From the IMG/VR virus record IMGVR_UViG_3300045988_088672: a DNA stretch of 55,246 bases. The stretch is one strand, 5' to 3'. Positions 1 through 55,246 of this stretch are shown here, in pieces (position 1 is the stretch's first letter; each line of letters starts with the position of its first letter). The stretch comes from a virus. The position numbers and the translations under genes are program-made. The notes beneath the pieces are model-generated. The model saw only the letters and a program-made list of their open reading frames with translations, searched no databases and was not told the origin of the DNA.

Positions 1-99
1 AGATTTATTATCTGCGGCAGTTAAAGAGATACATGAACATTTATCCGAACAGGACAGAAAGATTGATTTAATTCTAAAAAAGTTAGGAGTTGATTATAA
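1..99. repeat. Terminal direct repeat, copy 1 (identical to 55148..55246)
   Basis: Read directly: bases 1-99 (AGATTTATTATCTGCGGCAG...GGAGTTGATTATAA) recur exactly as the last 99 bases of the window. Confidence 0.95.
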
Positions 100-133
100 T
101 GACCAAAATAAAGAAGTTAGCCGAACACATTGA
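2..133 (+). CDS. 3' end of the junction-spanning ORF that starts at 55047 (hypothetical 77-aa protein)
   Basis: The frame of the ORF at 55047 continues through the repeat and stops at TGA 131-133 (...LGVDYNDQNKEVSRTH*). It is only complete if the molecule is circularised. Confidence 0.5.
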   Translation, partial: DLLSAAVKEIHEHLSEQDRKIDLILKKLGVDYNDQNKEVSRTH

Positions 134-398
134 AGAAGAAATTTGTGGAGCTAAAGAATACGCTGAAAAATACGTTGAATGTAAAGCAAAAGGTGATACA
201 GCTTGGGCGAATCGTTATAAGGAAATGGCAAATGATGAGTTGAAGCACGCTGGGTATCTGCATGATAAAGCTGTTCAGGATATTGAAGAAATTTCCAAGG
301 TTTATAAACCAACAGAAGAAATGGAAGAAAAATGGGAAAAATGCCATAAGAAATTCGTGGAAAAAACCGCTTGGATAAAGCAGATGCTTTCGATGTAG
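99..398 (+). CDS. Hypothetical helical protein (possible ExxH ferritin-like half-motif)
   Basis: ORF track 90..398. ATG at 99 is preferred because GGAG lies at 86-89. The motif DELKHAGYLH is noted, but no firm family is assigned. Confidence 0.6.
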   Translation: MTKIKKLAEHIEEEICGAKEYAEKYVECKAKGDTAWANRYKEMANDELKHAGYLHDKAVQDIEEISKVYKPTEEMEEKWEKCHKKFVEKTAWIKQMLSM

Positions 399-408
399 AG
401 GTGATTAT

Positions 409-750
409 ATGACATTTAAGGAAAGCGTCCCTATTGCTAAGAAGTTAGCGGAGAATGAATTAAAAAAGCACTTTGATGCAGAGGCTTTTATAATACTTGC
501 ATTGTTGGATAAAATGGATGTATTCGTTGACCTTGTTCCGGAAAGCACAATAGATGAATCAATAGAAAATATTCAAGATTTATTTGTGGAATATATGCAT
601 CATAGGAATCTTGATAACCTAGAAATTCTTTTATCAACAATAAGGAAGATGCTTTCTGAATTGTATATGTCATGCGATACAGAAGAAAAAGAAGTATTCA
701 AAAAACACCTAACAACTTTACAAAATATACCAAAAATAAATATCATATAA
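409..750 (+). CDS. Hypothetical protein
   Basis: ORF track, 113 aa. SD GAGGTG lies upstream and the gene is tightly packed after the previous one. Confidence 0.6.
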   Translation: MTFKESVPIAKKLAENELKKHFDAEAFIILALLDKMDVFVDLVPESTIDESIENIQDLFVEYMHHRNLDNLEILLSTIRKMLSELYMSCDTEEKEVFKKHLTTLQNIPKINII

Positions 751-751
751 G

Positions 752-785
752 ATAAGAGGGGGATAAAAACCTCTCTTATTTTTTC
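752..785 (+). terminator. Rho-independent terminator
   Basis: A 10-bp stem pairs ATAAGAGGGG with CCTCTCTTAT (one G-U pair), followed by a T5 run directly after the stop at 750. Confidence 0.7.
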
Positions 786-803
786 TCAAAATACATAAAA
801 CTA

Positions 804-832
804 TTGACATTTCTATTTTTATGTGTTACAAT
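804..832 (+). promoter_or_regulatory. Early-class promoter cassette copy 1 (TTGACA-17-TGT-TACAAT)
   Basis: TTGACA 804-809, 17-bp spacer TTTCTATTTTTATGTGT, TACAAT 827-832 with extended -10 TG. The core is identical at 3537, 20222, 25693 and 30978. Confidence 0.75.
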
Positions 833-863
833 AAAAACATAATAAAACAAGGAGGACAAAGAT

Positions 864-1085
864 ATGGAAGGAAAGGTAATTATACATAAACAGAAAGAGC
901 CAAATAAACAAGGATTTTTATTTTACATGACCGGGACAAGAACGGTAATCACAAACTGGGATGAAGATGGAAATTATTACCCGGAAGGAAAAGAAGAAAC
1001 CGAAGAAGTAAGAAACAGATTTGAAACACTGGAAGAAGCTGTTTCCTACGCAAAAGAAAATAATTATTCATATATGACAATGTAA
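864..1085 (+). CDS. Hypothetical protein
   Basis: ORF track, 73 aa. AAGGAGG SD lies 8 nt upstream. Confidence 0.6.
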   Translation: MEGKVIIHKQKEPNKQGFLFYMTGTRTVITNWDEDGNYYPEGKEETEEVRNRFETLEEAVSYAKENNYSYMTM

Positions 1086-1103
1086 AGAGAGGAGATACAC
1101 AAT

Positions 1104-1277
1104 ATGAAGAATAAAAACGGTTATATAAAAATGGCACGAGAAGCAACAAACAGAATAAACGCTATGGAAGACAAAGTAGCAAAAGAATTATACGGATGTA
1201 CATGGGATGAATTAGATTATGACGATAAAGAAGTATGTACATATGAAGCGTATGATAGATTGAATGGAGGAAATTAG
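1104..1277 (+). CDS. Hypothetical small protein (57 aa, not in ORF track)
   Basis: Hand translation gives MKNKNGYIKMAREATNRINAMEDKVAKELYGCTWDELDYDDKEVCTYEAYDRLNGGN*. SD GAGAGGAGA lies at 1087-1095. The ORF fills an otherwise empty gap. Confidence 0.5.
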   Translation: MKNKNGYIKMAREATNRINAMEDKVAKELYGCTWDELDYDDKEVCTYEAYDRLNGGN

Positions 1278-1280
1278 CAT

Positions 1281-1427
1281 ATGACTATTAAAACTTGGAA
1301 AATATGGGGAAGTGATTTATCCCCAATCTATATAATAGGAAAAAATGTAGACGAAGTTCTGCATCAAGCAAGACTAATTAACGAAGGATATAATACAGTT
1401 CAATTATATAGCAAGGAGGAACTATAA
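1281..1427 (+). CDS. Hypothetical small protein (48 aa, not in ORF track)
   Basis: Hand translation gives MTIKTWKIWGSDLSPIYIIGKNVDEVLHQARLINEGYNTVQLYSKEEL*. SD GGAGGAAA is upstream. The stop abuts the ATG of the next gene. Confidence 0.5.
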   Translation: MTIKTWKIWGSDLSPIYIIGKNVDEVLHQARLINEGYNTVQLYSKEEL

Positions 1428-1428
1428 A

Positions 1429-1740
1429 ATGATACATTCAGTTACTTTACAACAGGAAATCAAAAAATGGTGGAGAAAATTAGATAAAGTTATGACAGTT
1501 GCAGAAAGTTTAGATGATATAAAAATAGGAGATTGTACATTTAGACCTTGGGGAGCTAAACATCCTTACAATATGAAAACTAAATGTACATCAACTTATT
1601 TAAGAACTTTTCAAAGTACGAAACCAGTTGAAAATACAAAAGGAGAAATCGTATATCCAATATTAGATGTATATATTGATATTTGTGAAGGAAGAAAATA
1701 CACATCTTATAAAAAAGTTAGATGTCATTGTTCTTGTTAA
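1429..1740 (+). CDS. Hypothetical protein
   Basis: ORF track, 103 aa. AAGGAGGA SD is upstream. Confidence 0.6.
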   Translation: MIHSVTLQQEIKKWWRKLDKVMTVAESLDDIKIGDCTFRPWGAKHPYNMKTKCTSTYLRTFQSTKPVENTKGEIVYPILDVYIDICEGRKYTSYKKVRCHCSC

Positions 1741-1757
1741 AAAGGAGGAATTAGTAA

Positions 1758-3473
1758 ATGATTAGAATAAGCATCGGAGAGCCTGATAAACTCTCCAATA
1801 ATATTTTAGTAAAAAAATCTGCATTTGTAAACTTCGACTATAACCCGGATATTATAAATTTTATAAAAAAGATGGGAACGAGGATATATAACCCGAATAA
1901 CCATACGTGGGAGATGCCTATAAATAATATCATATCCCTATGCAATAAATTTGAAAATGAAGAAATTCAAATATCCGGAATATATGAAGATTTGCACAAG
2001 CAGAAATTTGAGATTGATATTCCAAAAGACTTTGAATTTAAAACAAAGCCATTCAATCATCAGATTGATGGTGTACGGTTTGGTCTTAATAAGAAGAAGT
2101 TCCTGTTATGTGATGATCAAGGACTTGGAAAAACAAAACAGATTATAGACTTCGTTGGGTGCCTTGAAAAAACAGATACAATCAACAAAGTTCTTATCGT
2201 ATGTGGTGTAAACTCCTTAAAATATAACTGGCAGTCAGAAATTGAAACACATTCTAACGAAAAAGGGTGGGTGTTAGGAACAAGATTTAGAAAAACAACA
2301 GGTAAAGCATATGAGGGAAGTACAAAAGATAAAATTGATGACTTAAATAACTTACCAGATTGCAGATATATAATCACTAATATTGAAACACTCCGGGCAG
2401 GTTCAGAAAAGATTAGCAAAACAAAATATCATTTTCCTATTGCAGAGAAATTACAGGAATTATGCAAAGATGGAACAATATCAGTGATTGCATTTGATGA
2501 ATGTCACAAATCAAAAGAACCTACTTCTTTACAGAGTCGTGCCATGATAAATGTAACTGCAAAATATATGGTTGCTATGAGTGGGACACCACTTATGAAC
2601 AATCCACTTGATTTATATTTCCCTATGAAATGGTTGGGATATGAAAATCATAGTTTTTATCAATTCAAACAGCATTATTGTAACTTTGGCGGATGGGGAG
2701 GCTCACAGATAGTTGGATATAAGAATCTTGATGAAATCAGAGCAATGATGGACAACATTATGCTGAGAAGATTAAAAATGGAAGTTCTTGATCTTCCAGA
2801 AAAAATCAGAAAAATTGAATATGTGGATATGACACCGAAGCAGTCACAGATTTATAAAGAAGTTTATAATGGTGTCATGAATGAAGTTCATAAAATCAAG
2901 TTTTCCAATAATCCTCTTTCCATGATGATTAGATTAAGACAGACAACCGGATGGACAGGAATTATTTCAGAAAAAATACAGGAATCCGCTAAAATGGATA
3001 GAATGATTGAACTTGTTGAAGAAATCACACAGAGCGGGCAGAAGGCAATCATTTTTAGCAACTGGGAAAGTATGACGGAAGTTGCAAAAGAAAAACTTAA
3101 AGAATATAAACCAGCTTATATCACAGGTGCAACAAAGGCAGAAGAAAGAATGGTTGAAGTTGAAAGATTTCAAAATGATCCATCTTGCAAAGTTATCATT
3201 GGAACCATTGGTGCAATGGGAACTGGACTCACACTGACAGCTGCACAGAATGTTATATTTTTAGACGAACCTTGGAACAGAGCATTAAGAGATCAGGCAG
3301 AAGATAGAGCACATAGAATTGGAACAAAAGGAACAGTTAATATCACATTTCTTTGTTGTAAAAATACGATTGATGAACGTATTCATAACCTTGTTGAAAA
3401 GAAAGGACAGATCAGTGATGCATTAGTTGATGGAAAGATTAGTGTTGATGATATTAACTATCTTCTTTCTTAA
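1758..3473 (+). CDS. SNF2/Rad54-family helicase
   Basis: Motifs DDQGLGKT (Walker A), FDECHK (DExH) and GTGLTLT...DEPWN...QAEDRAHRIG (helicase C motifs V/VI) are typical of SNF2 ATPases. Confidence 0.85.
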   Translation: MIRISIGEPDKLSNNILVKKSAFVNFDYNPDIINFIKKMGTRIYNPNNHTWEMPINNIISLCNKFENEEIQISGIYEDLHKQKFEIDIPKDFEFKTKPFNHQIDGVRFGLNKKKFLLCDDQGLGKTKQIIDFVGCLEKTDTINKVLIVCGVNSLKYNWQSEIETHSNEKGWVLGTRFRKTTGKAYEGSTKDKIDDLNNLPDCRYIITNIETLRAGSEKISKTKYHFPIAEKLQELCKDGTISVIAFDECHKSKEPTSLQSRAMINVTAKYMVAMSGTPLMNNPLDLYFPMKWLGYENHSFYQFKQHYCNFGGWGGSQIVGYKNLDEIRAMMDNIMLRRLKMEVLDLPEKIRKIEYVDMTPKQSQIYKEVYNGVMNEVHKIKFSNNPLSMMIRLRQTTGWTGIISEKIQESAKMDRMIELVEEITQSGQKAIIFSNWESMTEVAKEKLKEYKPAYITGATKAEERMVEVERFQNDPSCKVIIGTIGAMGTGLTLTAAQNVIFLDEPWNRALRDQAEDRAHRIGTKGTVNITFLCCKNTIDERIHNLVEKKGQISDALVDGKISVDDINYLLS

Positions 3474-3479
3474 TACACA

Positions 3480-3515
3480 TTCCCACATCTTAATAGGGGT
3501 GGGAAATTTTTTTTT
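3480..3515 (+). terminator. Rho-independent terminator
   Basis: Stem TTCCCAC/GTGGGAA followed by a T10 run. Confidence 0.75.
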
Positions 3516-3536
3516 GAAAAAGTTTACATAAAAGTG

Positions 3537-3565
3537 TTGACATTTCTATTTTTATGTGTTACAAT
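3537..3565 (+). promoter_or_regulatory. Early-class promoter cassette copy 2
   Basis: TTGACATTTCTATTTTTATGTGTTACAAT is identical to the copy at 804. Confidence 0.75.
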
Positions 3566-3599
3566 AAAAACATAATAAAGAAAGGTAAAGGTGATTATT

Positions 3600-3908
3600 A
3601 TGTTAGAAAGAAATAAAAGCTATGAAATGAAAGAATGGTTTGCAAACAAATTTGCAAAAGAAAACGGATTTGATATGTGTAGTGGCTGGTTAGTAGCCAT
3701 TATGAAAGAAAGTGAAAAAGCAGTATACGCAATGGTTCAGATCTGCGGAGCAAGCAGAAAATGCACATGGATTCCAAAATCTTGTTTAGAATCTTATGAA
3801 GTCGGGAATGATGGTTTTATGAATCATTTTGAAACGACGTTTGAAGAAGATTATAACAAATGTGTTGAGATCTTTAAAGACCACTGCTTCATGTATGATT
3901 TGGTATAA
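3600..3908 (+). CDS. Hypothetical protein
   Basis: ORF track 3591..3908. ATG at 3600 is preferred because the SD-like AAAGGTGA leader lies upstream. Confidence 0.6.
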   Translation: MLERNKSYEMKEWFANKFAKENGFDMCSGWLVAIMKESEKAVYAMVQICGASRKCTWIPKSCLESYEVGNDGFMNHFETTFEEDYNKCVEIFKDHCFMYDLV

Positions 3909-3940
3909 TTTGGTACATATTTGAAAGGAGGTGATAAAAC

Positions 3941-4258
3941 TTGATAGAGAAATTTTCAACCGCCCGAGCGGCACAGATATTGGATGTTTCTACCAACACT
4001 CTGAAGCGTTGGTATAAGTGGTATCATTCCGATGATTACCAAAAACCTACAGGCTTAAAATTGCCGGAGCCTGAAATATCTGGAAATGGAACGATGTTCT
4101 TCACAACGGAACAAGTACAGGAACTTCATAAGTTTCAGACGGACCTCCGGACTATTTATAGAGGGGCTATGGCAGAATTTAATGCCGCATATCAGTGGGG
4201 AAAACGTGGAACAAAGATTATGAACATTGGAAAACAATTTAAGAAAGGAGAAAAATAA
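3941..4258 (+). CDS. MerR/excisionase-type HTH DNA-binding protein
   Basis: The N-terminus FSTARAAQILDVSTNTLKRWYKW is a classic MerR/HTH_17-like helix-turn-helix. TTG start lies 10 nt after AGGAGG. Confidence 0.55.
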   Translation: MIEKFSTARAAQILDVSTNTLKRWYKWYHSDDYQKPTGLKLPEPEISGNGTMFFTTEQVQELHKFQTDLRTIYRGAMAEFNAAYQWGKRGTKIMNIGKQFKKGEK

Positions 4259-4260
4259 AG

Positions 4261-4668
4261 ATGAGTAGAAGAGATGGAAAGCCTGAATTTGATTTGTCTA
4301 AAGTTATAGACGAATACAAAGAATCAAAGGACCGAGAAAATACTTTGAAAAAGGCAAATGAACGCATGGGGAAAGATATCAAGCAGTATATGCTTGATAA
4401 AGACATGACGAAAGCAAATGGTGAGAAATACAGCGTAACAATGTCTAAAACCGTTAAGCAAAAACTGAATGAAGATTTAGCCATTGAGATTATTAAAGAA
4501 AATCTTGGCGGGGCATTGTTGGCATCTGTTATTAAGCAGAAAGAGTATATTGATGAAGATGCGCTTGAAAAGCTTGTCTACAATGGTGATTTTGATATTG
4601 CTAAACTTGCCAAGGCTGAAATCAACACAACGACATATACGCTCCGAACAAGCGTTATAAAAGGATGA
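4261..4668 (+). CDS. Hypothetical coiled-coil protein (possibly Sipho_Gp157-like)
   Basis: ORF track, 135 aa, charged helical N-terminal half. The family call is tentative. Confidence 0.5.
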   Translation: MSRRDGKPEFDLSKVIDEYKESKDRENTLKKANERMGKDIKQYMLDKDMTKANGEKYSVTMSKTVKQKLNEDLAIEIIKENLGGALLASVIKQKEYIDEDALEKLVYNGDFDIAKLAKAEINTTTYTLRTSVIKG

Positions 4669-4679
4669 GGTGATTTATA

Positions 4680-4886
4680 ATGAAATGTCCAAAATGTGGA
4701 AGTGAAGATGTAACCACTTCCGTGAATATGTATACGAAATCAAAGAAAAGAAGTTTTCTGTGGAATCTTTTAATGATTCTACTAACTGGAGGACTTTGGA
4801 TTATTTGGATGTGTGTACGTGCAAAAAAAGAAAAAGTAGTTAAAAAGAAATATCACATTTGCCAAAACTGCGGTAAATGTTGGTAA
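4680..4886 (+). CDS. Zinc-ribbon membrane protein
   Basis: CPKCG...CQNCGKC pairs flank a hydrophobic segment, LWNLLMILLTGGLWIIWMCV. Confidence 0.55.
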   Translation: MKCPKCGSEDVTTSVNMYTKSKKRSFLWNLLMILLTGGLWIIWMCVRAKKEKVVKKKYHICQNCGKCW

Positions 4887-4910
4887 ATAAAAAAATGGAG
4901 GTAAATAATT

Positions 4911-5468
4911 ATGATGAAATGTAAATGGGCTGGAGACCCAAATGACGAATACTGTAAGAACTGTGACGGTGTGACAATGGATGTAGATGGCAATTCTATT
5001 TCTTGTTCAGAATGTGCCGGATATGAAGCCGGTACAGAAGAGGTAGATTCTACGCCGGATATGAATGAACCAATTCCGGATAAAGTAAAAGAATCATTGC
5101 CGATTGAAGAAGCAAAGAATGCTAAATCTGAGAACAATGAAAAACCGTCCAAAAACAACAAGTCTAACAACAATACACCTAAAGAAGAAAAACCGCTTAA
5201 ATCGAAAAATAACAAAGCCACAAAGGTAAAAGAAGAAAAGAAAGCCGTTGAGAAAACAGCTAAAGATGAAAATGGACAAGTAAAAGTTGTTTCCATGAGA
5301 TATACATCAGGCGCCACCATTAAGCGAAATGATAACTATTTCAAGTTTATTGCAGAAGAAGAATGGGATGTATCACAGGTGGATAATGTTGAGGACGTGA
5401 GAGGACAGCTCTGGGCGAAGTTGAATGGGGAGGTAGATAAACAGATTGAAGAATTACAAAATTTATAA
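4911..5468 (+). CDS. Hypothetical protein with Cys-rich N-terminus and Lys-rich low-complexity linker
   Basis: ORF track, 185 aa. Contains CKWAGDPNDEYCKNCDG...CSEC, then a K/N/E-rich tract. Confidence 0.55.
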   Translation: MMKCKWAGDPNDEYCKNCDGVTMDVDGNSISCSECAGYEAGTEEVDSTPDMNEPIPDKVKESLPIEEAKNAKSENNEKPSKNNKSNNNTPKEEKPLKSKNNKATKVKEEKKAVEKTAKDENGQVKVVSMRYTSGATIKRNDNYFKFIAEEEWDVSQVDNVEDVRGQLWAKLNGEVDKQIEELQNL

Positions 5469-5476
5469 ATTAAATC

Positions 5477-5505
5477 TTGTAATCTAAAAAATCTTGTGTT
5501 ATAAT
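5477..5505 (+). promoter_or_regulatory. Putative promoter (TTGTAA-17-TGT-TATAAT)
   Basis: TTGTAA 5477-5482, 17-bp spacer, TATAAT 5500-5505 preceded by TGT (extended -10). Confidence 0.55.
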
Positions 5506-5508
5506 ATA

Positions 5509-5655
5509 GTTGCGAGTTGAATAATACCTAATTTAATATATAACAAAAATATCCTTGTTATAAATAGGTGTACCTTTTCGTACACAACCAACTTTTTTAT
5601 TCAACTCGCAACTGATTAAAAAAGAAAGGTACATCTATTTATACCAAGGATTTTT
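5509..5655 (+). promoter_or_regulatory. Highly structured 5' leader of the initiator gene with nested and alternative helices
   Basis: A 16-bp perfect inverted repeat pairs GTTGCGAGTTGAATAA (5509-5524) with TTATTCAACTCGCAAC (5597-5612). An inner hairpin is GTGTAC-CTTTTC-GTACAC. A second imperfect ~28-nt complementarity joins 5545-5573 to 5628-5655 and reaches the SD region. Confidence 0.6.
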
Positions 5656-5673
5656 AATTGAAAGGAGAATTAA

Positions 5674-6507
5674 ATGATAAACAATGAAAATTATATAACA
5701 ATTCAGGGCTGGATGGTTAATGATTTAAAATTGAAAGGAAATGCTTTGATCATATATGCAACGATTTATGGATTTTCTCAAACCGCAGACTGTAAGTTTA
5801 CAGGAAGTGCTAATTATTTGGCGGAATGGTGTGGATGCTCCAGACAAACAATAATGACCACGCTTAATAAATTAGTTGTGGATAATTTAATCATAAAAAC
5901 CGAAGAATTTAAGAACAATGTTAAGTTCTGCTCCTACCATGTCAATTTGACAGGATGTAAAGATTCTTTACAGGGAGGTGTCAAAAAATTTGACAGGGGG
6001 GTGTCAAAAAATTTGACAGGGGGGTGTCAAAATTCTTTACACAATAATATAGATAAAAACAATAGAAATAAAACTATAGAAGATAATATAGATAAGAAAA
6101 ATTCTAAAAAGAAATCTAAGATTGATACTAAAATCGAATCAATAGAAAAGAAATGTTTAGAATATGATTTAGAAGATGATACTATAGAGCTTTTAAGTAG
6201 ATTTTTTAGAAATCTTTTAGAAAATCATAAAATGGTTACAGAGGATAAGGTAAATGCAATTTTAACGAAACTAGCAAAAGTAAACACAAAAACTCAGATA
6301 AATGCTATTCAGCTATCTCTTGATAATGGGTATATGAATATAGACCCGGAGTGGTTACAGAACAAAAACAATTCCTATAGTGGAACCGGTAAATGTTCAA
6401 AAGAACTATCCTGGAGAACACATGAAGAAATGGAAGAATCAGAAAAGAAAAGACAAGAATTTTTTGAAAAAGTAAGAAACAATGATTCATCAATACATCA
6501 TTTTTAA
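5674..6507 (+). CDS. Putative replication initiator / replisome organiser (N-terminal winged-helix)
   Basis: The N-terminal domain GNALIIYATIYGFSQ...GSANYLAEWCGCSRQTIMTTLNKLV is typical of phage and plasmid HTH replication proteins. The gene sits upstream of the DnaC-like and DnaB genes and contains iterons. Confidence 0.55.
   Translation: MINNENYITIQGWMVNDLKLKGNALIIYATIYGFSQTADCKFTGSANYLAEWCGCSRQTIMTTLNKLVVDNLIIKTEEFKNNVKFCSYHVNLTGCKDSLQGGVKKFDRGVSKNLTGGCQNSLHNNIDKNNRNKTIEDNIDKKNSKKKSKIDTKIESIEKKCLEYDLEDDTIELLSRFFRNLLENHKMVTEDKVNAILTKLAKVNTKTQINAIQLSLDNGYMNIDPEWLQNKNNSYSGTGKCSKELSWRTHEEMEESEKKRQEFFEKVRNNDSSIHHF
5977..6041 (+). repeat. Iteron array: 23-bp tandem repeat x2.8 (GGTGTCAAAAAATTTGACAGGGG) inside the initiator gene
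   Basis: Exact copies lie at 5977-5999 and 6000-6022, a partial copy at 6023-6041, and a short variant TGTCAATTTGACAGG at 5940-5954. Each unit holds the palindrome TGTCAAA/TTTGACA. The 23-bp period is not a multiple of 3. Confidence 0.85.
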
Positions 6508-6521
6508 AGGAGGAATATAAA

Positions 6522-6881
6522 ATGGCATATAAAGGAGCATATAAGGCTAAAGATGAGAAGTATCTGAAAGAATTGGTTTTGGGGTGTATAACTGATGAAC
6601 CTACAAGACTCAGTTCAGCTAAAATAGCAAATTACCTTGGCTTAAGTTCAAGGGACGTTCGCCTGCTAGTGCAAAAGTTAAGGGATGACGGATACCCAAT
6701 ATGTGCTACACCAGAACAAGGGTACTGGATGGCAAGAACAAGCTGGGATATGAATGATACAATGAGTAAGCTAAAATCACATATCGAAAACAGTACAGAT
6801 ACTTATAACTCGCTTGTTTATTGTCAAAATGTTTTAAAGCGAAAGGAAGGAAACAATGAATATACAGAATTGCTGGTATAA
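6522..6881 (+). CDS. Winged-helix DNA-binding protein
   Basis: SSAKIANYLGLSSRDVRLLVQKLRDDGYPI resembles an HTH_11-like wHTH. Confidence 0.45.
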   Translation: MAYKGAYKAKDEKYLKELVLGCITDEPTRLSSAKIANYLGLSSRDVRLLVQKLRDDGYPICATPEQGYWMARTSWDMNDTMSKLKSHIENSTDTYNSLVYCQNVLKRKEGNNEYTELLV

Positions 6882-7518
6882 AAGAATATGTACAGAAAAA
6901 TGTACGGAAAACTGCATAAGGTATAAGCTGATGTATTCATTATTCAAGCAATCTAATCTTCCCGAAGCATTGTGGAATTATAAAGAGCTGATGTGCCATG
7001 AAAAAGATTTGCAAGTTTATAAGAAATTACAAGCAAAATCAGATGCAATTTTGAATTTTATTGAAGAAGGCAATAACTTATACATCTACTCCGAAAACTG
7101 TGGAAATGGTAAGACAACATGGGCTATTAGATTGATGTATTCATACTTCGATAAGATATGGCATAAGAGTTGCTTTGACTGCAAAGCTTTGTTTGTCAGT
7201 GTTCCTAAATTTCTGTATAATTGCAAGCGTTCAATTTCGCAGGATGTAAAAGGCTTTGAAGAATTATGTAATCTTATTAGCGAGGTAGATTTTGTTATAT
7301 GGGATGATGTAGGGGAAATGAAAGCAAGTGACTACGAGCATCAGATATTATTCCAATATATTGATAATAGAATCAACTCCAAAAAGAGCAACATTTACAC
7401 AAGCAATAAGAATAAGGAACAGCTTGAAGATGTGTTGGGTGTAAGACTTGCAAGTCGGATATATAATTGTTCTGAGTGTATAGAATTTGTAGAAGAAGAT
7501 AAGAGAGGTAAATACTAA
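6856..7518 (+). CDS. DnaC/IstB-like AAA+ helicase loader
   Basis: Walker A GNGKTT and Walker B VIWDDVG are present. The gene sits immediately upstream of DnaB. Confidence 0.7.
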   Translation: MNIQNCWYKRICTEKCTENCIRYKLMYSLFKQSNLPEALWNYKELMCHEKDLQVYKKLQAKSDAILNFIEEGNNLYIYSENCGNGKTTWAIRLMYSYFDKIWHKSCFDCKALFVSVPKFLYNCKRSISQDVKGFEELCNLISEVDFVIWDDVGEMKASDYEHQILFQYIDNRINSKKSNIYTSNKNKEQLEDVLGVRLASRIYNCSECIEFVEEDKRGKY

Positions 7519-8789
7519 TGGTAGAATTACAGATAATAAACCGGGTATTAAAAGACAAAAATACTTCTCTATTAGATTTGAACGACATCACAAGAGACTA
7601 TTTTAATCAGTATCAAGAAGAATATGACTATATCATGGAACACAAACAGGAATATGGAAATGTGCCGGATTTGGAAACATTCATAGCAAAGTTCCAGGAT
7701 TTTGACGTGATCAATGTATCTGAAAGCACTGAATATCTTGTGAATACATTTAGAGAAGAATATCTATATTTTCAGTCGGTTCCGGTGCTTACGAAGATGG
7801 CGGAACTATTACAGACAGATGCATATTCCGCCGTTGATTACTTAAAATCAAAATTACCGGAATTAAAGATTGATGGGGCAGTAAAAGGGACAGATATCAT
7901 TTCACAAGCAAGGGAAAGACTTGAAGAGTGGAAAGAAACAAAAGATAATCAAGATACACACTTTATAGCAAGTGGATTTGAAGAGATTGATAACGACTTG
8001 GGGGGTTGGCATAAAGGAGAGGAATTAGTTGTTTTATTTGCACGAACTGGACAAGGAAAATCATGGGTGCTTATTAAAATGTTAGAACATGCATGGAAAG
8101 TATATCATGCAAGAGTAGGACTTTTAGAGCCTGAAATGTCAGCCAGTAAAACAGGATATAGATTTGATACTGTACATCAACATATATCATCTAAAGCACT
8201 GTATAAAGGCGAAGATGTGCAAGGTTATGAAAAATATATAAACAGGTTAGCTGATAATGGTACTCCGTTCTATGTTGCACATCCTAGAGATTTTCAAAAG
8301 AAAGTAACGGTATCAAAGTTAAAAAGTTGGTGCGAAAGTAACAAGTTGGATATGCTGGCAATAGATGGTATCTCTTATCTGCAGGATGAACGAGGAAAAA
8401 GGGGAGATAATAAAACAACACAGCTGACGAACATATCCGAAGATTTAATGCAATTAAGCATTGACTTAAAAATCCCAGTGCTGGTTGTTGTACAATCAAA
8501 CAGGGAAGGAACAATAAATGAAGATTTACAGCTTGAAAATATAAGAGACTCAGATGGAATTGCTTATAATGCGTCAATCGTTCTTTCAATTCAGCAAAAG
8601 GAAGAAGGCTTGCAGATACAAGATGTAAAAGCCCGAAATTCAAAAGTAGGAATAAAATGGGTTTATGCTTGGGATACAGATAAAGGAACATTTGATTATA
8701 TCCCTAACCCAGAAAAAGGAAAAGAAGATGATGAAAAAAGCGAAGATTTAAGGCGAAGATATCATGATAGAGAAAGTGAGGAATATTAA
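7518..8789 (+). CDS. dnaB: DnaB-family replicative helicase
   Basis: GFEEIDNDLGGWHKGEELVVLFARTGQGKSWVL (Walker A), DGISYL and VVVQSNREG follow the DnaB C-terminal RecA-fold pattern. Confidence 0.85.
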   Translation: MVELQIINRVLKDKNTSLLDLNDITRDYFNQYQEEYDYIMEHKQEYGNVPDLETFIAKFQDFDVINVSESTEYLVNTFREEYLYFQSVPVLTKMAELLQTDAYSAVDYLKSKLPELKIDGAVKGTDIISQARERLEEWKETKDNQDTHFIASGFEEIDNDLGGWHKGEELVVLFARTGQGKSWVLIKMLEHAWKVYHARVGLLEPEMSASKTGYRFDTVHQHISSKALYKGEDVQGYEKYINRLADNGTPFYVAHPRDFQKKVTVSKLKSWCESNKLDMLAIDGISYLQDERGKRGDNKTTQLTNISEDLMQLSIDLKIPVLVVVQSNREGTINEDLQLENIRDSDGIAYNASIVLSIQQKEEGLQIQDVKARNSKVGIKWVYAWDTDKGTFDYIPNPEKGKEDDEKSEDLRRRYHDRESEEY

Positions 8790-8790
8790 A

Positions 8791-9081
8791 ATGATTTTTG
8801 TAATTGATAAGCTGAAATATGATACGGATAAAATGAGATTGATATCAGAAAAGTGCAAGTATAATTATTCGTGGACTGTTGGTTTTACTAATATGAAGAT
8901 GCAAAGTTCTGGAAAAGATGTCAAATTATGGTTGAGTTCAAAAGGGAACTGGTTGCTGACTTATCGAACGGATTATTTTACTCGAGCAATAAAATTTAGT
9001 GTTGAGCAAGCAGAAGAAATATTGATTAAATATGATTTGGAAAAATATGAATTACTTTTTGGAGAGCTTGAGGAGGCATAA
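8791..9081 (+). CDS. Hypothetical protein
   Basis: ORF track 8764..9081. ATG 8791 is preferred because SD GTGAGGAA precedes it and it follows the DnaB stop. Confidence 0.55.
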   Translation: MIFVIDKLKYDTDKMRLISEKCKYNYSWTVGFTNMKMQSSGKDVKLWLSSKGNWLLTYRTDYFTRAIKFSVEQAEEILIKYDLEKYELLFGELEEA

Positions 9082-9084
9082 ATC

Positions 9085-10128
9085 TTGATAAAACTACAAG
9101 ATACAATTATACAAACCGATACACAGTCTGTCTTGGATATGCTTAAATTTGATTTGGCACAGCATGGGGTTAATAGGTTTCATATTTTTAGAAACAATGG
9201 CGAAAATGTGCAAACGAATTGTCCTTTCCACAAGAACGGACAAGAACGAAAGCCGTCTTTCGGTGTAAATGGAGAAATTGATAAATGCCATTGCTTTGCT
9301 TGTGGCTGGGCTGGTACAATAGAGGAAATGATATCCGAATTATACGGATATAAAGATGAAGGAAAGTTTGGAAAACGGTGGCTTATAAAAAGATTTAATA
9401 CAGTAGAAATTGAAACAAGACCAAATATAATGGAGGGGTTTAATGGACGAGAAATCAATAAGCAAATATATACAAGAGAACCCGGAAAAATGGAGACGGT
9501 ATTTGTCAAAGATGGAGGAACACAACGAACAAAAAGCAAAGAGATTAAAGGAGGAACTGGAACAGTTACAGGAGAAAACGGAATCACAGAAGAAGAATTA
9601 GATAAATATAGATATATTCATCCTTATATGTATGAAAGAGGATTAACCGATGAAATTATAGAAAGGTTTGATATAGGATATGACAAAGAGCGAAAAGAGA
9701 TTACTTTCCCGGTCAAAGACATTGAAGGAAGATTTTTATTCATTGCAGGAAGAAGTGTCGAACGCAAATTTTTCAGACTCCCGAAAGATACGGATAAACC
9801 GTTGTATCAAGGATATAGATTTACGGATGGAAGTTATAAATACTGTTATATCACAGAATCTTTTTTGAATTGCTTGACTTGCTGGAAATATAATAAGCCG
9901 TCTATGGCTATGATAGGCACCGGAAATCAAAAACAATATGAAATATTGAATAAGTTGCCTGTGCGTGAATATATTCTTGCATTTGACCCGGACGAAGCTG
10001 GAAGAAAAGCAATAGAAAGATTTAGAAAGAATGTACATGGAAAGATTATAAAAGAACTTGTATATGCAGATAATCGTGATATAAATGACTTGCAAGAAGA
10101 ATTTTTGAAGTGCAAAATAATTTTTTAA
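9085..10128 (+). CDS. dnaG: DnaG-type DNA primase (CHC2 zinc finger + TOPRIM)
   Basis: CPFHKNGQERKPSFGVN...CHCFACGWAG is a CHC2 finger. AFDPDEAGRKA is the TOPRIM acidic motif. TTG start. Confidence 0.85.
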   Translation: MIKLQDTIIQTDTQSVLDMLKFDLAQHGVNRFHIFRNNGENVQTNCPFHKNGQERKPSFGVNGEIDKCHCFACGWAGTIEEMISELYGYKDEGKFGKRWLIKRFNTVEIETRPNIMEGFNGREINKQIYTREPGKMETVFVKDGGTQRTKSKEIKGGTGTVTGENGITEEELDKYRYIHPYMYERGLTDEIIERFDIGYDKERKEITFPVKDIEGRFLFIAGRSVERKFFRLPKDTDKPLYQGYRFTDGSYKYCYITESFLNCLTCWKYNKPSMAMIGTGNQKQYEILNKLPVREYILAFDPDEAGRKAIERFRKNVHGKIIKELVYADNRDINDLQEEFLKCKIIF

Positions 10129-10145
10129 AAATTTCAAAAAACCTA

Positions 10146-10174
10146 TTGACAACCCTATTTTTATGTGTTACAAT
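10146..10174 (+). promoter_or_regulatory. Early-class promoter cassette copy 3
   Basis: TTGACA 10146-10151, 17-bp spacer, TACAAT 10169-10174 with TGT. The upstream TTTCAAAAAACCTA is shared with the other copies. Confidence 0.75.
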
Positions 10175-10218
10175 ATAATTGTAAATAAGAAATACATAAA
10201 ACAAGGAGGATACATATT

Positions 10219-10491
10219 ATGACAGCACACGAAAAGGTAACAATGTTAGTAAAACAGGCAGAGGAAATCATTTCCGATGGATATGAAATGAAAGTAAATG
10301 GCGGAAAGGTGCTTTTTGATTTAGAGGGCACTAAAAATATGCAGACAAGAATGCACAAAGAATTGAATAAGTGGTACGAAAGATGTGAAATACTTAAATT
10401 GCATAATAAGTTATCTGTCGAAGAATTTCTATTACGACAGAAAATATACTATTCAATATTCTATTCAATCAATGCAATGACAATAGAATAA
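10219..10491 (+). CDS. Hypothetical protein
   Basis: ORF track, 90 aa. The AAGGAGGATACATATTATG leader is identical to the one at 31033-31053. Confidence 0.6.
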   Translation: MTAHEKVTMLVKQAEEIISDGYEMKVNGGKVLFDLEGTKNMQTRMHKELNKWYERCEILKLHNKLSVEEFLLRQKIYYSIFYSINAMTIE

Positions 10492-10601
10492 AAACAATGT
10501 GAAGCGATAACACGTAAAACACTTTATAAAATAACAAAAGGAGGATATATATGACGCGGATTAGCGTGTACGGCATAATAAATAACATATAAACGATATA
10601 T

Positions 10602-10702
10602 GAGATAGTAGTCAAGTGGTTAAGACACTCGGGGATGCAGAATAATCGTAAACATTAAAAGCGATACTCCAGGAGACATAGGTTCAAATCCTATCTATCT
10701 CA
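10602..10702 (+). tRNA. tRNA-like gene with canonical acceptor, D and T arms but a ~45-nt anticodon arm (isotype undetermined)
   Basis: Acceptor GAGATAG/CTATCTC plus discriminator A. D arm GTC-AAGTGGTTAA-GAC. T arm ATAGG-TTCAAAT-CCTAT. About 45 nt lie between position 26 and the variable loop instead of 17. Confidence 0.5.
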
Positions 10703-10879
10703 AGCGAGGTATGACGGACTACCCCAGACCCAAGTAATTAGTAAAAACAGTAAATGAACCTAGGATAGTTTGCTTAGTATGAAAATTATAGCTCCGATTA
10801 TAATCTATATTAGTGAGGTTGAGAGGTGGAATGAGGGGCTAATGACGATTAGCTAAGTAGCTAATATGGATTATATTAT

Positions 10880-10951
10880 AGCCCTATCGCCAAAAGGTAA
10901 GGCACAGGACTTTGATTCCTGCATTTGTTGGTTCGAATCCAACTAGGGCTG
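10880..10951 (+). tRNA. tRNA-Gln (anticodon TTG)
   Basis: Hand-folded cloverleaf: acceptor AGCCCTA/TAGGGCT, anticodon stem CAGGA/TCCTG, loop CTTTGAT, T arm GTTGG-TTCGAAT-CCAAC. Length 72 nt. Confidence 0.85.
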
Positions 10952-11099
10952 TGATACCCTGGCAGACAAAAAAGTAAAGGACCGGATATTCGAAATGCGT
11001 TCATTGGGGTATCATTAAGATAAACAGGAATAAAGCTGGGAATACTGTTTTCTGAAAAACTTACCATGAGGGAAGACATAGGTTCTTCCCTCGAATTAA

Positions 11100-11173
11100 G
11101 GAAGATTAGTTCAGTTGGTGAGAGCATCCGGCTCATAACCGGAAAGTCGTAGGTTCGAATCCTACATCTTCCA
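11100..11173 (+). tRNA. tRNA-Met (anticodon CAT; elongator type, or Ile2 if lysidine-modified)
   Basis: Acceptor GGAAGAT/ATCTTCC, D arm GTTC-AGTTGGTGA-GAGC, anticodon stem TCCGG/CCGGA, loop CTCATAA, T arm GTAGG-TTCGAAT-CCTAC. Confidence 0.85.
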
Positions 11174-11371
11174 CTAGGTCAAATTCTTTATTCTTTTCTT
11201 GCTGACCTATAAATCCAAGAAAAAGAACGTTATGAATGCAAAGCCGGTTTTTCGATAAAATCCTTAGAAGTTGGAAGGTAGATAGTATGTGTTAATGGGT
11301 CTATCATGGTCATTCTGTGGTTGTTTGATCAAAAACTAAAACAACTAAAACATTTAAGAAAGGAAGAAATT

Positions 11372-12058
11372 ATGGGTAGAATCAATTATGAAGATGTAGA
11401 TAAGTATGGAAACAATTCAGACACAGAGTTCTTGAAGTTGGCAAACGATGGGGACATGATTACAGCACAACTTATGGTAAAGGATATGGAAGATGTAGAT
11501 ATCTTCGCTTGTCATCAAGCAGTGGTAGGAAAATGGGATGACGGAAATGATAAGACAAGATTTGTAAATTGTCTGAGAAATTATGATGATCCATTAGATG
11601 TATGCCCGATGTGTGCCGCCGGATTAAAGACACAGGTTGTAATGATGCTAGCAATGGTTGACCAGCAGGATGGAAAGATTAAGATTTGGAATCGTGGAAA
11701 GACGTTCATTCCAAAGATTAAGAACTTTGTAAACCGCTGGGGAGATATGACAATGAAACCAGTCGACATTATTAGAAATGGCAAAAAAGGAGATAAGAAA
11801 ACAACTTATGATATTCAGATTTCACCATCAGCGCCTATTGATGTATCACAGCATGAAAAGCCAGAGTTTTTAGGCGGATATATTATGGATAAGTCAGCGG
11901 ATGAAATGCAGGAGTATCTCGATACAGGAAGTTTTCCTGATACAGATAATACAGACACTAATCAGGAAGATAATACACAGGTAAGACGCAGAAACACTGA
12001 ACCACTTCCATCAAGAAGAGGAGCAAGTAGAGCAACAAGCAGAAGGGCGGGTATGTAA
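11372..12058 (+). CDS. Putative ssDNA-binding protein (zinc-binding, Arg-rich C-terminal tail)
   Basis: ORF track 11306..12058. ATG 11372 is preferred because it follows AAGGAAG. The protein has CHQ...CPMC cysteines and sits between the primase/tRNAs and the polymerase. The family call is tentative. Confidence 0.35.
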   Translation: MGRINYEDVDKYGNNSDTEFLKLANDGDMITAQLMVKDMEDVDIFACHQAVVGKWDDGNDKTRFVNCLRNYDDPLDVCPMCAAGLKTQVVMMLAMVDQQDGKIKIWNRGKTFIPKIKNFVNRWGDMTMKPVDIIRNGKKGDKKTTYDIQISPSAPIDVSQHEKPEFLGGYIMDKSADEMQEYLDTGSFPDTDNTDTNQEDNTQVRRRNTEPLPSRRGASRATSRRAGM

Positions 12059-12059
12059 T

Positions 12060-12359
12060 ATGAGACTATTTATAAGCCAACCAATGAAAGACAAGACAAA
12101 TGAGGAAATTAAGTCAGAAAGAAATGAAATTATACAGAGAGTAAAAGAAAGATACCCAAACGAAGAAATAGAAGTGATTGACTCTTTCTTTGAAAATGCA
12201 CCACATGATGCAAAGCCATTGTGGTTTTTAGGTAAGTCTTTGGAATTACTTTCAACTGCTGACATTGCATACTTTGCAGAGGGTTGGAAAAATTATAGAG
12301 GATGCAGAATTGAACATGAAGCGGCTGTTCAGTATGGAGTTCATATTATGTGGGATTAA
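12060..12359 (+). CDS. DUF4406-like (nucleoside 2-deoxyribosyltransferase-fold) protein
   Basis: MRLFISQPM...ADIAYFAEGWKNYRGCRIEHEAAVQYG matches the DUF4406 pattern (ISGPM...GWxxSxGxxxE). Confidence 0.55.
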   Translation: MRLFISQPMKDKTNEEIKSERNEIIQRVKERYPNEEIEVIDSFFENAPHDAKPLWFLGKSLELLSTADIAYFAEGWKNYRGCRIEHEAAVQYGVHIMWD

Positions 12360-12371
12360 AAGGAGGATTAT

Positions 12372-12527
12372 ATGGCAACAAAGAATAAGCATAGAGAAAG
12401 AAGCCACAGAAGTTATCAAAAGAATGCTGATTTTTCGGACTTTGAAAGAAAAGCAAAAGTGAAGTCCGTCAAGAAAGAACAGAAATCTTTTTTTGATAAG
12501 CTGTTTAATCGAACAACAAACAAATAA
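12372..12527 (+). CDS. Hypothetical basic small protein (51 aa, not in ORF track)
   Basis: Hand translation gives MATKNKHRERSHRSYQKNADFSDFERKAKVKSVKKEQKSFFDKLFNRTTNK*. SD AAAGGAGGA lies at 12359-12367. Confidence 0.5.
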   Translation: MATKNKHRERSHRSYQKNADFSDFERKAKVKSVKKEQKSFFDKLFNRTTNK

Positions 12528-12539
12528 GAGGAGGATCAT

Positions 12540-14801
12540 ATGGCATTATCATTTGCAAGACCAAAAAGCAATGATAAGAATATAATCAAGAAATCAAAAA
12601 CAGTAACAAATAGAACAAGTATTAAGGGCGGCGGAAATAATCTAGCCGCTCAGATACAATCTATCGTTGCTATTGCTAATCAAAAGTTAGCAATACACAA
12701 GGATGATTATATTCTTATCCGAGAGCCAGATCAGTTATACGAATATATGAAGGAAATGAAGCAAGTTGGGGAAGGTGCACTTGATACAGAGACCACAGGT
12801 TTAAATCCGTTACTTGTAGATATAGTTGGTGGATGTATTTATGCACCCGGACAAAAAGCTGCTTATATTCCAATAAATCATAAATCGTATATTACAGGTG
12901 TAAGAACTAAAGACCAGTTAGACGAACAGACAGTTTCAAAGATTATGAAAGAGTTTCATAAAGATATAAGATGGATTTTTCATAATGCAAAATATGATAT
13001 ACGTGTCTGTCGAAAGACACTTGGAATTGATTTCAAGCCTTATTGGGATACCATGTTGGCGGCATATTGCATTGATGAGGAAGAAAGCCACCGGTTGAAA
13101 GATTTACATTTGAAGTATTGTGATAGCAAGGATACAGAATCTTTGACATTTGATTCCTTGTTTAATGGTATAACATTTGATAATATTCCAATTTCAACTA
13201 GTTATTTATACGCCGCAGGTGACGCAATTAAGACATATGAACTTTATATGTATCAAAAAACATTACTAAATCGAAAGGTTCTATCCGGACCTTATAATGT
13301 ATTCTGGAATATTGAGATGCCACTTATTCCAGTTGTGGCGGATATGGAAGATAGAGGTGTATGCTTGGATTTTGATGTTTGTAAAAATCTACATGAAAAA
13401 TATCATAAGATTAAGGAAGAACGACAGAAACAAGCAGATGATGCTCTTAGTATGTATGCGACGGAAATTGAGAATTATAAGATGGAACATCCGAATAATA
13501 AGTTATCTGACCCGATATCTTTGCGTAGCCCGATGCAGTTAGCAGTTCTTTTTTATGATATTTTAGGATTGACAAGTCCGAATAAAAAATCACCACGAGG
13601 TACCGGTGAGGATATTCTCAAATATTTTGCACAAGGAAAGGAAAAAAACTTATGCGAAGCGATATTGGGTATAAGAAATGTTGAGAAGCTGTTGGGAACG
13701 TACATTGATAAAATGCCGAAAATTGCTTTAGCTGATGGTCGTATTCATGCAAGTTATAATCAGTATGGAGCTAAAACGGGAAGATTTTCAAGTAGTGACC
13801 CGAACTTGCAGAATATCCCGTCTCATAACAAAGAAATCCGTCATATGTTTAAGGCACAGGATGGATATGTTTTAATCGGCGGAGATTACAGTCAGCAGGA
13901 GCCACGATTGACTGCTCATTGCTCCAATGACGAAAAGATGAAAGAATCATATCATCAAGGAAAAGATATATATGCCACGATTGCTTCATTGGCATTTGAT
14001 AAGCCTTATGAAGAATGTAAAGAGTTCAGAGAAGATGGAACAGTAAATCCAGAGGGCAAGGAAAGAAGAAGTCAAGCAAAGGCTATAGTTTTAGGCGTCA
14101 CTTACGGAAAAGGTATTCCAGCAATCGGTGAAGATTTAGGAATATCAACACAAAAGGCACAAGCCGTATACGACAAAGTAATGGAAAGTTTTCCAATGCT
14201 TGAAAAGTTCATGCATGATACACAGAAAAAAGCTAGAGAACACGGCTATGTAGAAACTCCTTGGGGCAGACGTAGACATTTGAAAGATATGCAACTTGAA
14301 TCTTATATTTTTAAGTATGATGGAAAAGTGACTAACTTTGACCCATTAGCTTTTGGAAGTGATGTATCAACAGAAGTTCCGGAAAGAATAAAAAAGGAAT
14401 ATACAAAGAAACTTGATAAATGCAGATTTTACAAAGAAAGAATAAAAGTAGGAAATGATTTACAGGACCAAGGAATATCAGTAACTTATAACACAAATAA
14501 AATAGCACAAGCGGAAAGGCAATGTGTAAATAGTGTTATTCAAGGTGGGGCGGCGGATATGGCTAAGCTTGCAATGATACACATTAACAATGATGAAATT
14601 ATGAAAGAGTTAGATTTTCATTTGCTTATATGTGTGCATGATGAATTTATAGGGGAATGCCCGATTGAGAACGCAAAGAAAGCAAGTGAAAGATTAGCGC
14701 AACTAATGATAGATGCCCCAAAAGGAAAGATTGATATTCCTATGAAAGTGGATTGTGAAATAACTAGAAACTGGTATGGAGAAAGCGTGGAAATAAATTA
14801 A
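12540..14801 (+). CDS. polA: Family-A DNA polymerase (PolI-like) with 3'-5' exonuclease domain
   Basis: ALDTETTGL (Exo I), YAAGDA (Exo III), RFSSSDPNLQNIP (motif A region), RRSQAKAIVLGVTYG (motif B) and CVHDEF (motif C). Confidence 0.9.
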   Translation: MALSFARPKSNDKNIIKKSKTVTNRTSIKGGGNNLAAQIQSIVAIANQKLAIHKDDYILIREPDQLYEYMKEMKQVGEGALDTETTGLNPLLVDIVGGCIYAPGQKAAYIPINHKSYITGVRTKDQLDEQTVSKIMKEFHKDIRWIFHNAKYDIRVCRKTLGIDFKPYWDTMLAAYCIDEEESHRLKDLHLKYCDSKDTESLTFDSLFNGITFDNIPISTSYLYAAGDAIKTYELYMYQKTLLNRKVLSGPYNVFWNIEMPLIPVVADMEDRGVCLDFDVCKNLHEKYHKIKEERQKQADDALSMYATEIENYKMEHPNNKLSDPISLRSPMQLAVLFYDILGLTSPNKKSPRGTGEDILKYFAQGKEKNLCEAILGIRNVEKLLGTYIDKMPKIALADGRIHASYNQYGAKTGRFSSSDPNLQNIPSHNKEIRHMFKAQDGYVLIGGDYSQQEPRLTAHCSNDEKMKESYHQGKDIYATIASLAFDKPYEECKEFREDGTVNPEGKERRSQAKAIVLGVTYGKGIPAIGEDLGISTQKAQAVYDKVMESFPMLEKFMHDTQKKAREHGYVETPWGRRRHLKDMQLESYIFKYDGKVTNFDPLAFGSDVSTEVPERIKKEYTKKLDKCRFYKERIKVGNDLQDQGISVTYNTNKIAQAERQCVNSVIQGGAADMAKLAMIHINNDEIMKELDFHLLICVHDEFIGECPIENAKKASERLAQLMIDAPKGKIDIPMKVDCEITRNWYGESVEIN

Positions 14802-14819
14802 GCAAATTTGAAAAACCTA

Positions 14820-14848
14820 TTGACATCTATACTTTTATGTGTTACAAT
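14820..14848 (+). promoter_or_regulatory. Early-class promoter cassette copy 4
   Basis: TTGACA 14820-14825, 17-bp spacer, TACAAT 14843-14848 with TGT. The downstream leader ATAATCAAAGTTAAGAAA is shared with copies 6-8. Confidence 0.75.
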
Positions 14849-14891
14849 ATAATCAAAGTTAAGAAACAAAGCAAATAAGGAGGTACATAAC

Positions 14892-15401
14892 ATGAAAAGA
14901 TATAAAAATAGAAAGAGTGGCATAATAGTAAATGTTATAGGTCAGAATGATGCAGAAAATAAAATTACTGTTGAATTTGCGGGTGGGAAGAATGCTGGCA
15001 AGCAGGTAAATTATAAATTAGCTTCATTTACGAAAAGCTGGAAATTTTTAGACGAAGTCCAGCCCACAAAAGAAGTAAATGAGCCTACAAAAGATGAAGT
15101 TAAAAAATCTAACACTGAGAAAGTTGATGTCATTGAGAAGATTGAGATTATGTCTAGTGCAATTAAATCAAAGGGCTACAATATAAAAATATATTCAGGA
15201 AGAATTCAAAACTTGAATATTAAAATGGAAAATAAGCATATTGCAGAGGTATGTTTGAAGCACAAAAAGATAGTTGTTTATACAAAAGAACAACTTACAG
15301 ATGAAAGTAAGAAAATAAACAATGGAAAATTTAAGACGCTGTTTTGTTACTCTGACAATTTTGCAAATGAAATAATGGAAATTATAGAAAGGAGCATGTA
15401 A
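14892..15401 (+). CDS. Hypothetical protein
   Basis: ORF track, 169 aa. AAGGAGG SD is upstream. Confidence 0.6.
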   Translation: MKRYKNRKSGIIVNVIGQNDAENKITVEFAGGKNAGKQVNYKLASFTKSWKFLDEVQPTKEVNEPTKDEVKKSNTEKVDVIEKIEIMSSAIKSKGYNIKIYSGRIQNLNIKMENKHIAEVCLKHKKIVVYTKEQLTDESKKINNGKFKTLFCYSDNFANEIMEIIERSM

Positions 15402-15402
15402 A

Positions 15403-15816
15403 GTGGCACTTATAAAAGTGAATAAAAAAGATTATATGGAGGGAGACACTAAATATTCGAGAGCTATATCAATACCTCAATATGAAGTAAAGGGAGACAG
15501 ACCGTTCATAGAAGAACTATATTCAAATGAAAAAGTAATTAAATTATTAGACCATATCAAAAAGTCCGGTGTATCAGAGAATGAAAAGAAGTTTTTGACA
15601 ATAGCAGCGTATAGACATTATGTATTTAACTATAGTAGAATAGCAGAGTATTATGCTAGTGCTAGCAAAGAAATGCAGGAACTTATGGAGGAATCAGCAC
15701 TTGTGATTATTGATATTGATGATGCTATAAAAAATGGATATGTTAAATATAATAAGCGTATTCAGCAGATTATTGAAGATTCTAAAAAAGTAAAGGAGGA
15801 ATCTAATGAGAAGTGA
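15403..15816 (+). CDS. Hypothetical protein
   Basis: ORF track, 137 aa. GTG start lies 8 nt after AAAGGAG. Confidence 0.55.
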   Translation: MALIKVNKKDYMEGDTKYSRAISIPQYEVKGDRPFIEELYSNEKVIKLLDHIKKSGVSENEKKFLTIAAYRHYVFNYSRIAEYYASASKEMQELMEESALVIIDIDDAIKNGYVKYNKRIQQIIEDSKKVKEESNEK

Positions 15817-16657
15817 TTTTGCATGTTTTATCCTTTGTCATGGTAGACCAAATAATACACCCACATTTAGCACTTTAAGGAAGTACGGCTACACTGGTGC
15901 TATATATATAATCTGTGATGACGAGGATAAAACATTGCAGGAATATAGGAATATATATGGCGAGGACATTGTAAAGGTCTTTAATAAATTAGATGTTCTA
16001 CAAAAATTTGATACTATGGACTCTAGTGAAAATCGTGGATGCGCAGTGTACGCTAGAAATGCGTGTTTTGATATTGCTGAGGAGTTAGGAATAAGATATT
16101 TTTGTGAGTTAGATGATGATTATTTAGACATAACCATACGAAAGCCGGTTGAAGACAAATTACCGGTATTTAATCACAAAAATCTTGACCTTATTTTTGA
16201 AACATACATTGATTTTATGAATACAAACCCAAATATATATTCAGTAGCATTTGCACAAGCTGGAGATTATATTGGTGGTTATGCTTGTCAACTAATGAGT
16301 AATGGGTATAAACGTAAGTGTATGAATAGTTGGATTTGTGATGTTTCAAAAAGATTCATATTTAATGGTAGAATGAATGATGACGTTAATACCTATACAT
16401 TGGAGGGTTCACGCGGAAAAGTCTATATAACATTGCCATATGTATGTGTTAATCAGCCGGAGACTCAACAGGTTAGTGGCGGTATGACAGATATGTATAA
16501 AGGGGAAGGGACATACATTAAATCTTTTTATACTGTGATGTGCTGTCCAAGTTTTGCTTGTATTCATATTATGGGTTGGCACAATTATAGAATACACCAT
16601 AAAATAAATTGGGAACATGCTTGCCCTAAAATTATTTCTGATAAATGGAAAAAATAA
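15806..16657 (+). CDS. Putative GT-A-like glycosyltransferase (DxD motif)
   Basis: An N-terminal beta-alpha start (FILCHGRPNN) and a CELDDDY (DxD) motif resemble nucleotide-sugar transferases. Motif-level inference only. Confidence 0.35.
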   Translation: MRSDFACFILCHGRPNNTPTFSTLRKYGYTGAIYIICDDEDKTLQEYRNIYGEDIVKVFNKLDVLQKFDTMDSSENRGCAVYARNACFDIAEELGIRYFCELDDDYLDITIRKPVEDKLPVFNHKNLDLIFETYIDFMNTNPNIYSVAFAQAGDYIGGYACQLMSNGYKRKCMNSWICDVSKRFIFNGRMNDDVNTYTLEGSRGKVYITLPYVCVNQPETQQVSGGMTDMYKGEGTYIKSFYTVMCCPSFACIHIMGWHNYRIHHKINWEHACPKIISDKWKK

Positions 16658-16679
16658 TTTTATTTTTATGTGTTACAAT
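16651..16679 (+). promoter_or_regulatory. Truncated promoter cassette (extended -10 half only)
   Basis: TATTTTTATGTGTTACAAT is retained, with TACAAT at 16674-16679. The -35 position reads AAAATA. The element overlaps the stop of the preceding gene. Confidence 0.45.
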
Positions 16680-16710
16680 AAAAGAGAAATAAACAGAAAG
16701 GAGAAAGACA

Positions 16711-18102
16711 TTGAATTATGATGAATTTCTAAAAACAAAAATAGAGCAATTCAATCCTTGTGGATTTGATTATGAACCTTCAAACAAAAATTTATTTGAT
16801 TTTCAAAGAGCTATTGTGAAGATAGCACTTAAAAGAGGAAAATCTGCATTGTTTCTTGATACAGGACTTGGAAAAACTATATGTCAGTTGTCATGGGCAG
16901 ATGAAGTGTATAAGCATACTGGAAAAAATGTACTTATACTTGCCCCGCTTGCGGTATCCGTTCAGACAAAAAGAGAGGGAGAAAAGTTCGGCGTTGAGGT
17001 AAATATTTGTAGAACGCAGGAGGATGTAAAAGACGGAATAAACATTACAAATTATGAAATGTTAGAACATTTTAATGCTGAAGAATTTATAGGAATTGTA
17101 CTTGATGAAAGTTCAATACTTAAATCATATAGTGGAAAAATGAAAACTGGCATAATAGAAAAGTTTGAGAATGTTCCTTATAAGCTATCCTGCACTGCCA
17201 CCCCATCTCCTAATGATACAATGGAGTTATTAAATCAAGCCGAATTTTTGAATGTTCTAAAATCGCATGAGGCATTGGCTGTATGGTTTGTAACTGACCA
17301 AAACTCAATGGGAGCATATAGATTAAAGCATCATGCAGAGGATGACTTTTGGACTTGGGTATCAAGCTGGGCAGTTCTTTTAAAAAAGCCGTCAGATTTA
17401 GGGTTTAATGATGATGGTTACGATTTGCCGCCTTTGTATGAGAAAGATGTTATAATTCCTGTATCATTAAAAAGTGAAGAAAAGGGAAGATTGTTGCGAA
17501 AAATTGAAATGTCAGCAACAAACTTCTATAAAGAAAAGAAACTAATTACAGATGAAAGAATAAAAAAGATTGCTGAAATAGCAAATAGCACAGATGAGCA
17601 GTATCTAATTTGGTGTTATACAAACGAAGAAAGTTCATTGTTACACAAAGCTATTGAAGGAAGTGTTGAGGTTAAGGGTTCAGATAAGCCAGAACACAAA
17701 GAGAAATCAAGTCTTGATTTTAAATCGGGGAAAATAAGAGTGCTTATATCAAAGGTATCTATTTTTGGTTTTGGTTTGAATTTTCAGAATTGCACAAAAT
17801 GTATTTTTTGCGGGTTAGATTATTCATATGAAAAATACTACCAAGCAGTAAGAAGATTGTACAGATTTGGACAGACAAAGGAAGTTACAGTATATAGAGT
17901 TTTGGGTTCAACAGAAAGTCATATACTTAATATATTGACTGACAAATACAGAAAGCAGGAGAATATGCAGGAGCATATGAACAAATGCACAAATAAACTA
18001 ATACTTGATGAAATGAATGGCAATAGAAAATTTAAGCTGAGCGAACAAAATACGGAAAATATAAGTTTTCCGAGTTGGTTAAAGGAGGAAACATATGAAT
18101 AG
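16711..18102 (+). CDS. DEAD/DEAH-box (SF2, SNF2-related) helicase
   Basis: LDTGLGKT (motif I), VLDESS (motif II), CTATPSPN (motif III) and a C-terminal helicase domain with YYQAVRRLYRFGQ (motif VI). TTG start follows AAAGGAGAAAG. Confidence 0.8.
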   Translation: MNYDEFLKTKIEQFNPCGFDYEPSNKNLFDFQRAIVKIALKRGKSALFLDTGLGKTICQLSWADEVYKHTGKNVLILAPLAVSVQTKREGEKFGVEVNICRTQEDVKDGINITNYEMLEHFNAEEFIGIVLDESSILKSYSGKMKTGIIEKFENVPYKLSCTATPSPNDTMELLNQAEFLNVLKSHEALAVWFVTDQNSMGAYRLKHHAEDDFWTWVSSWAVLLKKPSDLGFNDDGYDLPPLYEKDVIIPVSLKSEEKGRLLRKIEMSATNFYKEKKLITDERIKKIAEIANSTDEQYLIWCYTNEESSLLHKAIEGSVEVKGSDKPEHKEKSSLDFKSGKIRVLISKVSIFGFGLNFQNCTKCIFCGLDYSYEKYYQAVRRLYRFGQTKEVTVYRVLGSTESHILNILTDKYRKQENMQEHMNKCTNKLILDEMNGNRKFKLSEQNTENISFPSWLKEETYE

Positions 18103-19009
18103 TGTAGTTAAAAATGATTATGCAATTTATAATGGAGATTGTGTAGAGTTGATGAAAACAATGCCTGATGAAAGTATCGACTTTTCTATATTTTCGCCGC
18201 CATTCGTAAATTTATATATTTATAGTGATGATTTACGAGATATGGGTAATTGTAAAGACAGTGAAGAGTTCTTTCAGCAAATGCAGTTTATGACGGAACA
18301 TTTGCACAGAATATTAAGGACAGGCAGGCTTGTAGCAGTTCATTGCAAAAATACAGTGAAATATAAAAATCGTGACGGAGTTGCCGGTTGGTATGATTTT
18401 AGAGGAGATTTAATAAGGCATTTTGAAAAGAATGGCTTTCAGTATCATTCAGAGGTTTGCATATGGACCGACCCTGTAAGAGAAATGCAGAAAACAAAGA
18501 CACAAAGATTATTATATTGTCAGTTACAGAGAGATGCAAGTCATACTGGAATTGGTATGCCTGAGTATCTTGTAATCTTCAGAAAGTGGGGTGATGAAAG
18601 TAAAGAAATCCCTATTAAGCATTATAAGAATGAAAAGCAGATGGAAGAAGATAATGGAGAGCCATTACAGTTAGTTGACCTTGAAACATGGCAGAGATAT
18701 GCAAGTCCTGTTTGGTTCGATATTAAACGTACAGATGTATTAAGCGGAAAGATGGCAAGAGACGAAAAAGATGAAAAGCATATCTGTCCACTACAGTTGG
18801 AGGTTATTCAAAGAGCGGTTGAGCTATGGACTAATCCTGGAGAGGTAGTATTTACCCCATTCATGGGGATAGGTTCAGAAGTATATCAAAGTTTGAAACT
18901 TCATAGAAAAGCGATAGGTGTTGAATTAAAGGAAAGCTATTTTAATCAAGCGGCTGAAAATTGCAAAATGGCAATATCAGATAGAGTAGAAAGAAAGAGA
19001 TTATTTTAA
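18095..19009 (+). CDS. N4/N6 DNA methyltransferase (beta-class, N6_N4_Mtase type)
   Basis: The catalytic SPPF motif (FSPPFVNLY) is near the N-terminus and the AdoMet motif FTPFMGIGSE near the C-terminus. The start overlaps the helicase stop. Confidence 0.85.
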   Translation: MNSVVKNDYAIYNGDCVELMKTMPDESIDFSIFSPPFVNLYIYSDDLRDMGNCKDSEEFFQQMQFMTEHLHRILRTGRLVAVHCKNTVKYKNRDGVAGWYDFRGDLIRHFEKNGFQYHSEVCIWTDPVREMQKTKTQRLLYCQLQRDASHTGIGMPEYLVIFRKWGDESKEIPIKHYKNEKQMEEDNGEPLQLVDLETWQRYASPVWFDIKRTDVLSGKMARDEKDEKHICPLQLEVIQRAVELWTNPGEVVFTPFMGIGSEVYQSLKLHRKAIGVELKESYFNQAAENCKMAISDRVERKRLF

Positions 19010-19022
19010 GGAGGATTAAAAA

Positions 19023-20117
19023 ATGAAAGTAGTAACAAGTAGAATGAAAGAAGCAGTAAACAAAGCAATCAAGGGAGCAGGATTTAATAATCTTATTCCT
19101 ATTACATCAATGATTGGTATTAAATTATCAGATGGAAAATTAAGATTGCTTACAACAGACATGACTAATACATTATGTATTATCATTGATAAGGTAGCTG
19201 GGGATGATATGGACATCACAGTAGATGCTGATAAATTTGGAAAGTTGATTGCAAAGACAACTTCCGAAGACATTGAATTGTTGATTATTGATGATGTTTT
19301 ATCAATCAAAGCTAACGGAACTTATAAGATACCTTTGATTTCAGGTGAGGAAGGACTTATCTCGTTCCCGGATATTAAGTCATTAGATGATAAGAATGTG
19401 CAGTGTTCCACCAAACTATCGAGTGTTATTCAGGCTTATAATATCAATAAATCAGCACTTGCAAAAACATTAGAAAATCCTGCCTTGACTGGTTACTATT
19501 GCGGGGACACGGTTATTAGTACGGATGCAAATGTTATCACATTCAATGGATTTAAGATGTTTGATAACGAAGAACCTATTCTTATTTCCGCTCAGCAGAT
19601 GCAGTTGTTGACACTGAACACAAAGGAAGATATTGAAGTTTATATTGGAAAAACAGGTATTCAATTCGTGACGGAAGATGTGATTATTGATGGTGCATTG
19701 ATGGAAGGAATTGAAGATTTCCCAGCAAACGAAGTAAACGCTTATCTTGACGAAGCTTTTACATCTTCCTGCAAAGTACCAAAGGATTTACTTCTTTCCG
19801 CTCTTGATAGACTTGCATTATTCATCGAACCATATGACAAGAATGGGGCATATTTCACTTTCGGAAGAAAGGGCATCAATATTTACAGTAAAAAGGAGGC
19901 ATCTACAGAAACCATCAACTATGTGGAAAGTAAGGACTTTGCCCTGTTTGTGTGCTGTGTAGATATTCCAATGTTGAAGGAACAGTTGCAGGCTAATCCG
20001 GACGATACGGTAAAGATTTGTTACGGAAATGAAAATGCGTTGAAGATCGAGAGCGGAAAAGTAACGCAAGTTATAGCGTTGCTTGAAGATGAAGAACTTG
20101 ACAGCATGGCAGAATAG
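19023..20117 (+). CDS. dnaN: DNA polymerase III beta-type sliding clamp
   Basis: At 364 aa the length matches a dimeric beta clamp. The N-terminal pattern KAIKGAGFNNLIPITSMIGIKLSDGKLRLLTTDMT parallels bacterial DnaN. Clamp-loader genes follow. Confidence 0.6.
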   Translation: MKVVTSRMKEAVNKAIKGAGFNNLIPITSMIGIKLSDGKLRLLTTDMTNTLCIIIDKVAGDDMDITVDADKFGKLIAKTTSEDIELLIIDDVLSIKANGTYKIPLISGEEGLISFPDIKSLDDKNVQCSTKLSSVIQAYNINKSALAKTLENPALTGYYCGDTVISTDANVITFNGFKMFDNEEPILISAQQMQLLTLNTKEDIEVYIGKTGIQFVTEDVIIDGALMEGIEDFPANEVNAYLDEAFTSSCKVPKDLLLSALDRLALFIEPYDKNGAYFTFGRKGINIYSKKEASTETINYVESKDFALFVCCVDIPMLKEQLQANPDDTVKICYGNENALKIESGKVTQVIALLEDEELDSMAE

Positions 20118-20171
20118 TCATATAATGTTTAAGTGTTGATTCCATAGCAGTGGACGATTACTTTTAATAGG

Positions 20172-20200
20172 TGGTTAGTTAAAAACTAACCATCTTTTTT
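20172..20200 (+). terminator. Rho-independent terminator
   Basis: Stem TGGTTAGTT/AACTAACCA followed by TCTTTTTT. Confidence 0.75.
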
Positions 20201-20221
20201 AGTTTATTTTCAAAAAACCTA

Positions 20222-20250
20222 TTGACATTTCTATTTTTATGTGTTACAAT
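20222..20250 (+). promoter_or_regulatory. Early-class promoter cassette copy 6
   Basis: TTGACATTTCTATTTTTATGTGTTACAAT is an exact consensus copy. Confidence 0.75.
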
Positions 20251-20296
20251 ATAATCAAAGTTAAGAAATACATAGAAAGGTTAAAAGGTGATTATT

Positions 20297-20488
20297 ATGA
20301 CAAAAACAGAATTAAGCAAATTAAGTAAAGATGAGTTAGTTGAATTAGCAATCAAACAGCATGAGCAAATGGATGCATTGAAAGGATATAATTCAGGCTT
20401 GACAAGAAAAATGCTTGAAACATTTAATTCAAAAATACTTATAGACTGTTATTTGAAAAATCAAAAAACTTTAAAAAAATTCAAATAA
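20297..20488 (+). CDS. Hypothetical protein
   Basis: ORF track 20288..20488. ATG 20297 is preferred because it follows the AAAGGTGATTATT leader. Confidence 0.55.
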   Translation: MTKTELSKLSKDELVELAIKQHEQMDALKGYNSGLTRKMLETFNSKILIDCYLKNQKTLKKFK

Positions 20489-20508
20489 TAAAACGGAGGT
20501 AAATAAAT

Positions 20509-20628
20509 ATGTTTAAAGGAATGAGCTTACAGGATTTAAAATTTTACTATCAGGATAACGTAAATCCAGATGAATATCCTACTTTTATCCATTGGATGAT
20601 AGCAATGAGAGAGCAAGGAGAATATTAA
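20509..20628 (+). CDS. Hypothetical small protein (39 aa, not in ORF track)
   Basis: Hand translation gives MFKGMSLQDLKFYYQDNVNPDEYPTFIHWMIAMREQGEY*. SD ACGGAGGT is upstream. Confidence 0.45.
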   Translation: MFKGMSLQDLKFYYQDNVNPDEYPTFIHWMIAMREQGEY

Positions 20629-20695
20629 AATATCAATTTCGTCATGTAGGTAGCTATGGCAGAAAACGCATATAAAGTTGTATAATAAATATATC

Positions 20696-20780
20696 AAATG
20701 AACGAGAGAATGTAATCTTAGAGTACTTACTAGCCTATGAGGTTTCAAAGTAAGCAACCTGTATGAAAATCCGTTCATTT
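20696..20780 (+). promoter_or_regulatory. Structured 85-nt element in the 5' region of the ArdC-N-like gene
   Basis: A closing helix pairs AAATGAACG (20696-20704) with CGTTCATTT (20772-20780). Inner complementarities are CTTAC/GTAAG and AGGTT/AACCT. TATAAT lies at 20681-20686, just upstream. Confidence 0.45.
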
Positions 20781-20807
20781 ATAAACAAAACAAGGAGGAT
20801 ACATACT

Positions 20808-21077
20808 ATGATAAACACAGCTATTATATTAGACTATATGCAATTAAATAATTTAGATCCTAATAAGGTTATTTTGCATACATATGCCACCTGGAAGAAA
20901 TTAGGATATCAAGTTAAGCAAGGCGAGAAATCAGCACATAAGATTCCAGTCTGGAGAAGATCCACAAAGAAGATTGAAAATGAGGAAGGAGAAAAGGAAG
21001 AAGTGGACAATGGAAGATATTTCTTGAAAGAATCTGCCTTTTTCACACAAGCACAAGTAGAGGTGATTGATGAATGA
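20808..21077 (+). CDS. ArdC N-terminal-like (DUF1738-type) ssDNA-binding protein
   Basis: TYATWKKLGYQVKQGEKSAHKIPVW matches the ArdC-N pattern (W..LG..VKKGEK..I..W). ATG 20808 follows AAGGAGGA. Confidence 0.4.
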   Translation: MINTAIILDYMQLNNLDPNKVILHTYATWKKLGYQVKQGEKSAHKIPVWRRSTKKIENEEGEKEEVDNGRYFLKESAFFTQAQVEVIDE

Positions 21078-21442
21078 AAGATATATTTAAACAGATTAAA
21101 AGATTTTCTGAAATAGATTTTCAAGAGGGTAGACCGTTTGAGTTTACTCTTGCTGGAAAAAGAAAAGAAGATAACACTGATTGGTTATGTCCACCAGTTA
21201 AGAAAATGGAAGTTGGAAAGTCATATAAAATCACTGTTAAAAAATATATGACAGAACCAGCAACATCTACTTTTGATTTTCAGGATAAATGGAATAATGG
21301 AAAGCCCATGCCTTTATGTACTATGCAAGGAAAAGTGACAAGAGAAACAAGAGGAATGTATTATATGGAATTGAAAGCCGATGATATAAGTTGGACGGGT
21401 TGGGTTATAAAATCTGCAATAAAAGAATGGAAGGAGATATAA
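21074..21442 (+). CDS. Hypothetical protein
   Basis: ORF track, 122 aa. The start overlaps the preceding stop (ATGA). Confidence 0.55.
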   Translation: MKDIFKQIKRFSEIDFQEGRPFEFTLAGKRKEDNTDWLCPPVKKMEVGKSYKITVKKYMTEPATSTFDFQDKWNNGKPMPLCTMQGKVTRETRGMYYMELKADDISWTGWVIKSAIKEWKEI

Positions 21443-21444
21443 TT

Positions 21445-21702
21445 ATGAAATTAGTAAAAGGAAAAAAATATGAAGTGGTAAAGGACTTGTTTCACTGTTT
21501 GAATCCAGGAGAAATAGTGGTAGCATTGGAGGAAAATAGTGTATCCTATTTCGTTGAGCTATCACACTATAAAGAAGGAGTATTTGACCCGAATGAATAC
21601 TTTGCTCAAAACATCCATCCATTATCAGATGATGAAGTTAAAGAGGTGGATGGTGAAGATTATACTGAATCTTGCCCTTACGAAAAAGGAAGTAGGGAAT
21701 AG
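21445..21702 (+). CDS. Hypothetical protein
   Basis: ORF track 21391..21702. ATG 21445 is preferred because it follows AAGGAGAT. Confidence 0.55.
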   Translation: MKLVKGKKYEVVKDLFHCLNPGEIVVALEENSVSYFVELSHYKEGVFDPNEYFAQNIHPLSDDEVKEVDGEDYTESCPYEKGSRE

Positions 21703-21711
21703 TGCGAATAC

Positions 21712-21894
21712 ATGGTTCTTTCTAAATTGAAAGAAATAAAAGCTATTGCCAAGGAGTATGATCCTAATACTAAATATTTAGCTGCGTTTGTGTATAATGA
21801 CCAGATATTTTTTAATAATAACTATTGGGAAGACGATGTACCAAAGTTGGATATTAAGTTTTTTGATGACGAAGAAAAGGAGCAAAAAAGATGA
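21712..21894 (+). CDS. Hypothetical protein
   Basis: ORF track, 60 aa. Confidence 0.45.
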   Translation: MVLSKLKEIKAIAKEYDPNTKYLAAFVYNDQIFFNNNYWEDDVPKLDIKFFDDEEKEQKR

Positions 21895-22223
21895 GTACAA
21901 GATATTTTTCAGACAAACAAGAAAAACATATAGCAAAGGTCACTGGAGGTAAAGTGCAGAGCAACTCCGGTGGAACAAAGTTTGGCGGTGGGGATGTTCA
22001 TACAGATAAATTCTTTATTGAAGCAAAGACACCAACAGAAGAGAAGCAGTCATTCTCGATAAAAAGAGATTGGCTGACAAAGGTAAAAGAGCAGGCTTTT
22101 GAACAAGGAAAAGAACGCTGGGCTCTGGCGTTTACCTTTGACCCAGATAAGCAAGAAAACTTCTATGTTATTTCAGAAAACGAATTTTTAGAATATTTAG
22201 TATACAAGGAGATGAAAGTATAA
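21891..22223 (+). CDS. Putative PD-(D/E)xK nuclease / Holliday-junction resolvase-like protein
   Basis: SNSGGTKFGGGDVHTDKFFIEAKT carries a D...E-x-K core typical of small phage resolvase-type nucleases. Confidence 0.4.
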   Translation: MSTRYFSDKQEKHIAKVTGGKVQSNSGGTKFGGGDVHTDKFFIEAKTPTEEKQSFSIKRDWLTKVKEQAFEQGKERWALAFTFDPDKQENFYVISENEFLEYLVYKEMKV

Positions 22224-22447
22224 TGGAATGTCCATATTGTTCAAGCAATCTATCAAAAGTTATAGATTCAAGAAAAGTAGAGATGAACGTATTCCGCACT
22301 AGAGTATGCACGAAATGCGATTCAAAATTTTATATGGAAGAAGTGGTTATTACAGAAGAAGAAGCAAGATTTTATATGGCAGCGATAAAAAGAAAATATA
22401 GAAAAGAAAGGAAAGATTATAATGGCAAAAACAGCATTAGCAATTAA
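22223..22447 (+). CDS. nrdR: NrdR-like zinc-ribbon protein lacking the ATP-cone
   Basis: MECPYCSSNLSKVIDSRKV...RTRVCTKCDSKFYMEE matches the NrdR N-terminus (M-CP-C...KVIDSR...R-R-C--C---F---E). At 74 aa it has no ATP-cone. Confidence 0.6.
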   Translation: MECPYCSSNLSKVIDSRKVEMNVFRTRVCTKCDSKFYMEEVVITEEEARFYMAAIKRKYRKERKDYNGKNSISN

Positions 22448-23450
22448 GTATCGACCGACTGATTTTTCTTCATTAACTGAACAGTCAGCAATTAAGGATA
22501 TTTTGGAAAATCAGATTAAAACAAAAACATTTCAGCACGGGTATTTGTTCACAGGACCGGCAGGAACAGGAAAGACAACCTCTGCAAGAATCTTCGCCAG
22601 CATGATAAATGATGGGAAGGGAAATCCTATTGAAGTGGATGCCGCAAGTAATAGCGGTGTGGATAACATCAGACAGATTATAGAAGATGCTAAAAGAAAA
22701 CCACTCGATGCAGAATATAAGATATTCATAGTGGATGAATGTCATTCATTATCAAATGGAGCGTGGCAAGCATTATTAAAGACATTGGAAGAACCACCAA
22801 AATTTACGATTTTCATTTTTTGCACAACGGATCCGCAGAAAATTCCTAATACGATTTTATCAAGAGTGCAAAGATACAATTTTCAGAAAATAAGTAATGA
22901 AGGTATCGTGGATAGGTTAATCTCCATTATTAAAAAGGAGAATGATGCTTCCAATATTCATTACGATCTTGATGCCGTTGAGTATATAGCTAAGGTATCA
23001 AATGGTGGAATGAGAGATGCTATCACATTGATGGATAAGTGCTTATCCTTGTCGGATGTTTTAACATTGGAAAATGTATTAAAAACTATTGGAAGCGAAG
23101 ATTATAATACATTCTTTGATTTTTTAGATCGGTTGTGTAACAAAGGAAAAATGAGTATAACAACAATCGAAAATGTCTATAACTGCGGTAAAGATGTAAA
23201 ACAGTTTATGAAAGACTTTGCCAAATTCATTTTAGAAGTTGAAAAATATCTAATTTATGAATCAACTGATTATATCAATATACCAAATACAAAAGAAAAT
23301 ATTGATAAGCTATCAGAGTTTAGACCTTTGTCCTCCGAAGTTTATAATGTAATGGACTTTGTAGTTTCTTTAAATAATCAGATTAAATGGGAAAATGATG
23401 CTAAGACATTGATTGAATTATCTATCTTGATTTATTGTGGAAAGGAATGA
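22422..23450 (+). CDS. dnaX: Clamp-loader ATPase, DNA polymerase III gamma/tau (DnaX)-like
   Basis: KYRPTDFSSL, GPAGTGKTT (Walker A), FIVDECHSLS (Walker B / DExx), LKTLEEPP and SRVQRYNF (SRC-like sensor). Confidence 0.85.
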   Translation: MAKTALAIKYRPTDFSSLTEQSAIKDILENQIKTKTFQHGYLFTGPAGTGKTTSARIFASMINDGKGNPIEVDAASNSGVDNIRQIIEDAKRKPLDAEYKIFIVDECHSLSNGAWQALLKTLEEPPKFTIFIFCTTDPQKIPNTILSRVQRYNFQKISNEGIVDRLISIIKKENDASNIHYDLDAVEYIAKVSNGGMRDAITLMDKCLSLSDVLTLENVLKTIGSEDYNTFFDFLDRLCNKGKMSITTIENVYNCGKDVKQFMKDFAKFILEVEKYLIYESTDYINIPNTKENIDKLSEFRPLSSEVYNVMDFVVSLNNQIKWENDAKTLIELSILIYCGKE

Positions 23451-23454
23451 AAAT

Positions 23455-24246
23455 ATGATTGGGCAGAAAAATAATATAAATACGCTTATGAAATGGCGTT
23501 GTAATAAGTCAGTACCAAGATTTATCATTCTTTCTGGTAGTGAAGGCTCTGGTAGATTGACACTTGCGAAAGTAATTATAAGAATGATAAACGCAAAAGG
23601 AATTATAATGGGGAATAGCATTTCAGAAGTTAGGGAAACAATAGAAAATGCTTACACAATTACCGAGCCAACTTGTTATATTTTCAGAAATGCCGATGAT
23701 ATGTCAGCCCCAGCAAAAAATGCACTTCTTAAAGTAGTTGAGGAACCGCCGAATAACGCCTATTTTATTATGACTGTGCAGAATATAGATAATATGCTGG
23801 GTACTATTAGAAGCCGGGGCACAGTTATTAAAATGGAGCCCTATACTATTCGAGAACTACAAAAAGTGACAATGGACGAAACTCTTTTAAAGTATTGTAC
23901 AAATATCGGTTTGCTGAATACGCCGAAGGAAAAGATTTTGCAAGCAGAGAAATGTGTGGATGAGGTACTTGAAGCATTCATGTCTAAAAGTGGTACTAAA
24001 TTGTTGAAAGCCACTACACAGTTAAAGGCTAAAAAGACTGACGAAGATAAGGTAGATTGCTTGATTTTTATGCGGATATTTGAACAGAAATTATATGATT
24101 CTTATGGGTTCTGTTCTATTTCCTTATGTATCATAAAAGATATCTGTTCATGTGGACAGGAATTGCAAAGGAGTAGTATCAATAAAAAAGCCAGCATTGA
24201 ATCAATGCTAATTAAGATTATGGAGGAATTAAAAAATGACATTTGA
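23455..24246 (+). CDS. holB: Clamp-loader delta-prime-like subunit
   Basis: Degenerate P-loop GSEGSGRLT, LLKVVEEPP and RSRG sensor motif. ATG 23455 is preferred over GTG 23437. Confidence 0.65.
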   Translation: MIGQKNNINTLMKWRCNKSVPRFIILSGSEGSGRLTLAKVIIRMINAKGIIMGNSISEVRETIENAYTITEPTCYIFRNADDMSAPAKNALLKVVEEPPNNAYFIMTVQNIDNMLGTIRSRGTVIKMEPYTIRELQKVTMDETLLKYCTNIGLLNTPKEKILQAEKCVDEVLEAFMSKSGTKLLKATTQLKAKKTDEDKVDCLIFMRIFEQKLYDSYGFCSISLCIIKDICSCGQELQRSSINKKASIESMLIKIMEELKNDI

Positions 24247-24397
24247 TGAAATTATGGTAATGCTATTACAATCTTGTAATAAGAGATTCAAGGAGACTAC
24301 AAGTTTAAGTAAAAAGCTATTGGATTGTGCTACACAAATCTATATTGCGGAAATGGGGGAGAAGAATAATGCAGAAATTTCCGAGAAGATGGAATAA
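24236..24397 (+). CDS. Hypothetical small protein (53 aa, not in ORF track)
   Basis: Hand translation gives MTFDEIMVMLLQSCNKRFKETTSLSKKLLDCATQIYIAEMGEKNNAEISEKME*. GGAGG lies 9 nt upstream. Confidence 0.4.
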   Translation: MTFDEIMVMLLQSCNKRFKETTSLSKKLLDCATQIYIAEMGEKNNAEISEKME

Positions 24398-24722
24398 ATT
24401 GGATTGTGTTAATTTTCTTCAAAGGAAGATTATCATAAATTCAATAGCTTACTACGAATTGGATAATCCAGTTCTTTCCGATAAACAATATGATGAACTG
24501 TGCCGACAGTTAGTATCAATGCAGGAAGATATTGACTTGAATTTGACGCAGTATGGGTACTGTATGAATGGATTTGATGGTAGTACCGGATTTGACCTTT
24601 ACACAAAATTAAATGACCCTGATAAAGATTATTTGATGAAATTGGCAGTGCTTGGACTCGGGAAAGTTAAAGTGAAAGAAGAAAAAGTAGTGAAGAAAAA
24701 TCGAAAAGGAGGACTATTTTAA
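24369..24722 (+). CDS. Hypothetical protein with an N-terminal motif resembling NAD-ligase domain Ia
   Basis: ORF track 24327..24722. ATG 24369 is preferred because it follows GGGGGAG. IAYYELDNPVLSDKQYDELCRQL resembles the LigA Ia pattern (YY..D.P..SD..YD.L). Weak inference. Confidence 0.45.
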   Translation: MQKFPRRWNKLDCVNFLQRKIIINSIAYYELDNPVLSDKQYDELCRQLVSMQEDIDLNLTQYGYCMNGFDGSTGFDLYTKLNDPDKDYLMKLAVLGLGKVKVKEEKVVKKNRKGGLF

Positions 24723-25678
24723 TGGAACTTGTAGAATTAATGAAAAGTATATCATACAATGCTATTCCGCATTTTCTTATTCTTTATGGCGAGGAACAAA
24801 CCATTCTGGATATGTACATACAAAAGATTGTACAAGCGACAGGAGCAAAGAAATTTAATTTTGAGTCTGTTTCGTTAGCAGTTAAGCACTCCGGAAAGAA
24901 AAGTCTTGATAAGTCAACAAAACTGTATACGATTATTGACGATAATGCGTTTATAAAAGCAGAGGATAATTGGGGGCAAGTAAAGGATTCAATGAATAAG
25001 AACTACCTTATTATTCGATATAATTCTTTGGATAAACGTTCCGCATTTTTCAAAAGAAATAAAGAAAATATTGTGGAATTTTCTCATCTTACCCATGATG
25101 TTTTATCACAGTATATAAGCCGAGATTTGCCGGACTTGTGTGAAGATAATGCGAATAAATTGGTGGAATATTGCAATTATGATTATGGTAGAATACTGAT
25201 GGAAATTGATAAAATCAAACAATGGCAGGAACATTATACTGATAATGAAGGTACACCTAAAACTGATTCTGTCTTTAAGTTATTAGATAAACAAGGATTA
25301 TTCTATAAAGAAATAGGGGATATCACCTTTGAATTGACAGATGCAGTCTTGGGTGGATACCCGGAAACAGCCATGCAGAAGTTAGATGAAGCAAAGTGGA
25401 AAGGTGAGCCTGCCATGATGATTGCTTCTATACTATACAATGGATTCCGGAATCTTTTGGCTTATCAAGGTTTAGGAAGTAATAAGAAAGGTGCAGTAGA
25501 AAGAACAGGACTTTCTAAAGGCGATATATGGAGATGTAGTAAGAATGTTGGTGGCTATAGTATTGAAGAAGTAAAAAGAAATATGCTTATTTGTCAGAAT
25601 ATAGAATCCGGGATAAAGACTGGAATTGTAGACGAAGACATTGCATTGGAATATTTGGTACTATCTTGTTTAAAATAA
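24722..25678 (+). CDS. holA: Clamp-loader delta (HolA)-like subunit
   Basis: The 318-aa size, an N-terminus IPHFLILYGEEQTILDMY like HolA (Y.lyGeE.yL), and the position after the DnaX-like and delta-prime-like genes. Confidence 0.5.
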   Translation: MELVELMKSISYNAIPHFLILYGEEQTILDMYIQKIVQATGAKKFNFESVSLAVKHSGKKSLDKSTKLYTIIDDNAFIKAEDNWGQVKDSMNKNYLIIRYNSLDKRSAFFKRNKENIVEFSHLTHDVLSQYISRDLPDLCEDNANKLVEYCNYDYGRILMEIDKIKQWQEHYTDNEGTPKTDSVFKLLDKQGLFYKEIGDITFELTDAVLGGYPETAMQKLDEAKWKGEPAMMIASILYNGFRNLLAYQGLGSNKKGAVERTGLSKGDIWRCSKNVGGYSIEEVKRNMLICQNIESGIKTGIVDEDIALEYLVLSCLK

Positions 25679-25692
25679 TTTCAAAAAACCTA

Positions 25693-25721
25693 TTGACATT
25701 TCTATTTTTATGTGTTACAAT
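25693..25721 (+). promoter_or_regulatory. Early-class promoter cassette copy 7
   Basis: Exact TTGACATTTCTATTTTTATGTGTTACAAT preceded by TTTCAAAAAACCTA. Confidence 0.75.
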
Positions 25722-25766
25722 ATAATCAAAGTTAAGAAATAAAAATATATTAGGAGGTAATTACAT

Positions 25767-26018
25767 ATGAAAGGATTTGATATTTTTTATAAATTAAAAG
25801 AGGCATACGAGGTAAGCACAAAAAACAATAATTTTTTTGCTGCCTTGTTGAACTCCATTACATGGGATGAAAAATATGAAGCTGATAATGAATTATATTT
25901 TGTGAAGGGTGACTTCACATTCATGACACCATCTTTAGATCCATTTAGAATGCCTTGGTCACCATCAGCAGTATTAGAGGACAGAAATGTACTTGAATTT
26001 TTTGGAGGTGCGATATGA
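25767..26018 (+). CDS. Hypothetical protein
   Basis: ORF track, 83 aa. AGGAGG SD is upstream. Confidence 0.6.
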   Translation: MKGFDIFYKLKEAYEVSTKNNNFFAALLNSITWDEKYEADNELYFVKGDFTFMTPSLDPFRMPWSPSAVLEDRNVLEFFGGAI

Positions 26019-26812
26019 GCAGAAGATTATTAAACTTAATCAATAACAATCAGCCAGAACTTCCGGCTAATAAGAAGTTTTTAGCGGATGTTATGAGTTG
26101 TATTGAGAGAATGGAGCAAGAAGGAAGAAGAAAAGGAAGTAATTATTATAAACCTTCTTCTTTGCATTGTATGAGAAATATGTATTTCACTCGTACAAAA
26201 GCACCACAAGACCCGGAAGTATCGGAGTACAATTCAACAGGAATGGCAGATACTGGAACTGCACGGCATGAGGCATTACAGAATGCTTTATTGAATATGA
26301 AAGGCATGGGGTACGATTGGAAGTATTTAGATGTTGCTGAATATGTAAAGGAAAAACAGAAATTCGGTAAATGTAAATCCTTGATTGTGAAAGGAACACA
26401 GGGGGCAGAAACACATCTTATAGATACCGCATTGAATCTATCTTTTAGATGCGACGGAATTATAAGAAGAATTTCAACAAACGAAGATTATTTATGGGAG
26501 TTCAAGAATGTTGTTTCTTTCAAATATAACCAACTTGATAATCACTGTTTAGAACAACATCATAATCAAGTAATCTGCTATTGTACTGTCTTGGATTTAG
26601 ATAAGGCATTTGTGATGTACGAAAATAGAGATATATGCACACTTGAAGTGCCTGAGATTTTCCATGTGACAAAGGATATGAAAGATTGGCTTGTTGGATA
26701 TATAAGCGAGTGTGAGGGTTATGTGGAAAGAATGATTGCACCGCCAAAAACGGAAGATACAAAGAACTGTAGGTGGTGTAGATACAAAAATATATGCAGA
26801 AAGGTTGGATAA
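26015..26812 (+). CDS. Cas4/RecB-like PD-(D/E)xK exonuclease with 4-Cys cluster
   Basis: One N-terminal Cys (SLHCMR) plus C-terminal CRWCRYKNIC, with a DGIIRR...EFK core. This is the Cas4 / DUF83 architecture. Confidence 0.7.
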   Translation: MSRRLLNLINNNQPELPANKKFLADVMSCIERMEQEGRRKGSNYYKPSSLHCMRNMYFTRTKAPQDPEVSEYNSTGMADTGTARHEALQNALLNMKGMGYDWKYLDVAEYVKEKQKFGKCKSLIVKGTQGAETHLIDTALNLSFRCDGIIRRISTNEDYLWEFKNVVSFKYNQLDNHCLEQHHNQVICYCTVLDLDKAFVMYENRDICTLEVPEIFHVTKDMKDWLVGYISECEGYVERMIAPPKTEDTKNCRWCRYKNICRKVG

Positions 26813-26847
26813 AAATGAGTAATTATGTTCTATTTGATGTGTAAGAC

Positions 26848-27066
26848 ATGGACGTAGATTCAGAATTAAATAATCTTGTAGAAATAAGAGGCTCTTACTG
26901 TCATGAACCATACTTAATAATGTCAAAGATGACGTTTAAGCTCATTAAAATGCTGTCCAAAGGATATAATGCTAAAGATAATTCATGGGTATATAGCGGA
27001 GACTCGAGCTGGGTACCTTATGAATTTCAAATTGCAATTGATAAAAGAATACCTTTTGGGAGGTGA
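26848..27066 (+). CDS. Hypothetical protein
   Basis: ORF track, 72 aa. SD is weak. Confidence 0.4.
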   Translation: MDVDSELNNLVEIRGSYCHEPYLIMSKMTFKLIKMLSKGYNAKDNSWVYSGDSSWVPYEFQIAIDKRIPFGR

Positions 27067-27073
27067 AAGTGAA

Positions 27074-27451
27074 ATGACATTAGACGATTGTAAGAGGATT
27101 CATCATGATATGTGGAATTATATTGCAGATACTGAAGATCGTACTCATCATTCATTGAGTAGGTCATATTTAAAGGATGATTTTTGTGCAAGAAATCATT
27201 TATATTTCAGCAATAATTGTGCTTTATGTGAGTACGCTTTAGACCAATATAATGCACACCATGATGAATGTGTGGCTTTCAGTGTGTCGCATGATGTCTG
27301 TACATTTTGTCCGGCTTTATGGGGGACAGAGGGAGATCAGTACGGTTATTATTGTGAACATGATGTTGATGGATCTGCTGAAAGAATTGATTGGAGGTAT
27401 ACCAAAGCCGATGATATAAGAGACATTAAATGGAAAGACGAGGTGGAGTAA
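27074..27451 (+). CDS. Hypothetical Cys/His-rich protein
   Basis: ORF track 26969..27451. ATG 27074 is preferred because it follows GGGAGGTG. Contains CALCEY...HHDEC...CTFCP. Confidence 0.55.
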   Translation: MTLDDCKRIHHDMWNYIADTEDRTHHSLSRSYLKDDFCARNHLYFSNNCALCEYALDQYNAHHDECVAFSVSHDVCTFCPALWGTEGDQYGYYCEHDVDGSAERIDWRYTKADDIRDIKWKDEVE

Positions 27452-27909
27452 TGATATATATAGGAATTGACCCAGGAAAGAATGGCGGAATAGGTATATT
27501 AAAGTTAAGAAATAATCAACTTGTCAGTGCGTCTGCATATGTTTTTGATGAAACTATGCTAATAAATATGTTGTTTGAATTAAGGTGTGGTTCTGATGTG
27601 ATGTGTACTTTAGAACACGTTCACGCAATGCCAAAGCAGGGTGTGTCAAGTACATTCAATTTTGGAATGAATTTTGGTTTCATTCAAGGTGTATTAAAAG
27701 CATATGGAATTCCCTATGAACTTGTTACACCACAGAAATGGAAGAAAGAATTTTCTTGCACATCTGACAAAAATACATCCATTGAAGTATGCAAGAGATT
27801 ATTTCCTTTTGTAAATTTGAAGGCTACAGAACGATGCAGAAAAGACCATGACGGAATGGCAGAGGCATTATTGATTGCAGAGTATGGAAGGAGGCATTAT
27901 AATGGTTAA
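27451..27909 (+). CDS. ruvC: RuvC-like Holliday-junction resolvase
   Basis: MIYIGIDPGKNGGIG matches the RuvC/RNase H-fold N-terminal IGIDPG motif. ATG 27451 overlaps the preceding stop (TAATG). Confidence 0.7.
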   Translation: MIYIGIDPGKNGGIGILKLRNNQLVSASAYVFDETMLINMLFELRCGSDVMCTLEHVHAMPKQGVSSTFNFGMNFGFIQGVLKAYGIPYELVTPQKWKKEFSCTSDKNTSIEVCKRLFPFVNLKATERCRKDHDGMAEALLIAEYGRRHYNG

Positions 27910-28081
27910 AATTGAGAGCAGATGTAGGAATTGTGAAAGCATGAATAAATTGGTTAAAGTCATGAATGATTCAGTATCTAAATTAGGTGTCGCCGAGCCT
28001 TTTCATGATGCTCCATTCTCAATACATAGAATAGATTGTGATTATTTTTCAGCTGAAAAATCTATAATTAAAGGATGGTGA
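27902..28081 (+). CDS. Hypothetical small protein
   Basis: ORF track 27875..28081. ATG 27902 is preferred because it follows AGGAGG. Confidence 0.5.
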   Translation: MVKIESRCRNCESMNKLVKVMNDSVSKLGVAEPFHDAPFSIHRIDCDYFSAEKSIIKGW

Positions 28082-28088
28082 TTATAAA

Positions 28089-28781
28089 ATGAGTAGACGT
28101 TTCAAGATAAAAAATTGTTGTGAGAATTGCGTGTATGCCACGAACTACACTGGGTACGATGATTTTGATTGTAGCCAGTTAGACCACATGATGCGTGCGG
28201 AGAAGTTTGACTGTGATTATTTTAAACCTAAAAAAATGTCAAAAACGAACTGCGAAAATGATATGAACCAGCCTAATACTAAGCATATAATGGCTAAAGT
28301 AGATACTATGAGTGATACAATCAAAGAAATATCAGATAAACTTATAGAAAAATATTGTGATTCACTTGATGTAGAAATGGCGGTTATCAGATTAGAGCTG
28401 AAAGAAAATAACTCTTTAACCGATTATACACTAGAGAAGCACATATTGGATTTAGCAAATATTCTTTATTTCACAGGTTCGGCACAAGAAGATCTTGGTA
28501 TTAAAGAAGATACTTGCAAAGCTATCAGACAGGAAGTATATTCAAAAGCAAGAGAACAAGCAACGGGAAAAACAGTTGCAGATAAAACGGCACAAGCAGA
28601 TCTTATAGCACAAGCAGAAACAATGACTCTTGTTATATATTCAAGAGCATACAAGAAAGTGAAATTGCGAATGGATGCCGGATATGAGATGCTTAATAGC
28701 TTGAAAAAAGTAATGAATAAGCGTATTACAGAAATGGAACTATCAAATAGTAGGTATATCAATAAAGGTGAGGTGAATTAG
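28089..28781 (+). CDS. Hypothetical protein (Cys-rich N-terminus, helical C-terminal half)
   Basis: ORF track, 230 aa. Confidence 0.6.
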   Translation: MSRRFKIKNCCENCVYATNYTGYDDFDCSQLDHMMRAEKFDCDYFKPKKMSKTNCENDMNQPNTKHIMAKVDTMSDTIKEISDKLIEKYCDSLDVEMAVIRLELKENNSLTDYTLEKHILDLANILYFTGSAQEDLGIKEDTCKAIRQEVYSKAREQATGKTVADKTAQADLIAQAETMTLVIYSRAYKKVKLRMDAGYEMLNSLKKVMNKRITEMELSNSRYINKGEVN

Positions 28782-28782
28782 A

Positions 28783-28947
28783 ATGACACAGGAAGATTAT
28801 CAAAGGGCTAAAGTAATCATGCAGGATTTAGAAGCTTTAACTTACTGTAATATTCCTTCTTTTGCTTCAGAAGAATTAAAGAAAGAATTTAGTGATTGGA
28901 TAAAGAAAAAGAAAGCAAACTTACAAAATGAATTTGATAATTTATAG
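28783..28947 (+). CDS. Hypothetical small protein (54 aa, not in ORF track)
   Basis: Hand translation gives MTQEDYQRAKVIMQDLEALTYCNIPSFASEELKKEFSDWIKKKKANLQNEFDNL*. SD GGTGAGGTG is upstream. Confidence 0.5.
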   Translation: MTQEDYQRAKVIMQDLEALTYCNIPSFASEELKKEFSDWIKKKKANLQNEFDNL

Positions 28948-28956
28948 GAGGTAGTA

Positions 28957-29172
28957 ATGATTGACTGTAATATTTGCAAGCATAAAGAAGATTATTGTAT
29001 AGGATGCAAGCATGGAGAGTTGTTCGAGAGAAAAAATGTGTCAGAACCTAAAAAAATATCAGTTAGTAATGGAAATGAATATTGCGGACATTGTGGTTAT
29101 TTGTGTGACTACGCAAGAGGATATAAAAAGTTTTATTGCATTAGGTGTGGGGGACTTAATTTAAGAAGTTGA
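28957..29172 (+). CDS. Zinc-finger-like Cys-rich small protein
   Basis: CNICKH...CIGCKH...CGHCGYLC...CIRCG, i.e. four CxxC pairs in 71 aa. Confidence 0.55.
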   Translation: MIDCNICKHKEDYCIGCKHGELFERKNVSEPKKISVSNGNEYCGHCGYLCDYARGYKKFYCIRCGGLNLRS

Positions 29173-29193
29173 AAGAATTGAGAGGTGGAAAAG

Positions 29194-29610
29194 ATGAACG
29201 ATAGCAACTCAAGAAATAACGAGCCTTGTTGCAGATGTGATAGCAAAGTTTCAGAAAATGATGATACAAAAAACAAAGTTACATCTCTGGAAATTATCGT
29301 AAGGATGATAGACAACAATCCATATTACGAAATCAAGTACAAAAAAGTCGGCGAAGATTATTACCATGTAGGTTACAGTTCATTCAATATTGATAATGTA
29401 TTGAAATGGCGTGATGAGTGTTTTGAACTTGTGGATATGAAAGTGACAAATGTCTACAGGATAAGGAATATGTCGGATGAACAGTTGGCAGAGTTTTTGG
29501 CATATAACGCATCCTGTGAAGAATGCTATGTTAAAAAGGATGATTCTTGTTGCTATCCAGACGGACCGTGCAAACAAAAACATCTTGAATGGCTTCAATC
29601 AGAAGAATAA
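29194..29610 (+). CDS. Hypothetical Cys-rich protein
   Basis: ORF track 29185..29610. ATG 29194 is preferred because it follows GAGAGGTGG. Confidence 0.55.
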   Translation: MNDSNSRNNEPCCRCDSKVSENDDTKNKVTSLEIIVRMIDNNPYYEIKYKKVGEDYYHVGYSSFNIDNVLKWRDECFELVDMKVTNVYRIRNMSDEQLAEFLAYNASCEECYVKKDDSCCYPDGPCKQKHLEWLQSEE

Positions 29611-29623
29611 GGAGGAAAACAGA

Positions 29624-29902
29624 ATGAGACTTATTGACTCAGACAGACTACTTGCTTATTTGAAAGAAGAAAATGTCGTACCAATTTGTATTCAAAATTT
29701 AACAAAGAAAAACAAACAAATTATAAAGTTTGAAAATATGATATATGAGCAACCTACTGCCTATGATATTGATGGTGTTGTAGAGCAGTTGAATACGGAC
29801 TCTTCTATAGAACTGTATGGAAGTGGCAATAGCAATAATTATCTTATTCCCGTTGAAAGGGCAATCAACATAGTAAAGGAAGGAGGTATTATAAATGAGT
29901 AA
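29624..29902 (+). CDS. Hypothetical protein
   Basis: ORF track 29477..29902. ATG 29624 is preferred because it follows AAGGAGGA. Confidence 0.55.
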   Translation: MRLIDSDRLLAYLKEENVVPICIQNLTKKNKQIIKFENMIYEQPTAYDIDGVVEQLNTDSSIELYGSGNSNNYLIPVERAINIVKEGGIINE

Positions 29903-30914
29903 TCTTGATTTAATTATAAAAGATTTGAATAAGAAAATGAAGGTAGGAAATATTCAGTTAGGCGTAGATTTCCAAGAAGTACAAAAGATTCCTTTTTCAT
30001 CGTGCAGATTAAATTATATGACATATGGTGGAATCCCAGTTGGAAGAATTGCAGAATTTTATGGGGCAGATGGAAGTGGAAAGACAACTACTGCTATTGA
30101 TGTAGCATGGAATGCACAAAGAATGTTTCCAGATAAAAAAGTGCTATTTGTAGATATTGAACATACTTTTGATTATTGCTGGTCTACTAAACTAGGATTG
30201 AATTGTGATGATATAATCTATCTTGACCCTGATAGCATGGGAGCAGAGGAAGTTTTTAATATGATGATTGAGCTTATAGATAGTGGAGAAATAAGCCTAT
30301 GTATATTAGATTCAATCGGTGCTATGGTATCTATGCAAGCAAACGAAAAACAGATAGGCGAAAGAACATATGGCGGAGTAAGTATGGCATTAACTGAATT
30401 TAGCAAGAAAATAACTCCAGTTCTTGCAAGAACACAAACTGCTTTTATAGGAATAAATCAAGTCCGAGATGATATGAATAGCATGTATGGCGGAACAACT
30501 ACGACAGGCGGAAGAGCATGGCGGCATAGTTGCAGTACAAGGCTTGAGTTTAGAAAAGGAAATTATATTGATGATAAGGATAATAAACTTTCGAGAGCTT
30601 GTGAGAATCCTGCCGGAAATATAGTCAATGTGGCACTAGTGAAATCTAAAGTATGTAGACCGGACAGAAAAGTAGGCTTCTACACATTAAAATATCTTGA
30701 AGGAATTGACTATGTATCGGATGCAGTTGATGTAGCTATCAAAATGGGATTAGTTATGCAGGGAGGAGCATGGTTTTCTTTAGTTGATATTGAAACAGGA
30801 GAGATTCTTAATAAATTCCAAGGAAAATCAAAGTTAGTTGACTATCTAAAGGAAAATGATAACTATACAGATTTTTACTCAAAATTGGATAAATTATTAA
30901 ACGAGCAATCTTAA
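29895..30914 (+). CDS. recA: RecA-family recombinase
   Basis: GGIPVGRIAEFYGADGSGKTTTAI (Walker A context as in RecA), ILDSIGAM (Walker B) and FIGINQVR. Confidence 0.8.
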   Translation: MSNLDLIIKDLNKKMKVGNIQLGVDFQEVQKIPFSSCRLNYMTYGGIPVGRIAEFYGADGSGKTTTAIDVAWNAQRMFPDKKVLFVDIEHTFDYCWSTKLGLNCDDIIYLDPDSMGAEEVFNMMIELIDSGEISLCILDSIGAMVSMQANEKQIGERTYGGVSMALTEFSKKITPVLARTQTAFIGINQVRDDMNSMYGGTTTTGGRAWRHSCSTRLEFRKGNYIDDKDNKLSRACENPAGNIVNVALVKSKVCRPDRKVGFYTLKYLEGIDYVSDAVDVAIKMGLVMQGGAWFSLVDIETGEILNKFQGKSKLVDYLKENDNYTDFYSKLDKLLNEQS

Positions 30915-30924
30915 TTATCAACAA

Positions 30925-30956
30925 GTTATCCACATTAAATTGTGGATAACTTTTTT
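30925..30956 (+). terminator. Rho-independent terminator whose stem is a pair of inverted perfect DnaA boxes
   Basis: GTTATCCACA-TTAAAT-TGTGGATAAC followed by T6. TTATCCACA is the DnaA-box consensus. TTATCAACA lies at 30915-30923. Confidence 0.8.
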
Positions 30957-30977
30957 GAAAAATTTTTAAAAAACCTA

Positions 30978-31006
30978 TTGACATTTCTATTTTTATGTGT
31001 TACAAT
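30978..31006 (+). promoter_or_regulatory. Early-class promoter cassette copy 8
   Basis: Exact TTGACATTTCTATTTTTATGTGTTACAAT. The leader through the ATGACA start matches 10184-10224. Confidence 0.75.
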
Positions 31007-31050
31007 ATAATCAAAGTTAAGAAATACATAAAACAAGGAGGATACATATT

Positions 31051-31569
31051 ATGACAAAGAAAGAAGCAATGCAAAAACAGTATAAAGAGTGGGAGGAAAG
31101 TATCAATAATATGTCAGCAGAGGAAATGAAAGCTGATTTATTGAATAATTGTGAGCTGTCTTTTACTGATAGTCGTTTATTAAAAAGAAAGATGAAGGAT
31201 GGGTTTCTTCGTAAAATGTACAAAGCCTATCACCCATTTGTAAACCCAGCTGAGGAGGGTTATAACTTTATCATGCGTAAGTATGAGGGGTTATTAGATA
31301 CCCTGTATAGAGTATTTGATGTGGAAGGCGCTGTACAGCATGAGGTTACAGAAGCTTTCCAATACTCCAAGGAGGACTTGGCGGATCTGAATAAGGAACG
31401 TAATCAATATAGATCCGATAGATCTAAGGAAATTCTGGAAGAATATAAAGCTAAATATTCGCATGATGATGTGCTGGAATATTTAGAAGATGACCCGTCC
31501 ATTAGTTATGGGCACAAATTTGATATCGAAAAAGTATTTTCGGATCTTAACAAGTGGGCAGAAGAGTAA
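31051..31569 (+). CDS. Hypothetical acidic protein
   Basis: ORF track, 172 aa. Confidence 0.6.
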   Translation: MTKKEAMQKQYKEWEESINNMSAEEMKADLLNNCELSFTDSRLLKRKMKDGFLRKMYKAYHPFVNPAEEGYNFIMRKYEGLLDTLYRVFDVEGAVQHEVTEAFQYSKEDLADLNKERNQYRSDRSKEILEEYKAKYSHDDVLEYLEDDPSISYGHKFDIEKVFSDLNKWAEE

Positions 31570-31584
31570 AGGAGGAAAATACAT

Positions 31585-32106
31585 ATGTTAGATGAACAGC
31601 AGAAAAAAATTGTAGCAGAAAATCATAACTTAATATACTATGCTTTGAGCAAGTATAAGTTGAATCCGGAAGAGTATTATGACATACTCGCTATTGGCTT
31701 ATGCAAAGCCGCAATTGCCTTTGACCCGGAAAGGTCAAAGTTCGCAACATACGCAATGAAGGTCATGTATAATGAATTTTTAATGCAGGTCAAGCATGAA
31801 AATGCTAATAAAAGAGAAGCAAATAAGAATGTGCTTTCTTTAAATTACAGACTAAATGATCATAAAAATGAAGGTCATATATGTGAATTTGGAGAGTTAT
31901 TGACAGATGGGAGAGAACCATTCATGGATGTGGTTCATATGTATCTTCCGGATATACTAACAAAGAAAGAGCTTTTAGTATGCCAGCTTTCATATGATGG
32001 TTATGACCAGACACAAATCGGAGAAAAGATGGGTGTGACACAGTCTTATGTTAGCAGATTATTAAAGAAAGCAAGAATTAAATTAGAAAAGGAGATGGTA
32101 TTTTGA
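31585..32106 (+). CDS. Sigma-70-family RNA polymerase sigma factor (regions 2 and 4)
   Basis: Region 2-like NHNLIYYALSKY...ILAIGLCKAAIAFDPERSKFATYA. Region 4 HTH is QTQIGEKMGVTQSYVSRLLKKA. Confidence 0.8.
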   Translation: MLDEQQKKIVAENHNLIYYALSKYKLNPEEYYDILAIGLCKAAIAFDPERSKFATYAMKVMYNEFLMQVKHENANKREANKNVLSLNYRLNDHKNEGHICEFGELLTDGREPFMDVVHMYLPDILTKKELLVCQLSYDGYDQTQIGEKMGVTQSYVSRLLKKARIKLEKEMVF

Positions 32107-32468
32107 ATACAGCTAAAAATTTTAGAAAAATATTGAGAGGGGACGTATATTGGGTTGATTTAAGTCCTCTAAGTGATGTAGTAAAACATATGGAAGGCGG
32201 TGTTAGACCAGTGGTCGTTGTAAGCAACTCGTATAATAACAAATACTGCGACCTTTTAAACGTCATCCCTATGACATCAAAAAAAGATAAATTGCCACAG
32301 CATCAGTCAGTTACGGTAATGCACAAGAAAGACCCAAGAAAGAGTTATTTGCTCCCGGAAAATACGTGCGTTATAAATAAGAATCAATTGCGGAATTTTA
32401 TCTGTCATTTGGACCCACGTTCAATAAGCAACATGAACCGGGCAATAATGACACAGTTCGAGTTATAA
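32103..32468 (+). CDS. mazF: MazF/PemK (EndoA-like) endoribonuclease toxin
   Basis: RGDVYWVDLSP...GGVRPVVVVSN...VIPMTS...KLPQH closely parallels B. subtilis EndoA ([28 protein letters not shown]...). TTG start overlaps the sigma stop by 4 nt. Confidence 0.8.
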   Translation: MNTAKNFRKILRGDVYWVDLSPLSDVVKHMEGGVRPVVVVSNSYNNKYCDLLNVIPMTSKKDKLPQHQSVTVMHKKDPRKSYLLPENTCVINKNQLRNFICHLDPRSISNMNRAIMTQFEL

Positions 32469-32473
32469 ATGGG

Positions 32474-32656
32474 GTGAAACTAAAGGATATGATGAACAAA
32501 TTAAATCAAACAACGTGCAAAAGATGTGGAAGAAAGTTGAAGAATGAAAAAGCGATAGAAATAGGAATGGGAGCAATATGCTGGAAAAAGTATCAGGCAG
32601 AAAATAATCATAAAAAATTATGGAAGGAGAAACAAAATGGAAGATTTTATGAATAA
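32474..32656 (+). CDS. Small basic zinc-ribbon protein (CxRCGRxL...GxGxxC motif)
   Basis: ORF track, 60 aa. Contains CKRCGRKLKNEKAIEIGMGAIC. GTG start, which is uncertain. Confidence 0.5.
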   Translation: MKLKDMMNKLNQTTCKRCGRKLKNEKAIEIGMGAICWKKYQAENNHKKLWKEKQNGRFYE

Positions 32657-32849
32657 GTGTTTTGAGGAATATGAAAAAATATATGGCAAAGGTGCTAAAA
32701 TGGAAGATGGAGAGGCACAGGTTTTTGAACTACAGGACTGTACGATCATAGTCAGATTAAGATATGGAGATCTGTCAGTAGAAGTTCTTGGAGATAAGCC
32801 TATCAAATGTGATTTTGCATCTGGTCTGTTTGTGGAAAGCGAGGAATGA
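32637..32849 (+). CDS. Hypothetical acidic small protein
   Basis: ORF track, 70 aa. AAGGAGAA SD is upstream. Confidence 0.55.
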   Translation: MEDFMNKCFEEYEKIYGKGAKMEDGEAQVFELQDCTIIVRLRYGDLSVEVLGDKPIKCDFASGLFVESEE

Positions 32850-32852
32850 AAA

Positions 32853-33215
32853 ATGACATTGAATGATTTAAAAACTGGAATGATAGTTACCACAAGAAAT
32901 AGTGTTTCTTATATTGTCATGAGGGATTTTGTTGATTCCGGAGATATTTTGGCGGGTATTTCTGATAATGAAAATATAACAAGTTCATATACTGAGTTAA
33001 GTAATTATGAACAAGACCTGAAACACAATAAATTACCAGGACTTGATATAATGTCAGTATACACTTCTTATTCATATGGTATAGACATATCGAAAAAACT
33101 TCTTTGGAAACGTGAAGAATACAGGGAGGTAACAATGAAAGAGCTAGAAGAGCTATTCGAATGTAAGGTAAAAATTGTAGATGAGGATAAATTGTCGAGG
33201 AGGATGAGTAAATGA
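32853..33215 (+). CDS. Hypothetical protein
   Basis: ORF track, 120 aa. Confidence 0.55.
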   Translation: MTLNDLKTGMIVTTRNSVSYIVMRDFVDSGDILAGISDNENITSSYTELSNYEQDLKHNKLPGLDIMSVYTSYSYGIDISKKLLWKREEYREVTMKELEELFECKVKIVDEDKLSRRMSK

Positions 33216-33367
33216 AGAAAAAATTATCAAACCTACTATTTGCAATATCAATAGTAATGATTATATGGTTCGGAGTATCTGTATTAGAAATTGCAAATAA
33301 GAATATGTATTCAAAAGATTATAGTGAGTACAATCTTATAATTATGATTTCAAATCTTATGGAATAA
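33212..33367 (+). CDS. Small membrane protein (51 aa, not in ORF track)
   Basis: Hand translation gives MKKKLSNLLFAISIVMIIWFGVSVLEIANKNMYSKDYSEYNLIIMISNLME*. SD GAGGAGGA is upstream. Confidence 0.5.
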   Translation: MKKKLSNLLFAISIVMIIWFGVSVLEIANKNMYSKDYSEYNLIIMISNLME

Positions 33368-33376
33368 GGAGACTAT

Positions 33377-33580
33377 ATGGATAGAAATATACAAACCTGT
33401 TGCAAAGATTGCAAAGAACGAACATATAAATGTCATTCTTCTTGTCCGAAGTATAAGGAGTTCCAAAAACAAAATGAAGAAAAGAGGCAGGTGCTATATA
33501 AAAGACAAGGAGAACTAAATGACTATTTAGGTGTTAAGTTCAAAGGATTGAATAGAATATACAGAAAGAAAAGAAAATAA
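33377..33580 (+). CDS. Cys-rich small protein
   Basis: Contains CCKDCKERTYKCHSSCPKY. 67 aa. Confidence 0.55.
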   Translation: MDRNIQTCCKDCKERTYKCHSSCPKYKEFQKQNEEKRQVLYKRQGELNDYLGVKFKGLNRIYRKKRK

Positions 33581-33587
33581 AGACATG

Positions 33588-33622
33588 AAAAAGTATAGGA
33601 TATAATGTCCTATACTTTTTTT
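33588..33622 (+). terminator. Rho-independent terminator
   Basis: A 13-bp perfect stem pairs AAAAAGTATAGGA with TCCTATACTTTTT and runs into a T tract. Confidence 0.85.
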
Positions 33623-33623
33623 C

Positions 33624-33651
33624 TTTACAAATTTAAAAATTGTGTTATAAT
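33624..33651 (+). promoter_or_regulatory. Late-class promoter (CTTTACAAAT...TTGTGTTATAATAAAA) ahead of the packaging operon
   Basis: TTTACA 33624-33629, 16-bp spacer, TATAAT 33646-33651 with TGT. Its flanks are shared with the promoter at 39278. Confidence 0.6.
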
Positions 33652-33695
33652 AAAATTAAAAAACATTTTATCGAAAAGGAGGCGGGCAACATAAG

Positions 33696-33929
33696 ATGAC
33701 AGATATGTCTAAACTAATATATAAGTTACAAACAGCTTTAAAACAAAAAGGAGTAATAGTCTATATAAATACATCCCAATTTTATTCTGTGGAACAAGAT
33801 AGATTTATAAAGATGTATAGAATATTATACAAGAAACAGCAACTAATAAATACTGCTTCTCAAATAAAAGTAGTAAAAGCATTAAATGAATTGTGGCAGG
33901 AGGTAAAAAATGAAGAAGGAAACAAGTAA
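33696..33929 (+). CDS. Hypothetical protein
   Basis: ORF track, 77 aa. AAAGGAGG SD is upstream. Confidence 0.55.
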   Translation: MTDMSKLIYKLQTALKQKGVIVYINTSQFYSVEQDRFIKMYRILYKKQQLINTASQIKVVKALNELWQEVKNEEGNK

Positions 33930-34365
33930 AGAAAAAGAAGCAAAGAAATATCTTAATCCTAGACAGATCTTATTCGTACAAGAATATATGAAAACGAATA
34001 ACGTTACACAAGCATCTATCAGTGCAGGATATATGCCTAAAGGAGCATACGCACAAGGTTCACGCTTGTTAAAAGATGTAAGAATCCAAAATTACATTGA
34101 AGCAATAAGGGAAAGATTGGATGATGCAAAGATTGCTGATATACAAGAAGTAATGGAATATCTCACATCAGTCATGCGAGGGGAGAAGAAAGACCAATTC
34201 GATTTAGACCCGGCATTAAGTGAAAGAACAAAAGCCGCAAGTGAGTTGGCTAAGCGTTTGGATGTACGAGCAAAGAACTTGAATATAGAATGTGCAGTCA
34301 ACATTATAGATGACATTCCGGATGATGCTGAGATTGAGGATGATTTAGATGAAGAAAGCAATTAA
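33910..34365 (+). CDS. terS: Terminase small subunit (Terminase_2-like)
   Basis: NPRQILFVQEYMKTNNVTQASISAGY...AYAQGSRLLKDVRIQNYIE is the characteristic TerS HTH region. The gene lies directly upstream of TerL. Confidence 0.8.
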   Translation: MKKETSKEKEAKKYLNPRQILFVQEYMKTNNVTQASISAGYMPKGAYAQGSRLLKDVRIQNYIEAIRERLDDAKIADIQEVMEYLTSVMRGEKKDQFDLDPALSERTKAASELAKRLDVRAKNLNIECAVNIIDDIPDDAEIEDDLDEESN

Positions 34366-35614
34366 AGGTAGACCACTTTCCAAATGCATAGGAAAAGCAT
34401 TCTATAGTGTTCATAAAGATATACAAGCTGGAAAGCATACTTATTATGATTTGACTGGCGGACGTGGTTCATTGAAATCTTCTTGTGTGTCTGTAGAGAT
34501 AATCTATAATATGATGAAAAAGGAAAATAAAAATAAACACGCTGTCATCTATAGAAAAGTAGGAGATCCACTTGAAACATCAGTATTTGCTCAGATTGAA
34601 TGGGCTATTGATATTTTAGGCGTTTCTCGTTTATGGAAATTGACTAAATCGCCAATGAGAGCCGAATATCTTCCAACTGGGCAAAAGATTATATTCAAAG
34701 GATTGGATAAAGCAGCAAAATCAAAGTCAATCAAAGTACCATTTGGATATATAGGTTATCTTTGGTTTGAGGAGTTTGATGAATTTTCTGGAGAAGAAGA
34801 GATACGTAAAGTGCAACAATCTGTCATTCGTGGTGGAAATGACTTCGTGGTATTCAAATCAATGAACCCACCTAAATCAAGACAGAACTGGGCAAACTAC
34901 TATATAGATAAAGAGAAATTGAGAAAAGATACACTTGTATCTCAAACAACTTATCTAACATCACCGAAAGAATGGTTGGGTCAACAGTTTATAGATGATG
35001 CTGAATGGCTTAAAATGGTAAACCCAAAAGCATATAAACATGAGTATCTAGGCATTCCTATAGGAAACGGCACGGAAGTATTTGATAATCTTGAAATAAG
35101 ACAAATAACAGATGAAGAAATAGCAAGATTTGATAGATTATATAGAGGAGTTGACTGGGGCTGGTTTCCAGATCCATTCCATTATGGTTGTATGCATTAT
35201 GATAGTGCTAGGATGATTTTATATATCTTTGAAGAGTTCCGGACAAACAAAATGCGGAATAGTGAAACAGGAAAAATCCTCAAAGATAAATTCAATCTTG
35301 GAAGATATGACGTAGTGATTTGTGATAGCGCTGAGAATAAGTCCATAGCAGATTATAGAAGTTATGGTATAAACGCAAGAGGCGCAGAAAAAGGTCCTGA
35401 TAGTGTTCGTTATGGAATGAAATGGTTGCAATCTCTTATCAAGATTGTTATAGACCCTGTAAGATGCCCGAATACAGCAGAAGAATTTAAGAAGTACGAG
35501 TATGAATTGGATAAAGATGGTAATCCTACTTCGGTATATCCTGATGCTAATAATCATTCAATAGACATGACAAGATACGCGATGGAGCGTGTTTGGAAAA
35601 GGAAAGGAAAGTAG
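34349..35614 (+). CDS. terL: Terminase large subunit (PBSX/XtmB type, headful)
   Basis: LTGGRGSLKSS (P-loop variant), LWFEEFDEF (Walker B) and a C-terminal nuclease region with DSAENKSI...NHSIDMTRYA. Confidence 0.85.
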   Translation: MKKAIKGRPLSKCIGKAFYSVHKDIQAGKHTYYDLTGGRGSLKSSCVSVEIIYNMMKKENKNKHAVIYRKVGDPLETSVFAQIEWAIDILGVSRLWKLTKSPMRAEYLPTGQKIIFKGLDKAAKSKSIKVPFGYIGYLWFEEFDEFSGEEEIRKVQQSVIRGGNDFVVFKSMNPPKSRQNWANYYIDKEKLRKDTLVSQTTYLTSPKEWLGQQFIDDAEWLKMVNPKAYKHEYLGIPIGNGTEVFDNLEIRQITDEEIARFDRLYRGVDWGWFPDPFHYGCMHYDSARMILYIFEEFRTNKMRNSETGKILKDKFNLGRYDVVICDSAENKSIADYRSYGINARGAEKGPDSVRYGMKWLQSLIKIVIDPVRCPNTAEEFKKYEYELDKDGNPTSVYPDANNHSIDMTRYAMERVWKRKGK

Positions 35615-35617
35615 AAT

Positions 35618-35836
35618 ATGCAAGAACAAGTTAATCATCCAACACATTATGGGGGCAAAGATAATCCTTACGAAGCAATCAAAGTTATAGATGCATGGCA
35701 TTTAGATTTTTGTCTTGGAAATGTGGTGAAATATGTAAGTCGTGCAGGAAAGAAAGACAATAATTCTGTGGAACAAGATTTAAAGAAAGCACTTTGGTAT
35801 TTAGAACATGAACTTGAGTTAATGAAAGGAGAATAA
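35618..35836 (+). CDS. DUF3310-family protein
   Basis: VNHPTHYGG...YEAIKVIDAW...FCLGNVVKYVSRAGKK...DLKKALWYL is the DUF3310 signature. Confidence 0.7.
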   Translation: MQEQVNHPTHYGGKDNPYEAIKVIDAWHLDFCLGNVVKYVSRAGKKDNNSVEQDLKKALWYLEHELELMKGE

Positions 35837-36423
35837 TGATGGGAAGAGTAGTAATACCAGGATTTAGAAAGATTGAAACAAGCGGCGGAGGAGAAGGAGG
35901 AACAGGTAACTATGAGGACTTAACAAACAAGCCCTCTATAAACAATGTTTACTTAGTGGGAAATCTCAATACAGTAGATTTGAAACTGACAGATGCAACA
36001 TTGACAGAAAAGGGAGTACCTGCAGAAGCGAAAACGGTTGGGATTAAAATGAATGAAAAGCCGAACTATGAGGAGGGTACATTTTCTACTTCACTCGCTA
36101 ACACTTCTTTCAATCCGCAAGTTAAAGCGGAATATAAAAAAGTAGGTAATATTGTATCCATAGCAATTAAATTTTCTTTCGCTGATAAAATTGATACGGC
36201 ACAAATGGGAGAAATTTTAGGCCTACCTTTTGTTGTATCTACAGAAAATGCAACAGGTGGATTCTATCCAATGTTTGCTAAGACCAATAATGGTAATTAT
36301 TCAGGTATGGTACCATTCGAAAACTATATGGGTGAGGTACCTGCCGTTGGTATTACCGATTTGCTTGGGCAACAAACAACGAAGGTAATTATACTGTATG
36401 GACAGTATGAATCAACTAATTAA
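35836..36423 (+). CDS. Hypothetical protein with fibre-like N-terminal motif (YEDLTNKPSINN)
   Basis: ORF track, 195 aa. The motif is of the type seen in Firmicute phage fibre and structural proteins. Its position between TerL and the portal is unusual. Confidence 0.5.
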   Translation: MMGRVVIPGFRKIETSGGGEGGTGNYEDLTNKPSINNVYLVGNLNTVDLKLTDATLTEKGVPAEAKTVGIKMNEKPNYEEGTFSTSLANTSFNPQVKAEYKKVGNIVSIAIKFSFADKIDTAQMGEILGLPFVVSTENATGGFYPMFAKTNNGNYSGMVPFENYMGEVPAVGITDLLGQQTTKVIILYGQYESTN

Positions 36424-36449
36424 GTTAATTGAAGAAAGGAGACATCCGC

Positions 36450-38036
36450 ATGATTAAAAAATTATTGAATTTAATCTACGAAGCAATTGGTAAAATGATT
36501 GGGTATAAATCAATAACTGATGCTTTTGAAATTGATGATACTGGAATATCTGACGAAATGTCAAATGCGCTGGATGTGTGGAAATCCATGTATAAAGACG
36601 AAAGCCCTTGGCTTGACGATATAAAAGGTGTATACTCTTTAGGATTGCCTAAGCAGATATGTCAATCTTTGAAACAACAGACACTTTCTGAAATGGAAAC
36701 ATCTATTACAGAACCCGGAGTTGAAGATGGTATAGAACAGGATAAAGATGATGCCATTGATACAAGGGCTAAATTTCTGAATGATATTTACCAAAAAAGG
36801 CTTATTAAAAATCTGCCACAATCTTTTGAAAAAGCCTTGGCTCTTGGTGGAATGGTTATAAAGCCGTACATGAGCAATGGGCAGTTATATCTTGATTTTA
36901 ACCAGCAAGGAGAGTTCTATCCTATAGCTTTTGATGATGATGGAAATATCATTGATGTTGCATTTTTTGACCAATTTACCGCTGGAAAATATGTCTATAC
37001 AAAAGTTGAAAGACAGACATTCTCTTTTGATAAGAAAATGGTTGTTGTGGAAAATAAGGCATTCAAAGCACAGTTACGCACACCGGACGATGAAGTAGAA
37101 CAGGAACTCGGACAAGAGATACCATTATCATCCATTGACCGATGGAATGGAATTAGTGAAGAACCGGTAACTATTGAGAACACAGAAAAGCCGTTGTATG
37201 GATATTTCAAAGTCCCACTTGCCAATAATGTTGACATGAAATCTCCCCTTGGAATTTCAATTTTTAGCCCTGCAACAAAACTAATTAGAAAAGCCGATGA
37301 ACAGTTCAGCCGCCTTGACTGGGAATATAAGGGAGGACAATTAGCCATTGATGTTGACCCGACAGCCGTAACCTATAGTGAGGGTTATTATGGAACAAAA
37401 ACTAACTTGGATGACTTACAAGACAGATTATATCGTAGATTAGATACAGGTTCTGACGAGACATATCACGAATGGGCTCCGTCTTTGCGGGATGCAAATT
37501 ATATAAATGGGCTCAACGTGTATACAAATAAAATAGAAGATATGATAGGATTAGCAAGAGGGACATTGTCTCAAGTAGAATTAGACGCAAGAACAGCTAC
37601 TGAGATTAAGCTCGTTAAGCAAAGAACTTATATCACGGTTTCCGATTTACAGAAAGCTTTAGACCAATGTCTAATGGATGTGGTATATGCTATGAATGTG
37701 TTTACTGAATTATATAATCTTGCCCCTGCCGGAGATTATGACACAAACATAGATTGGAAAGACAGCATTTTGACGGATACAGATACAGAACTTGAGCATA
37801 AGATGACCCTTCAAACTGCCGGTATTTTAAGCAAGGCTGAGGTTCGTGCTTGGTACACAGGGGAATCTGTAGAAGCCGCACAATTAGAGATTGATAAAAT
37901 GCAGGAGCAAGCACAGCAGAACATGATGAATGATTTGTTTAATTCTACTGATACCAGTGACAATTCTTTAGAGTCTAATCCTACAGATAAACAAGATATG
38001 TCAAATCAGAACAATCAATCTAATAATGAGGAGTGA
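36450..38036 (+). CDS. Portal protein (SPP1 gp6-like)
   Basis: Size (~528 aa), position after the terminase, and an acidic Q/N/D/E-rich C-terminal tail. ATG 36450 follows GAAAGGAG. Confidence 0.7.
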   Translation: MIKKLLNLIYEAIGKMIGYKSITDAFEIDDTGISDEMSNALDVWKSMYKDESPWLDDIKGVYSLGLPKQICQSLKQQTLSEMETSITEPGVEDGIEQDKDDAIDTRAKFLNDIYQKRLIKNLPQSFEKALALGGMVIKPYMSNGQLYLDFNQQGEFYPIAFDDDGNIIDVAFFDQFTAGKYVYTKVERQTFSFDKKMVVVENKAFKAQLRTPDDEVEQELGQEIPLSSIDRWNGISEEPVTIENTEKPLYGYFKVPLANNVDMKSPLGISIFSPATKLIRKADEQFSRLDWEYKGGQLAIDVDPTAVTYSEGYYGTKTNLDDLQDRLYRRLDTGSDETYHEWAPSLRDANYINGLNVYTNKIEDMIGLARGTLSQVELDARTATEIKLVKQRTYITVSDLQKALDQCLMDVVYAMNVFTELYNLAPAGDYDTNIDWKDSILTDTDTELEHKMTLQTAGILSKAEVRAWYTGESVEAAQLEIDKMQEQAQQNMMNDLFNSTDTSDNSLESNPTDKQDMSNQNNQSNNEE

Positions 38037-38042
38037 TTTTAG

Positions 38043-39146
38043 ATGGCTTTATCAAAGGATGAATTAACGAACATTGCTTTTAGAATTGCTGACAGATTCG
38101 AAAAAGTCAATATCTTTTATCTTTCCAAAATGGCGGAACAGATAAAAGATATTGGTAAATTGGATAAGGACAATATGCACCGGTTAGAACAAATGGCTAA
38201 AATGGGTAATAACATTGAAGAAATAAATCTATACCTCTCAAAGCAATCCGGACTAGCGTTACAAGATATTTATAAACTTTATGATAAAAGTGCTGGTGAG
38301 ATATACAAGGATGTTGCTTATATGTATAAATATAATGGGATCAATCAGCCTGAATTTTCTAAAAATATAGCAGTACAAAATTATATCCGTTCTGTACGAA
38401 ATTTGACACTAGGAACATTCGCCAATATGGCGAATACAACGAACATTGCTAAGGATTATAAGGATGCCATTGATTTAGCCATAGATACAGTAGCAACCGG
38501 AATGGATGGATATCAAGATGTTTTAGAAAGGCTTGTTCTTGATAAGGCTACACAAGGGGCAAGAGTTCAATATTCAAGTGGACGAACACGAAGATTGGAT
38601 AGTGCGGCTAGGATGAACATATTAGAAGGAGTTCGTCAAGTCAACTATGGCGTACGATTAGAAGCAGGCAGACAATATGGGGCAGATGGGGTTGAAATAG
38701 ACGCACATGGATTGTGCGCAGAAGACCATCTTCCATATCAAGGAAGACAATACAGTCTTTCAAAGTATCATTCAATCAATGAAAGTTTAGAAAGACATTT
38801 TGGAACGTGCAACTGCCAACATGGTATATCCTATATAGTTCTCGGCATATCACCCCCTTCATACGATGATAAAGAATTGAAAAGAATAAAAGATTACTCA
38901 ACAGAAAAAATAAAAGTGGGGGATAAGGAAATAACAAGATACGAAGCCAGTCAAGTAATTAGAAATCTTGAAACCAAGATGAGATACAAGCAGGAACAGA
39001 TTATAGCTTTACAAAAGGCTGGGAAAGACGCCGAAGAACAGAAAAAACAGTTAAAGAGATTGAAGCAATCTTATGGTTACACATCGAAACAAGCAAATCT
39101 TCGTAGACAATGGAACAGAGCAAAGGTTCCGGGTTACGATTTATAG
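38043..39146 (+). CDS. Minor head / head-morphogenesis protein (SPP1 gp7 / Mu F-like)
   Basis: Position after the portal. VEIDAHGLCAEDHLPYQGRQYS resembles the Phage_Mu_F core. Confidence 0.65.
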   Translation: MALSKDELTNIAFRIADRFEKVNIFYLSKMAEQIKDIGKLDKDNMHRLEQMAKMGNNIEEINLYLSKQSGLALQDIYKLYDKSAGEIYKDVAYMYKYNGINQPEFSKNIAVQNYIRSVRNLTLGTFANMANTTNIAKDYKDAIDLAIDTVATGMDGYQDVLERLVLDKATQGARVQYSSGRTRRLDSAARMNILEGVRQVNYGVRLEAGRQYGADGVEIDAHGLCAEDHLPYQGRQYSLSKYHSINESLERHFGTCNCQHGISYIVLGISPPSYDDKELKRIKDYSTEKIKVGDKEITRYEASQVIRNLETKMRYKQEQIIALQKAGKDAEEQKKQLKRLKQSYGYTSKQANLRRQWNRAKVPGYDL

Positions 39147-39156
39147 TTATCAACAA

Positions 39157-39191
39157 GTTATTCACAGAAAATTGTGAATAACTTTTGTTTT
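39157..39191 (+). terminator. Rho-independent terminator built from inverted DnaA-box-like repeats
   Basis: GTTATTCACA-GAAAAT-TGTGAATAAC followed by TTTTGTTTT. It is a paralogue of the terminator at 30925. Confidence 0.75.
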
Positions 39192-39277
39192 GTACATGAG
39201 TTATTCACAATTTTAACATTTTGATTGTGTATAACTTTACTTATCAACAAGTTATCAACAATTTTTTCAAAAAACAC

Positions 39278-39306
39278 TTTACAAATGTTGATAAGTTGTG
39301 TATAAT
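39278..39306 (+). promoter_or_regulatory. Late-class promoter ahead of the scaffold/capsid operon
   Basis: TTTACA 39278-39283, 17-bp spacer, TATAAT 39301-39306. The spacer contains two DnaA-box-like 9-mers. Confidence 0.6.
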
Positions 39307-39381
39307 AAAAAATGTAAATAATCCAAAACCCGGAAAGCGGGTTAAAAACATCATTTTAGATTATAAAGGAGTGCAGAAAAC

Positions 39382-40023
39382 ATGAAGAATATCTATGAGA
39401 TTCTTAAATCTTTCGAAATTACAGTTCCGGAAGACAAGAAGGAAGATTTTGATAAGGTTTTAAATGAAAATTATAAGACTATATCAGAAGTAACTAAAAT
39501 CCAAGGCAAGCTGGAAAAGGCTGAAGGGGAAAGAGATACTTATAAGACTAAGTATGACATGGATATCAAGCAGAGGGATGCTGATATCAAAGACCTTCAA
39601 GGAAAGCTGAAAGACGCGGGAACAGACACCACAAAGTTATCTGACTTGCAGAAAGAACTTTCAGCATTGCAGGATACTTACAATACAGAAAAGTCCAATT
39701 ACGAAAAGCAATTGAGTCAGCAAGCTTATGAGTTTGCCATTAAAGAAAAAGTGGCAGATTTGAAGTTTTCCTCAAACTCAGCAAAGAAAGCTTTTATAGC
39801 AGATGCGCTGAAAGAGGAACTGAAAATGAAGGATGGGCAGTTGCAAGGATTTGACGACTTCCTGGAATCTTATAAGAAAACGGATGCAGATGCATTCCTA
39901 AAAGAGGATACAGAACATTCTGGTGAGGATGAACCGCCTAAACCGCAGTTTAGTGGAAAATCATCCGGTACAGAAACACAGCTGAAAGGCGACACGGAAA
40001 AGCCTTCAGTTACATTTTGGTAA
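39382..40023 (+). CDS. Scaffolding protein (GP20-like coiled coil)
   Basis: A 213-aa charged coiled coil, located immediately upstream of the major capsid gene. Confidence 0.7.
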   Translation: MKNIYEILKSFEITVPEDKKEDFDKVLNENYKTISEVTKIQGKLEKAEGERDTYKTKYDMDIKQRDADIKDLQGKLKDAGTDTTKLSDLQKELSALQDTYNTEKSNYEKQLSQQAYEFAIKEKVADLKFSSNSAKKAFIADALKEELKMKDGQLQGFDDFLESYKKTDADAFLKEDTEHSGEDEPPKPQFSGKSSGTETQLKGDTEKPSVTFW

Positions 40024-40040
40024 AAAGGAGAGATTAAAAA

Positions 40041-40916
40041 ATGGCAAGACCAGAAACAACAAGACTTGATTCTTTGAACGTATTGCTTGATGGTAGTGAA
40101 TCCGGAAAGATGCTCTTGAAAGAAGCATATGATGGCGTTATTGAGAACGTCCAGAAAGGCACAGTATCATCTAAAATCAAGAACACAGATTTGAGTGGTG
40201 ATCCAACAGCCGGCACAGTAGAAGCTAAACGATTTGTTAATGCAAGTTCACAGCCCTATGGAACTGCTCGTACAGCGACTAAAGGAACGGCAGTCAAAGG
40301 AAAGACTGTTACTGTTCCTATTAACGTTGACAGAGAGTTTGTAGAAGAGATTGCAGAAAAAGATATCCGCTTGCTTGGCGTAGACGGATTGGTTGCTAAA
40401 CGTTCCGCGAACCATGCACAAAGAATGGTAGCAGAACTTGATACCGCATTTTTTGCAGAAGGTAAAAACTCCGGAACACAGTTCAAACCGGCAAAAGCTG
40501 TGACAGATATTAAGGATATTGTTGAGTCCGCAATTCTTCAGCTTGAGAAATTGAAAAATAACTATATTGACGGACTGGATCGCTCAATGCTTTCCATCAC
40601 ATTTGACCCGGATACTTATTCGGCAATGAGAATGTACCTCGATACTGTAGTTAATACAAATGTTGACACGACATCCGAAGAGTTCGTGATGTATCATGGA
40701 GTTAAGTGTTATAATTCGAACAGATTGCCATCTGGCGTAAAATTCGAAATCATGATGGATGAATCAATTGCGCAGCCAATTACATCTAAGCCATACTCTG
40801 CTGAACGTATTCCGTTGAGTGAGGATGTAGCCGTAGAAATGTTCTTCTACTATGGCACAAAAGCAGTAACGCCTGATACCATTTTCTGGTATGACGGAAC
40901 GCACGCTGAAGTCTAA
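40041..40916 (+). CDS. Major capsid protein
   Basis: Position after the scaffold, 291 aa, and a strong SD. Assigned by synteny. Confidence 0.65.
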   Translation: MARPETTRLDSLNVLLDGSESGKMLLKEAYDGVIENVQKGTVSSKIKNTDLSGDPTAGTVEAKRFVNASSQPYGTARTATKGTAVKGKTVTVPINVDREFVEEIAEKDIRLLGVDGLVAKRSANHAQRMVAELDTAFFAEGKNSGTQFKPAKAVTDIKDIVESAILQLEKLKNNYIDGLDRSMLSITFDPDTYSAMRMYLDTVVNTNVDTTSEEFVMYHGVKCYNSNRLPSGVKFEIMMDESIAQPITSKPYSAERIPLSEDVAVEMFFYYGTKAVTPDTIFWYDGTHAEV

Positions 40917-40936
40917 TTGGATAAGGAGGATATATA

Positions 40937-41089
40937 ATGGACATTAAAATGCCTGATGGCGCAGTTTTAGTCACAGAAAATCCCGAAGTCATTGATTCCT
41001 ATATCAACATGATGGGCGGAGAAGAAGTGACAAAAAAGCAAACAAAAAAGTCAGCAACTAAGGTTGCCTCCGCCTCAGAAGCTGAGTAG
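40937..41089 (+). CDS. Hypothetical small protein (50 aa, not in ORF track)
   Basis: Hand translation gives MDIKMPDGAVLVTENPEVIDSYINMMGGEEVTKKQTKKSATKVASASEAE*. SD AAGGAGGA is upstream. Confidence 0.5.
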   Translation: MDIKMPDGAVLVTENPEVIDSYINMMGGEEVTKKQTKKSATKVASASEAE

Positions 41090-41106
41090 AAGAAAGGGGA
41101 TACATC

Positions 41107-41517
41107 ATGAAGTATTTGACGTTTGAAGAATATCAGAATTTAGGCGGGAAATGCTCGAAAGATGTATTCCCTTCTTTACAATTTGACACAGAATCGAAGA
41201 TGGATTATATCACATCTGGAAGACTTTCCAAAATGATTGATGAAATTGAATCCGTCCCAGAAGCTGTGCAAATGTTGGAGGTAAAACTAATTGATATAGA
41301 AAATGCAAGCAGTAATTCAGCAAAGCAAGGTCCGGGATTGACATCTTATAGCAATGGGATAGAATCTTTTGGGTATGATACTAGCAAAGATTCAGAAGAA
41401 ATATTGGCAGAAAAATTCTCAACACTGATGAAGCAGTATTTATATCCAGAATATCCCGAACTTTTTTACCGAGGGAGGTGGGTAAGCCGTGCAAGGTACA
41501 GTAACCCTTCTCAATAA
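41107..41517 (+). CDS. Head-tail connector protein (putative)
   Basis: Synteny: first gene after the capsid genes. 136 aa. Confidence 0.5.
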   Translation: MKYLTFEEYQNLGGKCSKDVFPSLQFDTESKMDYITSGRLSKMIDEIESVPEAVQMLEVKLIDIENASSNSAKQGPGLTSYSNGIESFGYDTSKDSEEILAEKFSTLMKQYLYPEYPELFYRGRWVSRARYSNPSQ

Positions 41518-41896
41518 ACTCAAAAGAAAAGATTCGACTACAAATGTTGATATTTGGTATAAAACCATTTTAACTGATTGCGTTTATAAAAAAACTTCAA
41601 TAGCAAGTGTGACTGGAAAAACAGTAGGAATGGGTCAGCAATTTACCATTCTTATTCCATTTACCGGTAAATATCTTCCTTATAAGGATTGGAAGAATCT
41701 TGTTGATAAAACAGGATTCTACACATTATCCCCAAGTGATGTTATCATTCTTGGTACTGTTGAGGAAGATGTTACTGATAAAAATATAATCACGATAAAA
41801 AATGACTACGAACCAAATTCATGTGAGATAATGAGCATTGAGCAAGTAGATCAAAAATTATCCGTACAATTTGAGTTCCGAGTAGGTGGTGTATAA
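41489..41896 (+). CDS. Head-closure / head-tail adaptor protein (putative)
   Basis: Synteny. GTG start follows GGGAGGTGG. Confidence 0.45.
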   Translation: MQGTVTLLNKLKRKDSTTNVDIWYKTILTDCVYKKTSIASVTGKTVGMGQQFTILIPFTGKYLPYKDWKNLVDKTGFYTLSPSDVIILGTVEEDVTDKNIITIKNDYEPNSCEIMSIEQVDQKLSVQFEFRVGGV

Positions 41897-41897
41897 A

Positions 41898-42251
41898 ATG
41901 AGTGTTAAGATTGATGTTAAAATGAAACCAACAGATAAGATTCTAAGTAGAATATTTGATGATTCTGCCGGAAGATTTTTAGCTGAGACATGGGGAAGAA
42001 TTTTAACAAAATATGCACCGTTTGATACAGGAACACTTGCACAAACTTATCAGACTGAGCCTTGGAAGTTGACGTATGTTCAAAAATACTCAAGATATCA
42101 ATGGCAAGGAATCAGCAAATCCGGTAGACCGTTGAACCATAGTAAAGAAAAAAATTACTTGGCACAGAGTCATTGGGAAGAAGCCGCAGAACGTGATAAA
42201 GCAGGAGAAGTTGCAAATGCTTTAACTGCTTATATCAAGAGGAGAGGTTAA
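41898..42251 (+). CDS. Neck / tail-completion protein (HK97 gp10-like, putative)
   Basis: Synteny. ATG 41898 is preferred over GTG 41886. Confidence 0.45.
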   Translation: MSVKIDVKMKPTDKILSRIFDDSAGRFLAETWGRILTKYAPFDTGTLAQTYQTEPWKLTYVQKYSRYQWQGISKSGRPLNHSKEKNYLAQSHWEEAAERDKAGEVANALTAYIKRRG

Positions 42252-42253
42252 TC

Positions 42254-42700
42254 ATGACTAACGTATATAAATGCTTATCAGACTGGCTTCAGGAATGTCC
42301 TGATATTGGGGATTATGTATATTTTAATGTAATACCAATGGATATTGATTCTTCCTCAGTTAATTCAAATTCCGGAAGTCAGATACTTAATAACTACAAT
42401 GATGGAACGAAGGAAGTTAGATTGATGTTCTATATCAATCTTATCAAACCATATGATGATGGTGGTACAAGTGATTTAAACCTTGATGCTATCAATGTAT
42501 TTGACAAGATAATTTCCTTTGTTGAAAGAAAAAACAATGCTAATAAATTTCCAGATTTCGGAGAGGATTTTATTGTGAATAAAATCGGAGCTACTTATAA
42601 GGCTCCGGAAGTATATGTTACTACTGATAATCCATCAATCGCAAGATATGAGGGTCAATTTTATGTCGAATATTTAGAAAAGAAAAGGAGTGAAATATAA
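42254..42700 (+). CDS. Tail-completion protein (putative)
   Basis: Synteny. 148 aa. Confidence 0.45.
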   Translation: MTNVYKCLSDWLQECPDIGDYVYFNVIPMDIDSSSVNSNSGSQILNNYNDGTKEVRLMFYINLIKPYDDGGTSDLNLDAINVFDKIISFVERKNNANKFPDFGEDFIVNKIGATYKAPEVYVTTDNPSIARYEGQFYVEYLEKKRSEI

Positions 42701-43185
42701 TGGCAGACGCAATGAAAAAATTGACGAGAAATCAGTTTATCCCATTTTTAGATGTGCAAAAAGATTCCACATTTGCCGCTTCAGTCTGGAAAAGGGTGGA
42801 CTATTCTACGATTTTCGAACTCACCATGAATGAGCAGGAAGAAGATATGGATTATATCTGTTTTGAGAATGCAGTTACGGAAATCAACAGCAATAAACCC
42901 GAACTTCCACAGGAAATTGCTTGTTATGAAGGAAATCCTATCTATGACTTCATGGCTAAAGAATTTTTCGAAATGCCGACAGGTGCAGATACCAAGGTTC
43001 CATTCTTGATGTGCTTCGGCGGAGAAACAAAACGAGCTTGGCGCTGTATCGCAACACTGACATCCAAGGTATTGAATACTGTAGATGGAAAAATCACATT
43101 TTCAATCAAAATGGGCGGAGACATTGAAAAAGGAACGTATACGATTGAGGCGGGAGCCCCTACGTTCGTCCCAGCAACAGAATAA
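42700..43185 (+). CDS. Major tail protein (putative)
   Basis: Synteny: the gene lies immediately upstream of the chaperone and tape-measure genes. 161 aa. Confidence 0.55.
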   Translation: MADAMKKLTRNQFIPFLDVQKDSTFAASVWKRVDYSTIFELTMNEQEEDMDYICFENAVTEINSNKPELPQEIACYEGNPIYDFMAKEFFEMPTGADTKVPFLMCFGGETKRAWRCIATLTSKVLNTVDGKITFSIKMGGDIEKGTYTIEAGAPTFVPATE

Positions 43186-43205
43186 TCAATTATAAAGGAG
43201 GCAAT

Positions 43206-43586
43206 ATGATGGATTATATTTTGAATTTTAAAGGAGAGGAAGTTGAACTTCCTAAATACAGTTTTACGATTGCGAATAGGTTGGAAAAGCAGGAAGATAT
43301 GAATGTCGGAAATGCGTCATATCAGGATAAGTGCAAAGGTATGTACAATGTAATTGCAGACATCATTGGAAAGGACAAAATAAAAGATCTTATAGGCACA
43401 TTCCTACAATGTGACCCAAATGAAATCAACATTTTATATCTAAAAGTATTGGAGACATACAATACCCCGCTTACCGATTTCAATATGCAAAGAACAAATG
43501 ATATGATTGATAATGCCAATATCGAATCGCTGAAAGAACTTTTAGTCACTGCCGAAAAAGCGGCAAAGTTAAAGTTGAATGATTGA
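43206..43586 (+). CDS. Tail assembly chaperone (putative)
   Basis: Synteny. 126 aa, acidic. Confidence 0.5.
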   Translation: MMDYILNFKGEEVELPKYSFTIANRLEKQEDMNVGNASYQDKCKGMYNVIADIIGKDKIKDLIGTFLQCDPNEINILYLKVLETYNTPLTDFNMQRTNDMIDNANIESLKELLVTAEKAAKLKLND

Positions 43587-44130
43587 TTTAAGACAGAAAG
43601 GCTTGCCAAGTCACATCAATGTGGCAGGTGAGCCTTATTTATTAGATACGGACTTCCGAAAATGGATTGATATTGGCGAAAAATTAGATAATCCTGAGAT
43701 AAAAATAGAAGATATTGCTTATGTAATAAAAGGAATCACGGTTCTTGATTTATTTAAACATAGAGAAGAGATTTTAAAAGAAATTGTTGATTTTTATACG
43801 AATCCAAATAGCACACCAATGGGTTCATCAGGAAATGAAGTTATTTTGGATTACGTAGAAGATGGAGAATACATTGTTGGTTCTTTCATGCAGGCATATA
43901 ATATTGACCTTACGAGTGTAGACCTTCATTGGCATATGTTTAAAGCGTTATTCTTAAGTTTACCAGAAGATACAAAAATAAAGCAGATTATGCAGATGCG
44001 AGGATATAAGAAAGATAATAAATCTTATGAGAAACAGTCAGAAGAATTGAAAAGAGCTTGGAGTTTGAATAAACAAAACACGCAGGATATAGATATGACT
44101 GATATAAATGAACTGTTTTATAACACGTAG
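43579..44130 (+). CDS. Phage Gp15-like protein (second pre-tape-measure protein)
   Basis: LPSHINVAGEPYLLDTDFRKWI is of the Phage_Gp15 type. The gene has its own ATG, with an in-frame TGA immediately upstream. Confidence 0.5.
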   Translation: MIDLRQKGLPSHINVAGEPYLLDTDFRKWIDIGEKLDNPEIKIEDIAYVIKGITVLDLFKHREEILKEIVDFYTNPNSTPMGSSGNEVILDYVEDGEYIVGSFMQAYNIDLTSVDLHWHMFKALFLSLPEDTKIKQIMQMRGYKKDNKSYEKQSEELKRAWSLNKQNTQDIDMTDINELFYNT

Positions 44131-44151
44131 AAAAAGAGGTGAGACTGGATA

Positions 44152-46533
44152 ATGGCAGATGGAAAAGTAACCATTGAGACCGCCCTTGATGGAAGTGGGG
44201 CAGAAAAGGGTGTCAATAAACTTGGTAGTTCATTAAAAAGTGGATTAGGCAAAGCGGCAGGAGTCGCAATAAAAGGAACTGCGGTTGCGATTGGTTCTGT
44301 AACAACAGCAATAACCGGAGTAACAGTAGCCGCTACAAAGGCTTATGCATCGTATGAACAGTTAGTTGGGGGTGTTGATACACTTTTCAAAAAATCAAGT
44401 AAACAACTTCAACAGTATGCTGACAATGCTTATAAGACCGCACAAATGTCAGCTAATGACTATATGGAACTTGCCACCTCATTTAGTGCCTCTCTGATAC
44501 AAGGTTTAGGGGGTGATACTACAAAAGCGGCAAAGTTAGCAGATAAAGCGATTATTGATATGTCTGATAATGCCAATAAGATGGGTACTGATATTGAACT
44601 TATTAAGAATGCTTATCAAGGATTTGCAAAGGGCAACTTCACGATGCTTGACAATTTAAAGTTGGGTTATGGTGGAACGAAAACTGAAATGGCTCGTCTT
44701 ATAAATGACATGGGTATTCTTAATGAAAAGGTAACTGTCGGACAAAAAGGAAATTTTGATACTGTCGCTTCTTTCAATGTCATGATTGAAGCCATACATA
44801 AAGCCCAAGTTCAGTTAGGTATAACTGGGACATCTGCTAAAGAAGCAGGAAGTACAATCGAGGGTTCTATCAACATGGCAAAGGCATCTTGGGAGAACTT
44901 CTTGACCGCTTTAGGAACAGGCGATGATTCAAGAATAAAAGATACATTCGACCAGTTAATATCATCCGTAGAGACAGCTGGTTCTAACTTGATTCCACGT
45001 ATTCAGATAATTGTTGAAAGATTAGGATCTGCAATAACAGACTATTTGCCACCAATTGTACAAAAAGTAATATCATACCTTGTAGAGAGCCTACCGAATA
45101 TAATAAGTACCATCACACAACTTACCGGATCAATAATAGAAGGATTAAGCACTGCAATAAGTGCTAATTTACCCCAAATATTAGAGGCGGCAGGGAAGTT
45201 GATTGAATTTCTTGTTAATGGACTCCTTCAAATGTCCCAATCTTCATCTGAAGGCTTGACATCATTTATCATGACAATGATACAATTTATTGCTAACACA
45301 CTAATAGAAAATGTTCCGACTCTCATAACTGCGGCGGTTAATCTATTCACGCTACTAATTCAAGCACTCCCTCAGGTGCTTCCGGTACTTGTAGAAGGAT
45401 TACTGAGTTTGATACCATCATTGATAGACGCTTTATTGCAATCATTACCTATACTTATAGAAGGACTTGTCCAGATGGTTAATGGAATTGTTGAGGCTCT
45501 ACCTCAAATCATCGAAGCAATACTTACCGCGTTACCGGAAATAATAACTAGCATCACGAATGGCTTGCTTAATGCACTTCCATTGATTGTGCAGGCAGGG
45601 GTTTCATTATTCATGGGATTGGTTGACGCTATACCTAGAATAATTGAGGTGCTTATTCAAAATCTGCCAATGATTGTGCAGTCAATTGTTACAACACTTA
45701 TAACTGCGATACCTGAAATTGTTAAAGCAAGCATAACATTATTCATGGCAATGTTAGAAGCATTTCCGGAGATTATTACAGCACTTATAGATGCACTACC
45801 TGAGATTATAGAAACAATCGTTGATACGTTGACTGCTAATCTTGATGATATATTGGATGCTGGGATTCAGATATTCAGTATGATAGTTAAGGCAATACCT
45901 AAAGCACTTCCAAAGATATTGATTGCTGTTCCTAAAATCATCCTATCTATAGTTAAGGGTTTGATAAAACTGCTACCAAAAATGGTAAAGGCTGGATTTG
46001 ACTTAATTGTTGCATTATTTAAGAATCTGCCTGGAATGCTTGTAGAGCTTGGAAAAGGTGTAGCTAGCGTTGTCGCAGGAGTAATTGGGTTCTTTAGAAA
46101 TCATGTCGGTGATTTTGTGGATATCGGAAAAGACTTAATAAAAGGAATCGGTGATGGCTTCTCAAAAGCTTTATCCTATATCGGGGATAAAGCAAAGAGT
46201 GCTAAAGACTGGGTCGTTGGCAAGTTCAAAGGATTATTTGACATACACTCCCCATCAAAAGTAATGAGAGACCAAGTCGGAAAGTATGTAGCTGAAGGAG
46301 TTGTTGTTGGGTATGAAGATGTAGACCCATTTGGACAGATACAACGTGATTTAGACAGTGGTATATCTAAATTGACGCTCTCAGCACAAAATGAGGTACT
46401 TGCTAATACAAATATAGCAAAGAGTGGGCTTACAAATTCAATGGTAGAAGCAATCAAGAAATCAAATCTTGGCATATATGTTGGTGATAAACAATTTGGA
46501 AGATTAGTAGAGAGGGGGTTGGCGAGCTTATGA
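44152..46533 (+). CDS. Tail tape-measure protein
   Basis: 793 aa. A long central tract carries ~11-residue hydrophobic repeats (xLPxIIExIxx). Canonical position. Confidence 0.85.
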   Translation: MADGKVTIETALDGSGAEKGVNKLGSSLKSGLGKAAGVAIKGTAVAIGSVTTAITGVTVAATKAYASYEQLVGGVDTLFKKSSKQLQQYADNAYKTAQMSANDYMELATSFSASLIQGLGGDTTKAAKLADKAIIDMSDNANKMGTDIELIKNAYQGFAKGNFTMLDNLKLGYGGTKTEMARLINDMGILNEKVTVGQKGNFDTVASFNVMIEAIHKAQVQLGITGTSAKEAGSTIEGSINMAKASWENFLTALGTGDDSRIKDTFDQLISSVETAGSNLIPRIQIIVERLGSAITDYLPPIVQKVISYLVESLPNIISTITQLTGSIIEGLSTAISANLPQILEAAGKLIEFLVNGLLQMSQSSSEGLTSFIMTMIQFIANTLIENVPTLITAAVNLFTLLIQALPQVLPVLVEGLLSLIPSLIDALLQSLPILIEGLVQMVNGIVEALPQIIEAILTALPEIITSITNGLLNALPLIVQAGVSLFMGLVDAIPRIIEVLIQNLPMIVQSIVTTLITAIPEIVKASITLFMAMLEAFPEIITALIDALPEIIETIVDTLTANLDDILDAGIQIFSMIVKAIPKALPKILIAVPKIILSIVKGLIKLLPKMVKAGFDLIVALFKNLPGMLVELGKGVASVVAGVIGFFRNHVGDFVDIGKDLIKGIGDGFSKALSYIGDKAKSAKDWVVGKFKGLFDIHSPSKVMRDQVGKYVAEGVVVGYEDVDPFGQIQRDLDSGISKLTLSAQNEVLANTNIAKSGLTNSMVEAIKKSNLGIYVGDKQFGRLVERGLASL

Positions 46534-47372
46534 TAGTGAACCGGTTATCCTATGTTAATAGCGAAAATAAGGAAATAAACCTGCTTGACGGAAATATTCG
46601 TGCATTAAAAACTAGTGACATTTTTAGTCATGAATGGGATAAAAAAGACACTTCAAGTACAGTCATTACAAGTTTTGAGATGCAGGATATTCCGAAAACT
46701 TTGGACTTGGCTATTCTTGCTGAGTCCAAAGATGAAGTCAATGAGATACTGGAAGAATTGTACAAAACCTATGAAAAAGATGTTCTTGATAGCAAGGAAG
46801 GTAGATTATACTTTAACGATTATTATCTTCTTTGTAATATCAATAAAGAGATTTTTTCAAACTGGGACGCTTATAGAAAATTGCAGAAAGTTCAGTTGGG
46901 AATATTAAGTAGGAAAGGACGTTGGTATAAGGAAGTAGTTAAGAATTTCGGTGTAAACAATACTACAAAAGAAGGAAAAGATTTCCCTTATGACTTCCCT
47001 TATGATTATGCAGAAGAATCTTCCCAAACAATATTTAGAACGGATTCCATAAGCGACTTTGATTTTAAACTCGAAATCTATGGGATAGCTTCGGATCCTT
47101 CTATAATAATTGGAGGTCATATCTACCGGGTATTAGCTTCCGTAAACGTAGGAGAAGTGTTGATTATTGACTCGAGAGAGAAAACCATCAAAAAACTGAA
47201 AAAAGATGGTTCTTTTGAAAATTTATTCTACCTACGTGATAAAGATAATTATATTTTTCAAAAAATAAAATGCAAAAACGGAAGAACTACTATACTATTT
47301 GAGGATAACACATATCCTTTGGTATTTAGGCTGACTGCGTATGTAGAAAGGAGTAGACCATTATGGACTTGA
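46530..47372 (+). CDS. Distal tail protein (Dit-like)
   Basis: Synteny directly after the tape-measure gene. 280 aa. Confidence 0.6.
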   Translation: MIVNRLSYVNSENKEINLLDGNIRALKTSDIFSHEWDKKDTSSTVITSFEMQDIPKTLDLAILAESKDEVNEILEELYKTYEKDVLDSKEGRLYFNDYYLLCNINKEIFSNWDAYRKLQKVQLGILSRKGRWYKEVVKNFGVNNTTKEGKDFPYDFPYDYAEESSQTIFRTDSISDFDFKLEIYGIASDPSIIIGGHIYRVLASVNVGEVLIIDSREKTIKKLKKDGSFENLFYLRDKDNYIFQKIKCKNGRTTILFEDNTYPLVFRLTAYVERSRPLWT

Positions 47373-49246
47373 TATATACTGATGCACAAAAGAAAGATAT
47401 TGGGGTTGTGAAAGATTATACAATGGATCTCGCCTATGGTTCGGACGAGAATAACTTCGAACTTGTAGTTCCGCTTTCCAAAGACAACATAATCGAATAT
47501 GATTCAATAGTCTATATGGAAGGTACTGAATATGGAGGATTCATTGATGAACGTGTGGTTTCTACAACATCCTCAAACATAAAGTATAAAGGAAGAACGC
47601 CACATGGATTCCTCAACAGCTATGTTATTTATCCAAATGGACCTGATGGATATAGAACGGTTACCGGGAATGCGTTGAATATACTAATGGATATATTAGA
47701 CTATTTCCATCTTTTAGACTATTTTGAATTTGATACAGAGGCGGAATCAATATATATTGATTCATTCAAGTTCAGATATGAATATATCTATGATGGAATA
47801 ATTAAGATGCTGGCTAAGGTTAATGCTAAGTTGATTCTTATTTGGCACAATGGTAAGATAAAGGTTACTATAAAAACGATAAGCAATTACGCTGATGAAC
47901 AAGAACTTGATTCCTCACAGTTACTTTTTACAATTGGAAATAAAGAAAACTGCGTGAATCATTTATTATGCCTAGGTCAAGGCGAATTGAATGAAAGAAA
48001 AGTTATTTCCTTATATACAAATGAAAAGGGCTTCATACAACCTTATCTTGTTAATGACCCGCCATATGAGGATAGTGATTATGTTCTTGATAACACGTAT
48101 CAGATTCTATCGGGAAAAGATGAAATATGCCAGATATATGACTATCCAAATGCATCTCCAGTTGAGAAATATAAGGAACTAACAGATATTCCAGATAATT
48201 GGTTTGATACTTATGAGCAGTATTATAGGTTGGAAAATGGCAGCTATGCACAAAATGAAACAGTATATGAGGACTACTATCAACAACTTACATCACAACC
48301 CGCAGATTGGGCGTCAAATTATTCTGACTATTATACCTTGGAAGAAACTTCATCTGGTGTATGGGAGTATGTCAATATATCATCAGATTTGATTGACGAA
48401 TATGCTTTGCTTACTATTGAACCACCTAACTGGGCTACAACGTATGCTAGCTACTTTGAACTTGATGGGAATAACTATATTCAAGCAGTTGGCGTAACAA
48501 CTTCAAACAATCCGGAGAAAGTCATTTATAAGCCTAATGACTGGAAAGATAATTATTCAAGTTACTATTATCCGTTTAATGACGGTACTCAGATTTTATA
48601 TAAACCGGCTGAGGGTATATCTAAAGATAGATATGAGTGGCAGACGCATAAACCGAGTGACTGGAATACTAACTGGGATTCATACTATGCACTGACTATG
48701 TATGGTCAATATAAGCAGTTAGGAAAGCTTGAATACTATACCAGAAAATATAATAAAGATAAAGGTCAGCATCCAAAGTGGGAGAAGAATCAATTTTATA
48801 CGAAATTCACTGATACTTTTGCCCCAGATTTTTATAAAAAAACATATTATAAAATGGTCGATAAAACAGCCGCCCCAAAATTTGAGCAAAATAAATATTA
48901 TTACGCTACAAAAGCAAACTATCCGGACTTTCAAATCATACACGATGATAAAGGCGTATATAAACTTGAGGAAAGAAGAAGTTTTCCACAATATGAAAGA
49001 GGTCAATACTTTAGAAAGACAATTGATAACTTTGATACTCTTGTTCAAAGTGGAATAGAGCACTTGACAGAATTAAATAAATCATTTACAATTGAGTTAA
49101 AGACGAATGCTACAATATCTTACGATATTGGGGATATAATTGGAGCACGTGAGAATATAACTGGTACTCAAGCTTGGCAACCAGTTAGGAAAAAAATTGT
49201 TACGATTGAAAACGAAAACGATATCAAAGTAGAATATGAGGTGTGA
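47363..49246 (+). CDS. Tail-associated / baseplate hub protein (Tal-like) with C-terminal PxDW-NY-YY repeats
   Basis: The N-terminus MDLIYTDAQKKDIGVVKDYTMDLAYG is typical of the siphovirus minor-structural-protein N-terminal region. At least five repeats follow in the C-terminal half. Confidence 0.65.
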   Translation: MDLIYTDAQKKDIGVVKDYTMDLAYGSDENNFELVVPLSKDNIIEYDSIVYMEGTEYGGFIDERVVSTTSSNIKYKGRTPHGFLNSYVIYPNGPDGYRTVTGNALNILMDILDYFHLLDYFEFDTEAESIYIDSFKFRYEYIYDGIIKMLAKVNAKLILIWHNGKIKVTIKTISNYADEQELDSSQLLFTIGNKENCVNHLLCLGQGELNERKVISLYTNEKGFIQPYLVNDPPYEDSDYVLDNTYQILSGKDEICQIYDYPNASPVEKYKELTDIPDNWFDTYEQYYRLENGSYAQNETVYEDYYQQLTSQPADWASNYSDYYTLEETSSGVWEYVNISSDLIDEYALLTIEPPNWATTYASYFELDGNNYIQAVGVTTSNNPEKVIYKPNDWKDNYSSYYYPFNDGTQILYKPAEGISKDRYEWQTHKPSDWNTNWDSYYALTMYGQYKQLGKLEYYTRKYNKDKGQHPKWEKNQFYTKFTDTFAPDFYKKTYYKMVDKTAAPKFEQNKYYYATKANYPDFQIIHDDKGVYKLEERRSFPQYERGQYFRKTIDNFDTLVQSGIEHLTELNKSFTIELKTNATISYDIGDIIGARENITGTQAWQPVRKKIVTIENENDIKVEYEV

Positions 49247-49248
49247 TA

Positions 49249-50667
49249 ATGGCAGAAAGAATAATAACAGGAAAGACTGGTGGACCTCACGTAACCTCAC
49301 TTGATGAGAGAGTGCTAAATGGTTCATTTTTCGGAAGAAAAGCATTATATAAACTCCCCTGGGGGGATAATTTGGACATTTCTTTAACTGGGGATCTTAC
49401 AGCTAGGGTCGGCACAGGAATTGGAATATTCCAAGGTATTGAGTTCATGGTGGAAGATCCAATAGATCTAACATTTGAATCACTTGGCCCGTCACTTAAT
49501 AGAACAGATCTTATTATTGTCGAGTACAAAAAAGATTCTGTAAGCGGGTTGGAAAGTGTAGAAGTTAAAGTTGAGAAAGGAACAGAAACCCAGAGTGGAA
49601 ATCCACCAGCCCCTGCTTTGCTACAAGATAACATATGGGATGGTGATGGAAAAATTTATCAGCAGACAATAGCGGCAATAACTATGAAAGATTCAAAGAT
49701 ATTTGGATATATGCCATACGGTGTGGTTGTTACTGATGGATTTTCTTCCCATATAATCAATAAAGATAATCCGCACGAAGTGACTAAAGAACAGATTGGA
49801 CTTGACCAAGTGGATAACACAGCGGATAAAGATAAGGAAGTTAAGTCAGCAGGGGTATCTACAAAACTAAAGAAATCATTCAAATTATCATTTGATGGAG
49901 ATTTGCAGGGAACGACAAGCATTGACGGTTCAGAAGATGTTACTTTAAAGACTACACTAAAAGGTGGATCCTCGATGCCATTTTTTTATAAATTATGGCA
50001 GGCATCATCAGATGATAATTGGCAGAATTTCATACACGGATTATTTCCTATTTGGGTGGATAAAAATGGTACAAACCGTGAAATTTTAAGCATAATAAGT
50101 GCTGCACAAACTAATATTTCGATGTATACTGCTGGTAATTATTGTAAGATCGGAATCAGATTAAAGTTTAAAAACTCATTTGATAATATTGATGCACTGA
50201 GCTTGTCCGCATTACGCATTGATCCGAGTATTCTAGCGCCGATTATTATGAAATATGATACAAATTTTAGTTATAGTAACTTACCATTGTATAATGCTAA
50301 GGCTAGGCTTGAATATATATATGATTGCACGTTAAATTATCCAAAAAAAGGTGCGAGAATGTGTTCGATAAAACCATTGCCTTGTGCTTTGCAGGGATTG
50401 ACATATGATAGCGCAGGAAATCCTGAAACTTTCCAGCTAACATTTGATGGAACGTCATTCTTATCAGCGAAGTCAGTTACTGATGAATGGGAACCGGCTA
50501 TTATTGCCAAGAAAAACGGCGTAACAGAACCTACTTATCTATATATAGAACTTGAATTTCCATGTGATGCAATTGGAGGTTCATCAGGACCGACGAATTA
50601 TATCGAAATTGGTGCAACAGAAATCAGCACACAAAATAACACTATGTATTCAGGAGGTGTAGAATAA
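49249..50667 (+). CDS. Tail fibre / receptor-binding protein (putative)
   Basis: NKDNPHEVTKEQIGLDQVDNTADKDK is a widespread phage-fibre motif. ATG 49249 follows GAGGTG. Confidence 0.6.
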   Translation: MAERIITGKTGGPHVTSLDERVLNGSFFGRKALYKLPWGDNLDISLTGDLTARVGTGIGIFQGIEFMVEDPIDLTFESLGPSLNRTDLIIVEYKKDSVSGLESVEVKVEKGTETQSGNPPAPALLQDNIWDGDGKIYQQTIAAITMKDSKIFGYMPYGVVVTDGFSSHIINKDNPHEVTKEQIGLDQVDNTADKDKEVKSAGVSTKLKKSFKLSFDGDLQGTTSIDGSEDVTLKTTLKGGSSMPFFYKLWQASSDDNWQNFIHGLFPIWVDKNGTNREILSIISAAQTNISMYTAGNYCKIGIRLKFKNSFDNIDALSLSALRIDPSILAPIIMKYDTNFSYSNLPLYNAKARLEYIYDCTLNYPKKGARMCSIKPLPCALQGLTYDSAGNPETFQLTFDGTSFLSAKSVTDEWEPAIIAKKNGVTEPTYLYIELEFPCDAIGGSSGPTNYIEIGATEISTQNNTMYSGGVE

Positions 50668-51590
50668 TGAGTTTAGAAACTAACAAAAATTATACTCATA
50701 GTGATGCGATTTATAGCTTAATTGAAGTTAACCCAAACATGACATATGAAGACTATGTTACGTCAACAGTCGAATGGTATAAGAGTGTATTTGGAAATGC
50801 GAAGTATGCAGCTGATTCAAATAATTATCCTTGCGTTATACTCCCTTGGCTTAACGGCTCTTATGATGAAAATTTCGATTTGTGTATCAGGTTCGATCAA
50901 ACTGCCGATGCGCTCTTATCGGAGAACAAAACATCAAGTGGCACGTATATTTCTTTTGGATTATACGAACAAGCAACGAAAAAGTTTATGGGAAAAAGTC
51001 CTGCTCAATATTTTAGCGGTGGACGCGTTTGGCCTACGCTTATTGCATCGACTTACGACGCGCATTACAAAGTCAACACCTATGGACTTGACAAAAAAGT
51101 AATAAGCCTTGGTGAATTTTCCAATAATAAAGTAAACCCAGCCTCAATCCCTATGAACTGCATGGTTGTAGAATTTAAGAAATTGAAAGATGATACACCA
51201 GTCAATGTTGTGTTATTTCTACCGGATTTAGCTACGTACCAAACAAATAAATACGATAGTTATCCAATTGACTTGTATTATGAATTGGATGGTGTAGTGA
51301 AAAACACGAAAATATATACGTGGGGATTGACACAATCACCAACGTGTGCGACAATGTATCAATTGAATGACGGTTTTATTTATTCAGACGCATTGTTTTG
51401 TTGCTTTCCACATGACCAACCAATACTGCAACCGCTCACGATATTTTCTTATGAGGATACCGTTAATACTGATACATGGAATAAAAAGTGTATTACAGTT
51501 GGTGGAAAACAATTTTCGATAAAATGCGCGATGGACAATAAGCGGAACAATGGGAATCAAAATATAACACTTGCGTTATTAGAAGATTAA
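50667..51590 (+). CDS. Hypothetical tail-module protein
   Basis: ORF track, 307 aa. Last gene before the lysis cassette. Confidence 0.55.
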   Translation: MSLETNKNYTHSDAIYSLIEVNPNMTYEDYVTSTVEWYKSVFGNAKYAADSNNYPCVILPWLNGSYDENFDLCIRFDQTADALLSENKTSSGTYISFGLYEQATKKFMGKSPAQYFSGGRVWPTLIASTYDAHYKVNTYGLDKKVISLGEFSNNKVNPASIPMNCMVVEFKKLKDDTPVNVVLFLPDLATYQTNKYDSYPIDLYYELDGVVKNTKIYTWGLTQSPTCATMYQLNDGFIYSDALFCCFPHDQPILQPLTIFSYEDTVNTDTWNKKCITVGGKQFSIKCAMDNKRNNGNQNITLALLED

Positions 51591-51653
51591 AAGACGATGG
51601 TTTGTGTGCATCATGTCAATAATATTTTATTTAAAGAAAGGAGAATAATTAGC

Positions 51654-52154
51654 ATGAATAACTTATTTGCATGGGCCTCTGTTGGAGAAAATGGAAAAGC
51701 AACAGGAGGAAAAAAAGGAGACCAAACGAAGAAAGAAGTTAAAGTTGCACCTTACTACAACTTCGGACAGACGTGGGTTATAAGATTTCGAAGTACCTCA
51801 AGAGGAAAGAAAGCAGGAAAAGCCGCTAAACTTTTAGCCAACAATGACAATATCGGCTATAATCAAGGTGACAGAGTTTCCTTGTATACTGAATGCGAAA
51901 AAATAAACTGGGATATAGAAAGAATCAACGAGATTAGAAAGTGCAATTGCGATTGCTCCCTTTTAGTTGTATGTGCAGTCAACTTTGCTTATGGAAAAAG
52001 AAAATTGAGTTCCGGGTATACCACTCATATTCTTCCGTCCATCTGCAAGTCTTTTAGTAAGAATTTTAAACGGGCAGATAACTCTTTAAAAACAAAGAAA
52101 TTCAAGAAAGGGGATATGGTCGGAAAATCCGGTCATGTTATAATCAATGTTTGA
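51654..52154 (+). CDS. NlpC/P60-like (papain-fold) cell-wall hydrolase, putative endolysin
   Basis: CDCSLLV resembles the DCSG-type nucleophile motif and GDMVGKSGHVIINV resembles the His motif. ATG 51654 follows AAAGGAGAA. Confidence 0.5.
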   Translation: MNNLFAWASVGENGKATGGKKGDQTKKEVKVAPYYNFGQTWVIRFRSTSRGKKAGKAAKLLANNDNIGYNQGDRVSLYTECEKINWDIERINEIRKCNCDCSLLVVCAVNFAYGKRKLSSGYTTHILPSICKSFSKNFKRADNSLKTKKFKKGDMVGKSGHVIINV

Positions 52155-52350
52155 ATCGATAATCGCATCACTAATGACAGGAGGGTTGACTCTTCTTGGA
52201 GTCATATATACAGTAAGAAAGCAACATGATGTGACAGTTGAAGAGCTTAGATTTGAGATACGAACGATAAAAAAGATATTAAAGAACTTGAAACTAAACA
52301 AGATAAACATAATCAAGTGGTTGAAAGAGTATACGAGCTGGAAAAAGTAG
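52147..52350 (+). CDS. N-terminal-TM lysis-cassette protein (zero-frame 67-aa product; candidate -1 frameshift extension to 52421)
   Basis: The TM segment is IIASLMTGGLTLLGVIY. A_AAA_AAG lies in frame at 52269-52275. The -1 frame stays open for 48 further codons of coiled-coil-like sequence. Confidence 0.6.
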   Translation: MFESIIASLMTGGLTLLGVIYTVRKQHDVTVEELRFEIRTIKKILKNLKLNKINIIKWLKEYTSWKK

Positions 52351-52413
52351 CAGAAGTTTTGGAAGAAAGACAGAAAACAGCAAATCATAGAATTGATGAT
52401 TTAGAAAGAAAGG

Positions 52414-52650
52414 ATGATTAAGATGAATTTTAAATTGAATGACAAGGTTTACAATTTCTTAAAATGGCTAGCAATGATTGTTATGCCGGCAATCGGATCT
52501 CTATACTTTGGACTTTCAGGAATATGGGGATTTCCATACGCAGAACAAATTGTCGGAACGATAACTCTTGTAGATACGTTCCTTGGTGCCTTGCTTGGTA
52601 TCAGCACAGCAAGTTATAACAAAAGGAGTGAATCAAATGGACGGAGATAG
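52414..52650 (+). CDS. Holin (Dp-1-family-like, two TM)
   Basis: YNFLKWLAMIVMPAIGSLYFGLSGIWGFPYAEQIVGTITLVDTFLGALLGIS matches the Dp-1-type holin pattern. The start could instead be ATG 52423. Confidence 0.6.
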   Translation: MIKMNFKLNDKVYNFLKWLAMIVMPAIGSLYFGLSGIWGFPYAEQIVGTITLVDTFLGALLGISTASYNKRSESNGRR

Positions 52651-52873
52651 ATTGGCATTAGAGTTGTTAAGAGAGCTAAAATCCACGTGCAAAAGATGGT
52701 TTATTCTGTTCATCATAACATTGATTCTTCTATTTGCTACCAACTTGGTATGGTTGTATGCTTGGAATCTTCCGGCGGAGACTTCAACAGAATCATATGA
52801 TATTGATTCAGAAGACAATGGAAATGCGGTTTATAATAATTCGGGAGAGATGAATGTTAATGGCGAGAATTAG
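52637..52873 (+). CDS. Single-TM membrane protein (holin- or lysis-accessory-like)
   Basis: ORF track 52583..52873. ATG 52637 is preferred because it follows AAAGGAG. The TM segment is WFILFIITLILLFATNLVWLYAW. Confidence 0.55.
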   Translation: MDGDRLALELLRELKSTCKRWFILFIITLILLFATNLVWLYAWNLPAETSTESYDIDSEDNGNAVYNNSGEMNVNGEN

Positions 52874-52948
52874 AATCGTGAAAACCACAACAAAAAGAGG
52901 AAGGAGAAGCCGACCGACGAACCCAAGACCAAAGAGAGGTAGAAGAAG

Positions 52949-53149
52949 ATGATTATATCGGATTTTACTTCCGATGAACTGGAATTTTTTAGAAAAAGAT
53001 GTAATTTTGTTAATTTCGAAAAGCAAATCTTCGAACGAAGAGCGAAAGGTGTTTCCTTACAACAAATTGCAGAAGATCTGGATATCTCGTACGATTATGC
53101 AAGATACCTAAGCCGGAAAGTTAATAAGAAGATAATAAAAGTTCTATAA
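52949..53149 (+). CDS. Sigma-70 region-4-like / LuxR-type HTH small regulator
   Basis: EKQIFERRAKGVSLQQIAEDLDISYDYARYLSRKV resembles sigma region 4.2 or ArpU/Xpf-type late regulators. Confidence 0.5.
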   Translation: MIISDFTSDELEFFRKRCNFVNFEKQIFERRAKGVSLQQIAEDLDISYDYARYLSRKVNKKIIKVL

Positions 53150-53154
53150 CACAA

Positions 53155-53197
53155 AAATAACACAATCTTTACATTGAGATTGTGTTATTTTTATTTT
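53155..53197 (+). terminator. Strong rho-independent terminator
   Basis: A 13-bp perfect stem pairs AAATAACACAATC with GATTGTGTTATTT and is followed by a T-rich run. Confidence 0.85.
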
Positions 53198-53202
53198 ATA
53201 AT
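53174..53202 (+). promoter_or_regulatory. Putative promoter overlapping the terminator (TTGAGA-17-TATAAT)
   Basis: TTGAGA 53174-53179, 17-bp spacer, TATAAT 53197-53202. Confidence 0.45.
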
Positions 53203-53242
53203 TTATTTATAAAATATTTAGTAGATAAAGGAGGGAAAATAT

Positions 53243-53533
53243 ATGAGATTGAAGAACATATTAAATGATTCAGAAATCCAAGATATTCCTATCCTATATG
53301 TGTTGAGAGTGATAACCGCCGTTCAGAAGGAGATTATAAATGAAGAATCCAGTGCTATTTGTACGAGGTTATCTGAAAGTTATCACGAATTAAGGAGTGA
53401 TTTATATGTTTCAGAACCCGTACGCAAGTTTGATGCCACAAAATCAATTTTATCCACAAAATATGAACATGAACAATCAACAAATAATGCCGCAAGAACA
53501 GCCACAGAATCTTATAAGGGTAAATGGTATTGA
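53243..53533 (+). CDS. Hypothetical protein (3' part overlaps the next ORF in another frame)
   Basis: ORF track, 96 aa. Strong SD AAAGGAGGG. The last ~43 codons overlap the ORF starting at 53406. Confidence 0.45.
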   Translation: MRLKNILNDSEIQDIPILYVLRVITAVQKEIINEESSAICTRLSESYHELRSDLYVSEPVRKFDATKSILSTKYEHEQSTNNAARTATESYKGKWY

Positions 53534-53741
53534 TGGGGCAAAAGCATATCAAATGAATGCTAATTCTACTGTTGCTTTGTTTAAATTCGATGAAGTGACT
53601 GAAACTACAAAGAGCGAAGAAAAGCAAGATTATATAAGCAGGAAAGAATTTGAAGAATTTAAGAAGGAGCTGATGAACAATGGCAAGCAGTCTATTCAAC
53701 GGTCAAAATCAAACCTCACAGATAAATCCTCAAGTAATTAG
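53406..53741 (+). CDS. Hypothetical Q/N-rich protein
   Basis: ORF track 53397..53741. ATG 53406 is preferred because it follows AAGGAGTG. The N-terminus is MFQNPYASLMPQNQFYPQNMNMNNQQIMPQEQPQN. Confidence 0.55.
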   Translation: MFQNPYASLMPQNQFYPQNMNMNNQQIMPQEQPQNLIRVNGIDGAKAYQMNANSTVALFKFDEVTETTKSEEKQDYISRKEFEEFKKELMNNGKQSIQRSKSNLTDKSSSN

Positions 53742-53892
53742 TCAAGCAAAATCCATGATGAAGAATATGAATCAAATAAAAGGAATTATGGGAATGTTAA
53801 GTGGTAAAGGAATGAATCCTGAACAAGCAGTTCGTTCCATATGTAAGGAAAGAGGCATAGATGTAGACGCTTTTATGTCTCAACTTAAATAG
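53680..53892 (+). CDS. Hypothetical small protein
   Basis: ORF track, 70 aa. It overlaps the preceding ORF by 62 nt. Confidence 0.45.
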   Translation: MASSLFNGQNQTSQINPQVISQAKSMMKNMNQIKGIMGMLSGKGMNPEQAVRSICKERGIDVDAFMSQLK

Positions 53893-53939
53893 GAATTTGC
53901 AAATTCAAATAAATTAAAAAATGAAAGGAGAATACTATA

Positions 53940-54551
53940 ATGACAGATGGAGTATCTTTAGCAGACATTGCCGCAGTCACCGATAATAAAGATGGTATGT
54001 TCGGTGGTGCAGGTGGTGGCGGAATGTGGATTTTCGCACTTTTAATCCTCTTGCTTATTGGCGGAGGTGGTTTCTTTGGGGGAGCCAGAAATGTAAATGG
54101 AGAACCAGTTACAGAGGCAGGTCTTTGTAATGCCATGAATTTCAATAACCTTGAGAATGCAGTTGGTAGACTGAATGACAATCTTCAGCACGACTATCAT
54201 GGATTACAGAATGGTATCTGTAACCTTGGATATGAAACACTAAGAAACTTCAACACAGTTCAGCAACAGGTTGCAGATTGTTGCTGTACAACACAGAGAG
54301 CTATCGATGATGTAAACTATAACGGTGCTATCAACACAGCGGCTATCAACGCAAACACAACAGCACAGACACAGAAGATTCTTGATGCTATGGCACAGAA
54401 TAAGATTGAGAGCTTGCAGGCACAGGTCAACCAGCTTCAGCTTCAGTCAGCTATGTGTGGTGTAATTAGATATCCTAATGCAACCACATACACAGCAGGT
54501 ATGAGCCCTTGCTGGAGTAACCCATGTTGCAATAACGGAGTTAATATTTAG
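53940..54551 (+). CDS. Gly-rich single-TM, Cys-rich coiled-coil protein
   Basis: GGAGGGGMWIFALLILLLIGGGGFFGG forms the TM segment. Cys clusters are CCCTT and CWSNPCC. A Q/N-rich heptad tract is present. Confidence 0.6.
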   Translation: MTDGVSLADIAAVTDNKDGMFGGAGGGGMWIFALLILLLIGGGGFFGGARNVNGEPVTEAGLCNAMNFNNLENAVGRLNDNLQHDYHGLQNGICNLGYETLRNFNTVQQQVADCCCTTQRAIDDVNYNGAINTAAINANTTAQTQKILDAMAQNKIESLQAQVNQLQLQSAMCGVIRYPNATTYTAGMSPCWSNPCCNNGVNI

Positions 54552-54558
54552 TCATTTA

Positions 54559-54607
54559 GACAAGGTTTGAAATATTAGAGGAATGCCTTGTCGGTGTTCC
54601 TCTTTTT
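54559..54607 (+). terminator. Terminator with an overlapping alternative (anti-terminator-like) hairpin
   Basis: The terminator is AGAGGAA(54577-83)/TTCCTCT(54597-603) plus TTTT. The alternative helix is GACAAGG(54559-65)/CCTTGTC(54586-92). The two share bases and exclude each other. Confidence 0.55.
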
Positions 54608-54627
54608 AATTGAAAGGAGATAATAAT

Positions 54628-55047
54628 ATGAGTTGTAAATCAGGAATATATGTTGTAAATACTACAACAGGAACATCTATTGGTATCGGCGGTACTTATG
54701 TACCTTCTACAATAATTAGACGTTATGGGAAGTATTGTCAGTTAGGCGGAAATGGTATATCAATCGGAAATTGTGCCGGAGGCGCTGGTTACTATGATGT
54801 AGATGCTTCTGTATCTGTTGCCGCTACTGCCGTAGGAAATATGACAGCCACATTATACAAAGATGGAGCACCAGTTCAAGGAGCAACAGCCAGTGCAACA
54901 GCAACAGCAATAGGTGATATTGTAGCACTTCCTATATCCGCACTTGTAAGATTAAACTGTGATTGTGATACAGCTAATCTTACAATAGTTATTGGAGGTC
55001 AGGCAGTAACTGCTCAAAATCTTGCATTTGTAGTTGAGAAAATCTAA
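54628..55047 (+). CDS. BclA C-terminal-domain-like (C1q/TNF-like jelly-roll) protein
   Basis: GYYDVDASVSVAATAVGNMTATLYKDGAPVQGAT...LTIVIGGQAVTAQNLAFVVEKI parallels the BclA C-terminal domain (GFYKITVIANTATASVLGGLTIQVNGVPVPGTG...SASIIIEKVA). No collagen repeats. ATG 54628 follows AAAGGAG. Confidence 0.5.
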   Translation: MSCKSGIYVVNTTTGTSIGIGGTYVPSTIIRRYGKYCQLGGNGISIGNCAGGAGYYDVDASVSVAATAVGNMTATLYKDGAPVQGATASATATAIGDIVALPISALVRLNCDCDTANLTIVIGGQAVTAQNLAFVVEKI

Positions 55048-55246
55048 TGGATGATAGACAATTTGATATATTAGACATATTAAATATATTGTCTTTTATC
55101 ATAGGGGTTAAAAATATAAATGAGAACTTATCTCAAAATACTGCCGGAGATTTATTATCTGCGGCAGTTAAAGAGATACATGAACATTTATCCGAACAGG
55201 ACAGAAAGATTGATTTAATTCTAAAAAAGTTAGGAGTTGATTATAA
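55047..55246 (+). CDS. Hypothetical protein, 5' part (continues across the genome junction to position 133)
   Basis: ATG overlaps the preceding stop (TAATG). Translation starts MDDRQFDILDILNILSFIIGVKNINENLSQNTAGDLLSAAVKEIHEHLSEQDRKIDLILKKLGVDY... The window ends mid-codon. Confidence 0.5.
   Translation, partial: MDDRQFDILDILNILSFIIGVKNINENLSQNTAGDLLSAAVKEIHEHLSEQDRKIDLILKKLGVDY
55148..55246. repeat. Terminal direct repeat, copy 2 (identical to 1..99)
   Basis: Read directly from the sequence. Confidence 0.95.

Follow-up and report, generated by a model that had tools for sequence, protein, structure and literature searches.

What keeps eight copies of a promoter and leader so alike along the early and middle part of a phage genome? 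The question is raised by positions 804 to 31,006 of the window, the 55,246-nt stretch of viral DNA analysed here. We consider it likely that these copies are composite early cassettes read by host sigma-A, alike through selection on polymerase contacts together with concerted evolution, and that they serve as joints at which gene blocks are exchanged. The five exact copies of the 29-nt core reported in the initial annotation (TTGACATTTCTATTTTTATGTGTTACAAT at 804, 3537, 20222, 25693 and 30978) were recovered, and the two spacer variants at 10146 and 14820 differ from the core by three mismatches each, all within the first eight spacer bases. The eighth copy, described as -10-only, is also real (TATGTGTTACAAT at 16667-16679); it has AAAATA instead of the -35 hexamer, because the stop codon of the upstream gene occupies that place. 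All copies, seven full and one remnant, are on the + strand within 1-31 kb, and a search of both strands of the 55 kb, late region included, with an nhmmer profile of the seven full copies found no further copy. Chance expectation for core matches in shuffled sequence is 0.00, none of 100 shuffles reproducing the motif. A full cassette consists, in order, of a predicted intrinsic terminator (in four of the eight copies), an A-tract, TTGACA-17-TGTG-T-TACAAT, an A-rich leader, a perfect Shine-Dalgarno sequence (SD) and an ATG; the TGTG before the -10 is present in all eight copies of the window.

The source is an uncultured gut or rumen phage of Clostridia, whose host is uncultured as well; it is virulent and encodes its own replisome and a siphovirus-like gene set. 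Its nearest isolates are the Clostridium phages vB_CtyS-FA88 and phiCTP1 (polymerase identity 47%) and also Streptococcus phage Dp-1. No repressor or integrase family was found among the window's gene products, which include only two small HTH proteins (3941-4258 and 6522-6881). The units headed by cassettes encode helicases, a DnaD/DnaC/DnaB set, primase, SSB, PolA, sliding clamp, clamp loaders, a UvsX-like recombinase and a sigma factor, while the terminase is located in the late region, downstream of the last cassette.

Cassette 1 (749-866) comprises a terminator hairpin with a T-run (749-782), the box TACATAAAA, a promoter at 804-832 and a leader with AAGGAGG, and leads through an ATG at 864 into unit 1, made of four small ORFs and an SF2 helicase (1758-3473). 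Cassette 2 (3480-3605) has a terminator with a T9 run at 3480-3505, a promoter at 3537-3565, the SD AAAGGTGA and an ATG at 3603, followed by HTH proteins, a DnaD-like initiator, a DnaC-like loader, DnaB and primase (unit 2). Cassettes 3 (10119-10221) and 4 (14793-14894) have no terminator. The former contains an A-tract box (10132-10145), a promoter at 10146-10174 with the spacer variant ACCCTATT and an ATG at 10219, and precedes a 90-aa ORF, tRNA-Gln, tRNA-Met, SSB and DNA polymerase A (unit 3); the latter has its promoter at 14820-14848 with the spacer variant TCTATACT and an ATG at 14892, and heads two ORFs without assigned function and a glucosyltransferase-like gene (unit 4). Cassette 5 (16658-16713) is a remnant in which only the invariant block -22 to -6 (16658-16680) and the leader with its SD are left, the -35 and upstream part being replaced by the 3' end of the gene at 15806-16657; its orthologues keep a -35 (TTTACA in relative G004, TTGAC[A/T] in G001). 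Downstream are a helicase (16711), a methyltransferase and the sliding clamp. Cassette 6 (20169-20302) carries a terminator with a T-run (20169-20195), an A-tract box, a promoter at 20222-20250 and an ATG at 20300; unit 6 (20222-25692) contains small ORFs, an ArdC-N-like gene and clamp-loader genes. Within this unit, an orphan translation start module (AAAACAAGGAGGATACATACTATGA, 20781-20820, + strand) precedes gene 20808, which lies directly behind a cassette in relatives and is separated from it in the window by an insert of ~520 nt with two small ORFs. Cassette 7 (25666-25769; promoter 25693-25721; ATG 25767) lacks a terminator and heads unit 7 (25693-30977), which runs from a Cas4-like exonuclease through further genes up to the UvsX/RecA-like recombinase. 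Finally, cassette 8 (30923-31053) has a terminator with a T-run at 30923-30952, a promoter at 30978-31006 and an ATG at 31051, and opens the last early unit, with a 172-aa ORF, a sigma-70 family protein containing regions 2 and 4 (31585-32106), a PemK/MazF domain protein (32103-32468) and a DUF6011 gene.

Beyond the core, most copies had been said to share upstream and leader sequence; this holds for four or five of the eight copies and not for the rest, cassettes 1 and 2 forming a second subtype (A) with TACATAAAA upstream and AAAAACATAATAAA downstream. The upstream element TTTCAAAAAACCTA is exact only in cassettes 3, 6 and 7, with one mismatch in cassette 8 and a 1-nt deletion variant in cassette 4, and the leader element ATAATCAAAGTTAAGAAATA is exact in cassettes 6, 7 and 8, with one mismatch in cassette 4. 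Exact blocks of 59-63 nt are common to cassettes 6, 7 and 8. The 38-nt identity between cassettes 3 and 8, which covers their common leader and translation start module, is exact and extends through ATGACA; the shared SD/ATG modules thus reach into codon 2 of unrelated genes. Leaders are 25-45 nt long, A-rich and equipped with a perfect SD. They have no RNA secondary structure, since their minimum free energies (0 to -1.3 kcal/mol) do not surpass those of shuffled sequences, and in this respect the RNA leader element suggested in the initial annotation is not supported.

The hairpins with T-runs upstream of cassettes 1, 2, 6 and 8 were confirmed at a distance of 19-21 nt (-16.6, -12.2, -14.6 and -16.5 kcal/mol; z = -4.8, -2.0, -4.7 and -5.6, respectively), always upstream of the A-tract, and no terminator fold was found upstream of cassettes 3, 4 and 7. 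The description of the units as insulated applies to only four of the eight boundaries in this genome. Relatives have a hairpin with a T-run at most of the orthologous sites, and the stem sequences differ; at the position of cassette 7, a terminator is found in G002, G003, G004, G006, G007 and G008 and none in the window.

The alignment with related phages, set beforehand as a test of conservation beyond the hexamers, covered 57 distinct copies from 11 genomes (TerL identity 65-97%), which are not independent samples since the relatives all come from few metagenomes and only two or three clades. Invariant are only the -35 hexamer (nearly so) and a 17-nt block from -22 to -6, T(T/C)TTATGT(G/A)TTACAATA. 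Positions -20 to -15 and -13 to -6 are identical in 57/57 copies, position -14 has G in 38 copies and A in the other 19, and an A-tract is retained at -45 to -40, with A in 43-47 of the 57 copies at -42 to -40. The relatives thus keep more than the hexamers, and the constraint beyond them is real. An unbiased scan of 10 relatives for TTGACA-N17-TANNNT returned 57 matches, 39 of them of cassette type, against a chance expectation of ~12 matches. Positions -29 to -23 hold little information and vary between genomes together with most of the leader. The proposal that the identity over 60-95 nt reflects selection for a factor-binding site or an RNA element is therefore mostly not borne out, as there is free variation among the 10 relatives in the first 7-8 bases of the spacer and in much of the leader.

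Every genome uses a "house" version of spacer and leader, which its copies have in common. Over the 7-nt spacer, paralogues differ by a mean distance of 0.375, compared with 0.531 for orthologues and 0.547 for unrelated copies, and 0 of 5000 permutations reached the observed within-genome likeness (p<0.0002). Since spacer and leader differ between genomes and are common to the copies within a genome, the cassettes have evolved in concert. From these patterns, most of the extra identity would be due to gene conversion rather than to a factor site or a folded RNA, although recent duplication and exchange between phages could yield similar patterns. In the scheme that we favour, purifying selection would act on the positions touched by RNA polymerase (the -35 hexamer and -22 to -6) and keep them invariant across the phage family, and the remaining positions would be homogenised among the copies of a genome by homologous recombination or gene conversion, leaving neutral positions (-29 to -23 and much of the leader) identical within a genome and different between genomes. 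Such homogenisation is probably carried out by the UvsX-like recombinase, the exonuclease and the SSB that the phage itself encodes.

That the copies are sigma-A-type promoter/leader cassettes, as first annotated, agrees with a consensus promoter scan of 1-20 kb, in which they rank first, second, fourth and fifth; the four full cassettes score 11/12, each with TG before the -10, and the sole other 11/12 site (7193) is without TG. TGTG at -17 to -14 corresponds to the extended -10 motif (PMC6212719, also for the numbering), and -22 to -18 is the zone of the beta'-zipper Z-element (PMC3173786), so that the constraint beyond the hexamers sits entirely in zones contacted by RNA polymerase. The window's promoters outside the cassettes (5477 and 33624) likewise have TGTGT before the -10. 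In chromosomes of Clostridia, TTGACW-N9-TTATGTRTTACAAT stops 2-5 nt short of the Rfam-defined 5' end of T-box leaders, of a lysine riboswitch and of a TPP riboswitch, and it is also found 21-33 nt before tRNA genes, a placement that lends independent support to this promoter form being functional. Promoter and terminator activity are predicted, with transcription starting ~7 nt after TACAAT. With an UP-like A-tract at -45 to -40 and a near-consensus host sigma-A promoter (TTGACA, 17-bp spacer, TGTG extended -10, TACAAT), all cassettes would be fired by the host RNA polymerase directly after infection, each driving a single early or middle gene block at the maximal level of transcription and translation. 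The sigma factor and MazF are encoded in the last of these blocks, which adjoins the late genes.

The phage could, in principle, use its own sigma factor (31585-32106), with its regions 2 and 4, instead of host sigma-A at these promoters. This is very improbable: the sigma gene is itself behind cassette 8 and so cannot start the cascade, the complete clade II genomes keep the cassettes without a detectable sigma homologue, and the motif is a textbook sigma-A promoter apparently used in phage-free host chromosomes. Another reading, compatible with ours but in our opinion unlikely, is that the invariant block -22 to -6 (TYTTATGTRTTACAATA) doubles as an operator, a phage protein (e.g. HTH 3941-4258 or 6522-6881) or a host protein binding over the -10 of every cassette, so that all early units would be turned off, or on, at once. 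An operator would account for the unvarying C-10, A-6 and TTTTA (-22 to -18). Ordinary promoters of the host lineage (cultured Oscillospiraceae and a MAG binned with a relative) are mostly TATAAT with any spacer sequence, so that the block is more than the host consensus, a point that also counts against our own reading; the known sigma-A rules do not explain the invariance, which could reflect an additional factor. The block is unchanged in all 57 copies while the adjacent spacer varies freely, two HTH proteins are conserved in both clades, and the A variant holds a 9-nt palindrome (TGTA-T-TACA). Moreover, TACAAT marks a promoter class, since TATAAT is the -10 of those promoters of the phage that are not in cassettes. 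However, the G variant, carried by all window copies, has no dyad symmetry, no repressor-like family was detected among the window's gene products, and the same 14-nt block appears to serve as an ordinary promoter in phage-free host chromosomes. In the stoperators of cluster A mycobacteriophages, repeated operator sites are bound by the cognate phage repressor and are not themselves promoters, whereas the repeated sites described here are complete promoters. Every invariant position also lies within a known RNA-polymerase contact zone (PMC3173786, PMC6212719).

Control might instead be exerted on the leader RNA, a reading which is also compatible with ours and which we hold to be just as doubtful as an operator. 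Cassette transcripts would be cut by the phage's antitoxin-less MazF at UACAU pentads located at about +15 and between SD and AUG; the MazF gene being part of the last cassette's unit, a build-up of MazF would lead to cleavage of the early leaders and so bring early translation to a stop when the late genes come on. TACAT occurs in 5/8 window leaders and 24/37 clade I leaders, against ~0.06 per leader expected from base composition, and in 0/22 clade II leaders, and MazF homologues were likewise detected in clade I alone (window, G002, G004), none being found in the three complete clade II genomes. In late regions, the ratio of observed to expected TACAT is 0.61-0.77 for clade I and 0.86-1.10 for clade II, and between SD and AUG only cassette-type translation starts and the sigma gene contain it. 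However, clade I versus clade II is effectively a single phylogenetic contrast, the pentad counts are not independent, most pentads having been copied along with a single repeated module, and depletion in the late genes is weak (p = 0.03-0.15 per genome). Cleavage of UACAU by this MazF is putative, and the pentad of cassettes 1 and 2 is upstream of the -35, outside their own transcript. Slightly less probable again is a combination of both layers into a timing device, with the invariant block as a shared operator and the UACAU leaders and SD-AUG spacers as substrate of a MazF made together with the late sigma factor; if so, one cassette design would launch the whole early programme and later erase it.

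The suggestion that the cassettes spread by recombination and are substrates for module shuffling is borne out, with homogenisation as an alternative to spread, by the comparison with relatives, in whose cassettes left and right flanks map to non-adjacent window positions. The clearest case is the block of units 6 and 7 (20222-30977, + strand), whose order is swapped. The order clamp-P-U7-P-U6-P is found in five relatives (G002, G003, G004, G005 and G006), including the outgroup clade, and G007-G009 are consistent with it, whereas the window and G001, alone among the genomes covering the region, have clamp-P-U6-P-U7-P; all three breakpoints are inside cassettes 6, 7 and 8. In addition, G001, G002 and G004 have other genes in place of unit 4, the module enclosed by cassettes 4 and 5. 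One might attribute the near-identity and the swapped order to short-read assembly across repeats, or to chance in an AT-rich composition. Contigs of relatives often end within cassettes (G007, G009 and, at both of its ends, G001), and thus the repeats do disturb assembly. Nevertheless, shuffling never recreates the motif, the cassettes recur in >10 independent contigs, and for either unit order there are contigs in which the exact repeats between cassettes are as short as 22 nt (G001) or 8-20 nt (G003, G004 and G006). As these repeats are so short, neither order is an assembly artefact, and we regard such an explanation as extremely improbable. The same homology among copies therefore makes the cassettes joints, at which gene blocks would be exchanged, replaced, duplicated and permuted.

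Similar arrangements are known from other viruses. In the extended-consensus early promoters of the virulent phages T4 and T5, conservation reportedly reaches far past the -35 and -10 hexamers: an A-rich block upstream, the spacer with extended -10 and the initial transcribed region are also conserved, which is interpreted as optimisation for the host polymerase. Their hosts are Gram-negative, unlike the host here, and their conserved positions are different; neither a shared translation start module nor concerted evolution is known to have been described for them. In the halovirus HF2 (PMC8707807), two classes of 29-58 bp intergenic repeats contain the promoters, as here, but HF2 is an archaeal virus with archaeal promoters. 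Closer in host is the Bacillus phage SPP1, a lytic Firmicute siphovirus with five early sigma-A promoters (PE1-PE5) bracketed by rho-independent terminators (PMC6316719). Its contiguous early region is likewise cut by host sigma-A promoters and terminators into polycistronic units, which encode replication genes and morons; however, its early promoters differ in strength, and the sections of PMC6316719 consulted describe neither near-identical repeats nor cassette-mediated permutation.

The closest known system is that of the PeSL (promoter-early stem-loop) cassettes of T4-type phages (Arbiol et al. 2010, PMC2839356; Comeau et al. 2014, PMC4122927), in which cassette-mediated block swapping is already known. 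As in PeSL, a composite of AT-rich upstream tract, consensus host-sigma early promoter, stem-loop (here a candidate terminator, next to the promoter in four of the eight copies), SD and start codon is repeated, the copies are found at insertion, deletion and replacement junctions between related genomes, and gene modules are shuffled by recombination between copies, which here is suggested by sequence comparison. However, lineage and host phylum are unrelated, the present phage infecting Clostridia and having the gene set of a siphovirus-like phage, with vB_CtyS-FA88, phiCTP1 and Dp-1 as its nearest isolates. Its cassettes are not homologous in sequence to PeSL and are analogues of them. The stem-loop, which half of the copies lack, is here placed before the A-tract in every case and never within the promoter, and the copies number 7-8 instead of about 50. 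Whereas PeSL are mainly found in ORFan-rich hyperplastic regions, the copies described here bracket essential replisome modules, and whole-module permutation and genome-specific homogenisation are documented.

Taken together, the comparison of the window with related phage contigs provides good support for a genuine set of recombining cassettes, each combining an early promoter with a translation start. The 29-nt core TTGACATTTCTATTTTTATGTGTTACAAT occurs exactly at 804, 3537, 20222, 25693 and 30978 (cassettes 1, 2, 6, 7 and 8) and with three mismatches each at 10146 and 14820 (cassettes 3 and 4), the number of matches expected by chance being 0.00 in dinucleotide-preserving shuffles. The 13-mer TATGTGTTACAAT has its eighth occurrence at 16667, in cassette 5 (16651), a remnant whose left half has been replaced by the end of a glucosyltransferase-like gene and whose orthologues in relatives still possess the -35. 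The exact, variant and half copies listed in the initial annotation were thus all recovered at their positions. All eight sites lie on the + strand within the first 31 kb, and a profile built from the seven full copies and run over the 55 kb retrieved no ninth site, none in the late region and none on the minus strand. Alignment separates two subtypes: cassettes 1 and 2, with TACATAAAA upstream and AAAAACATAATAAA downstream, and cassettes 3, 4, 6, 7 and 8, with TTTCAAAAAACCTA upstream and ATAATCAAAGTTAAGAAATA downstream. Exact blocks of 59-63 nt are common to cassettes 6, 7 and 8, and the 38-nt identity claimed between cassettes 3 and 8 is exact through ATGACA, in the first codons. The flanks said to be common to most copies are indeed shared, but the upstream box and leader are found in four to five copies and not in most of the eight. 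As initially proposed, hairpin plus T-run terminators are predicted 19-21 nt upstream of cassettes 1, 2, 6 and 8; folding found none upstream of cassettes 3, 4 and 7.

The source is an uncultured virulent phage whose host is a low-GC member of the Clostridia. Its DNA polymerase shares 47% identity with the enzymes of Clostridium phages vB_CtyS-FA88 and phiCTP1. At the DNA level, no close isolate emerged when 20 kb were compared by megablast with 50,697 phage records, the relatives there being detectable at the protein level only. Nearly all long ORFs are on the + strand. The early units encode an SF2 helicase, a DnaD-like initiator, a DnaC-like loader, DnaB, primase, SSB, DNA polymerase A, a glucosyltransferase-like protein, a helicase, a methyltransferase, the sliding clamp and clamp loaders, a Cas4-like exonuclease and a UvsX-like recombinase; downstream of cassette 8 the genome encodes a small sigma factor and MazF, and the terminase (34349-35614) lies in the late region, past the last cassette. 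Unit 3, the gene block headed by cassette 3, contains an 814-nt non-coding gap with genes for tRNA-Gln (UUG; 10879-10952) and tRNA-Met (CAU; 11100-11174), so this cassette would drive tRNA synthesis too; tRNA-like sequences are present at the equivalent place in the related contig G009. Two small HTH proteins, 3941-4258 (weak HTH_23 match) and 6522-6881 (HTH_11 match above cut-off), are conserved in both clades of the family and are the only candidate early regulators seen.

When IMG/VR was scanned with a relaxed pattern, the motif turned up in contigs of 31-54 kb, most of them belonging to a single metagenome; ten of these contigs (G001-G010) were compared whole. Their TerL proteins are 65-97% identical to that of the window and define two clades, clade I with the window, G001, G002, G004, G009 and G010, and clade II with G003 and G005-G008. 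One further contig of the family had been binned into a Clostridia MAG. Another member, the 85-kb contig L017, carries several cassettes, which ruled out that this was an unrelated phage to which a cassette had been transferred. Contigs of the family often end inside cassettes (both ends of G001, the 3' end of G007, the 5' end of G009), which indicates that the repeats break short-read assemblies; the cassettes account for such breaks and for possible mis-joins in phages of this family.

Each full cassette is organized as an UP-like A-tract, a perfect -35, a 17-bp spacer, a TGTG extended -10 (numbered according to PMC6212719) and TACAAT, followed by the leader and a perfect SD. From this architecture we infer a very strong sigma-A promoter, with promoter and terminator activities predicted from sequence. 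Fifty-seven distinct copies were aligned by anchoring on the -10. The -35 is TTGAC(A/T), positions -20 to -15 and -13 to -6 are identical in 57/57 copies, -14 is either G (38 copies) or A (19 copies), and -22 is T in 53, giving a family-wide invariant T(T/C)TTATGT(G/A)TTACAATA. An A-tract at -45 to -40 precedes a C at -38. The constraint past the hexamers that the initial annotation had proposed therefore holds for -22 to -6, but not for -29 to -23, which contain almost no information, nor for the leader, which is only loosely conserved (rich in A and in purines, TAAGAA or TAAAGA recurring near +7 to +12). This pattern is not a product of the search model, since a control scan of the ten relatives with TTGACA-N17-TANNNT, which allows any spacer and 16 different -10 hexamers, still gave 39 cassette-type sites among 57 matches, about 12 matches being expected by chance from a reversed-pattern control. 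The 17-nt polymerase-contact block is under selection throughout the family. Early promoters of T4 and T5 are likewise conserved far beyond their hexamers. All the invariant positions fall inside RNA-polymerase contact zones, including -22 to -18, where the beta' zipper of the E. coli, Thermus and B. subtilis enzymes reads the 'Z-element' (PMC3173786).

The remainder of the cassette evolves differently. When copies were tabulated by orthologous position (same upstream gene) and by genome, each genome displayed its own 'house' spacer and leader: TTTCTAT with ATAATCAAAGTT in the window, AATACAT with ATAATTACAAATT in G001, and ATTACCT or TTTTTCT with ATAATTGTAAAT in G002. The mean distance over the 7-nt spacer is 0.375 between paralogues of the same genome, 0.531 between orthologues and 0.547 between unrelated copies; when genome labels were shuffled within orthologous positions, none of 5000 permutations reached the observed value, and the same test gave p = 0.002 for the leader and p = 0.0004 for the upstream 20 nt. 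Since paralogues are closer than orthologues, this strongly suggests concerted evolution, with recombination among copies probably homogenizing the neutral positions inside each genome. Variants have also moved from one position, and from one genome, to another. For instance, the house type of the window is found at orthologous position C in G001 and G010, and the ACCCT spacer occupies position C in the window and position G in G001. These observations bear out the suggestion that the cassette spread by recombination. The 60-95 nt identity had also been read as the sign of a factor-binding site or an RNA element; most of it is better explained, on this comparative evidence, by concerted evolution than by a factor site or RNA structure. 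The leaders do not fold at all, and a structured RNA leader or riboswitch was ruled out.

The cassettes are also where modules have been exchanged, as had been anticipated. Flanks of 660-700 nt from both sides of every relative's cassette were mapped back to the window, and many joints link segments that are not adjacent there. The order clamp-P-[exonuclease...UvsX]-P-[ArdC-N-like...clamp loaders]-P-late, P being a cassette, is found in G002, G003, G004, G005 and G006, and G007-G009 are consistent with it, whereas the window and G001 have the exonuclease...UvsX block (unit 7, 25693-30977, in the window) and the ArdC-N-like...clamp-loader block (unit 6, 20222-25692) in the opposite order. The latter is the derived state, the majority order being present in the outgroup clade. 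All three breakpoints of this swap are in cassettes, for which the estimated chance is about 0.002 if breakpoints fall at random among some 62 gene junctions, eight with cassettes. An assembly artefact was ruled out, since the exact repeats concerned are just 22 nt long in G001 and 8-20 nt long in G003, G004 and G006. The swap may have proceeded by excision of a circle made of a cassette and its unit, re-entering at another cassette, or by unequal crossing-over followed by deletions. Unit 4 (cassettes 4 to 5) is unique to the window and is replaced by other genes in G001, G002 and G004. In most relatives the first gene after a cassette is the ArdC-N-like one (20808-21077), whose 89-aa product has an ArdC N-terminal (ssDNA-binding, anti-restriction) domain; G004 has two copies of it (L057-L059), each following a different cassette (11386 and 39828). 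In G002, gene 21074 has been relocated and now comes first after a cassette. In the window, cassette 6 is parted from the ArdC-N-like gene by an insert of about 520 nt (20290-20790), absent from G001 and comprising about 150 nt of non-coding DNA and two small ORFs (20300-20488, 20510-20627), next to an orphan SD/ATG module (20781-20820).

The closest known system is the PeSL of T4-type phages, a repeated AT-tract, sigma-70 promoter, stem-loop and SD/ATG that is located at indel junctions and mediates modular shuffling (PMC2839356, PMC4122927). By analogy of architecture and of comparative behavior, the window cassettes would work like PeSLs. However, they are non-homologous and belong to an unrelated phage lineage, their hairpin, always upstream, is present in just half of the copies, and they bracket core replisome modules. 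The division of an early region into sigma-A promoter/terminator units is ordinary for lytic Firmicute siphoviruses, SPP1 being an example (PMC6316719). The PeSL idea, which comes from T4-type phages with Gram-negative hosts, is extended here to an uncultured phage family of the Clostridia. This is a clean Gram-positive example of virulent-phage early promoters acting as units of evolution as well as regulatory signals, with entire replisome modules permuted or replaced at cassettes and copies homogenized within a genome. The comparison separates what selection would keep (the -35 hexamer and -22 to -6) from what gene conversion would keep (everything else), a distinction that matters whenever repeated intergenic motifs of one genome are read as function. 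The cassettes may also serve in low-GC Clostridia as compact parts that combine a strong promoter with a ribosome site.

Why the block is invariant can be approached from host promoters. The motif TTGACW-N9-TTATGTRTTACAAT is present in Clostridia chromosomes: among 185,579 species genomes scanned, more than 120 matches were obtained, mostly in Clostridia, many before riboswitches, T-boxes and tRNAs. The Rfam 5' ends of T-box leaders, a lysine riboswitch and a TPP riboswitch follow the motif at 2-5 nt, and tRNA genes follow it at 21-33 nt, a spacing which indicates that the host lineage uses such sequences as promoters, with starts where expected. This number is, as a rough estimate, what an enormous pool of real promoters would yield, and the matches therefore argue for functional promoters only, not for a reason why the block is invariant. 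A plain host consensus was ruled out, since in whole-genome scans of three cultured Oscillospiraceae and of the MAG with a family contig most promoters had TATAAT and an arbitrary spacer; that C-10, A-6 and TTTTA (-22 to -18) are invariant thus goes beyond textbook rules and may reflect fine tuning of an already maximal promoter or an extra factor. The cassettes do not depend on the phage sigma factor: it is encoded downstream of cassette 8, and cassettes are present in complete clade II genomes, in which no sigma homologue was detectable. A suggestive, minority reading operates at the RNA level and would link UACAU in early leaders to phage MazF. TACAT is found in 24/37 clade I leaders versus 0/22 in clade II, MazF homologues were found in clade I only, the sigma gene and cassette-type starts are the only places with TACAT between SD and AUG, and the observed/expected ratio of TACAT on the coding strand of the late region (33696-55246 in the window) is 0.61-0.77 in clade I and 0.86-1.10 in clade II. 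However, the association is one phylogenetic contrast and the pentads are copies of one module, so this reading is retained as non-exclusive, beside recombination among promoter cassettes.

Other promoters were encountered during these scans. Three predicted non-cassette promoters of the window (5477-5505, 33624-33652 and 39278-39306) combine a weak -35 (TTGTAA or TTTACA) with TATAAT, preceded by TGTGT at 5477 and 33624 and by TTGTG at 39278, and form a second class sharing the TGTG motif. The jumbo-size phage contig L005 (IMG/VR 3300026549_000037, 169 kb, handle G015) is rich in consensus promoters, TTGACW-N17-TANNNT occurring 45 times on one strand and 6 times on the opposite one (control, 2 and 4). 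In host genomes, at L138 688-1238 (Ruminococcoides intestinihominis), L142, L151, L155 and L162, a perfect palindrome, TTATGTATTAC-AAT-GTAATACATAA, has TTATGTATTACAAT as its left arm; the palindrome overlaps the -10 before a ribbon-helix-helix antitoxin and RelE/ParE toxin pair and is thus likely a toxin-antitoxin operator.

What the first reader, a model, noticed from the sequence alone, without database searches (positions are those of the whole stretch)
5940..6150. Iteron array followed by an AT-rich tract inside the initiator gene: a lambda-O-style origin
A 23-bp unit GGTGTCAAAAAATTTGACAGGGG is repeated head-to-tail at 5977-5999 and 6000-6022. There is a partial third copy at 6023-6041 and a short variant at 5940-5954.
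- Each unit contains the palindrome TGTCAAA/TTTGACA.
- Because 23 is not a multiple of 3, the repeat is read in three different frames (GVKKFDRG / VSKNLTGG / CQNSL). The conservation is therefore at the DNA level, not the protein level.
- Immediately downstream (6042-6150) the DNA is extremely AT-rich. It encodes a low-complexity N/K linker between two halves of the protein.

Iterons plus an AT-rich unwinding region embedded in the initiator ORF is the known arrangement of lambda ori within gene O.
Basis: partly seen in the sequence, partly recalled or inferred. Interest (0 to 1): 0.6.

Follow-up and report, generated by a model that had tools for sequence, protein, structure and literature searches.

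The report
Phage replication origin inside initiator gene
A gut phage carries its probable replication origin, five binding-site repeats followed by an easily melted AT-rich stretch, inside the gene for the protein predicted to bind them; this layout is already known from lambda, SPP1 and staphylococcal plasmids, so it is a well-supported but ordinary find.

Summary
Window 5940-6041 holds five dyad-symmetric units. Four lie at a strict 23-bp period (5953, 5976, 5999, 6022), preceded by a shorter dyad at 5940. The motif occurs nowhere else in this 55-kb circular phage genome. An AT-rich tract (GC 0.18) follows at 6042-6150.

Both elements lie in the 277-aa ORF 5674-6507. They encode its predicted disordered linker, between an N-terminal winged helix (Pfam HTH_36) and a DnaD-like helical C-domain. 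A DnaC-like loader, a DnaB helicase and a primase follow.

Comparison with about 100 related loci supports an origin:
- The array and AT tract are the most conserved DNA in the gene, including third codon positions.
- Distant relatives (Bacteroides and Flavobacterium phages, a Lachnospira eligens plasmid) keep the position, a 20-24-bp period, G-rich spacers and a following AATAATATAGA motif.
- The dyad core changes together with the recognition helix of the N-domain, not with the downstream HTH protein.

This is the lambda O / SPP1 gp38 / pSK41 Rep arrangement, so a new member of a known kind. No binding or replication was tested.

A side observation: nine related contigs lack one unit, which splits the gene.

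The parts
5477..5505 (+). Promoter-like site (TTGTAA-17-TATAAT with TG) that probably drives the replication operon, so the origin would be transcribed through.
   Evidence: Best promoter match in 5300-6700 (10 of 12, extended -10). The number of promoter-like sites in the region is not above chance (8 found against 7.4 expected).
5674..6507 (+). Initiator / replisome-organizer gene, 277 aa.
   Evidence: ORF. Pfam HTH_36 at aa 19-68. PHROG 6969, 678 (O-like) and 186 (DnaD-like). 1208 homologues. Foldseek hits to DnaD 9a5c_B (E 6.9e-5), to viral replisome organizers and to a protein annotated as having a lambda GpO N-terminal domain.
5701..5943 (+). N-terminal winged helix-turn-helix domain (aa 10-90), with the recognition helix at about aa 57-69. 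It is the presumed iteron-binding domain.
   Evidence: AF2 model: helices 10-17, 22-34, 46-53 and 57-69, and strands 73-80 and 83-90, with block-mean pLDDT mostly 71-88. Foldseek hits to MarR/PadR winged helices and to the RepA_N initiators 4pql and 4pt7. The helix sequence co-varies with the iteron core.
5940..5952 (.). Unit 0: the short dyad TGTCAA-T-TTGACA, with its centre 18 bp upstream of the centre of unit 1.
   Evidence: A dyad is present but variable in close relatives.
5953..5975 (.). Iteron unit 1 (GGA TGTAAAGATTCTTTACA GGGA), a degenerate copy.
   Evidence: the repeat finder D1, in register at 23 bp. Dyad hit at 5956.
5976..5998 (.). Iteron unit 2 (dyad TGTCAAAAAATTTGACA at 5979-5995, with G-rich spacer).
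5999..6021 (.). Iteron unit 3, with the same dyad core as unit 2 (TGTCAAAAAATTTGACA at 6002-6018).
6022..6041 (.). Iteron unit 4 (GGG TGTCAAAATTCTTTACA), which abuts the AT-rich tract.
6042..6150 (.). AT-rich tract, the presumed DNA-unwinding element. It holds two copies of ATAATATAGATA, at 6044 and 6083.
   Evidence: GC 0.18. The 12-mer occurs only at these two places in the genome. Third-position identity among 16 relatives is 0.93. The AATAATATA motif directly after the array is conserved at codon level in 21 of 31 non-redundant relatives.
6118..6363 (+). C-terminal helical domain (aa 149-230), presumed to recruit the helicase or its loader.
   Evidence: AF2 helices 149-163, 168-183, 190-201, 205-218 and 225-230, with block-mean pLDDT 81-90. 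PHROG 186 'DnaD-like helicase loader' covers aa 3-270. The domain is exchanged as a module among relatives.
6421..6504 (+). C-terminal helix and tail ending in ...HHF. The terminal Phe is nearly invariant.
   Evidence: AF2 helix 250-268. F277 is nearly invariant in alignment A1. The tail is retained in relatives with a different N-domain, in some of which (L024-L027) the central domain differs too.
6522..6881 (+). Small HTH_11 protein of 119 aa. It is part of the replication module but is not the iteron binder.
   Evidence: Pfam HTH_11. It does not co-vary with iteron type.
6856..7518 (+). DnaC/IstB-like helicase loader.
   Evidence: Pfam IstB_IS21 and Bac_DnaA; PHROG 50 at 1.4e-38.
7518..8789 (+). 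DnaB-like replicative helicase.
   Evidence: Pfam DnaB_C at 1.4e-24; PHROG 19 at 8.6e-50.
9085..10128 (+). DnaG-type primase.
   Evidence: Pfam Toprim_2 and Zn_ribbon_DnaG; PHROG 47 at 1.7e-35.

Best explanation
Window 5940-6150 is the phage's theta-type replication origin, embedded in the gene of its own initiator.

Proposed mechanism, all steps inferred:
1. Dimers of the initiator's N-terminal winged helix bind the dyad-symmetric iterons. Each iterone has arms TGT(C/A)AA converging on an A/T tract, and the four full units are spaced 23 bp apart.
2. The resulting nucleoprotein complex bends the DNA and stresses the adjacent AT-rich tract, which carries the AATAATATAGA motifs and melts.
3. The initiator's DnaD-like C-terminal domain and tail recruit the phage DnaC-like loader and DnaB helicase encoded just downstream. 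The primase follows.
4. Transcription of the gene through the origin may help opening, as it does in lambda.

What the data show directly is the anatomy, conservation at the DNA level, co-variation of iteron core with the N-domain, and the modular gene structure.
For: 1. The dyad motif is unique to this place and far above chance.

2. The host ORF is an initiator-type protein, placed directly upstream of the loader, helicase and primase.

3. The iterons and AT tract encode a segment predicted to be disordered (aa 95-146, pLDDT below 50). Yet they are the most conserved DNA in the gene among 16 relatives.
- Nucleotide identity is 0.91-0.97 at 5956-6150.
- Third-position identity is 0.87 and 0.93, against 0.72 and 0.74 in the folded domains.

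4. The 23-bp period puts successive units in different reading frames, so the repeat is not a protein repeat.

5. Most of the roughly 60 further loci examined carry a dyad array of period 20-24 bp (or a 42-45-bp double unit), 263-394 nt into the gene. The set includes Bacteroides phages B40-8 and BF344P1, Flavobacterium phage FCV-1 and a Lachnospira eligens 60-kb plasmid. The arrays have G-rich spacers and are followed by (C/T)TAATAATATAGA.

6. About ten recognition-helix classes each go with their own dyad core. The neighbouring HTH_11 protein does not co-vary.

7. Relatives with an unrelated or very divergent N-domain but the same C-terminal part carry different iterons at the same place. 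L020 has four units at 23 bp; L024-L027 have a 15-bp period.

8. AATAATATA after the array is fixed at codon level. ATA is used 21 of 21 times against 49% elsewhere (p = 5e-7). AAT is used 42 of 42 times against 76% elsewhere (p = 2e-5).

9. Experimentally established precedents have the same layout.
- Lambda: ori lies in the middle of gene O, with iterons plus an AT-rich tract (PMC7466680).
- SPP1: oriL lies within gene 38, with direct repeats plus an unwinding element (PMC6316719).
- pSK41: four Rep boxes lie centrally in rep, and the linker they encode is dispensable. The pPR9 initiator, with a PF13730 N-domain and its own origin, supports replication (PMC5703833).
- RepA_N iterons are inverted repeats converging on a poly-A tract (PMC7145576).
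Against: - No experiment or read-depth profile was available, so neither binding nor origin firing is shown.
- GC skew is uninformative, because all genes are on one strand and the skew is monotonic.
- The higher synonymous-site conservation could partly reflect recent recombination, since the region is a mosaic junction.
- The codon test uses sequences that are not fully independent.
- The protein misses the lambda O (PF04492) and RepA_N (PF06970) Pfam models at E 0.01.
- The C-domain has no significant Pfam or PDB sequence match, so its role in helicase recruitment rests on fold and PHROG similarity and on gene order.
- An equally AT-rich intergenic region lies 200 bp upstream (5452-5551, GC 0.16).
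Confidence: 0.8

Rival explanations
1. The array is only an autoregulatory operator or roadblock. The initiator binds inside its own gene to throttle transcription, and replication starts elsewhere, for example in the AT-rich intergenic region at 5452-5551.
For: - Iterons in other replicons also serve in autoregulation (established knowledge of iteron plasmids).
- The upstream intergenic region is as AT-rich (GC 0.16) and carries long inverted repeats.
- The iterons contain perfect TTGACA hexamers.
Against: - The upstream region holds no copy of the dyad and is poorly conserved among close relatives (identity 0.58-0.79 over most of it).
- The conserved AT motif always directly abuts the array across very distant relatives. 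An unwinding element explains that; an operator does not.
- Promoter-like sites in the region are not above chance.
- In all experimentally studied systems with this layout, the intragenic repeats are the origin (PMC7466680, PMC6316719, PMC5703833).
Confidence: 0.08
2. The array binds the initiator but acts as a secondary site rather than the firing origin. It could be a fork-arrest or replication-mode switch site, as proposed for SPP1 oriR, or an incompatibility or handcuffing site.
For: SPP1 gp38 bound to a second iteron set is proposed to stall forks and trigger the switch to rolling-circle replication (PMC6316719).
Against: - It is the only such array in the genome, so there is no other candidate primary origin with these iterons.
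- It has the adjacent AT-rich element expected of a firing origin.
Confidence: 0.07
3. The repeat is a protein-level or slippage-generated low-complexity repeat with no function as DNA, and the AT richness is only linker composition.
For: - The segment encodes a low-complexity, predicted-disordered linker.
- Unit number varies among relatives.
Against: - The 23-bp period gives three different peptide readings.
- Each unit keeps dyad symmetry.
- Synonymous sites are more conserved here than in the folded domains.
- The core co-varies with the DNA-binding helix.
- Codon choice in the AATAATATA motif is fixed.
Confidence: 0.02

Closest known systems
Bacteriophage lambda ori within gene O (O protein, P loader)
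   Same: - Four main iterons, each with internal dyad symmetry and G tracts, followed by an AT-rich tract.
- All of it lies in the middle of the initiator gene, between an N-terminal origin-binding part and a C-terminal part that recruits the helicase loader.
- Iteron number varies among relatives: four in lambda, six in Stx phages (PMC7466680).
   Different: - No significant match to the lambda O Pfam family.
- The C-domain is DnaD-like.
- The partner loader is DnaC/IstB-like rather than P.
- The host is probably a gut Clostridia species, not E. coli.
- The unit period is 23 bp and is not kept in frame.
Staphylococcal RepA_N plasmids (pSK41 Rep) and the chimeric pPR9 initiator
   Same: - pSK41 has four Rep boxes centrally within rep. 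The central region they encode is a dispensable linker. The N-domain is a winged helix and the C-domain is partner-specific.
- RepA_N iterons are inverted repeats converging on a poly-A tract.
- pPR9 has a PF13730 (HTH_36) N-domain plus its own origin, swapped in as a module, and it replicates (PMC5703833, PMC7145576).
- Foldseek finds the RepA_N initiator structures 4pql and 4pt7.
   Different: - The element here is a phage, not a plasmid.
- There is no RepA_N Pfam match.
- I did not compare the window protein with pPR9 Rep directly. pPR9 did not appear among the four plasmid hits, so any relationship is distant.
- The pSK41 C-domain binds host DnaG, whereas this phage brings its own loader, helicase and primase.
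Bacillus phage SPP1 gp38 and oriL
   Same: - The origin consists of direct repeats plus an AT-rich unwinding element, positioned within the initiator gene.
- The loader (gp39) and DnaB-type helicase (gp40) are encoded next to it (PMC6316719).
- The gene order is the same as in the window.
   Different: - SPP1 has a second origin (oriR), whereas only one array is found here.
- No direct sequence comparison with gp38 was made. Similarity is at the level of architecture and of PHROG and Foldseek 'replisome organizer' hits.
Lachnospira ([Eubacterium]) eligens ATCC 27750 60-kb plasmid NC_012782.1
   Same: - A homologous initiator: 43% identity over aa 2-134.
- Intragenic dyad repeats (GAGTAAAAAAACTTTAC) at the same position.
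- The same neighbouring genes: an upstream DEAD-box helicase, then the initiator, an ATPase loader and a DnaB helicase.
   Different: - The iteron core and spacing differ.
- The AT motif is weaker (AATAAAGATAG...GATAATATAGAA).
- The gene is annotated only as a 'helix-turn-helix domain-containing protein', and I found no described origin.

Membership tests
Lambda-type origin embedded in the initiator gene (functional class) | Several direct repeats with internal dyad symmetry, lying inside the initiator ORF between its DNA-binding and recruiting domains. | tested here: met
   Five dyads at 5940-6041, four of them at a 23-bp period, encode aa 90-123 between the winged helix (aa 10-90) and the helical C-domain (aa 149-230).
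Lambda-type origin embedded in the initiator gene (functional class) | An AT-rich unwinding tract directly flanking the last iteron. | tested here: met
   GC is 0.18 at 6050-6149. The tract begins at 6042, directly after unit 4. The AATAATATAGA motif is conserved in relatives.
Lambda-type origin embedded in the initiator gene (functional class) | The initiator binds the iterons specifically. | not testable with these tools
   There is only indirect support: the iteron core co-varies with the recognition helix in about ten classes, and not with the adjacent HTH_11 protein.
Lambda-type origin embedded in the initiator gene (functional class) | Replication initiates at this site. | not testable with these tools
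   GC skew is uninformative.
Lambda O protein family (Pfam Phage_rep_O, PF04492) | Significant match to the family model. | tested here: not met
   A Pfam scan at E up to 0.01 returned only HTH_36. Similarity appears only at remote level: PHROG 678 'O-like' at 4e-14, and a Foldseek hit to a protein annotated 'lambda GpO N-terminal' at E 2.2e-5.
RepA_N initiators (Pfam PF06970) | Significant match to the RepA_N domain model. | tested here: not met
   Not among the Pfam hits. There is structural similarity to 4pql and 4pt7, but only at Foldseek E of about 0.01.
RepA_N initiators (Pfam PF06970) | [quoted passage not shown] | tested here: met
   The dyad TGTCAAAAAATTTGACA lies at 5979 and 6002. 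The family feature is described in PMC7145576 and PMC5703833.
PF13730 (HTH_36) initiators with an intragenic origin (pPR9 type) | An HTH_36 N-terminal domain above the Pfam gathering score. | tested here: met
   33.3 bits against a cut-off of 25, at aa 19-68.
PF13730 (HTH_36) initiators with an intragenic origin (pPR9 type) | The N-domain and origin travel together as one exchangeable module joined to a conserved C-domain. | tested here: met
   Relatives P0058, P0068, L020 and L024-L027 share the C-terminal part but have other N-domains and other iterons.
DnaD-like replisome organizers | Two-domain architecture: an N-terminal winged helix plus a C-terminal helical domain, similar to DnaD. | tested here: inconclusive
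   PHROG 186 'DnaD-like helicase loader' matches at 1.8e-11 over aa 3-270. The top Foldseek PDB hit is DnaD 9a5c_B at E 6.9e-5, but with TM 0.24-0.28. There is no significant sequence match in PDB or Pfam for the C-domain.

The most novel reading that the evidence does not exclude
Because the iteron unit is 23 bp, which is not divisible by 3, gain or loss of one unit by replication slippage would act as a frequent, reversible frameshift switch in an essential gene. Nine related contigs with one unit fewer encode the DNA-binding domain and the recruiting domain as two overlapping ORFs. These contigs are polyphyletic, and one of them is identical in the N- and C-domain segments compared to a four-unit contig. 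If this is real, then either a split initiator still works, or origin copy-number slippage switches phage replication off and on in the manner of phase variation.
Probability: 0.12. Interest if true: 0.65.

Novelty: new member of a known kind. Interest (0 to 1): 0.35.

Why it matters
The finding gives a precise, testable origin for a family of uncultured gut phages of about 55 kb. By extension it does the same for a large family of HTH_36 initiators: 1208 homologues in the protein search and 363 IMG/VR stretches. That family includes the isolated Bacteroides phages B40-8 and BF344P1, Flavobacterium phage FCV-1 and a Lachnospira eligens plasmid. In the GenBank records I read, the phage genes are annotated as hypothetical proteins and the plasmid gene only as a helix-turn-helix protein.

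The paired table of recognition helix against iteron core is a ready-made specificity code for this winged-helix family. It could also help build replicons or shuttle vectors for gut anaerobes.

The codon-level conservation of AATAATATAGA next to the iterons, across phages of two bacterial phyla, suggests a sequence-specific step in origin opening or helicase loading, not mere AT richness.

Tried and rejected
- **GC and AT skew.** Cumulative skew over the whole circular genome is monotonic, because all genes are on one strand. It says nothing about the origin.
- **Nucleotide search of phage records.** No match, so relatives were reached through protein searches only.
- **PDB sequence searches.** Neither the single sequence nor the profile gave a significant hit. 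B. subtilis DnaB at E 1.9 is not evidence.
- **Pfam on the C-domain alone.** Nothing significant.
- **Rfam.** Only three tRNAs; nothing in the origin or in the upstream leader.
- **Promoter scan.** The TTGACA hexamers in the iterons do not form a convincing promoter, and counts equal chance. I therefore rejected an internal-promoter reading.
- **Downstream HTH_11 protein as the iteron binder.** Rejected, because the same protein variant (87-92% identity) accompanies four different iteron types.
- **Weaver et al. 2009, PMC2652615.** Not held, so I cited the RepA_N literature through PMC5703833 and PMC7145576.
- **Frameshifting in the three-unit variants.** I considered a +1 ribosomal shift or transcriptional slippage on the A6 run as a way to restore the fused protein. 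Re-pairing is possible on paper, but there is no stimulator and the run is short, so I left it as speculation.
Full report
**The observation**

The region was read directly. The unit GGTGTCAAAAAATTTGACAGGGG lies at 5977-5999 and is repeated exactly at 6000-6022.

The array therefore has four units at a strict 23-bp period, with dyad centres at 5964, 5987, 6010 and 6033. A shorter dyad, TGTCAA-T-TTGACA, lies at 5940-5952.

The array is far above chance:
- It has by far the highest Tandem Repeats Finder score in the window, 119.
- The degenerate dyad TGT[CA]AA-N(1-7)-TT[GT]ACA occurs at these five places and nowhere else in 55,246 bases. The mean in shuffles is 0.3 and the maximum 2.

Directly after unit 4 the DNA drops to GC 0.18 (6050-6149) against 0.346 for the genome. 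Set against the ORF map, window 6029-6128 is the only one of the seven lowest-GC 100-bp windows that lies inside a long ORF. The tract holds two copies of ATAATATAGATA, at 6044 and 6083, and this 12-mer is found nowhere else in the genome.

**Context**

The first 99 bases of the window recur at its end, so the window is a complete circular assembly of a phage of about 55.1 kb. All long ORFs are on the + strand. The large terminase is closest to those of human-faecal phages and of Blautia and Clostridium phages, so the host is probably a gut member of the Clostridia.

The repeats lie in ORF 5674-6507 (277 aa). Evidence on this protein:
- Pfam finds HTH_36 (PF13730) at aa 19-68.
- PHROGs finds families 6969, 678 ('replication initiation O-like', 4e-14) and 186 ('DnaD-like helicase loader', 1.8e-11, covering aa 3-270).

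The genes that follow are a small HTH_11 protein (6522-6881), a DnaC/IstB-like loader (6856-7518), a DnaB-like helicase (7518-8789) and a DnaG-type primase (9085-10128).

**Structure of the protein**

An AlphaFold2 model built on a 20-sequence alignment shows three parts:
- a winged helix at aa 10-90;
- a segment with pLDDT below 50 at aa 95-146;
- a helical domain at aa 149-230 and a final helix at aa 250-268.

The iterons and AT tract (nt 5940-6150) encode aa 90-159. That is essentially the segment predicted to be disordered.

Foldseek against the PDB ranks full-length DnaD first (9a5c_B, E 6.9e-5). It also lists many MarR/PadR winged helices and the RepA_N plasmid initiators 4pql and 4pt7. 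Against viral models it finds proteins annotated as replisome organizer, replication initiation protein, replication initiator A and lambda GpO N-terminal domain. Sequence searches of the PDB gave nothing significant, and the C-domain alone has no Pfam match.

**Close relatives: conservation as DNA**

The protein has 1208 homologues in the large protein collection. I aligned the gene from the window with 15 close relatives (about 75-89% protein identity; loci).
- Mean pairwise nucleotide identity peaks at 0.91-0.97 across 5956-6150. It is higher there than in either folded domain.
- At third codon positions, identity is 0.72 in the N-domain, 0.87 in the iterons, 0.93 in the AT tract and 0.74 in the C-domain.

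A disordered linker that is the most conserved DNA in the gene, synonymous sites included, points to selection on the DNA itself. One caveat applies: the region is also a recombination junction, which could inflate identity.

**Distant relatives: same architecture, different iteron sequence**

tblastn against phage records found the N-domain in Bacteroides phages (BF344P1, B40-8), Flavobacterium phage FCV-1 and a rodent-gut virus. In each, a dyad-containing array lies about 280-360 nt into the homologous gene. The period is 23-24 bp in the three that Tandem Repeats Finder detected; the FCV-1 repeats are seen by eye. The dyad core differs in each:
- GGTGAAAATCACC in the Bacteroides phages;
- GTTCAC...GTGAAC in the rodent-gut virus;
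- GTGCAGAAACTGCAC in FCV-1.

In each case the array is followed at once by TAATAATATAGA-type sequence.

A profile-guided scan of IMG/VR returned 363 related stretches, of which 80 loci were kept. Of the roughly 60 loci I had not already examined, most have a dyad array of period 20-24 bp, or a 42-45-bp double unit, located 263-394 nt after the start codon. The arrays have G-rich spacers and the AT motif follows. The exceptions are one locus with an aberrant match (L058) and two groups in which Tandem Repeats Finder reported only the AT-motif repeat or nothing. The dyads in those two groups are visible by eye.

I then sorted the loci by the sequence aligned to the recognition helix. About ten helix classes each go with their own dyad core. 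Examples:
- CGCSRQT..T.LNKL with TGTCAAAAAATTTGACA;
- CNCSRQSISTILKKL with TGTAAAGAAACTTTACA;
- CNSTKNGIQKNLKKL with TACAACAGAGTTGTA;
- TNSTKQ...LKSL with TTAAACAAAGTTTAA;
- LNTSRQTARLVVKRL with GGCGAAAATCACC.

The neighbouring HTH_11 protein does not follow the iterons. The window's variant (87-92% identity) accompanies four different iteron types, and the TGTCAAA type accompanies HTH_11 variants of only 29-59% identity. The iterons therefore track the N-domain of the protein that their own gene encodes.

**Modularity**

Some relatives share the C-terminal part at 84-96% identity but have a very divergent or unrelated N-domain (P0058, P0068, L020, L024-L027). They carry other repeats at the same place:
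- L020 has four 23-bp units with an AAGGAATCCTT core.
- L024-L027 have GTAGAAAATCTAC-type units at a 15-bp period.

This is the exchange pattern known for lambdoid O genes and for the pPR9 / pSK41 chimera.

**The AT motif is more than AT richness**

I made a set of 31 genes that is non-redundant at below 80% identity in the first 90 residues. In this set, 21 genes have Asn-Asn-Ile right after the array.
- All 21 Ile codons are ATA, against 49% ATA elsewhere in the same genes (Fisher p = 5e-7).
- All 42 Asn codons are AAT, against 76% elsewhere (p = 2e-5).

The sequences are not phylogenetically independent, so the p-values are only indicative. Still, the result suggests that AATAATATA(G) is selected as DNA.

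**Comparison with known systems**

| System | Layout | Source |
|---|---|---|
| Lambda | The origin lies in the middle of gene O, with four iterons plus an AT-rich tract. Stx phages have six iterons. Two iterons plus the AT tract suffice for unwinding. | PMC7466680 |
| SPP1 | oriL consists of direct repeats plus an AT-rich unwinding element, and lies within gene 38, whose product binds it. The loader gp39 and helicase gp40 act with it. | PMC6316719 |
| pSK41 | The Rep N-domain binds four Rep boxes centrally within rep. The central region encoded by the origin is a dispensable linker. The C-domain binds DnaG. | PMC5703833 |
| pPR9 | A PF13730 N-domain together with its origin replaces the RepA_N module, and it supports autonomous replication. 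| PMC5703833 |
| RepA_N plasmids | The iterons are semi-palindromic repeats whose arms converge on a poly-A tract. | PMC7145576 |

The element here fits this functional class in every feature I could test. It does not reach the Pfam models of lambda O or RepA_N. I therefore file it as an HTH_36-type initiator with an intragenic origin that works like lambda O, not as a member of the O family.

A further homologue sits on the 60-kb circular plasmid of Lachnospira eligens ATCC 27750. It has its own intragenic repeats and the same neighbouring genes. In the GenBank records the phage homologues are annotated as hypothetical proteins and the plasmid homologue only as a helix-turn-helix protein. A term search of the phiB124-14 paper, which covers B40-8, found no mention of iterons or direct repeats.

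**Rival readings**

- *Operator only, with the true origin in the AT-rich intergenic region at 5452-5551.* This is unlikely. That region has no dyad copy and is poorly conserved. It looks like a promoter plus a structured leader.
- *Secondary binding site, as with SPP1 oriR.* This is possible, but there is no other array in the genome.
- *Protein-level repeat.* This is excluded by the three reading frames, the dyad symmetry and the synonymous-site conservation.

**A side finding**

Because 23 is not divisible by 3, a change of one unit shifts the reading frame. Nine contigs from different samples and assemblers carry one unit fewer than their relatives (L028, L029 and L110-L117 except L113). 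In them the gene is split into a 115-117-aa HTH_36 ORF that overlaps a 152-182-aa ORF starting inside the array.

These contigs are polyphyletic. L116, with three units, is identical over the N- and C-domain segments compared to L013, which has four. One protein cluster of the short form has at least six members on contigs of 53-57 kb. Several other contigs end inside the array.

In the TACAAC class the units alternate between 22 and 23 bp, so a pair makes 45 bp. An array with two extra units therefore stays in frame (L017 against L015).

I could not decide whether the split forms are real slippage variants or assembler collapse of the exact 46-nt tandem.

**Verdict**

The arrangement is a known kind. 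Binding and origin firing remain to be shown experimentally.

Noticed in passing
L028, L029, L110, L111, L112, L114, L115, L116, L117 (array region of each); corresponds to window 5953-6041: Nine related contigs have one iteron unit fewer, which frameshifts the initiator into two overlapping ORFs: an N-terminal HTH_36 ORF of 115-117 aa and a C-terminal ORF of 152-182 aa that starts inside the array. The variants are polyphyletic, and L116 equals L013 apart from the missing unit. Whether this is real slippage or assembly collapse is unresolved.
   Followed up: partly
L021, L023/L046, L051, L052, L053 (contig ends): Several IMG/VR contigs begin or end inside the iteron array. One circularly permuted contig (3300045988_125416) is cut exactly there. 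This suggests that the array breaks assemblies, or that it is heterogeneous in the populations sampled.
   Followed up: no
window 5477-5673: The leader upstream of the initiator gene has a strong promoter-like site (TTGTAA-17-TGnTATAAT at 5477-5505). It is followed by two interleaved inverted repeats (5508-5524 with 5597-5613, 17 nt perfect; 5547-5577 with 5625-5655, 31 nt at 90%) that cannot both form. This could be a regulatory leader, comparable to the antisense-controlled rep leader of pSK41. There is no Rfam match.
   Followed up: partly
window 6044-6056 and 6083-6095; relatives L002, L004, L069, L072, L074: The motif (A)ATAATATAGA(T/A) directly after the iterons is itself repeated two to four times in many relatives, and it is conserved from Flavobacterium and Bacteroides phages to this Clostridia-type phage. 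Codon choice in it is fixed (ATA 21 of 21, AAT 42 of 42).
   Followed up: yes
window 6496-6504 (last residues ...HHF): Most aligned homologues end in an aromatic residue; the terminal Phe is nearly invariant. It is often preceded by His or Lys, and the tail is kept even when the N-domain is swapped, and in L024-L027 when the central domain differs as well. This may be a docking motif for the loader or helicase.
   Followed up: no
L113 (NC_012782.1, 54708-60094): The 60-kb 'plasmid' of Lachnospira eligens ATCC 27750 has the same replication module: a DEAD-box helicase, a MerR-type regulator, an HTH initiator with intragenic repeats, an ATPase loader and a DnaB helicase. It matches a whole group of IMG/VR viral contigs (L095-L109), so it may be a phage-plasmid.
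   Followed up: partly
window 10602-11173: Rfam finds three tRNA genes. The first match (10602-10702) spans 101 nt, which is unusually long for a tRNA.
   Followed up: no

Follow-up and report, generated by a model that had tools for sequence, protein, structure and literature searches.

Five consecutive genes of a phage genome, between positions 14,892 and 19,009, encode among them a glycosyltransferase (GT), a helicase, and a DNA methyltransferase (MTase). The question that this locus raises is whether these proteins form one system for modifying or protecting phage DNA, and what the sugar would be attached to. The window, by which we mean the whole stretch of DNA analyzed (55,246 nucleotides), closes on itself via a 99-bp terminal overlap and is the complete circular genome of a phage of ~55 kb; genes are named by the position of their first nucleotide. 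An earlier note, made from the sequence alone, had described the GT as paired with the helicase and the MTase. The reading that we prefer, with a probability of about 0.6 for the model as a whole, is that of a variable "DNA-modification island" within the phage replication module, which would consist of two modules, namely 15403 with 15806 and 16711 with 18095.

The island is flanked by a PolA gene on one side and a sliding-clamp gene on the other. All five open reading frames lie on the + strand at the coordinates listed earlier. The earlier placement is also confirmed for the two overlaps between genes, for the DxD and SPPF motifs, and for the promoter cassette and internal −10 element. Upstream of 14892 lies a sigma-70-type promoter with an extended −10 (TTGACA-17-TGnTACAAT; 14,820–14,848, + strand) that matches 11 of 12 consensus positions plus the TG. 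The 14-mer cassette TTATGTGTTACAAT at 14,835 is the fourth of eight exact copies in the whole genome, all on the + strand, in agreement with its designation as promoter cassette 4; when up to two mismatches are allowed, 9 matches are observed versus 1.5 expected, and none of 100 shuffles reaches 9. The phage promoters here are of the ordinary −35/−10 types. A further copy of the −10 cassette (16,666–16,679, + strand) lies in the 53-nt spacer between the GT and helicase genes, where it indeed constitutes a half-cassette, as the −35 box is absent. The orthologous spacer of the relative L029 holds a full promoter (TTGACG-17-TGnTACAAT), and the relative L007 has no such spacer.

Ribosome-binding sites (GGAG/AAGGAGG) precede 14892, 15403, 16711, 18095, and 19023. 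The operon had been drawn from 14,892 to 19,009; its five genes stand as listed, but the transcription unit continues past 19,009 through the clamp gene, its last gene (19,023–20,117, + strand; DNA polymerase III beta-like; phrog_947, E 2.4e-31; Pfam DNA_pol3_beta). The unit ends at an intrinsic terminator (20,169–20,195, + strand) with a 12-bp stem followed by a T-run, the first strong one. The clamp gene borders the variable slot in all relatives compared and is a backbone replication gene outside both modification modules.

At the heart of the locus is 15806 (15,806–16,657, + strand), a 283-aa GT-A glycosyltransferase of the TAGT family (PF20691) and of phrog_842 (E 8.7e-59). The Pfam match (E 5.7e-31) scores 108.5 bits against a cut-off of 27.5 and covers profile positions 2–204 of 205, with all invariant family residues kept (R14, D41, D103–D105, and R170) and the ELDDDY motif at residues 101–106. 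What had been noticed as a DxD protein of GT-A-like appearance thus belongs to a DNA-glycosyltransferase family (TAGT) and has intact catalytic residues. Compared with L007, its residues 1–106 are 96% identical and residues 107–283 only 61%.

Its upstream neighbor, 15403 (15,403–15,816, + strand; 137 aa, GTG start), overlaps the GT gene by 11 nt. It had been listed as an unknown protein, but it matches phrog_620 at positions 148–216 of 217 only and aligns with 45–50% identity to the C-terminal halves of ParB-like proteins from phage phi jlb1, E. coli, and HHTV-2. Judging from these alignments, 15403 corresponds to the C-terminal domain (CTD) of a ParB-like protein of the kind encoded ahead of TAGT-family GTs in Rac-type E. 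coli prophages, in temperate phages, and in an archaeal virus. ParB_N, the NTPase domain, was not found in any frame of the window. The CTD family comprises 1,148 clusters at 50% identity, and 15403 itself has no PDB or Pfam relative. An N-terminal motif of the protein, KY[ST]..I..PQYEP, holds an invariant Tyr.

The CTD and the GT are a conserved unit, and 15403 is a conserved partner of 15806. All CTD-carrying annotated phage records (28/28) are also GT-positive, with the GT immediately downstream of the CTD in the annotated records whose coordinates were compared. Among 80 CTD loci from IMG/VR, 78 leave room for a GT; a GT follows downstream on the same strand in 76 of these (within 60 nt in 66), and the remaining two have it elsewhere in the locus, so that co-occurrence is 78/78. 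At 39–60% identity, the pair is conserved in viruses of Gram-negative and Gram-positive bacteria, of actinobacteria, and of haloarchaea; phi jlb1 and HHTV-2, the latter an archaeal virus, even share the 11-nt overlap seen in the window. The architecture of the partner is more variable: 44 of the 80 loci encode ParB_N together with the CTD and 36 the CTD only, the latter form being found in all loci with a PolA/clamp context (19/19). The pair is located between replication genes or just before the terminase, and elsewhere some CTD–GT modules carry inserted genes, which are donor-synthesis or tailoring enzymes (His_Phos_1 with a cytidylyltransferase, CofD plus an NTP transferase, or radical SAM).

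The first gene of the unit, 14892 (14,892–15,401, + strand; 169 aa), has no match in Pfam, PHROG, or NCBIfam and just 21 homologs, all within its own lineage; the slot is occupied likewise in L007, L026, and L029. Structure prediction, a check suggested in the earlier note for both upstream proteins, yielded a low-confidence AF2 model for 15403 (pLDDT 49) and a better one for 14892 (pLDDT 80.7), in which a five-stranded beta-barrel at the N-terminus is joined by a disordered linker (residues 58–77) to a C-terminal alpha-beta5-alpha domain. The latter (residues 80–168) is predicted to share the "double wing" fold of the T4 MotA C-terminal domain, as the top Foldseek matches in the PDB are 1kaf and 5jlt (target-normalized TM 0.59–0.66, probability 1.0), with a weak E of 0.02 and a sequence identity of only 13%. 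The beta-barrel probably differs from the sigma-binding N-domain of MotA. Going by this model, 14892 is probably a lineage-specific DNA-binding protein for dsDNA. Two other assignments, as a ParB domain and as an enzyme, were rejected, the protein resembling no known enzyme family or fold. The earlier suggestion that the two upstream proteins could supply the missing chemistry is consequently not borne out: 15403 corresponds to the non-ParB half of a GT partner, 14892 is MotA-like, and neither is enzyme-like.

Downstream of the GT, 16711 (16,711–18,102, + strand; 463 aa, TTG start) encodes an SF2 translocase/helicase of the SNF2/XPB-like kind, in which motifs I, II, III, and VI are intact (GxGKT, DESS, TAT, and QxxRRxxRxGQ). 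It matches Pfam Helicase_C (E 5.6e-11) and ResIII (E 1.5e-5), phrog_62 and phrog_16, and, by sequence, the PDB entries for INO80, DDM1, SsoRad54, and XPBII. The next gene, 18095 (18,095–19,009, + strand), encodes a 304-aa beta-class N6-adenine/N4-cytosine DNA MTase (Pfam N6_N4_Mtase PF01555, E 1.3e-19) with SPPF at residues 34–37 and FxGxG at residues 256–260, which aligns over its full length to T. thermophilus TTHA0409 (PDB 2zie, E 4.9e-14). It falls into phrog_67 and also matches phrog_16, the fused helicase-MTase family. The identification of an SF2 helicase followed by an SPPF MTase with an 8-nt gene overlap was therefore correct, as Pfam, PDB matches, and translational coupling agree. 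Coupling of the two proteins is supported by this overlap, by the fused phrog_16, and by co-variation: between the window and L007, helicase residues 1–150 stay 90–92% identical, whereas residues 151–463 (42%) and the MTase (49%) have diverged in step. The two form a widespread dyad, which at least 331 phage records encode side by side or as a fusion.

Do these pairs work together? In a single hypermodification pathway, the GT, helicase, and MTase (perhaps with the upstream pair) would cooperate, with a neighbor making the glycosyl acceptor. The five genes are tightly packed and co-transcribed from one promoter, their order is the same in L007, L029, and L030, and no other acceptor-forming gene was found in the genome, all of which speaks for such a pathway; even so, we regard it as improbable. 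The sister phages L026–28 have the CTD protein (80% CTD identity) and the GT but no helicase or MTase, and the more distant PolA-type relatives all lack the latter two as well, with extra GT paralogs in place. Near the IMG/VR CTD–GT loci, the dyad occurs in only 3/80 and is absent from 77/80, and the host genera of the dyad records have little in common with those of the 36 GT-positive records. Furthermore, in L029 the dyad is preceded by a promoter of its own, and the divergence between the window and L007 falls in two separate blocks, not one. Methylation of N6-A or N4-C, moreover, gives no hydroxyl group for glycosyl transfer. The integrated reading, and with it the original pairing, is largely refuted by comparative genomics, and the locus holds two independent, separately evolving modules. 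Less credible still is a split DarB-like factor, whose helicase and MTase would be packaged or injected and protect incoming DNA in cis, as P1 DarB does. Like P1 DarB, the dyad combines an SF2 helicase with a DNA MTase, and the SNF2-MTase couplings found in mobile elements are regarded as related in mechanism (PMC5512222). However, P1 DarB is a polyvalent virion protein of 2,255 aa whose gene lies among late genes, and its MTase is EcoKI/TaqI-like and N-terminal to the helicase (PMC5512222), whereas the MTase here is a small, separate beta-class protein (PF01555) downstream of the helicase, and the dyad lies between PolA and the clamp behind an early/middle-type promoter, with no giant polyvalent protein or late-gene context. 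Significant sequence similarity is likewise lacking apart from 69 residues around Walker A of 16711 (BLASTP, E 3e-4), 18095 giving no significant match (E 0.79). Plasmid records matching 16711 number only 23, a single one of them from Escherichia, so P1-type plasmid prophages evidently went undetected.

The acceptor of the GT calls for a separate weighing. To our knowledge, every characterized TAGT-family enzyme requires a hydroxyl acceptor, be it 5hmC or glucose already on DNA. No TET/5mYOX, ThyA-type hydroxymethylase, ThyX, or thymidylate-synthase homolog is recognizable in the complete genome, nor is there a C5-methyltransferase anywhere in it; the earlier observation that hydroxymethylase and thymidylate-synthase-like genes are missing holds genome-wide, since the window closes on itself. 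Hence, the GT might modify something other than DNA. Candidates are a protein, which could be 15403 itself, a nucleotide, another small molecule, or a polymer of the cell envelope, the kind of target glycosylated by the prophage GT TarP; for phage GT-A enzymes of this kind, TarP has been reported as the best structural match in the PDB. Consistent with this, the annotation of phi jlb1, a complete temperate phage, shows no hydroxymethyl-base pathway, nor was one found within ±10 kb in six Pfam-labeled neighborhoods. GATC (55 sites vs ~211 expected) and GGCC (4 vs ~49) are strongly avoided in the genome, which suggests that the phage DNA is still exposed to restriction and so not globally hypermodified. 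We nevertheless consider a non-DNA acceptor rather unlikely. The characterized TAGT members, namely the second glucosyltransferase of T6 and the GT-A enzymes associated with 5mYOX, act on DNA, most members have the partner fused to the ParB DNA-clamp fold, and the pair sits among replication genes or directly 5′ of the terminase. It is also kept from E. coli to haloarchaeal viruses, whose host envelopes share no acceptor, which argues for a universal one. These points suggest a nucleic-acid target, and we infer that 15806 acts on DNA.

The closest relatives of the sugar module are the ParB_N-CTD and TAGT pairs of E. coli (Rac-type ynaK plus the downstream gene), Lactobacillus phage phi jlb1 (gp24/gp25), and halovirus HHTV-2 (gp21/gp22), which share the GT subfamily (39–45% identity), the partner CTD, and the gene order. 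They differ in that the partner here is CTD-only and the pair sits between the PolA gene and the clamp gene instead of preceding the terminase genes. Such pairs are mentioned in surveys, and we found no experimental characterization in the literature. With the T2/T6 beta-glucosyl-HMC-alpha-glucosyltransferase and the metavirome 5mYOX/TET-associated GT-A enzymes, 15806 shares the R...DDD...(E/D)DY active-site pattern, but the usual acceptor supply of those systems is missing here and a CTD partner is present instead. For 15403, the best functional analogy may be ParB176, an activator that the DNA-modifying 5mYOX176 requires to act on dsDNA and whose C-terminal domain is indispensable (PMC13229309, PNAS 2026). 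There, too, a ParB-like accessory is encoded beside a post-replicative DNA-modifying enzyme, although that enzyme is a dioxygenase and not a GT. The helicase-MTase module resembles the couplings of a SWI2/SNF2 ATPase with an MTase that occur in phages, plasmids, and conjugative elements (PHROG 16/62/67); these likewise combine a translationally coupled SF2 translocase and MTase, and in many phages the two families form a single fused protein.

In the two-module reading, the island would be read from the one early/middle promoter. 15403 and 15806 would make up a two-protein glycosyltransferase, in which 15403 would be the obligate, translationally coupled component that, by analogy with the ParB-dependent thymine dioxygenases, may activate 15806 or target it to duplex phage DNA after replication; 15806 would then add a sugar to the DNA. 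The ParB NTPase domain would have been lost in the phage lineage of the window. 16711 and 18095, for their part, would methylate the phage DNA while translocating along it, thereby blunting restriction. Both kits are of known kinds, and the sugar kit is unusual in coming without a gene that prepares the DNA for the sugar.

The DNA at 14892-20117 holds two modules. In the first, the glycosyltransferase (GT) encoded at 15806 is joined by 15403, a stand-alone version of the C-terminal domain (CTD) of ParB-like proteins; in the second, the helicase 16711 and the methyltransferase 18095 form a separate, unrelated cassette. The five + strand open reading frames (ORFs) listed in the earlier note, beginning at 14892, 15403, 15806, 16711 and 18095, could all be confirmed, each with a Shine-Dalgarno sequence before it. 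Both pairs are translationally coupled, with gene overlaps of 11 nt between 15403 and the GT and of 8 nt between helicase and methyltransferase, and their catalytic motifs are intact. All these components belong to known families.

The window carries an exact 99-bp direct repeat at its ends (1-99 and 55148-55246), which is the signature of a circular assembly, and contigs of near-identical relatives span 53-58 kb, so that the window represents a complete genome of about 55.1 kb. Its genes are laid out on one strand (GC about 33%) and include those for replication (an SNF2 protein, DnaB, primase, SSB, PolA, clamp, clamp loader and RecA), a sigma factor, a terminase, and siphovirus-type structural proteins. 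Its PolA is most similar to the enzymes of Clostridium phage phiCTP1 (47%) and Streptococcus phage Dp-1, and megablast of the region against annotated phages returned no match. Elsewhere, the genome encodes a MazF/PemK-type toxin (32103-32468; Pfam E 9e-18) adjoining the phage sigma factor (31585-32106), an ArdC-N-like ssDNA-binding protein (20763-21077), a nucleoside 2-deoxyribosyltransferase-like protein (phrog_355; 12060-12359) in the interval between SSB and PolA, and a 131-aa protein made up of a DNA-ligase N-terminal (Nlig-Ia) domain and nothing else (24327-24722). The closest relative, locus L007, lacks a small ORF (12372-12527) that in the window separates PolA from the deoxyribosyltransferase-like gene, and the alignment has a gap of about 170 nt there (window 12350-12530). 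Just 5' of a RuvC-like resolvase gene lies a 160-aa His/Cys-rich ORF (26969-27451) with 10 His, two HHD motifs and several CxxC-like pairs, for which neither Pfam nor PHROG gave a match.

The early/middle region is split into transcription units by eight promoter cassettes sharing the 14-mer TTATGTGTTACAAT, whose exact + strand copies lie at 819, 3552, 10161, 14835, 16666, 20237, 25708 and 30993, most of them with a TTGACA -35 box. Only 1.5 matches are expected at up to two mismatches, and the observed count was reached in none of 100 shuffles. The copy at 14835 is the fourth, as had been proposed, and falls within a near-consensus extended -10 promoter (TTGACA-17-TGnTACAAT, 14820-14848). The start of the unit at this cassette stands, but its end at 19009 does not: the first strong terminator is found at 20169-20195, past the sliding-clamp gene (19023-20117), making the unit longer than first thought. 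The 'half-cassette' before the helicase gene is also real, being the copy at 16666, which sits without a -35 box in the 53-nt spacer between the GT and helicase genes. Its counterpart in the related locus L029 does carry a -35 box, giving the helicase there a complete promoter of its own.

Judging by its sequence, the product of 15806 is a GT-A glycosyltransferase of the TAGT family, which bears out its first description as a glycosyltransferase-like protein with a DxD motif. It matches the TAGT profile PF20691 with 108.5 bits (cut-off 27.5; E 5.7e-31) over profile positions 2-204 of 205, and phrog_842 with an E value of 8.7e-59. The GT-A catalytic motifs, as defined in an NEB preprint (R ... 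DDD ... E/D-D-Y/F), are present as R14, D38-D39-E40-D41 and D103-D104-D105-Y106. Four elements (R14, D41, D103-D105 and R170) are invariant among 20 orthologues and paralogues, and 15806 keeps all of them.

Its partner, 15403, matches the last third alone of phrog_620 ('ParB-like partition protein') and falls in the subset of that family in which a conserved CTD is encoded directly 5' of a TAGT GT. It is 45-50% identical to the C-terminal half of the GT-associated ParB-like proteins, with which it shares the motifs PxYEPxG, AAxRHxVFxY, IAEYYAHA and QxLMExSALVIID; across the CTD family a Tyr, Arg, Gln, Glu and Asp are invariant and a His nearly so. In those proteins a true ParB_N domain makes up the N-terminal half (Pfam E 5e-13 in phi jlb1). 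[quoted passage not shown] A profile search of PDB sequences and Pfam scans of 41 family members yielded no relatives of the CTD, and the AF2 model of 15403 has a pLDDT of 49. We also considered 14892 and 15403 as a single frameshifted gene, which can be dismissed: 15403 has its own GGAG ribosome-binding site and GTG start, and L007, L026 and L029 each encode the two proteins separately, L026 with a radical SAM gene in between.

The CTD and the GT are found together in very diverse viruses. Among annotated phages, the GT homologue is nearly always directly preceded by a ParB-like gene, as in the lambdoid phages of E. coli and Salmonella, Lactobacillus phages phi jlb1, c5 and phiLdb, Vibrio and Nocardia phages, and the haloarchaeal virus HHTV-2; in phi jlb1 and HHTV-2 the two genes overlap by 11 nt, just as they do in the window. 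A CTD is present in 28 phage records, every one of which also has a GT, placed immediately 3' in those whose coordinates were compared. In IMG/VR, 80 CTD loci were analyzed, and in 76 of the 78 with room for it a GT gene follows downstream on the same strand (within 60 nt in 66); the other two have it elsewhere in the locus. Co-occurrence is thus essentially absolute. The partner is ParB_N plus CTD in 44 of the 80 loci and CTD-only in 36, and all 19 loci with a PolA/clamp context have the CTD-only form. Taken together, the co-occurrence and the CTD-only partners define CTD plus GT as the conserved functional unit, in which the ParB NTPase domain is optional. MT835491.1 (59.5 kb), which has its GT at a similar coordinate, was examined as a syntenic relative and discarded, since it shows the ordinary ParB-GT-terminase layout.

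The family is large. An exhaustive HMMER search gave 1,148 CTD clusters at 50% identity, and a profile of the full-length ParB_N-CTD members gave at least 7,841 clusters at 90% identity; in all 120 of the matches listed for the latter, annotation covers only the ParB_N half. In E. coli the ParB-CTD and GT pair is a Rac-type prophage locus located after trkG, with the ParB-like gene annotated as ynaK (L002:5217-6933; E. coli genomes H112-H119). Among 5,426 complete E. coli genomes, 1,580 have a match to this type of locus, and in 889 the match covers at least 80% of the query. Co-occurrence of ParB and GT genes has already been mentioned in surveys, and Iyer et al., whose 2013 paper is said to have defined TAGT, reportedly noted it too. 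We found no experimental literature on the CTD-GT pair, E. coli ynaK included. What is new, as far as we can tell, is that the conserved part of the partner is an undescribed CTD able to stand alone.

The first gene of the unit, 14892, has no family match and only 21 homologues, all within the phage lineage of the window, throughout which it occupies the first position after PolA. Its AF2 model, a confident one (pLDDT 81), begins with a beta-barrel of five strands (residues 1-55), which a disordered linker connects to an alpha-beta5-alpha domain (80-168). In a Foldseek search of the PDB, the C-terminal domain best matched the dsDNA-binding 'double-wing' CTD of T4 MotA (TM 0.59-0.66, probability 1.0, a weak E value of 0.02, 13% identity), with no ParB among the matches, and on this model 14892 is most likely a DNA-binding protein. 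A degenerate ParB N-domain had been another candidate, MAFFT having placed its 'SAIKSKGYNIKIY' beneath the ParB motif 'SIKxxGWxxPI'; it was rejected, as the window has no match to the ParB_N HMM and the AF2 model best matches the MotA CTD rather than ParB. Nor is the BFVD match D9ZNF6 a phiCTP1 gene from the interval between PolA and clamp, as gp50-52 differ from 14892 in length and sequence. Since 14892 is missing from more distant CTD-GT phages, its link to the CTD-GT module is only putative.

The second module consists of an SF2 translocase with SNF2/XPB-like relatives and intact ATPase motifs (16711) and a beta-class N6_N4 methyltransferase (18095; PF01555) that can be aligned over its full length with T. 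thermophilus TTHA0409. Within the beta class, the SPPF motif is commoner in N4-cytosine than in N6-adenine enzymes. A single family, phrog_16, spans both proteins, which together represent the phage dyad of SF2 helicase and beta-class methyltransferase (PHROG 16/62/67). The dyad occurs, adjacent or fused, in at least 331 phage records, among them phages of Mycobacterium, Flavobacterium, Arthrobacter, Pseudomonas and Synechococcus as well as a Methanosarcinales virus, and the record counts for helicase and methyltransferase are equal by genus (147/147 in Mycobacterium, 85/85 in Flavobacterium, 27/27 in Arthrobacter); the two genes also adjoin in loci L005 and L006.

The earlier note had paired the GT with the helicase and methyltransferase as one system, a pairing that does not survive comparison. 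The GT has its partner in 15403, the host spectrum of the dyad is almost disjoint from that of the GT, and a dyad is near the CTD in only 3 of the 80 IMG/VR loci. L029 and L030 are arranged as in the window. In L026-28, whose CTD protein is 80% identical, the helicase and methyltransferase are absent; between PolA and the clamp these loci have, in order, a gene resembling 14892, one for a radical SAM enzyme, and those for the CTD and the GT. More distant relatives of the PolA type have one or two extra GT paralogues where the dyad would be, and phiCTP1 (L032, 6299-8307) has a Cys-rich gp50, an SPPY DNA methyltransferase (gp51) and gp52, without assignment, in the same slot. In this phage group the interval between PolA and clamp is a hot spot for genes of DNA modification. 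Some relatives have an N6_N4 methyltransferase without helicase directly 5' of the ParB-CTD/GT pair or of GT paralogues (L118:8738-9877; L008:6010-6738), so methylases and the GT pair often share an insertion site and are not obligately linked.

The suggested likeness to DarB, the anti-restriction protein of phage P1, fails as well. BLASTP of 16711 against DarB (2,255 aa) aligned only 69 residues around Walker A (E 3e-4), and 18095 had no significant match to it (E 0.79). The DarB dyad is defined by an EcoKI/TaqI-like adenine methyltransferase N-terminal to an SWI2/SNF2 module, in a polyvalent virion protein with a late-gene context (PMC5512222). Whereas DarB is one 2,255-aa protein with an N6-adenine enzyme of this kind first, the window encodes two proteins (463 and 304 aa), helicase first, with a beta-class methyltransferase, and these lie between PolA and the sliding clamp under an early/middle promoter cassette rather than among late or virion genes. 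No defining feature of the DarB dyad is apparent in the sequence or genomic context of the two proteins, and their proper class is that of the looser SNF2-methyltransferase couplings, which are widespread in phages (PMC5512222).

Comparison with L007 reveals where the modules vary. Identity is 93-97% over 14892, 15403 and GT residues 1-106 (96% for the latter) and drops to 61% over GT residues 107-283, the half that in GT-A enzymes generally binds the acceptor. In the helicase, identity is 92% over residues 1-150 and only 42% over residues 151-463, and in the methyltransferase it is 50%; the clamp is back at 95%, about the level of the remaining backbone. This pattern gives two separate divergent blocks (window 16100-16700 and 17150-18950) with breakpoints inside genes. 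Between such near-identical phages, mosaic recombination swaps those halves of the GT and of the helicase-methyltransferase pair that most plausibly set specificity, and the co-variation of the second helicase lobe with the methyltransferase fits a physical complex. Such fine-scale mosaicism of putative specificity halves is, so far as we are aware, a new observation.

Other CTD-GT modules contain additional genes. A radical SAM enzyme, which in L026 resembles the spore-photoproduct-lyase/PA0069/Rv2578c group, is encoded just 5' of the CTD gene in the sister phages L026 (8848-9987), L027 and L028, and another lies between the CTD gene and the GT in L050 (5712-6692); these enzymes could tailor the sugar or act on DNA. 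In L091, L092, L110 and L111 a gene of about 320 aa, a His_Phos_1 and cytidylyltransferase fusion, separates the ParB-CTD gene from the GT, and the modules of L041 and L042 include a MobA/IspD-like nucleotidyltransferase and a CofD-family protein whose C-terminal part is HAD-like by motif only. Both sets fit makers of unusual activated donors, possibly of phospho-linked groups. Finally, in protein P0301 (533 aa, 20 contigs) ParB_N-CTD is naturally fused to a protein of about 277 aa bearing a SAM-methyltransferase-like motif (DAGCG). This fusion partner, without Pfam match, has a gene of its own in L093 (1509-2342), located between those for the ParB-CTD protein and the GT. P0301 had been considered a natural ParB-CTD-GT fusion, which was abandoned as BLASTP against the GT gave nothing and its C-terminal half resembles the L093 protein instead.

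This leads to the question of what the GT would glycosylate. The absence of a hydroxymethylase or thymidylate-synthase-like gene, first remarked on from the sequence, holds across the complete genome for all ORFs of 185 aa or more, where Pfam, PHROGs or both gave no match to TET_JBP, Thymidylat_synt/hydroxymethylase or Thy1/ThyX, the Pfam model being one that misses some phage 5mYOXs. Among the unannotated ORFs, 28089, 40041, 50667, 35836, 4911, 31051 and 26969 were inspected as 5mYOX candidates, and none has a plausible HxD...H at a suitable size. Neither the TET/JBP (5mYOX) enzyme nor any other source of 5-hydroxymethyl-pyrimidine expected near a TAGT could be recognized in the window, and neither the dioxygenase nor the ParB nucleotide-binding domain of ParB-dependent 5mYOX hypermodification was found in the genome. 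Phi jlb1, a temperate phage with a complete genome, likewise has no acceptor pathway in its annotation, and none was seen within 10 kb on either side in six Pfam-labelled ParB_N-CTD plus TAGT neighborhoods. L024:8843-9496 was dropped as a ThyX gene adjoining the GT, having no Pfam or NCBIfam match. The genes inserted in other modules (phosphatase/cytidylyltransferase, CofD plus NTP transferase, radical SAM) fit donor synthesis or tailoring and offer no acceptor source. A CTD-GT pair in a complete genome without a recognizable acceptor pathway is, to the best of our knowledge, new.

In the mechanism that we propose, the CTD protein would activate or target the GT on duplex DNA, and the GT would glycosylate phage DNA after replication. 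ParB176 offers a precedent: its dioxygenase requires it for dsDNA substrates alone, and ParB176 cannot do without its C-terminal domain (PMC13229309). The translocase of the other module would carry its methyltransferase along DNA to give broad methylation. The main rival, a GT subfamily with a non-DNA acceptor, has a probability of roughly one in five. A more far-reaching reading, at a probability of likewise roughly one in five, is that the CTD-TAGT pair carries out hydroxymethyl-independent DNA glycosylation, in which the CTD would open or flip a canonical base for direct glycosylation by the GT or would itself make the acceptor. Avoidance is strong for several palindromes in the window, namely GATC (55 sites against about 211 expected, z = -15), GGCC (4 against about 49), ATTAAT, CATG, CTAG and GAATTC. 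The strong GATC and GGCC avoidance suggests that the DNA is not globally protected and that restriction still selects despite the modification genes.

The only phage DNA glycosylation understood so far is that in which T-even hydroxymethylases or TET/5mYOX enzymes first make a hydroxymethyl-pyrimidine. A TAGT enzyme with an obligate partner and without such a step is present in the window and also, next to a full-length ParB-CTD protein, in many temperate phages and Rac-type E. coli prophages. If glycosylation is indeed hydroxymethyl-independent, a very large uncharacterized family (at least 7,800 protein clusters and at least 591 IMG/VR loci, besides the 1,580 of 5,426 complete E. coli genomes) marks ordinary DNA with sugars via undescribed chemistry, and the CTD-only form would show that the ParB NTPase domain is dispensable. 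What was a vague 'orphan GT' has become a clear-cut pair of genes open to testing in E. coli. The outcome would be either new acceptor chemistry or a large 'TET-associated' GT subfamily with a non-DNA role, and either one bears on predicting phage resistance to restriction and type IV defence systems.
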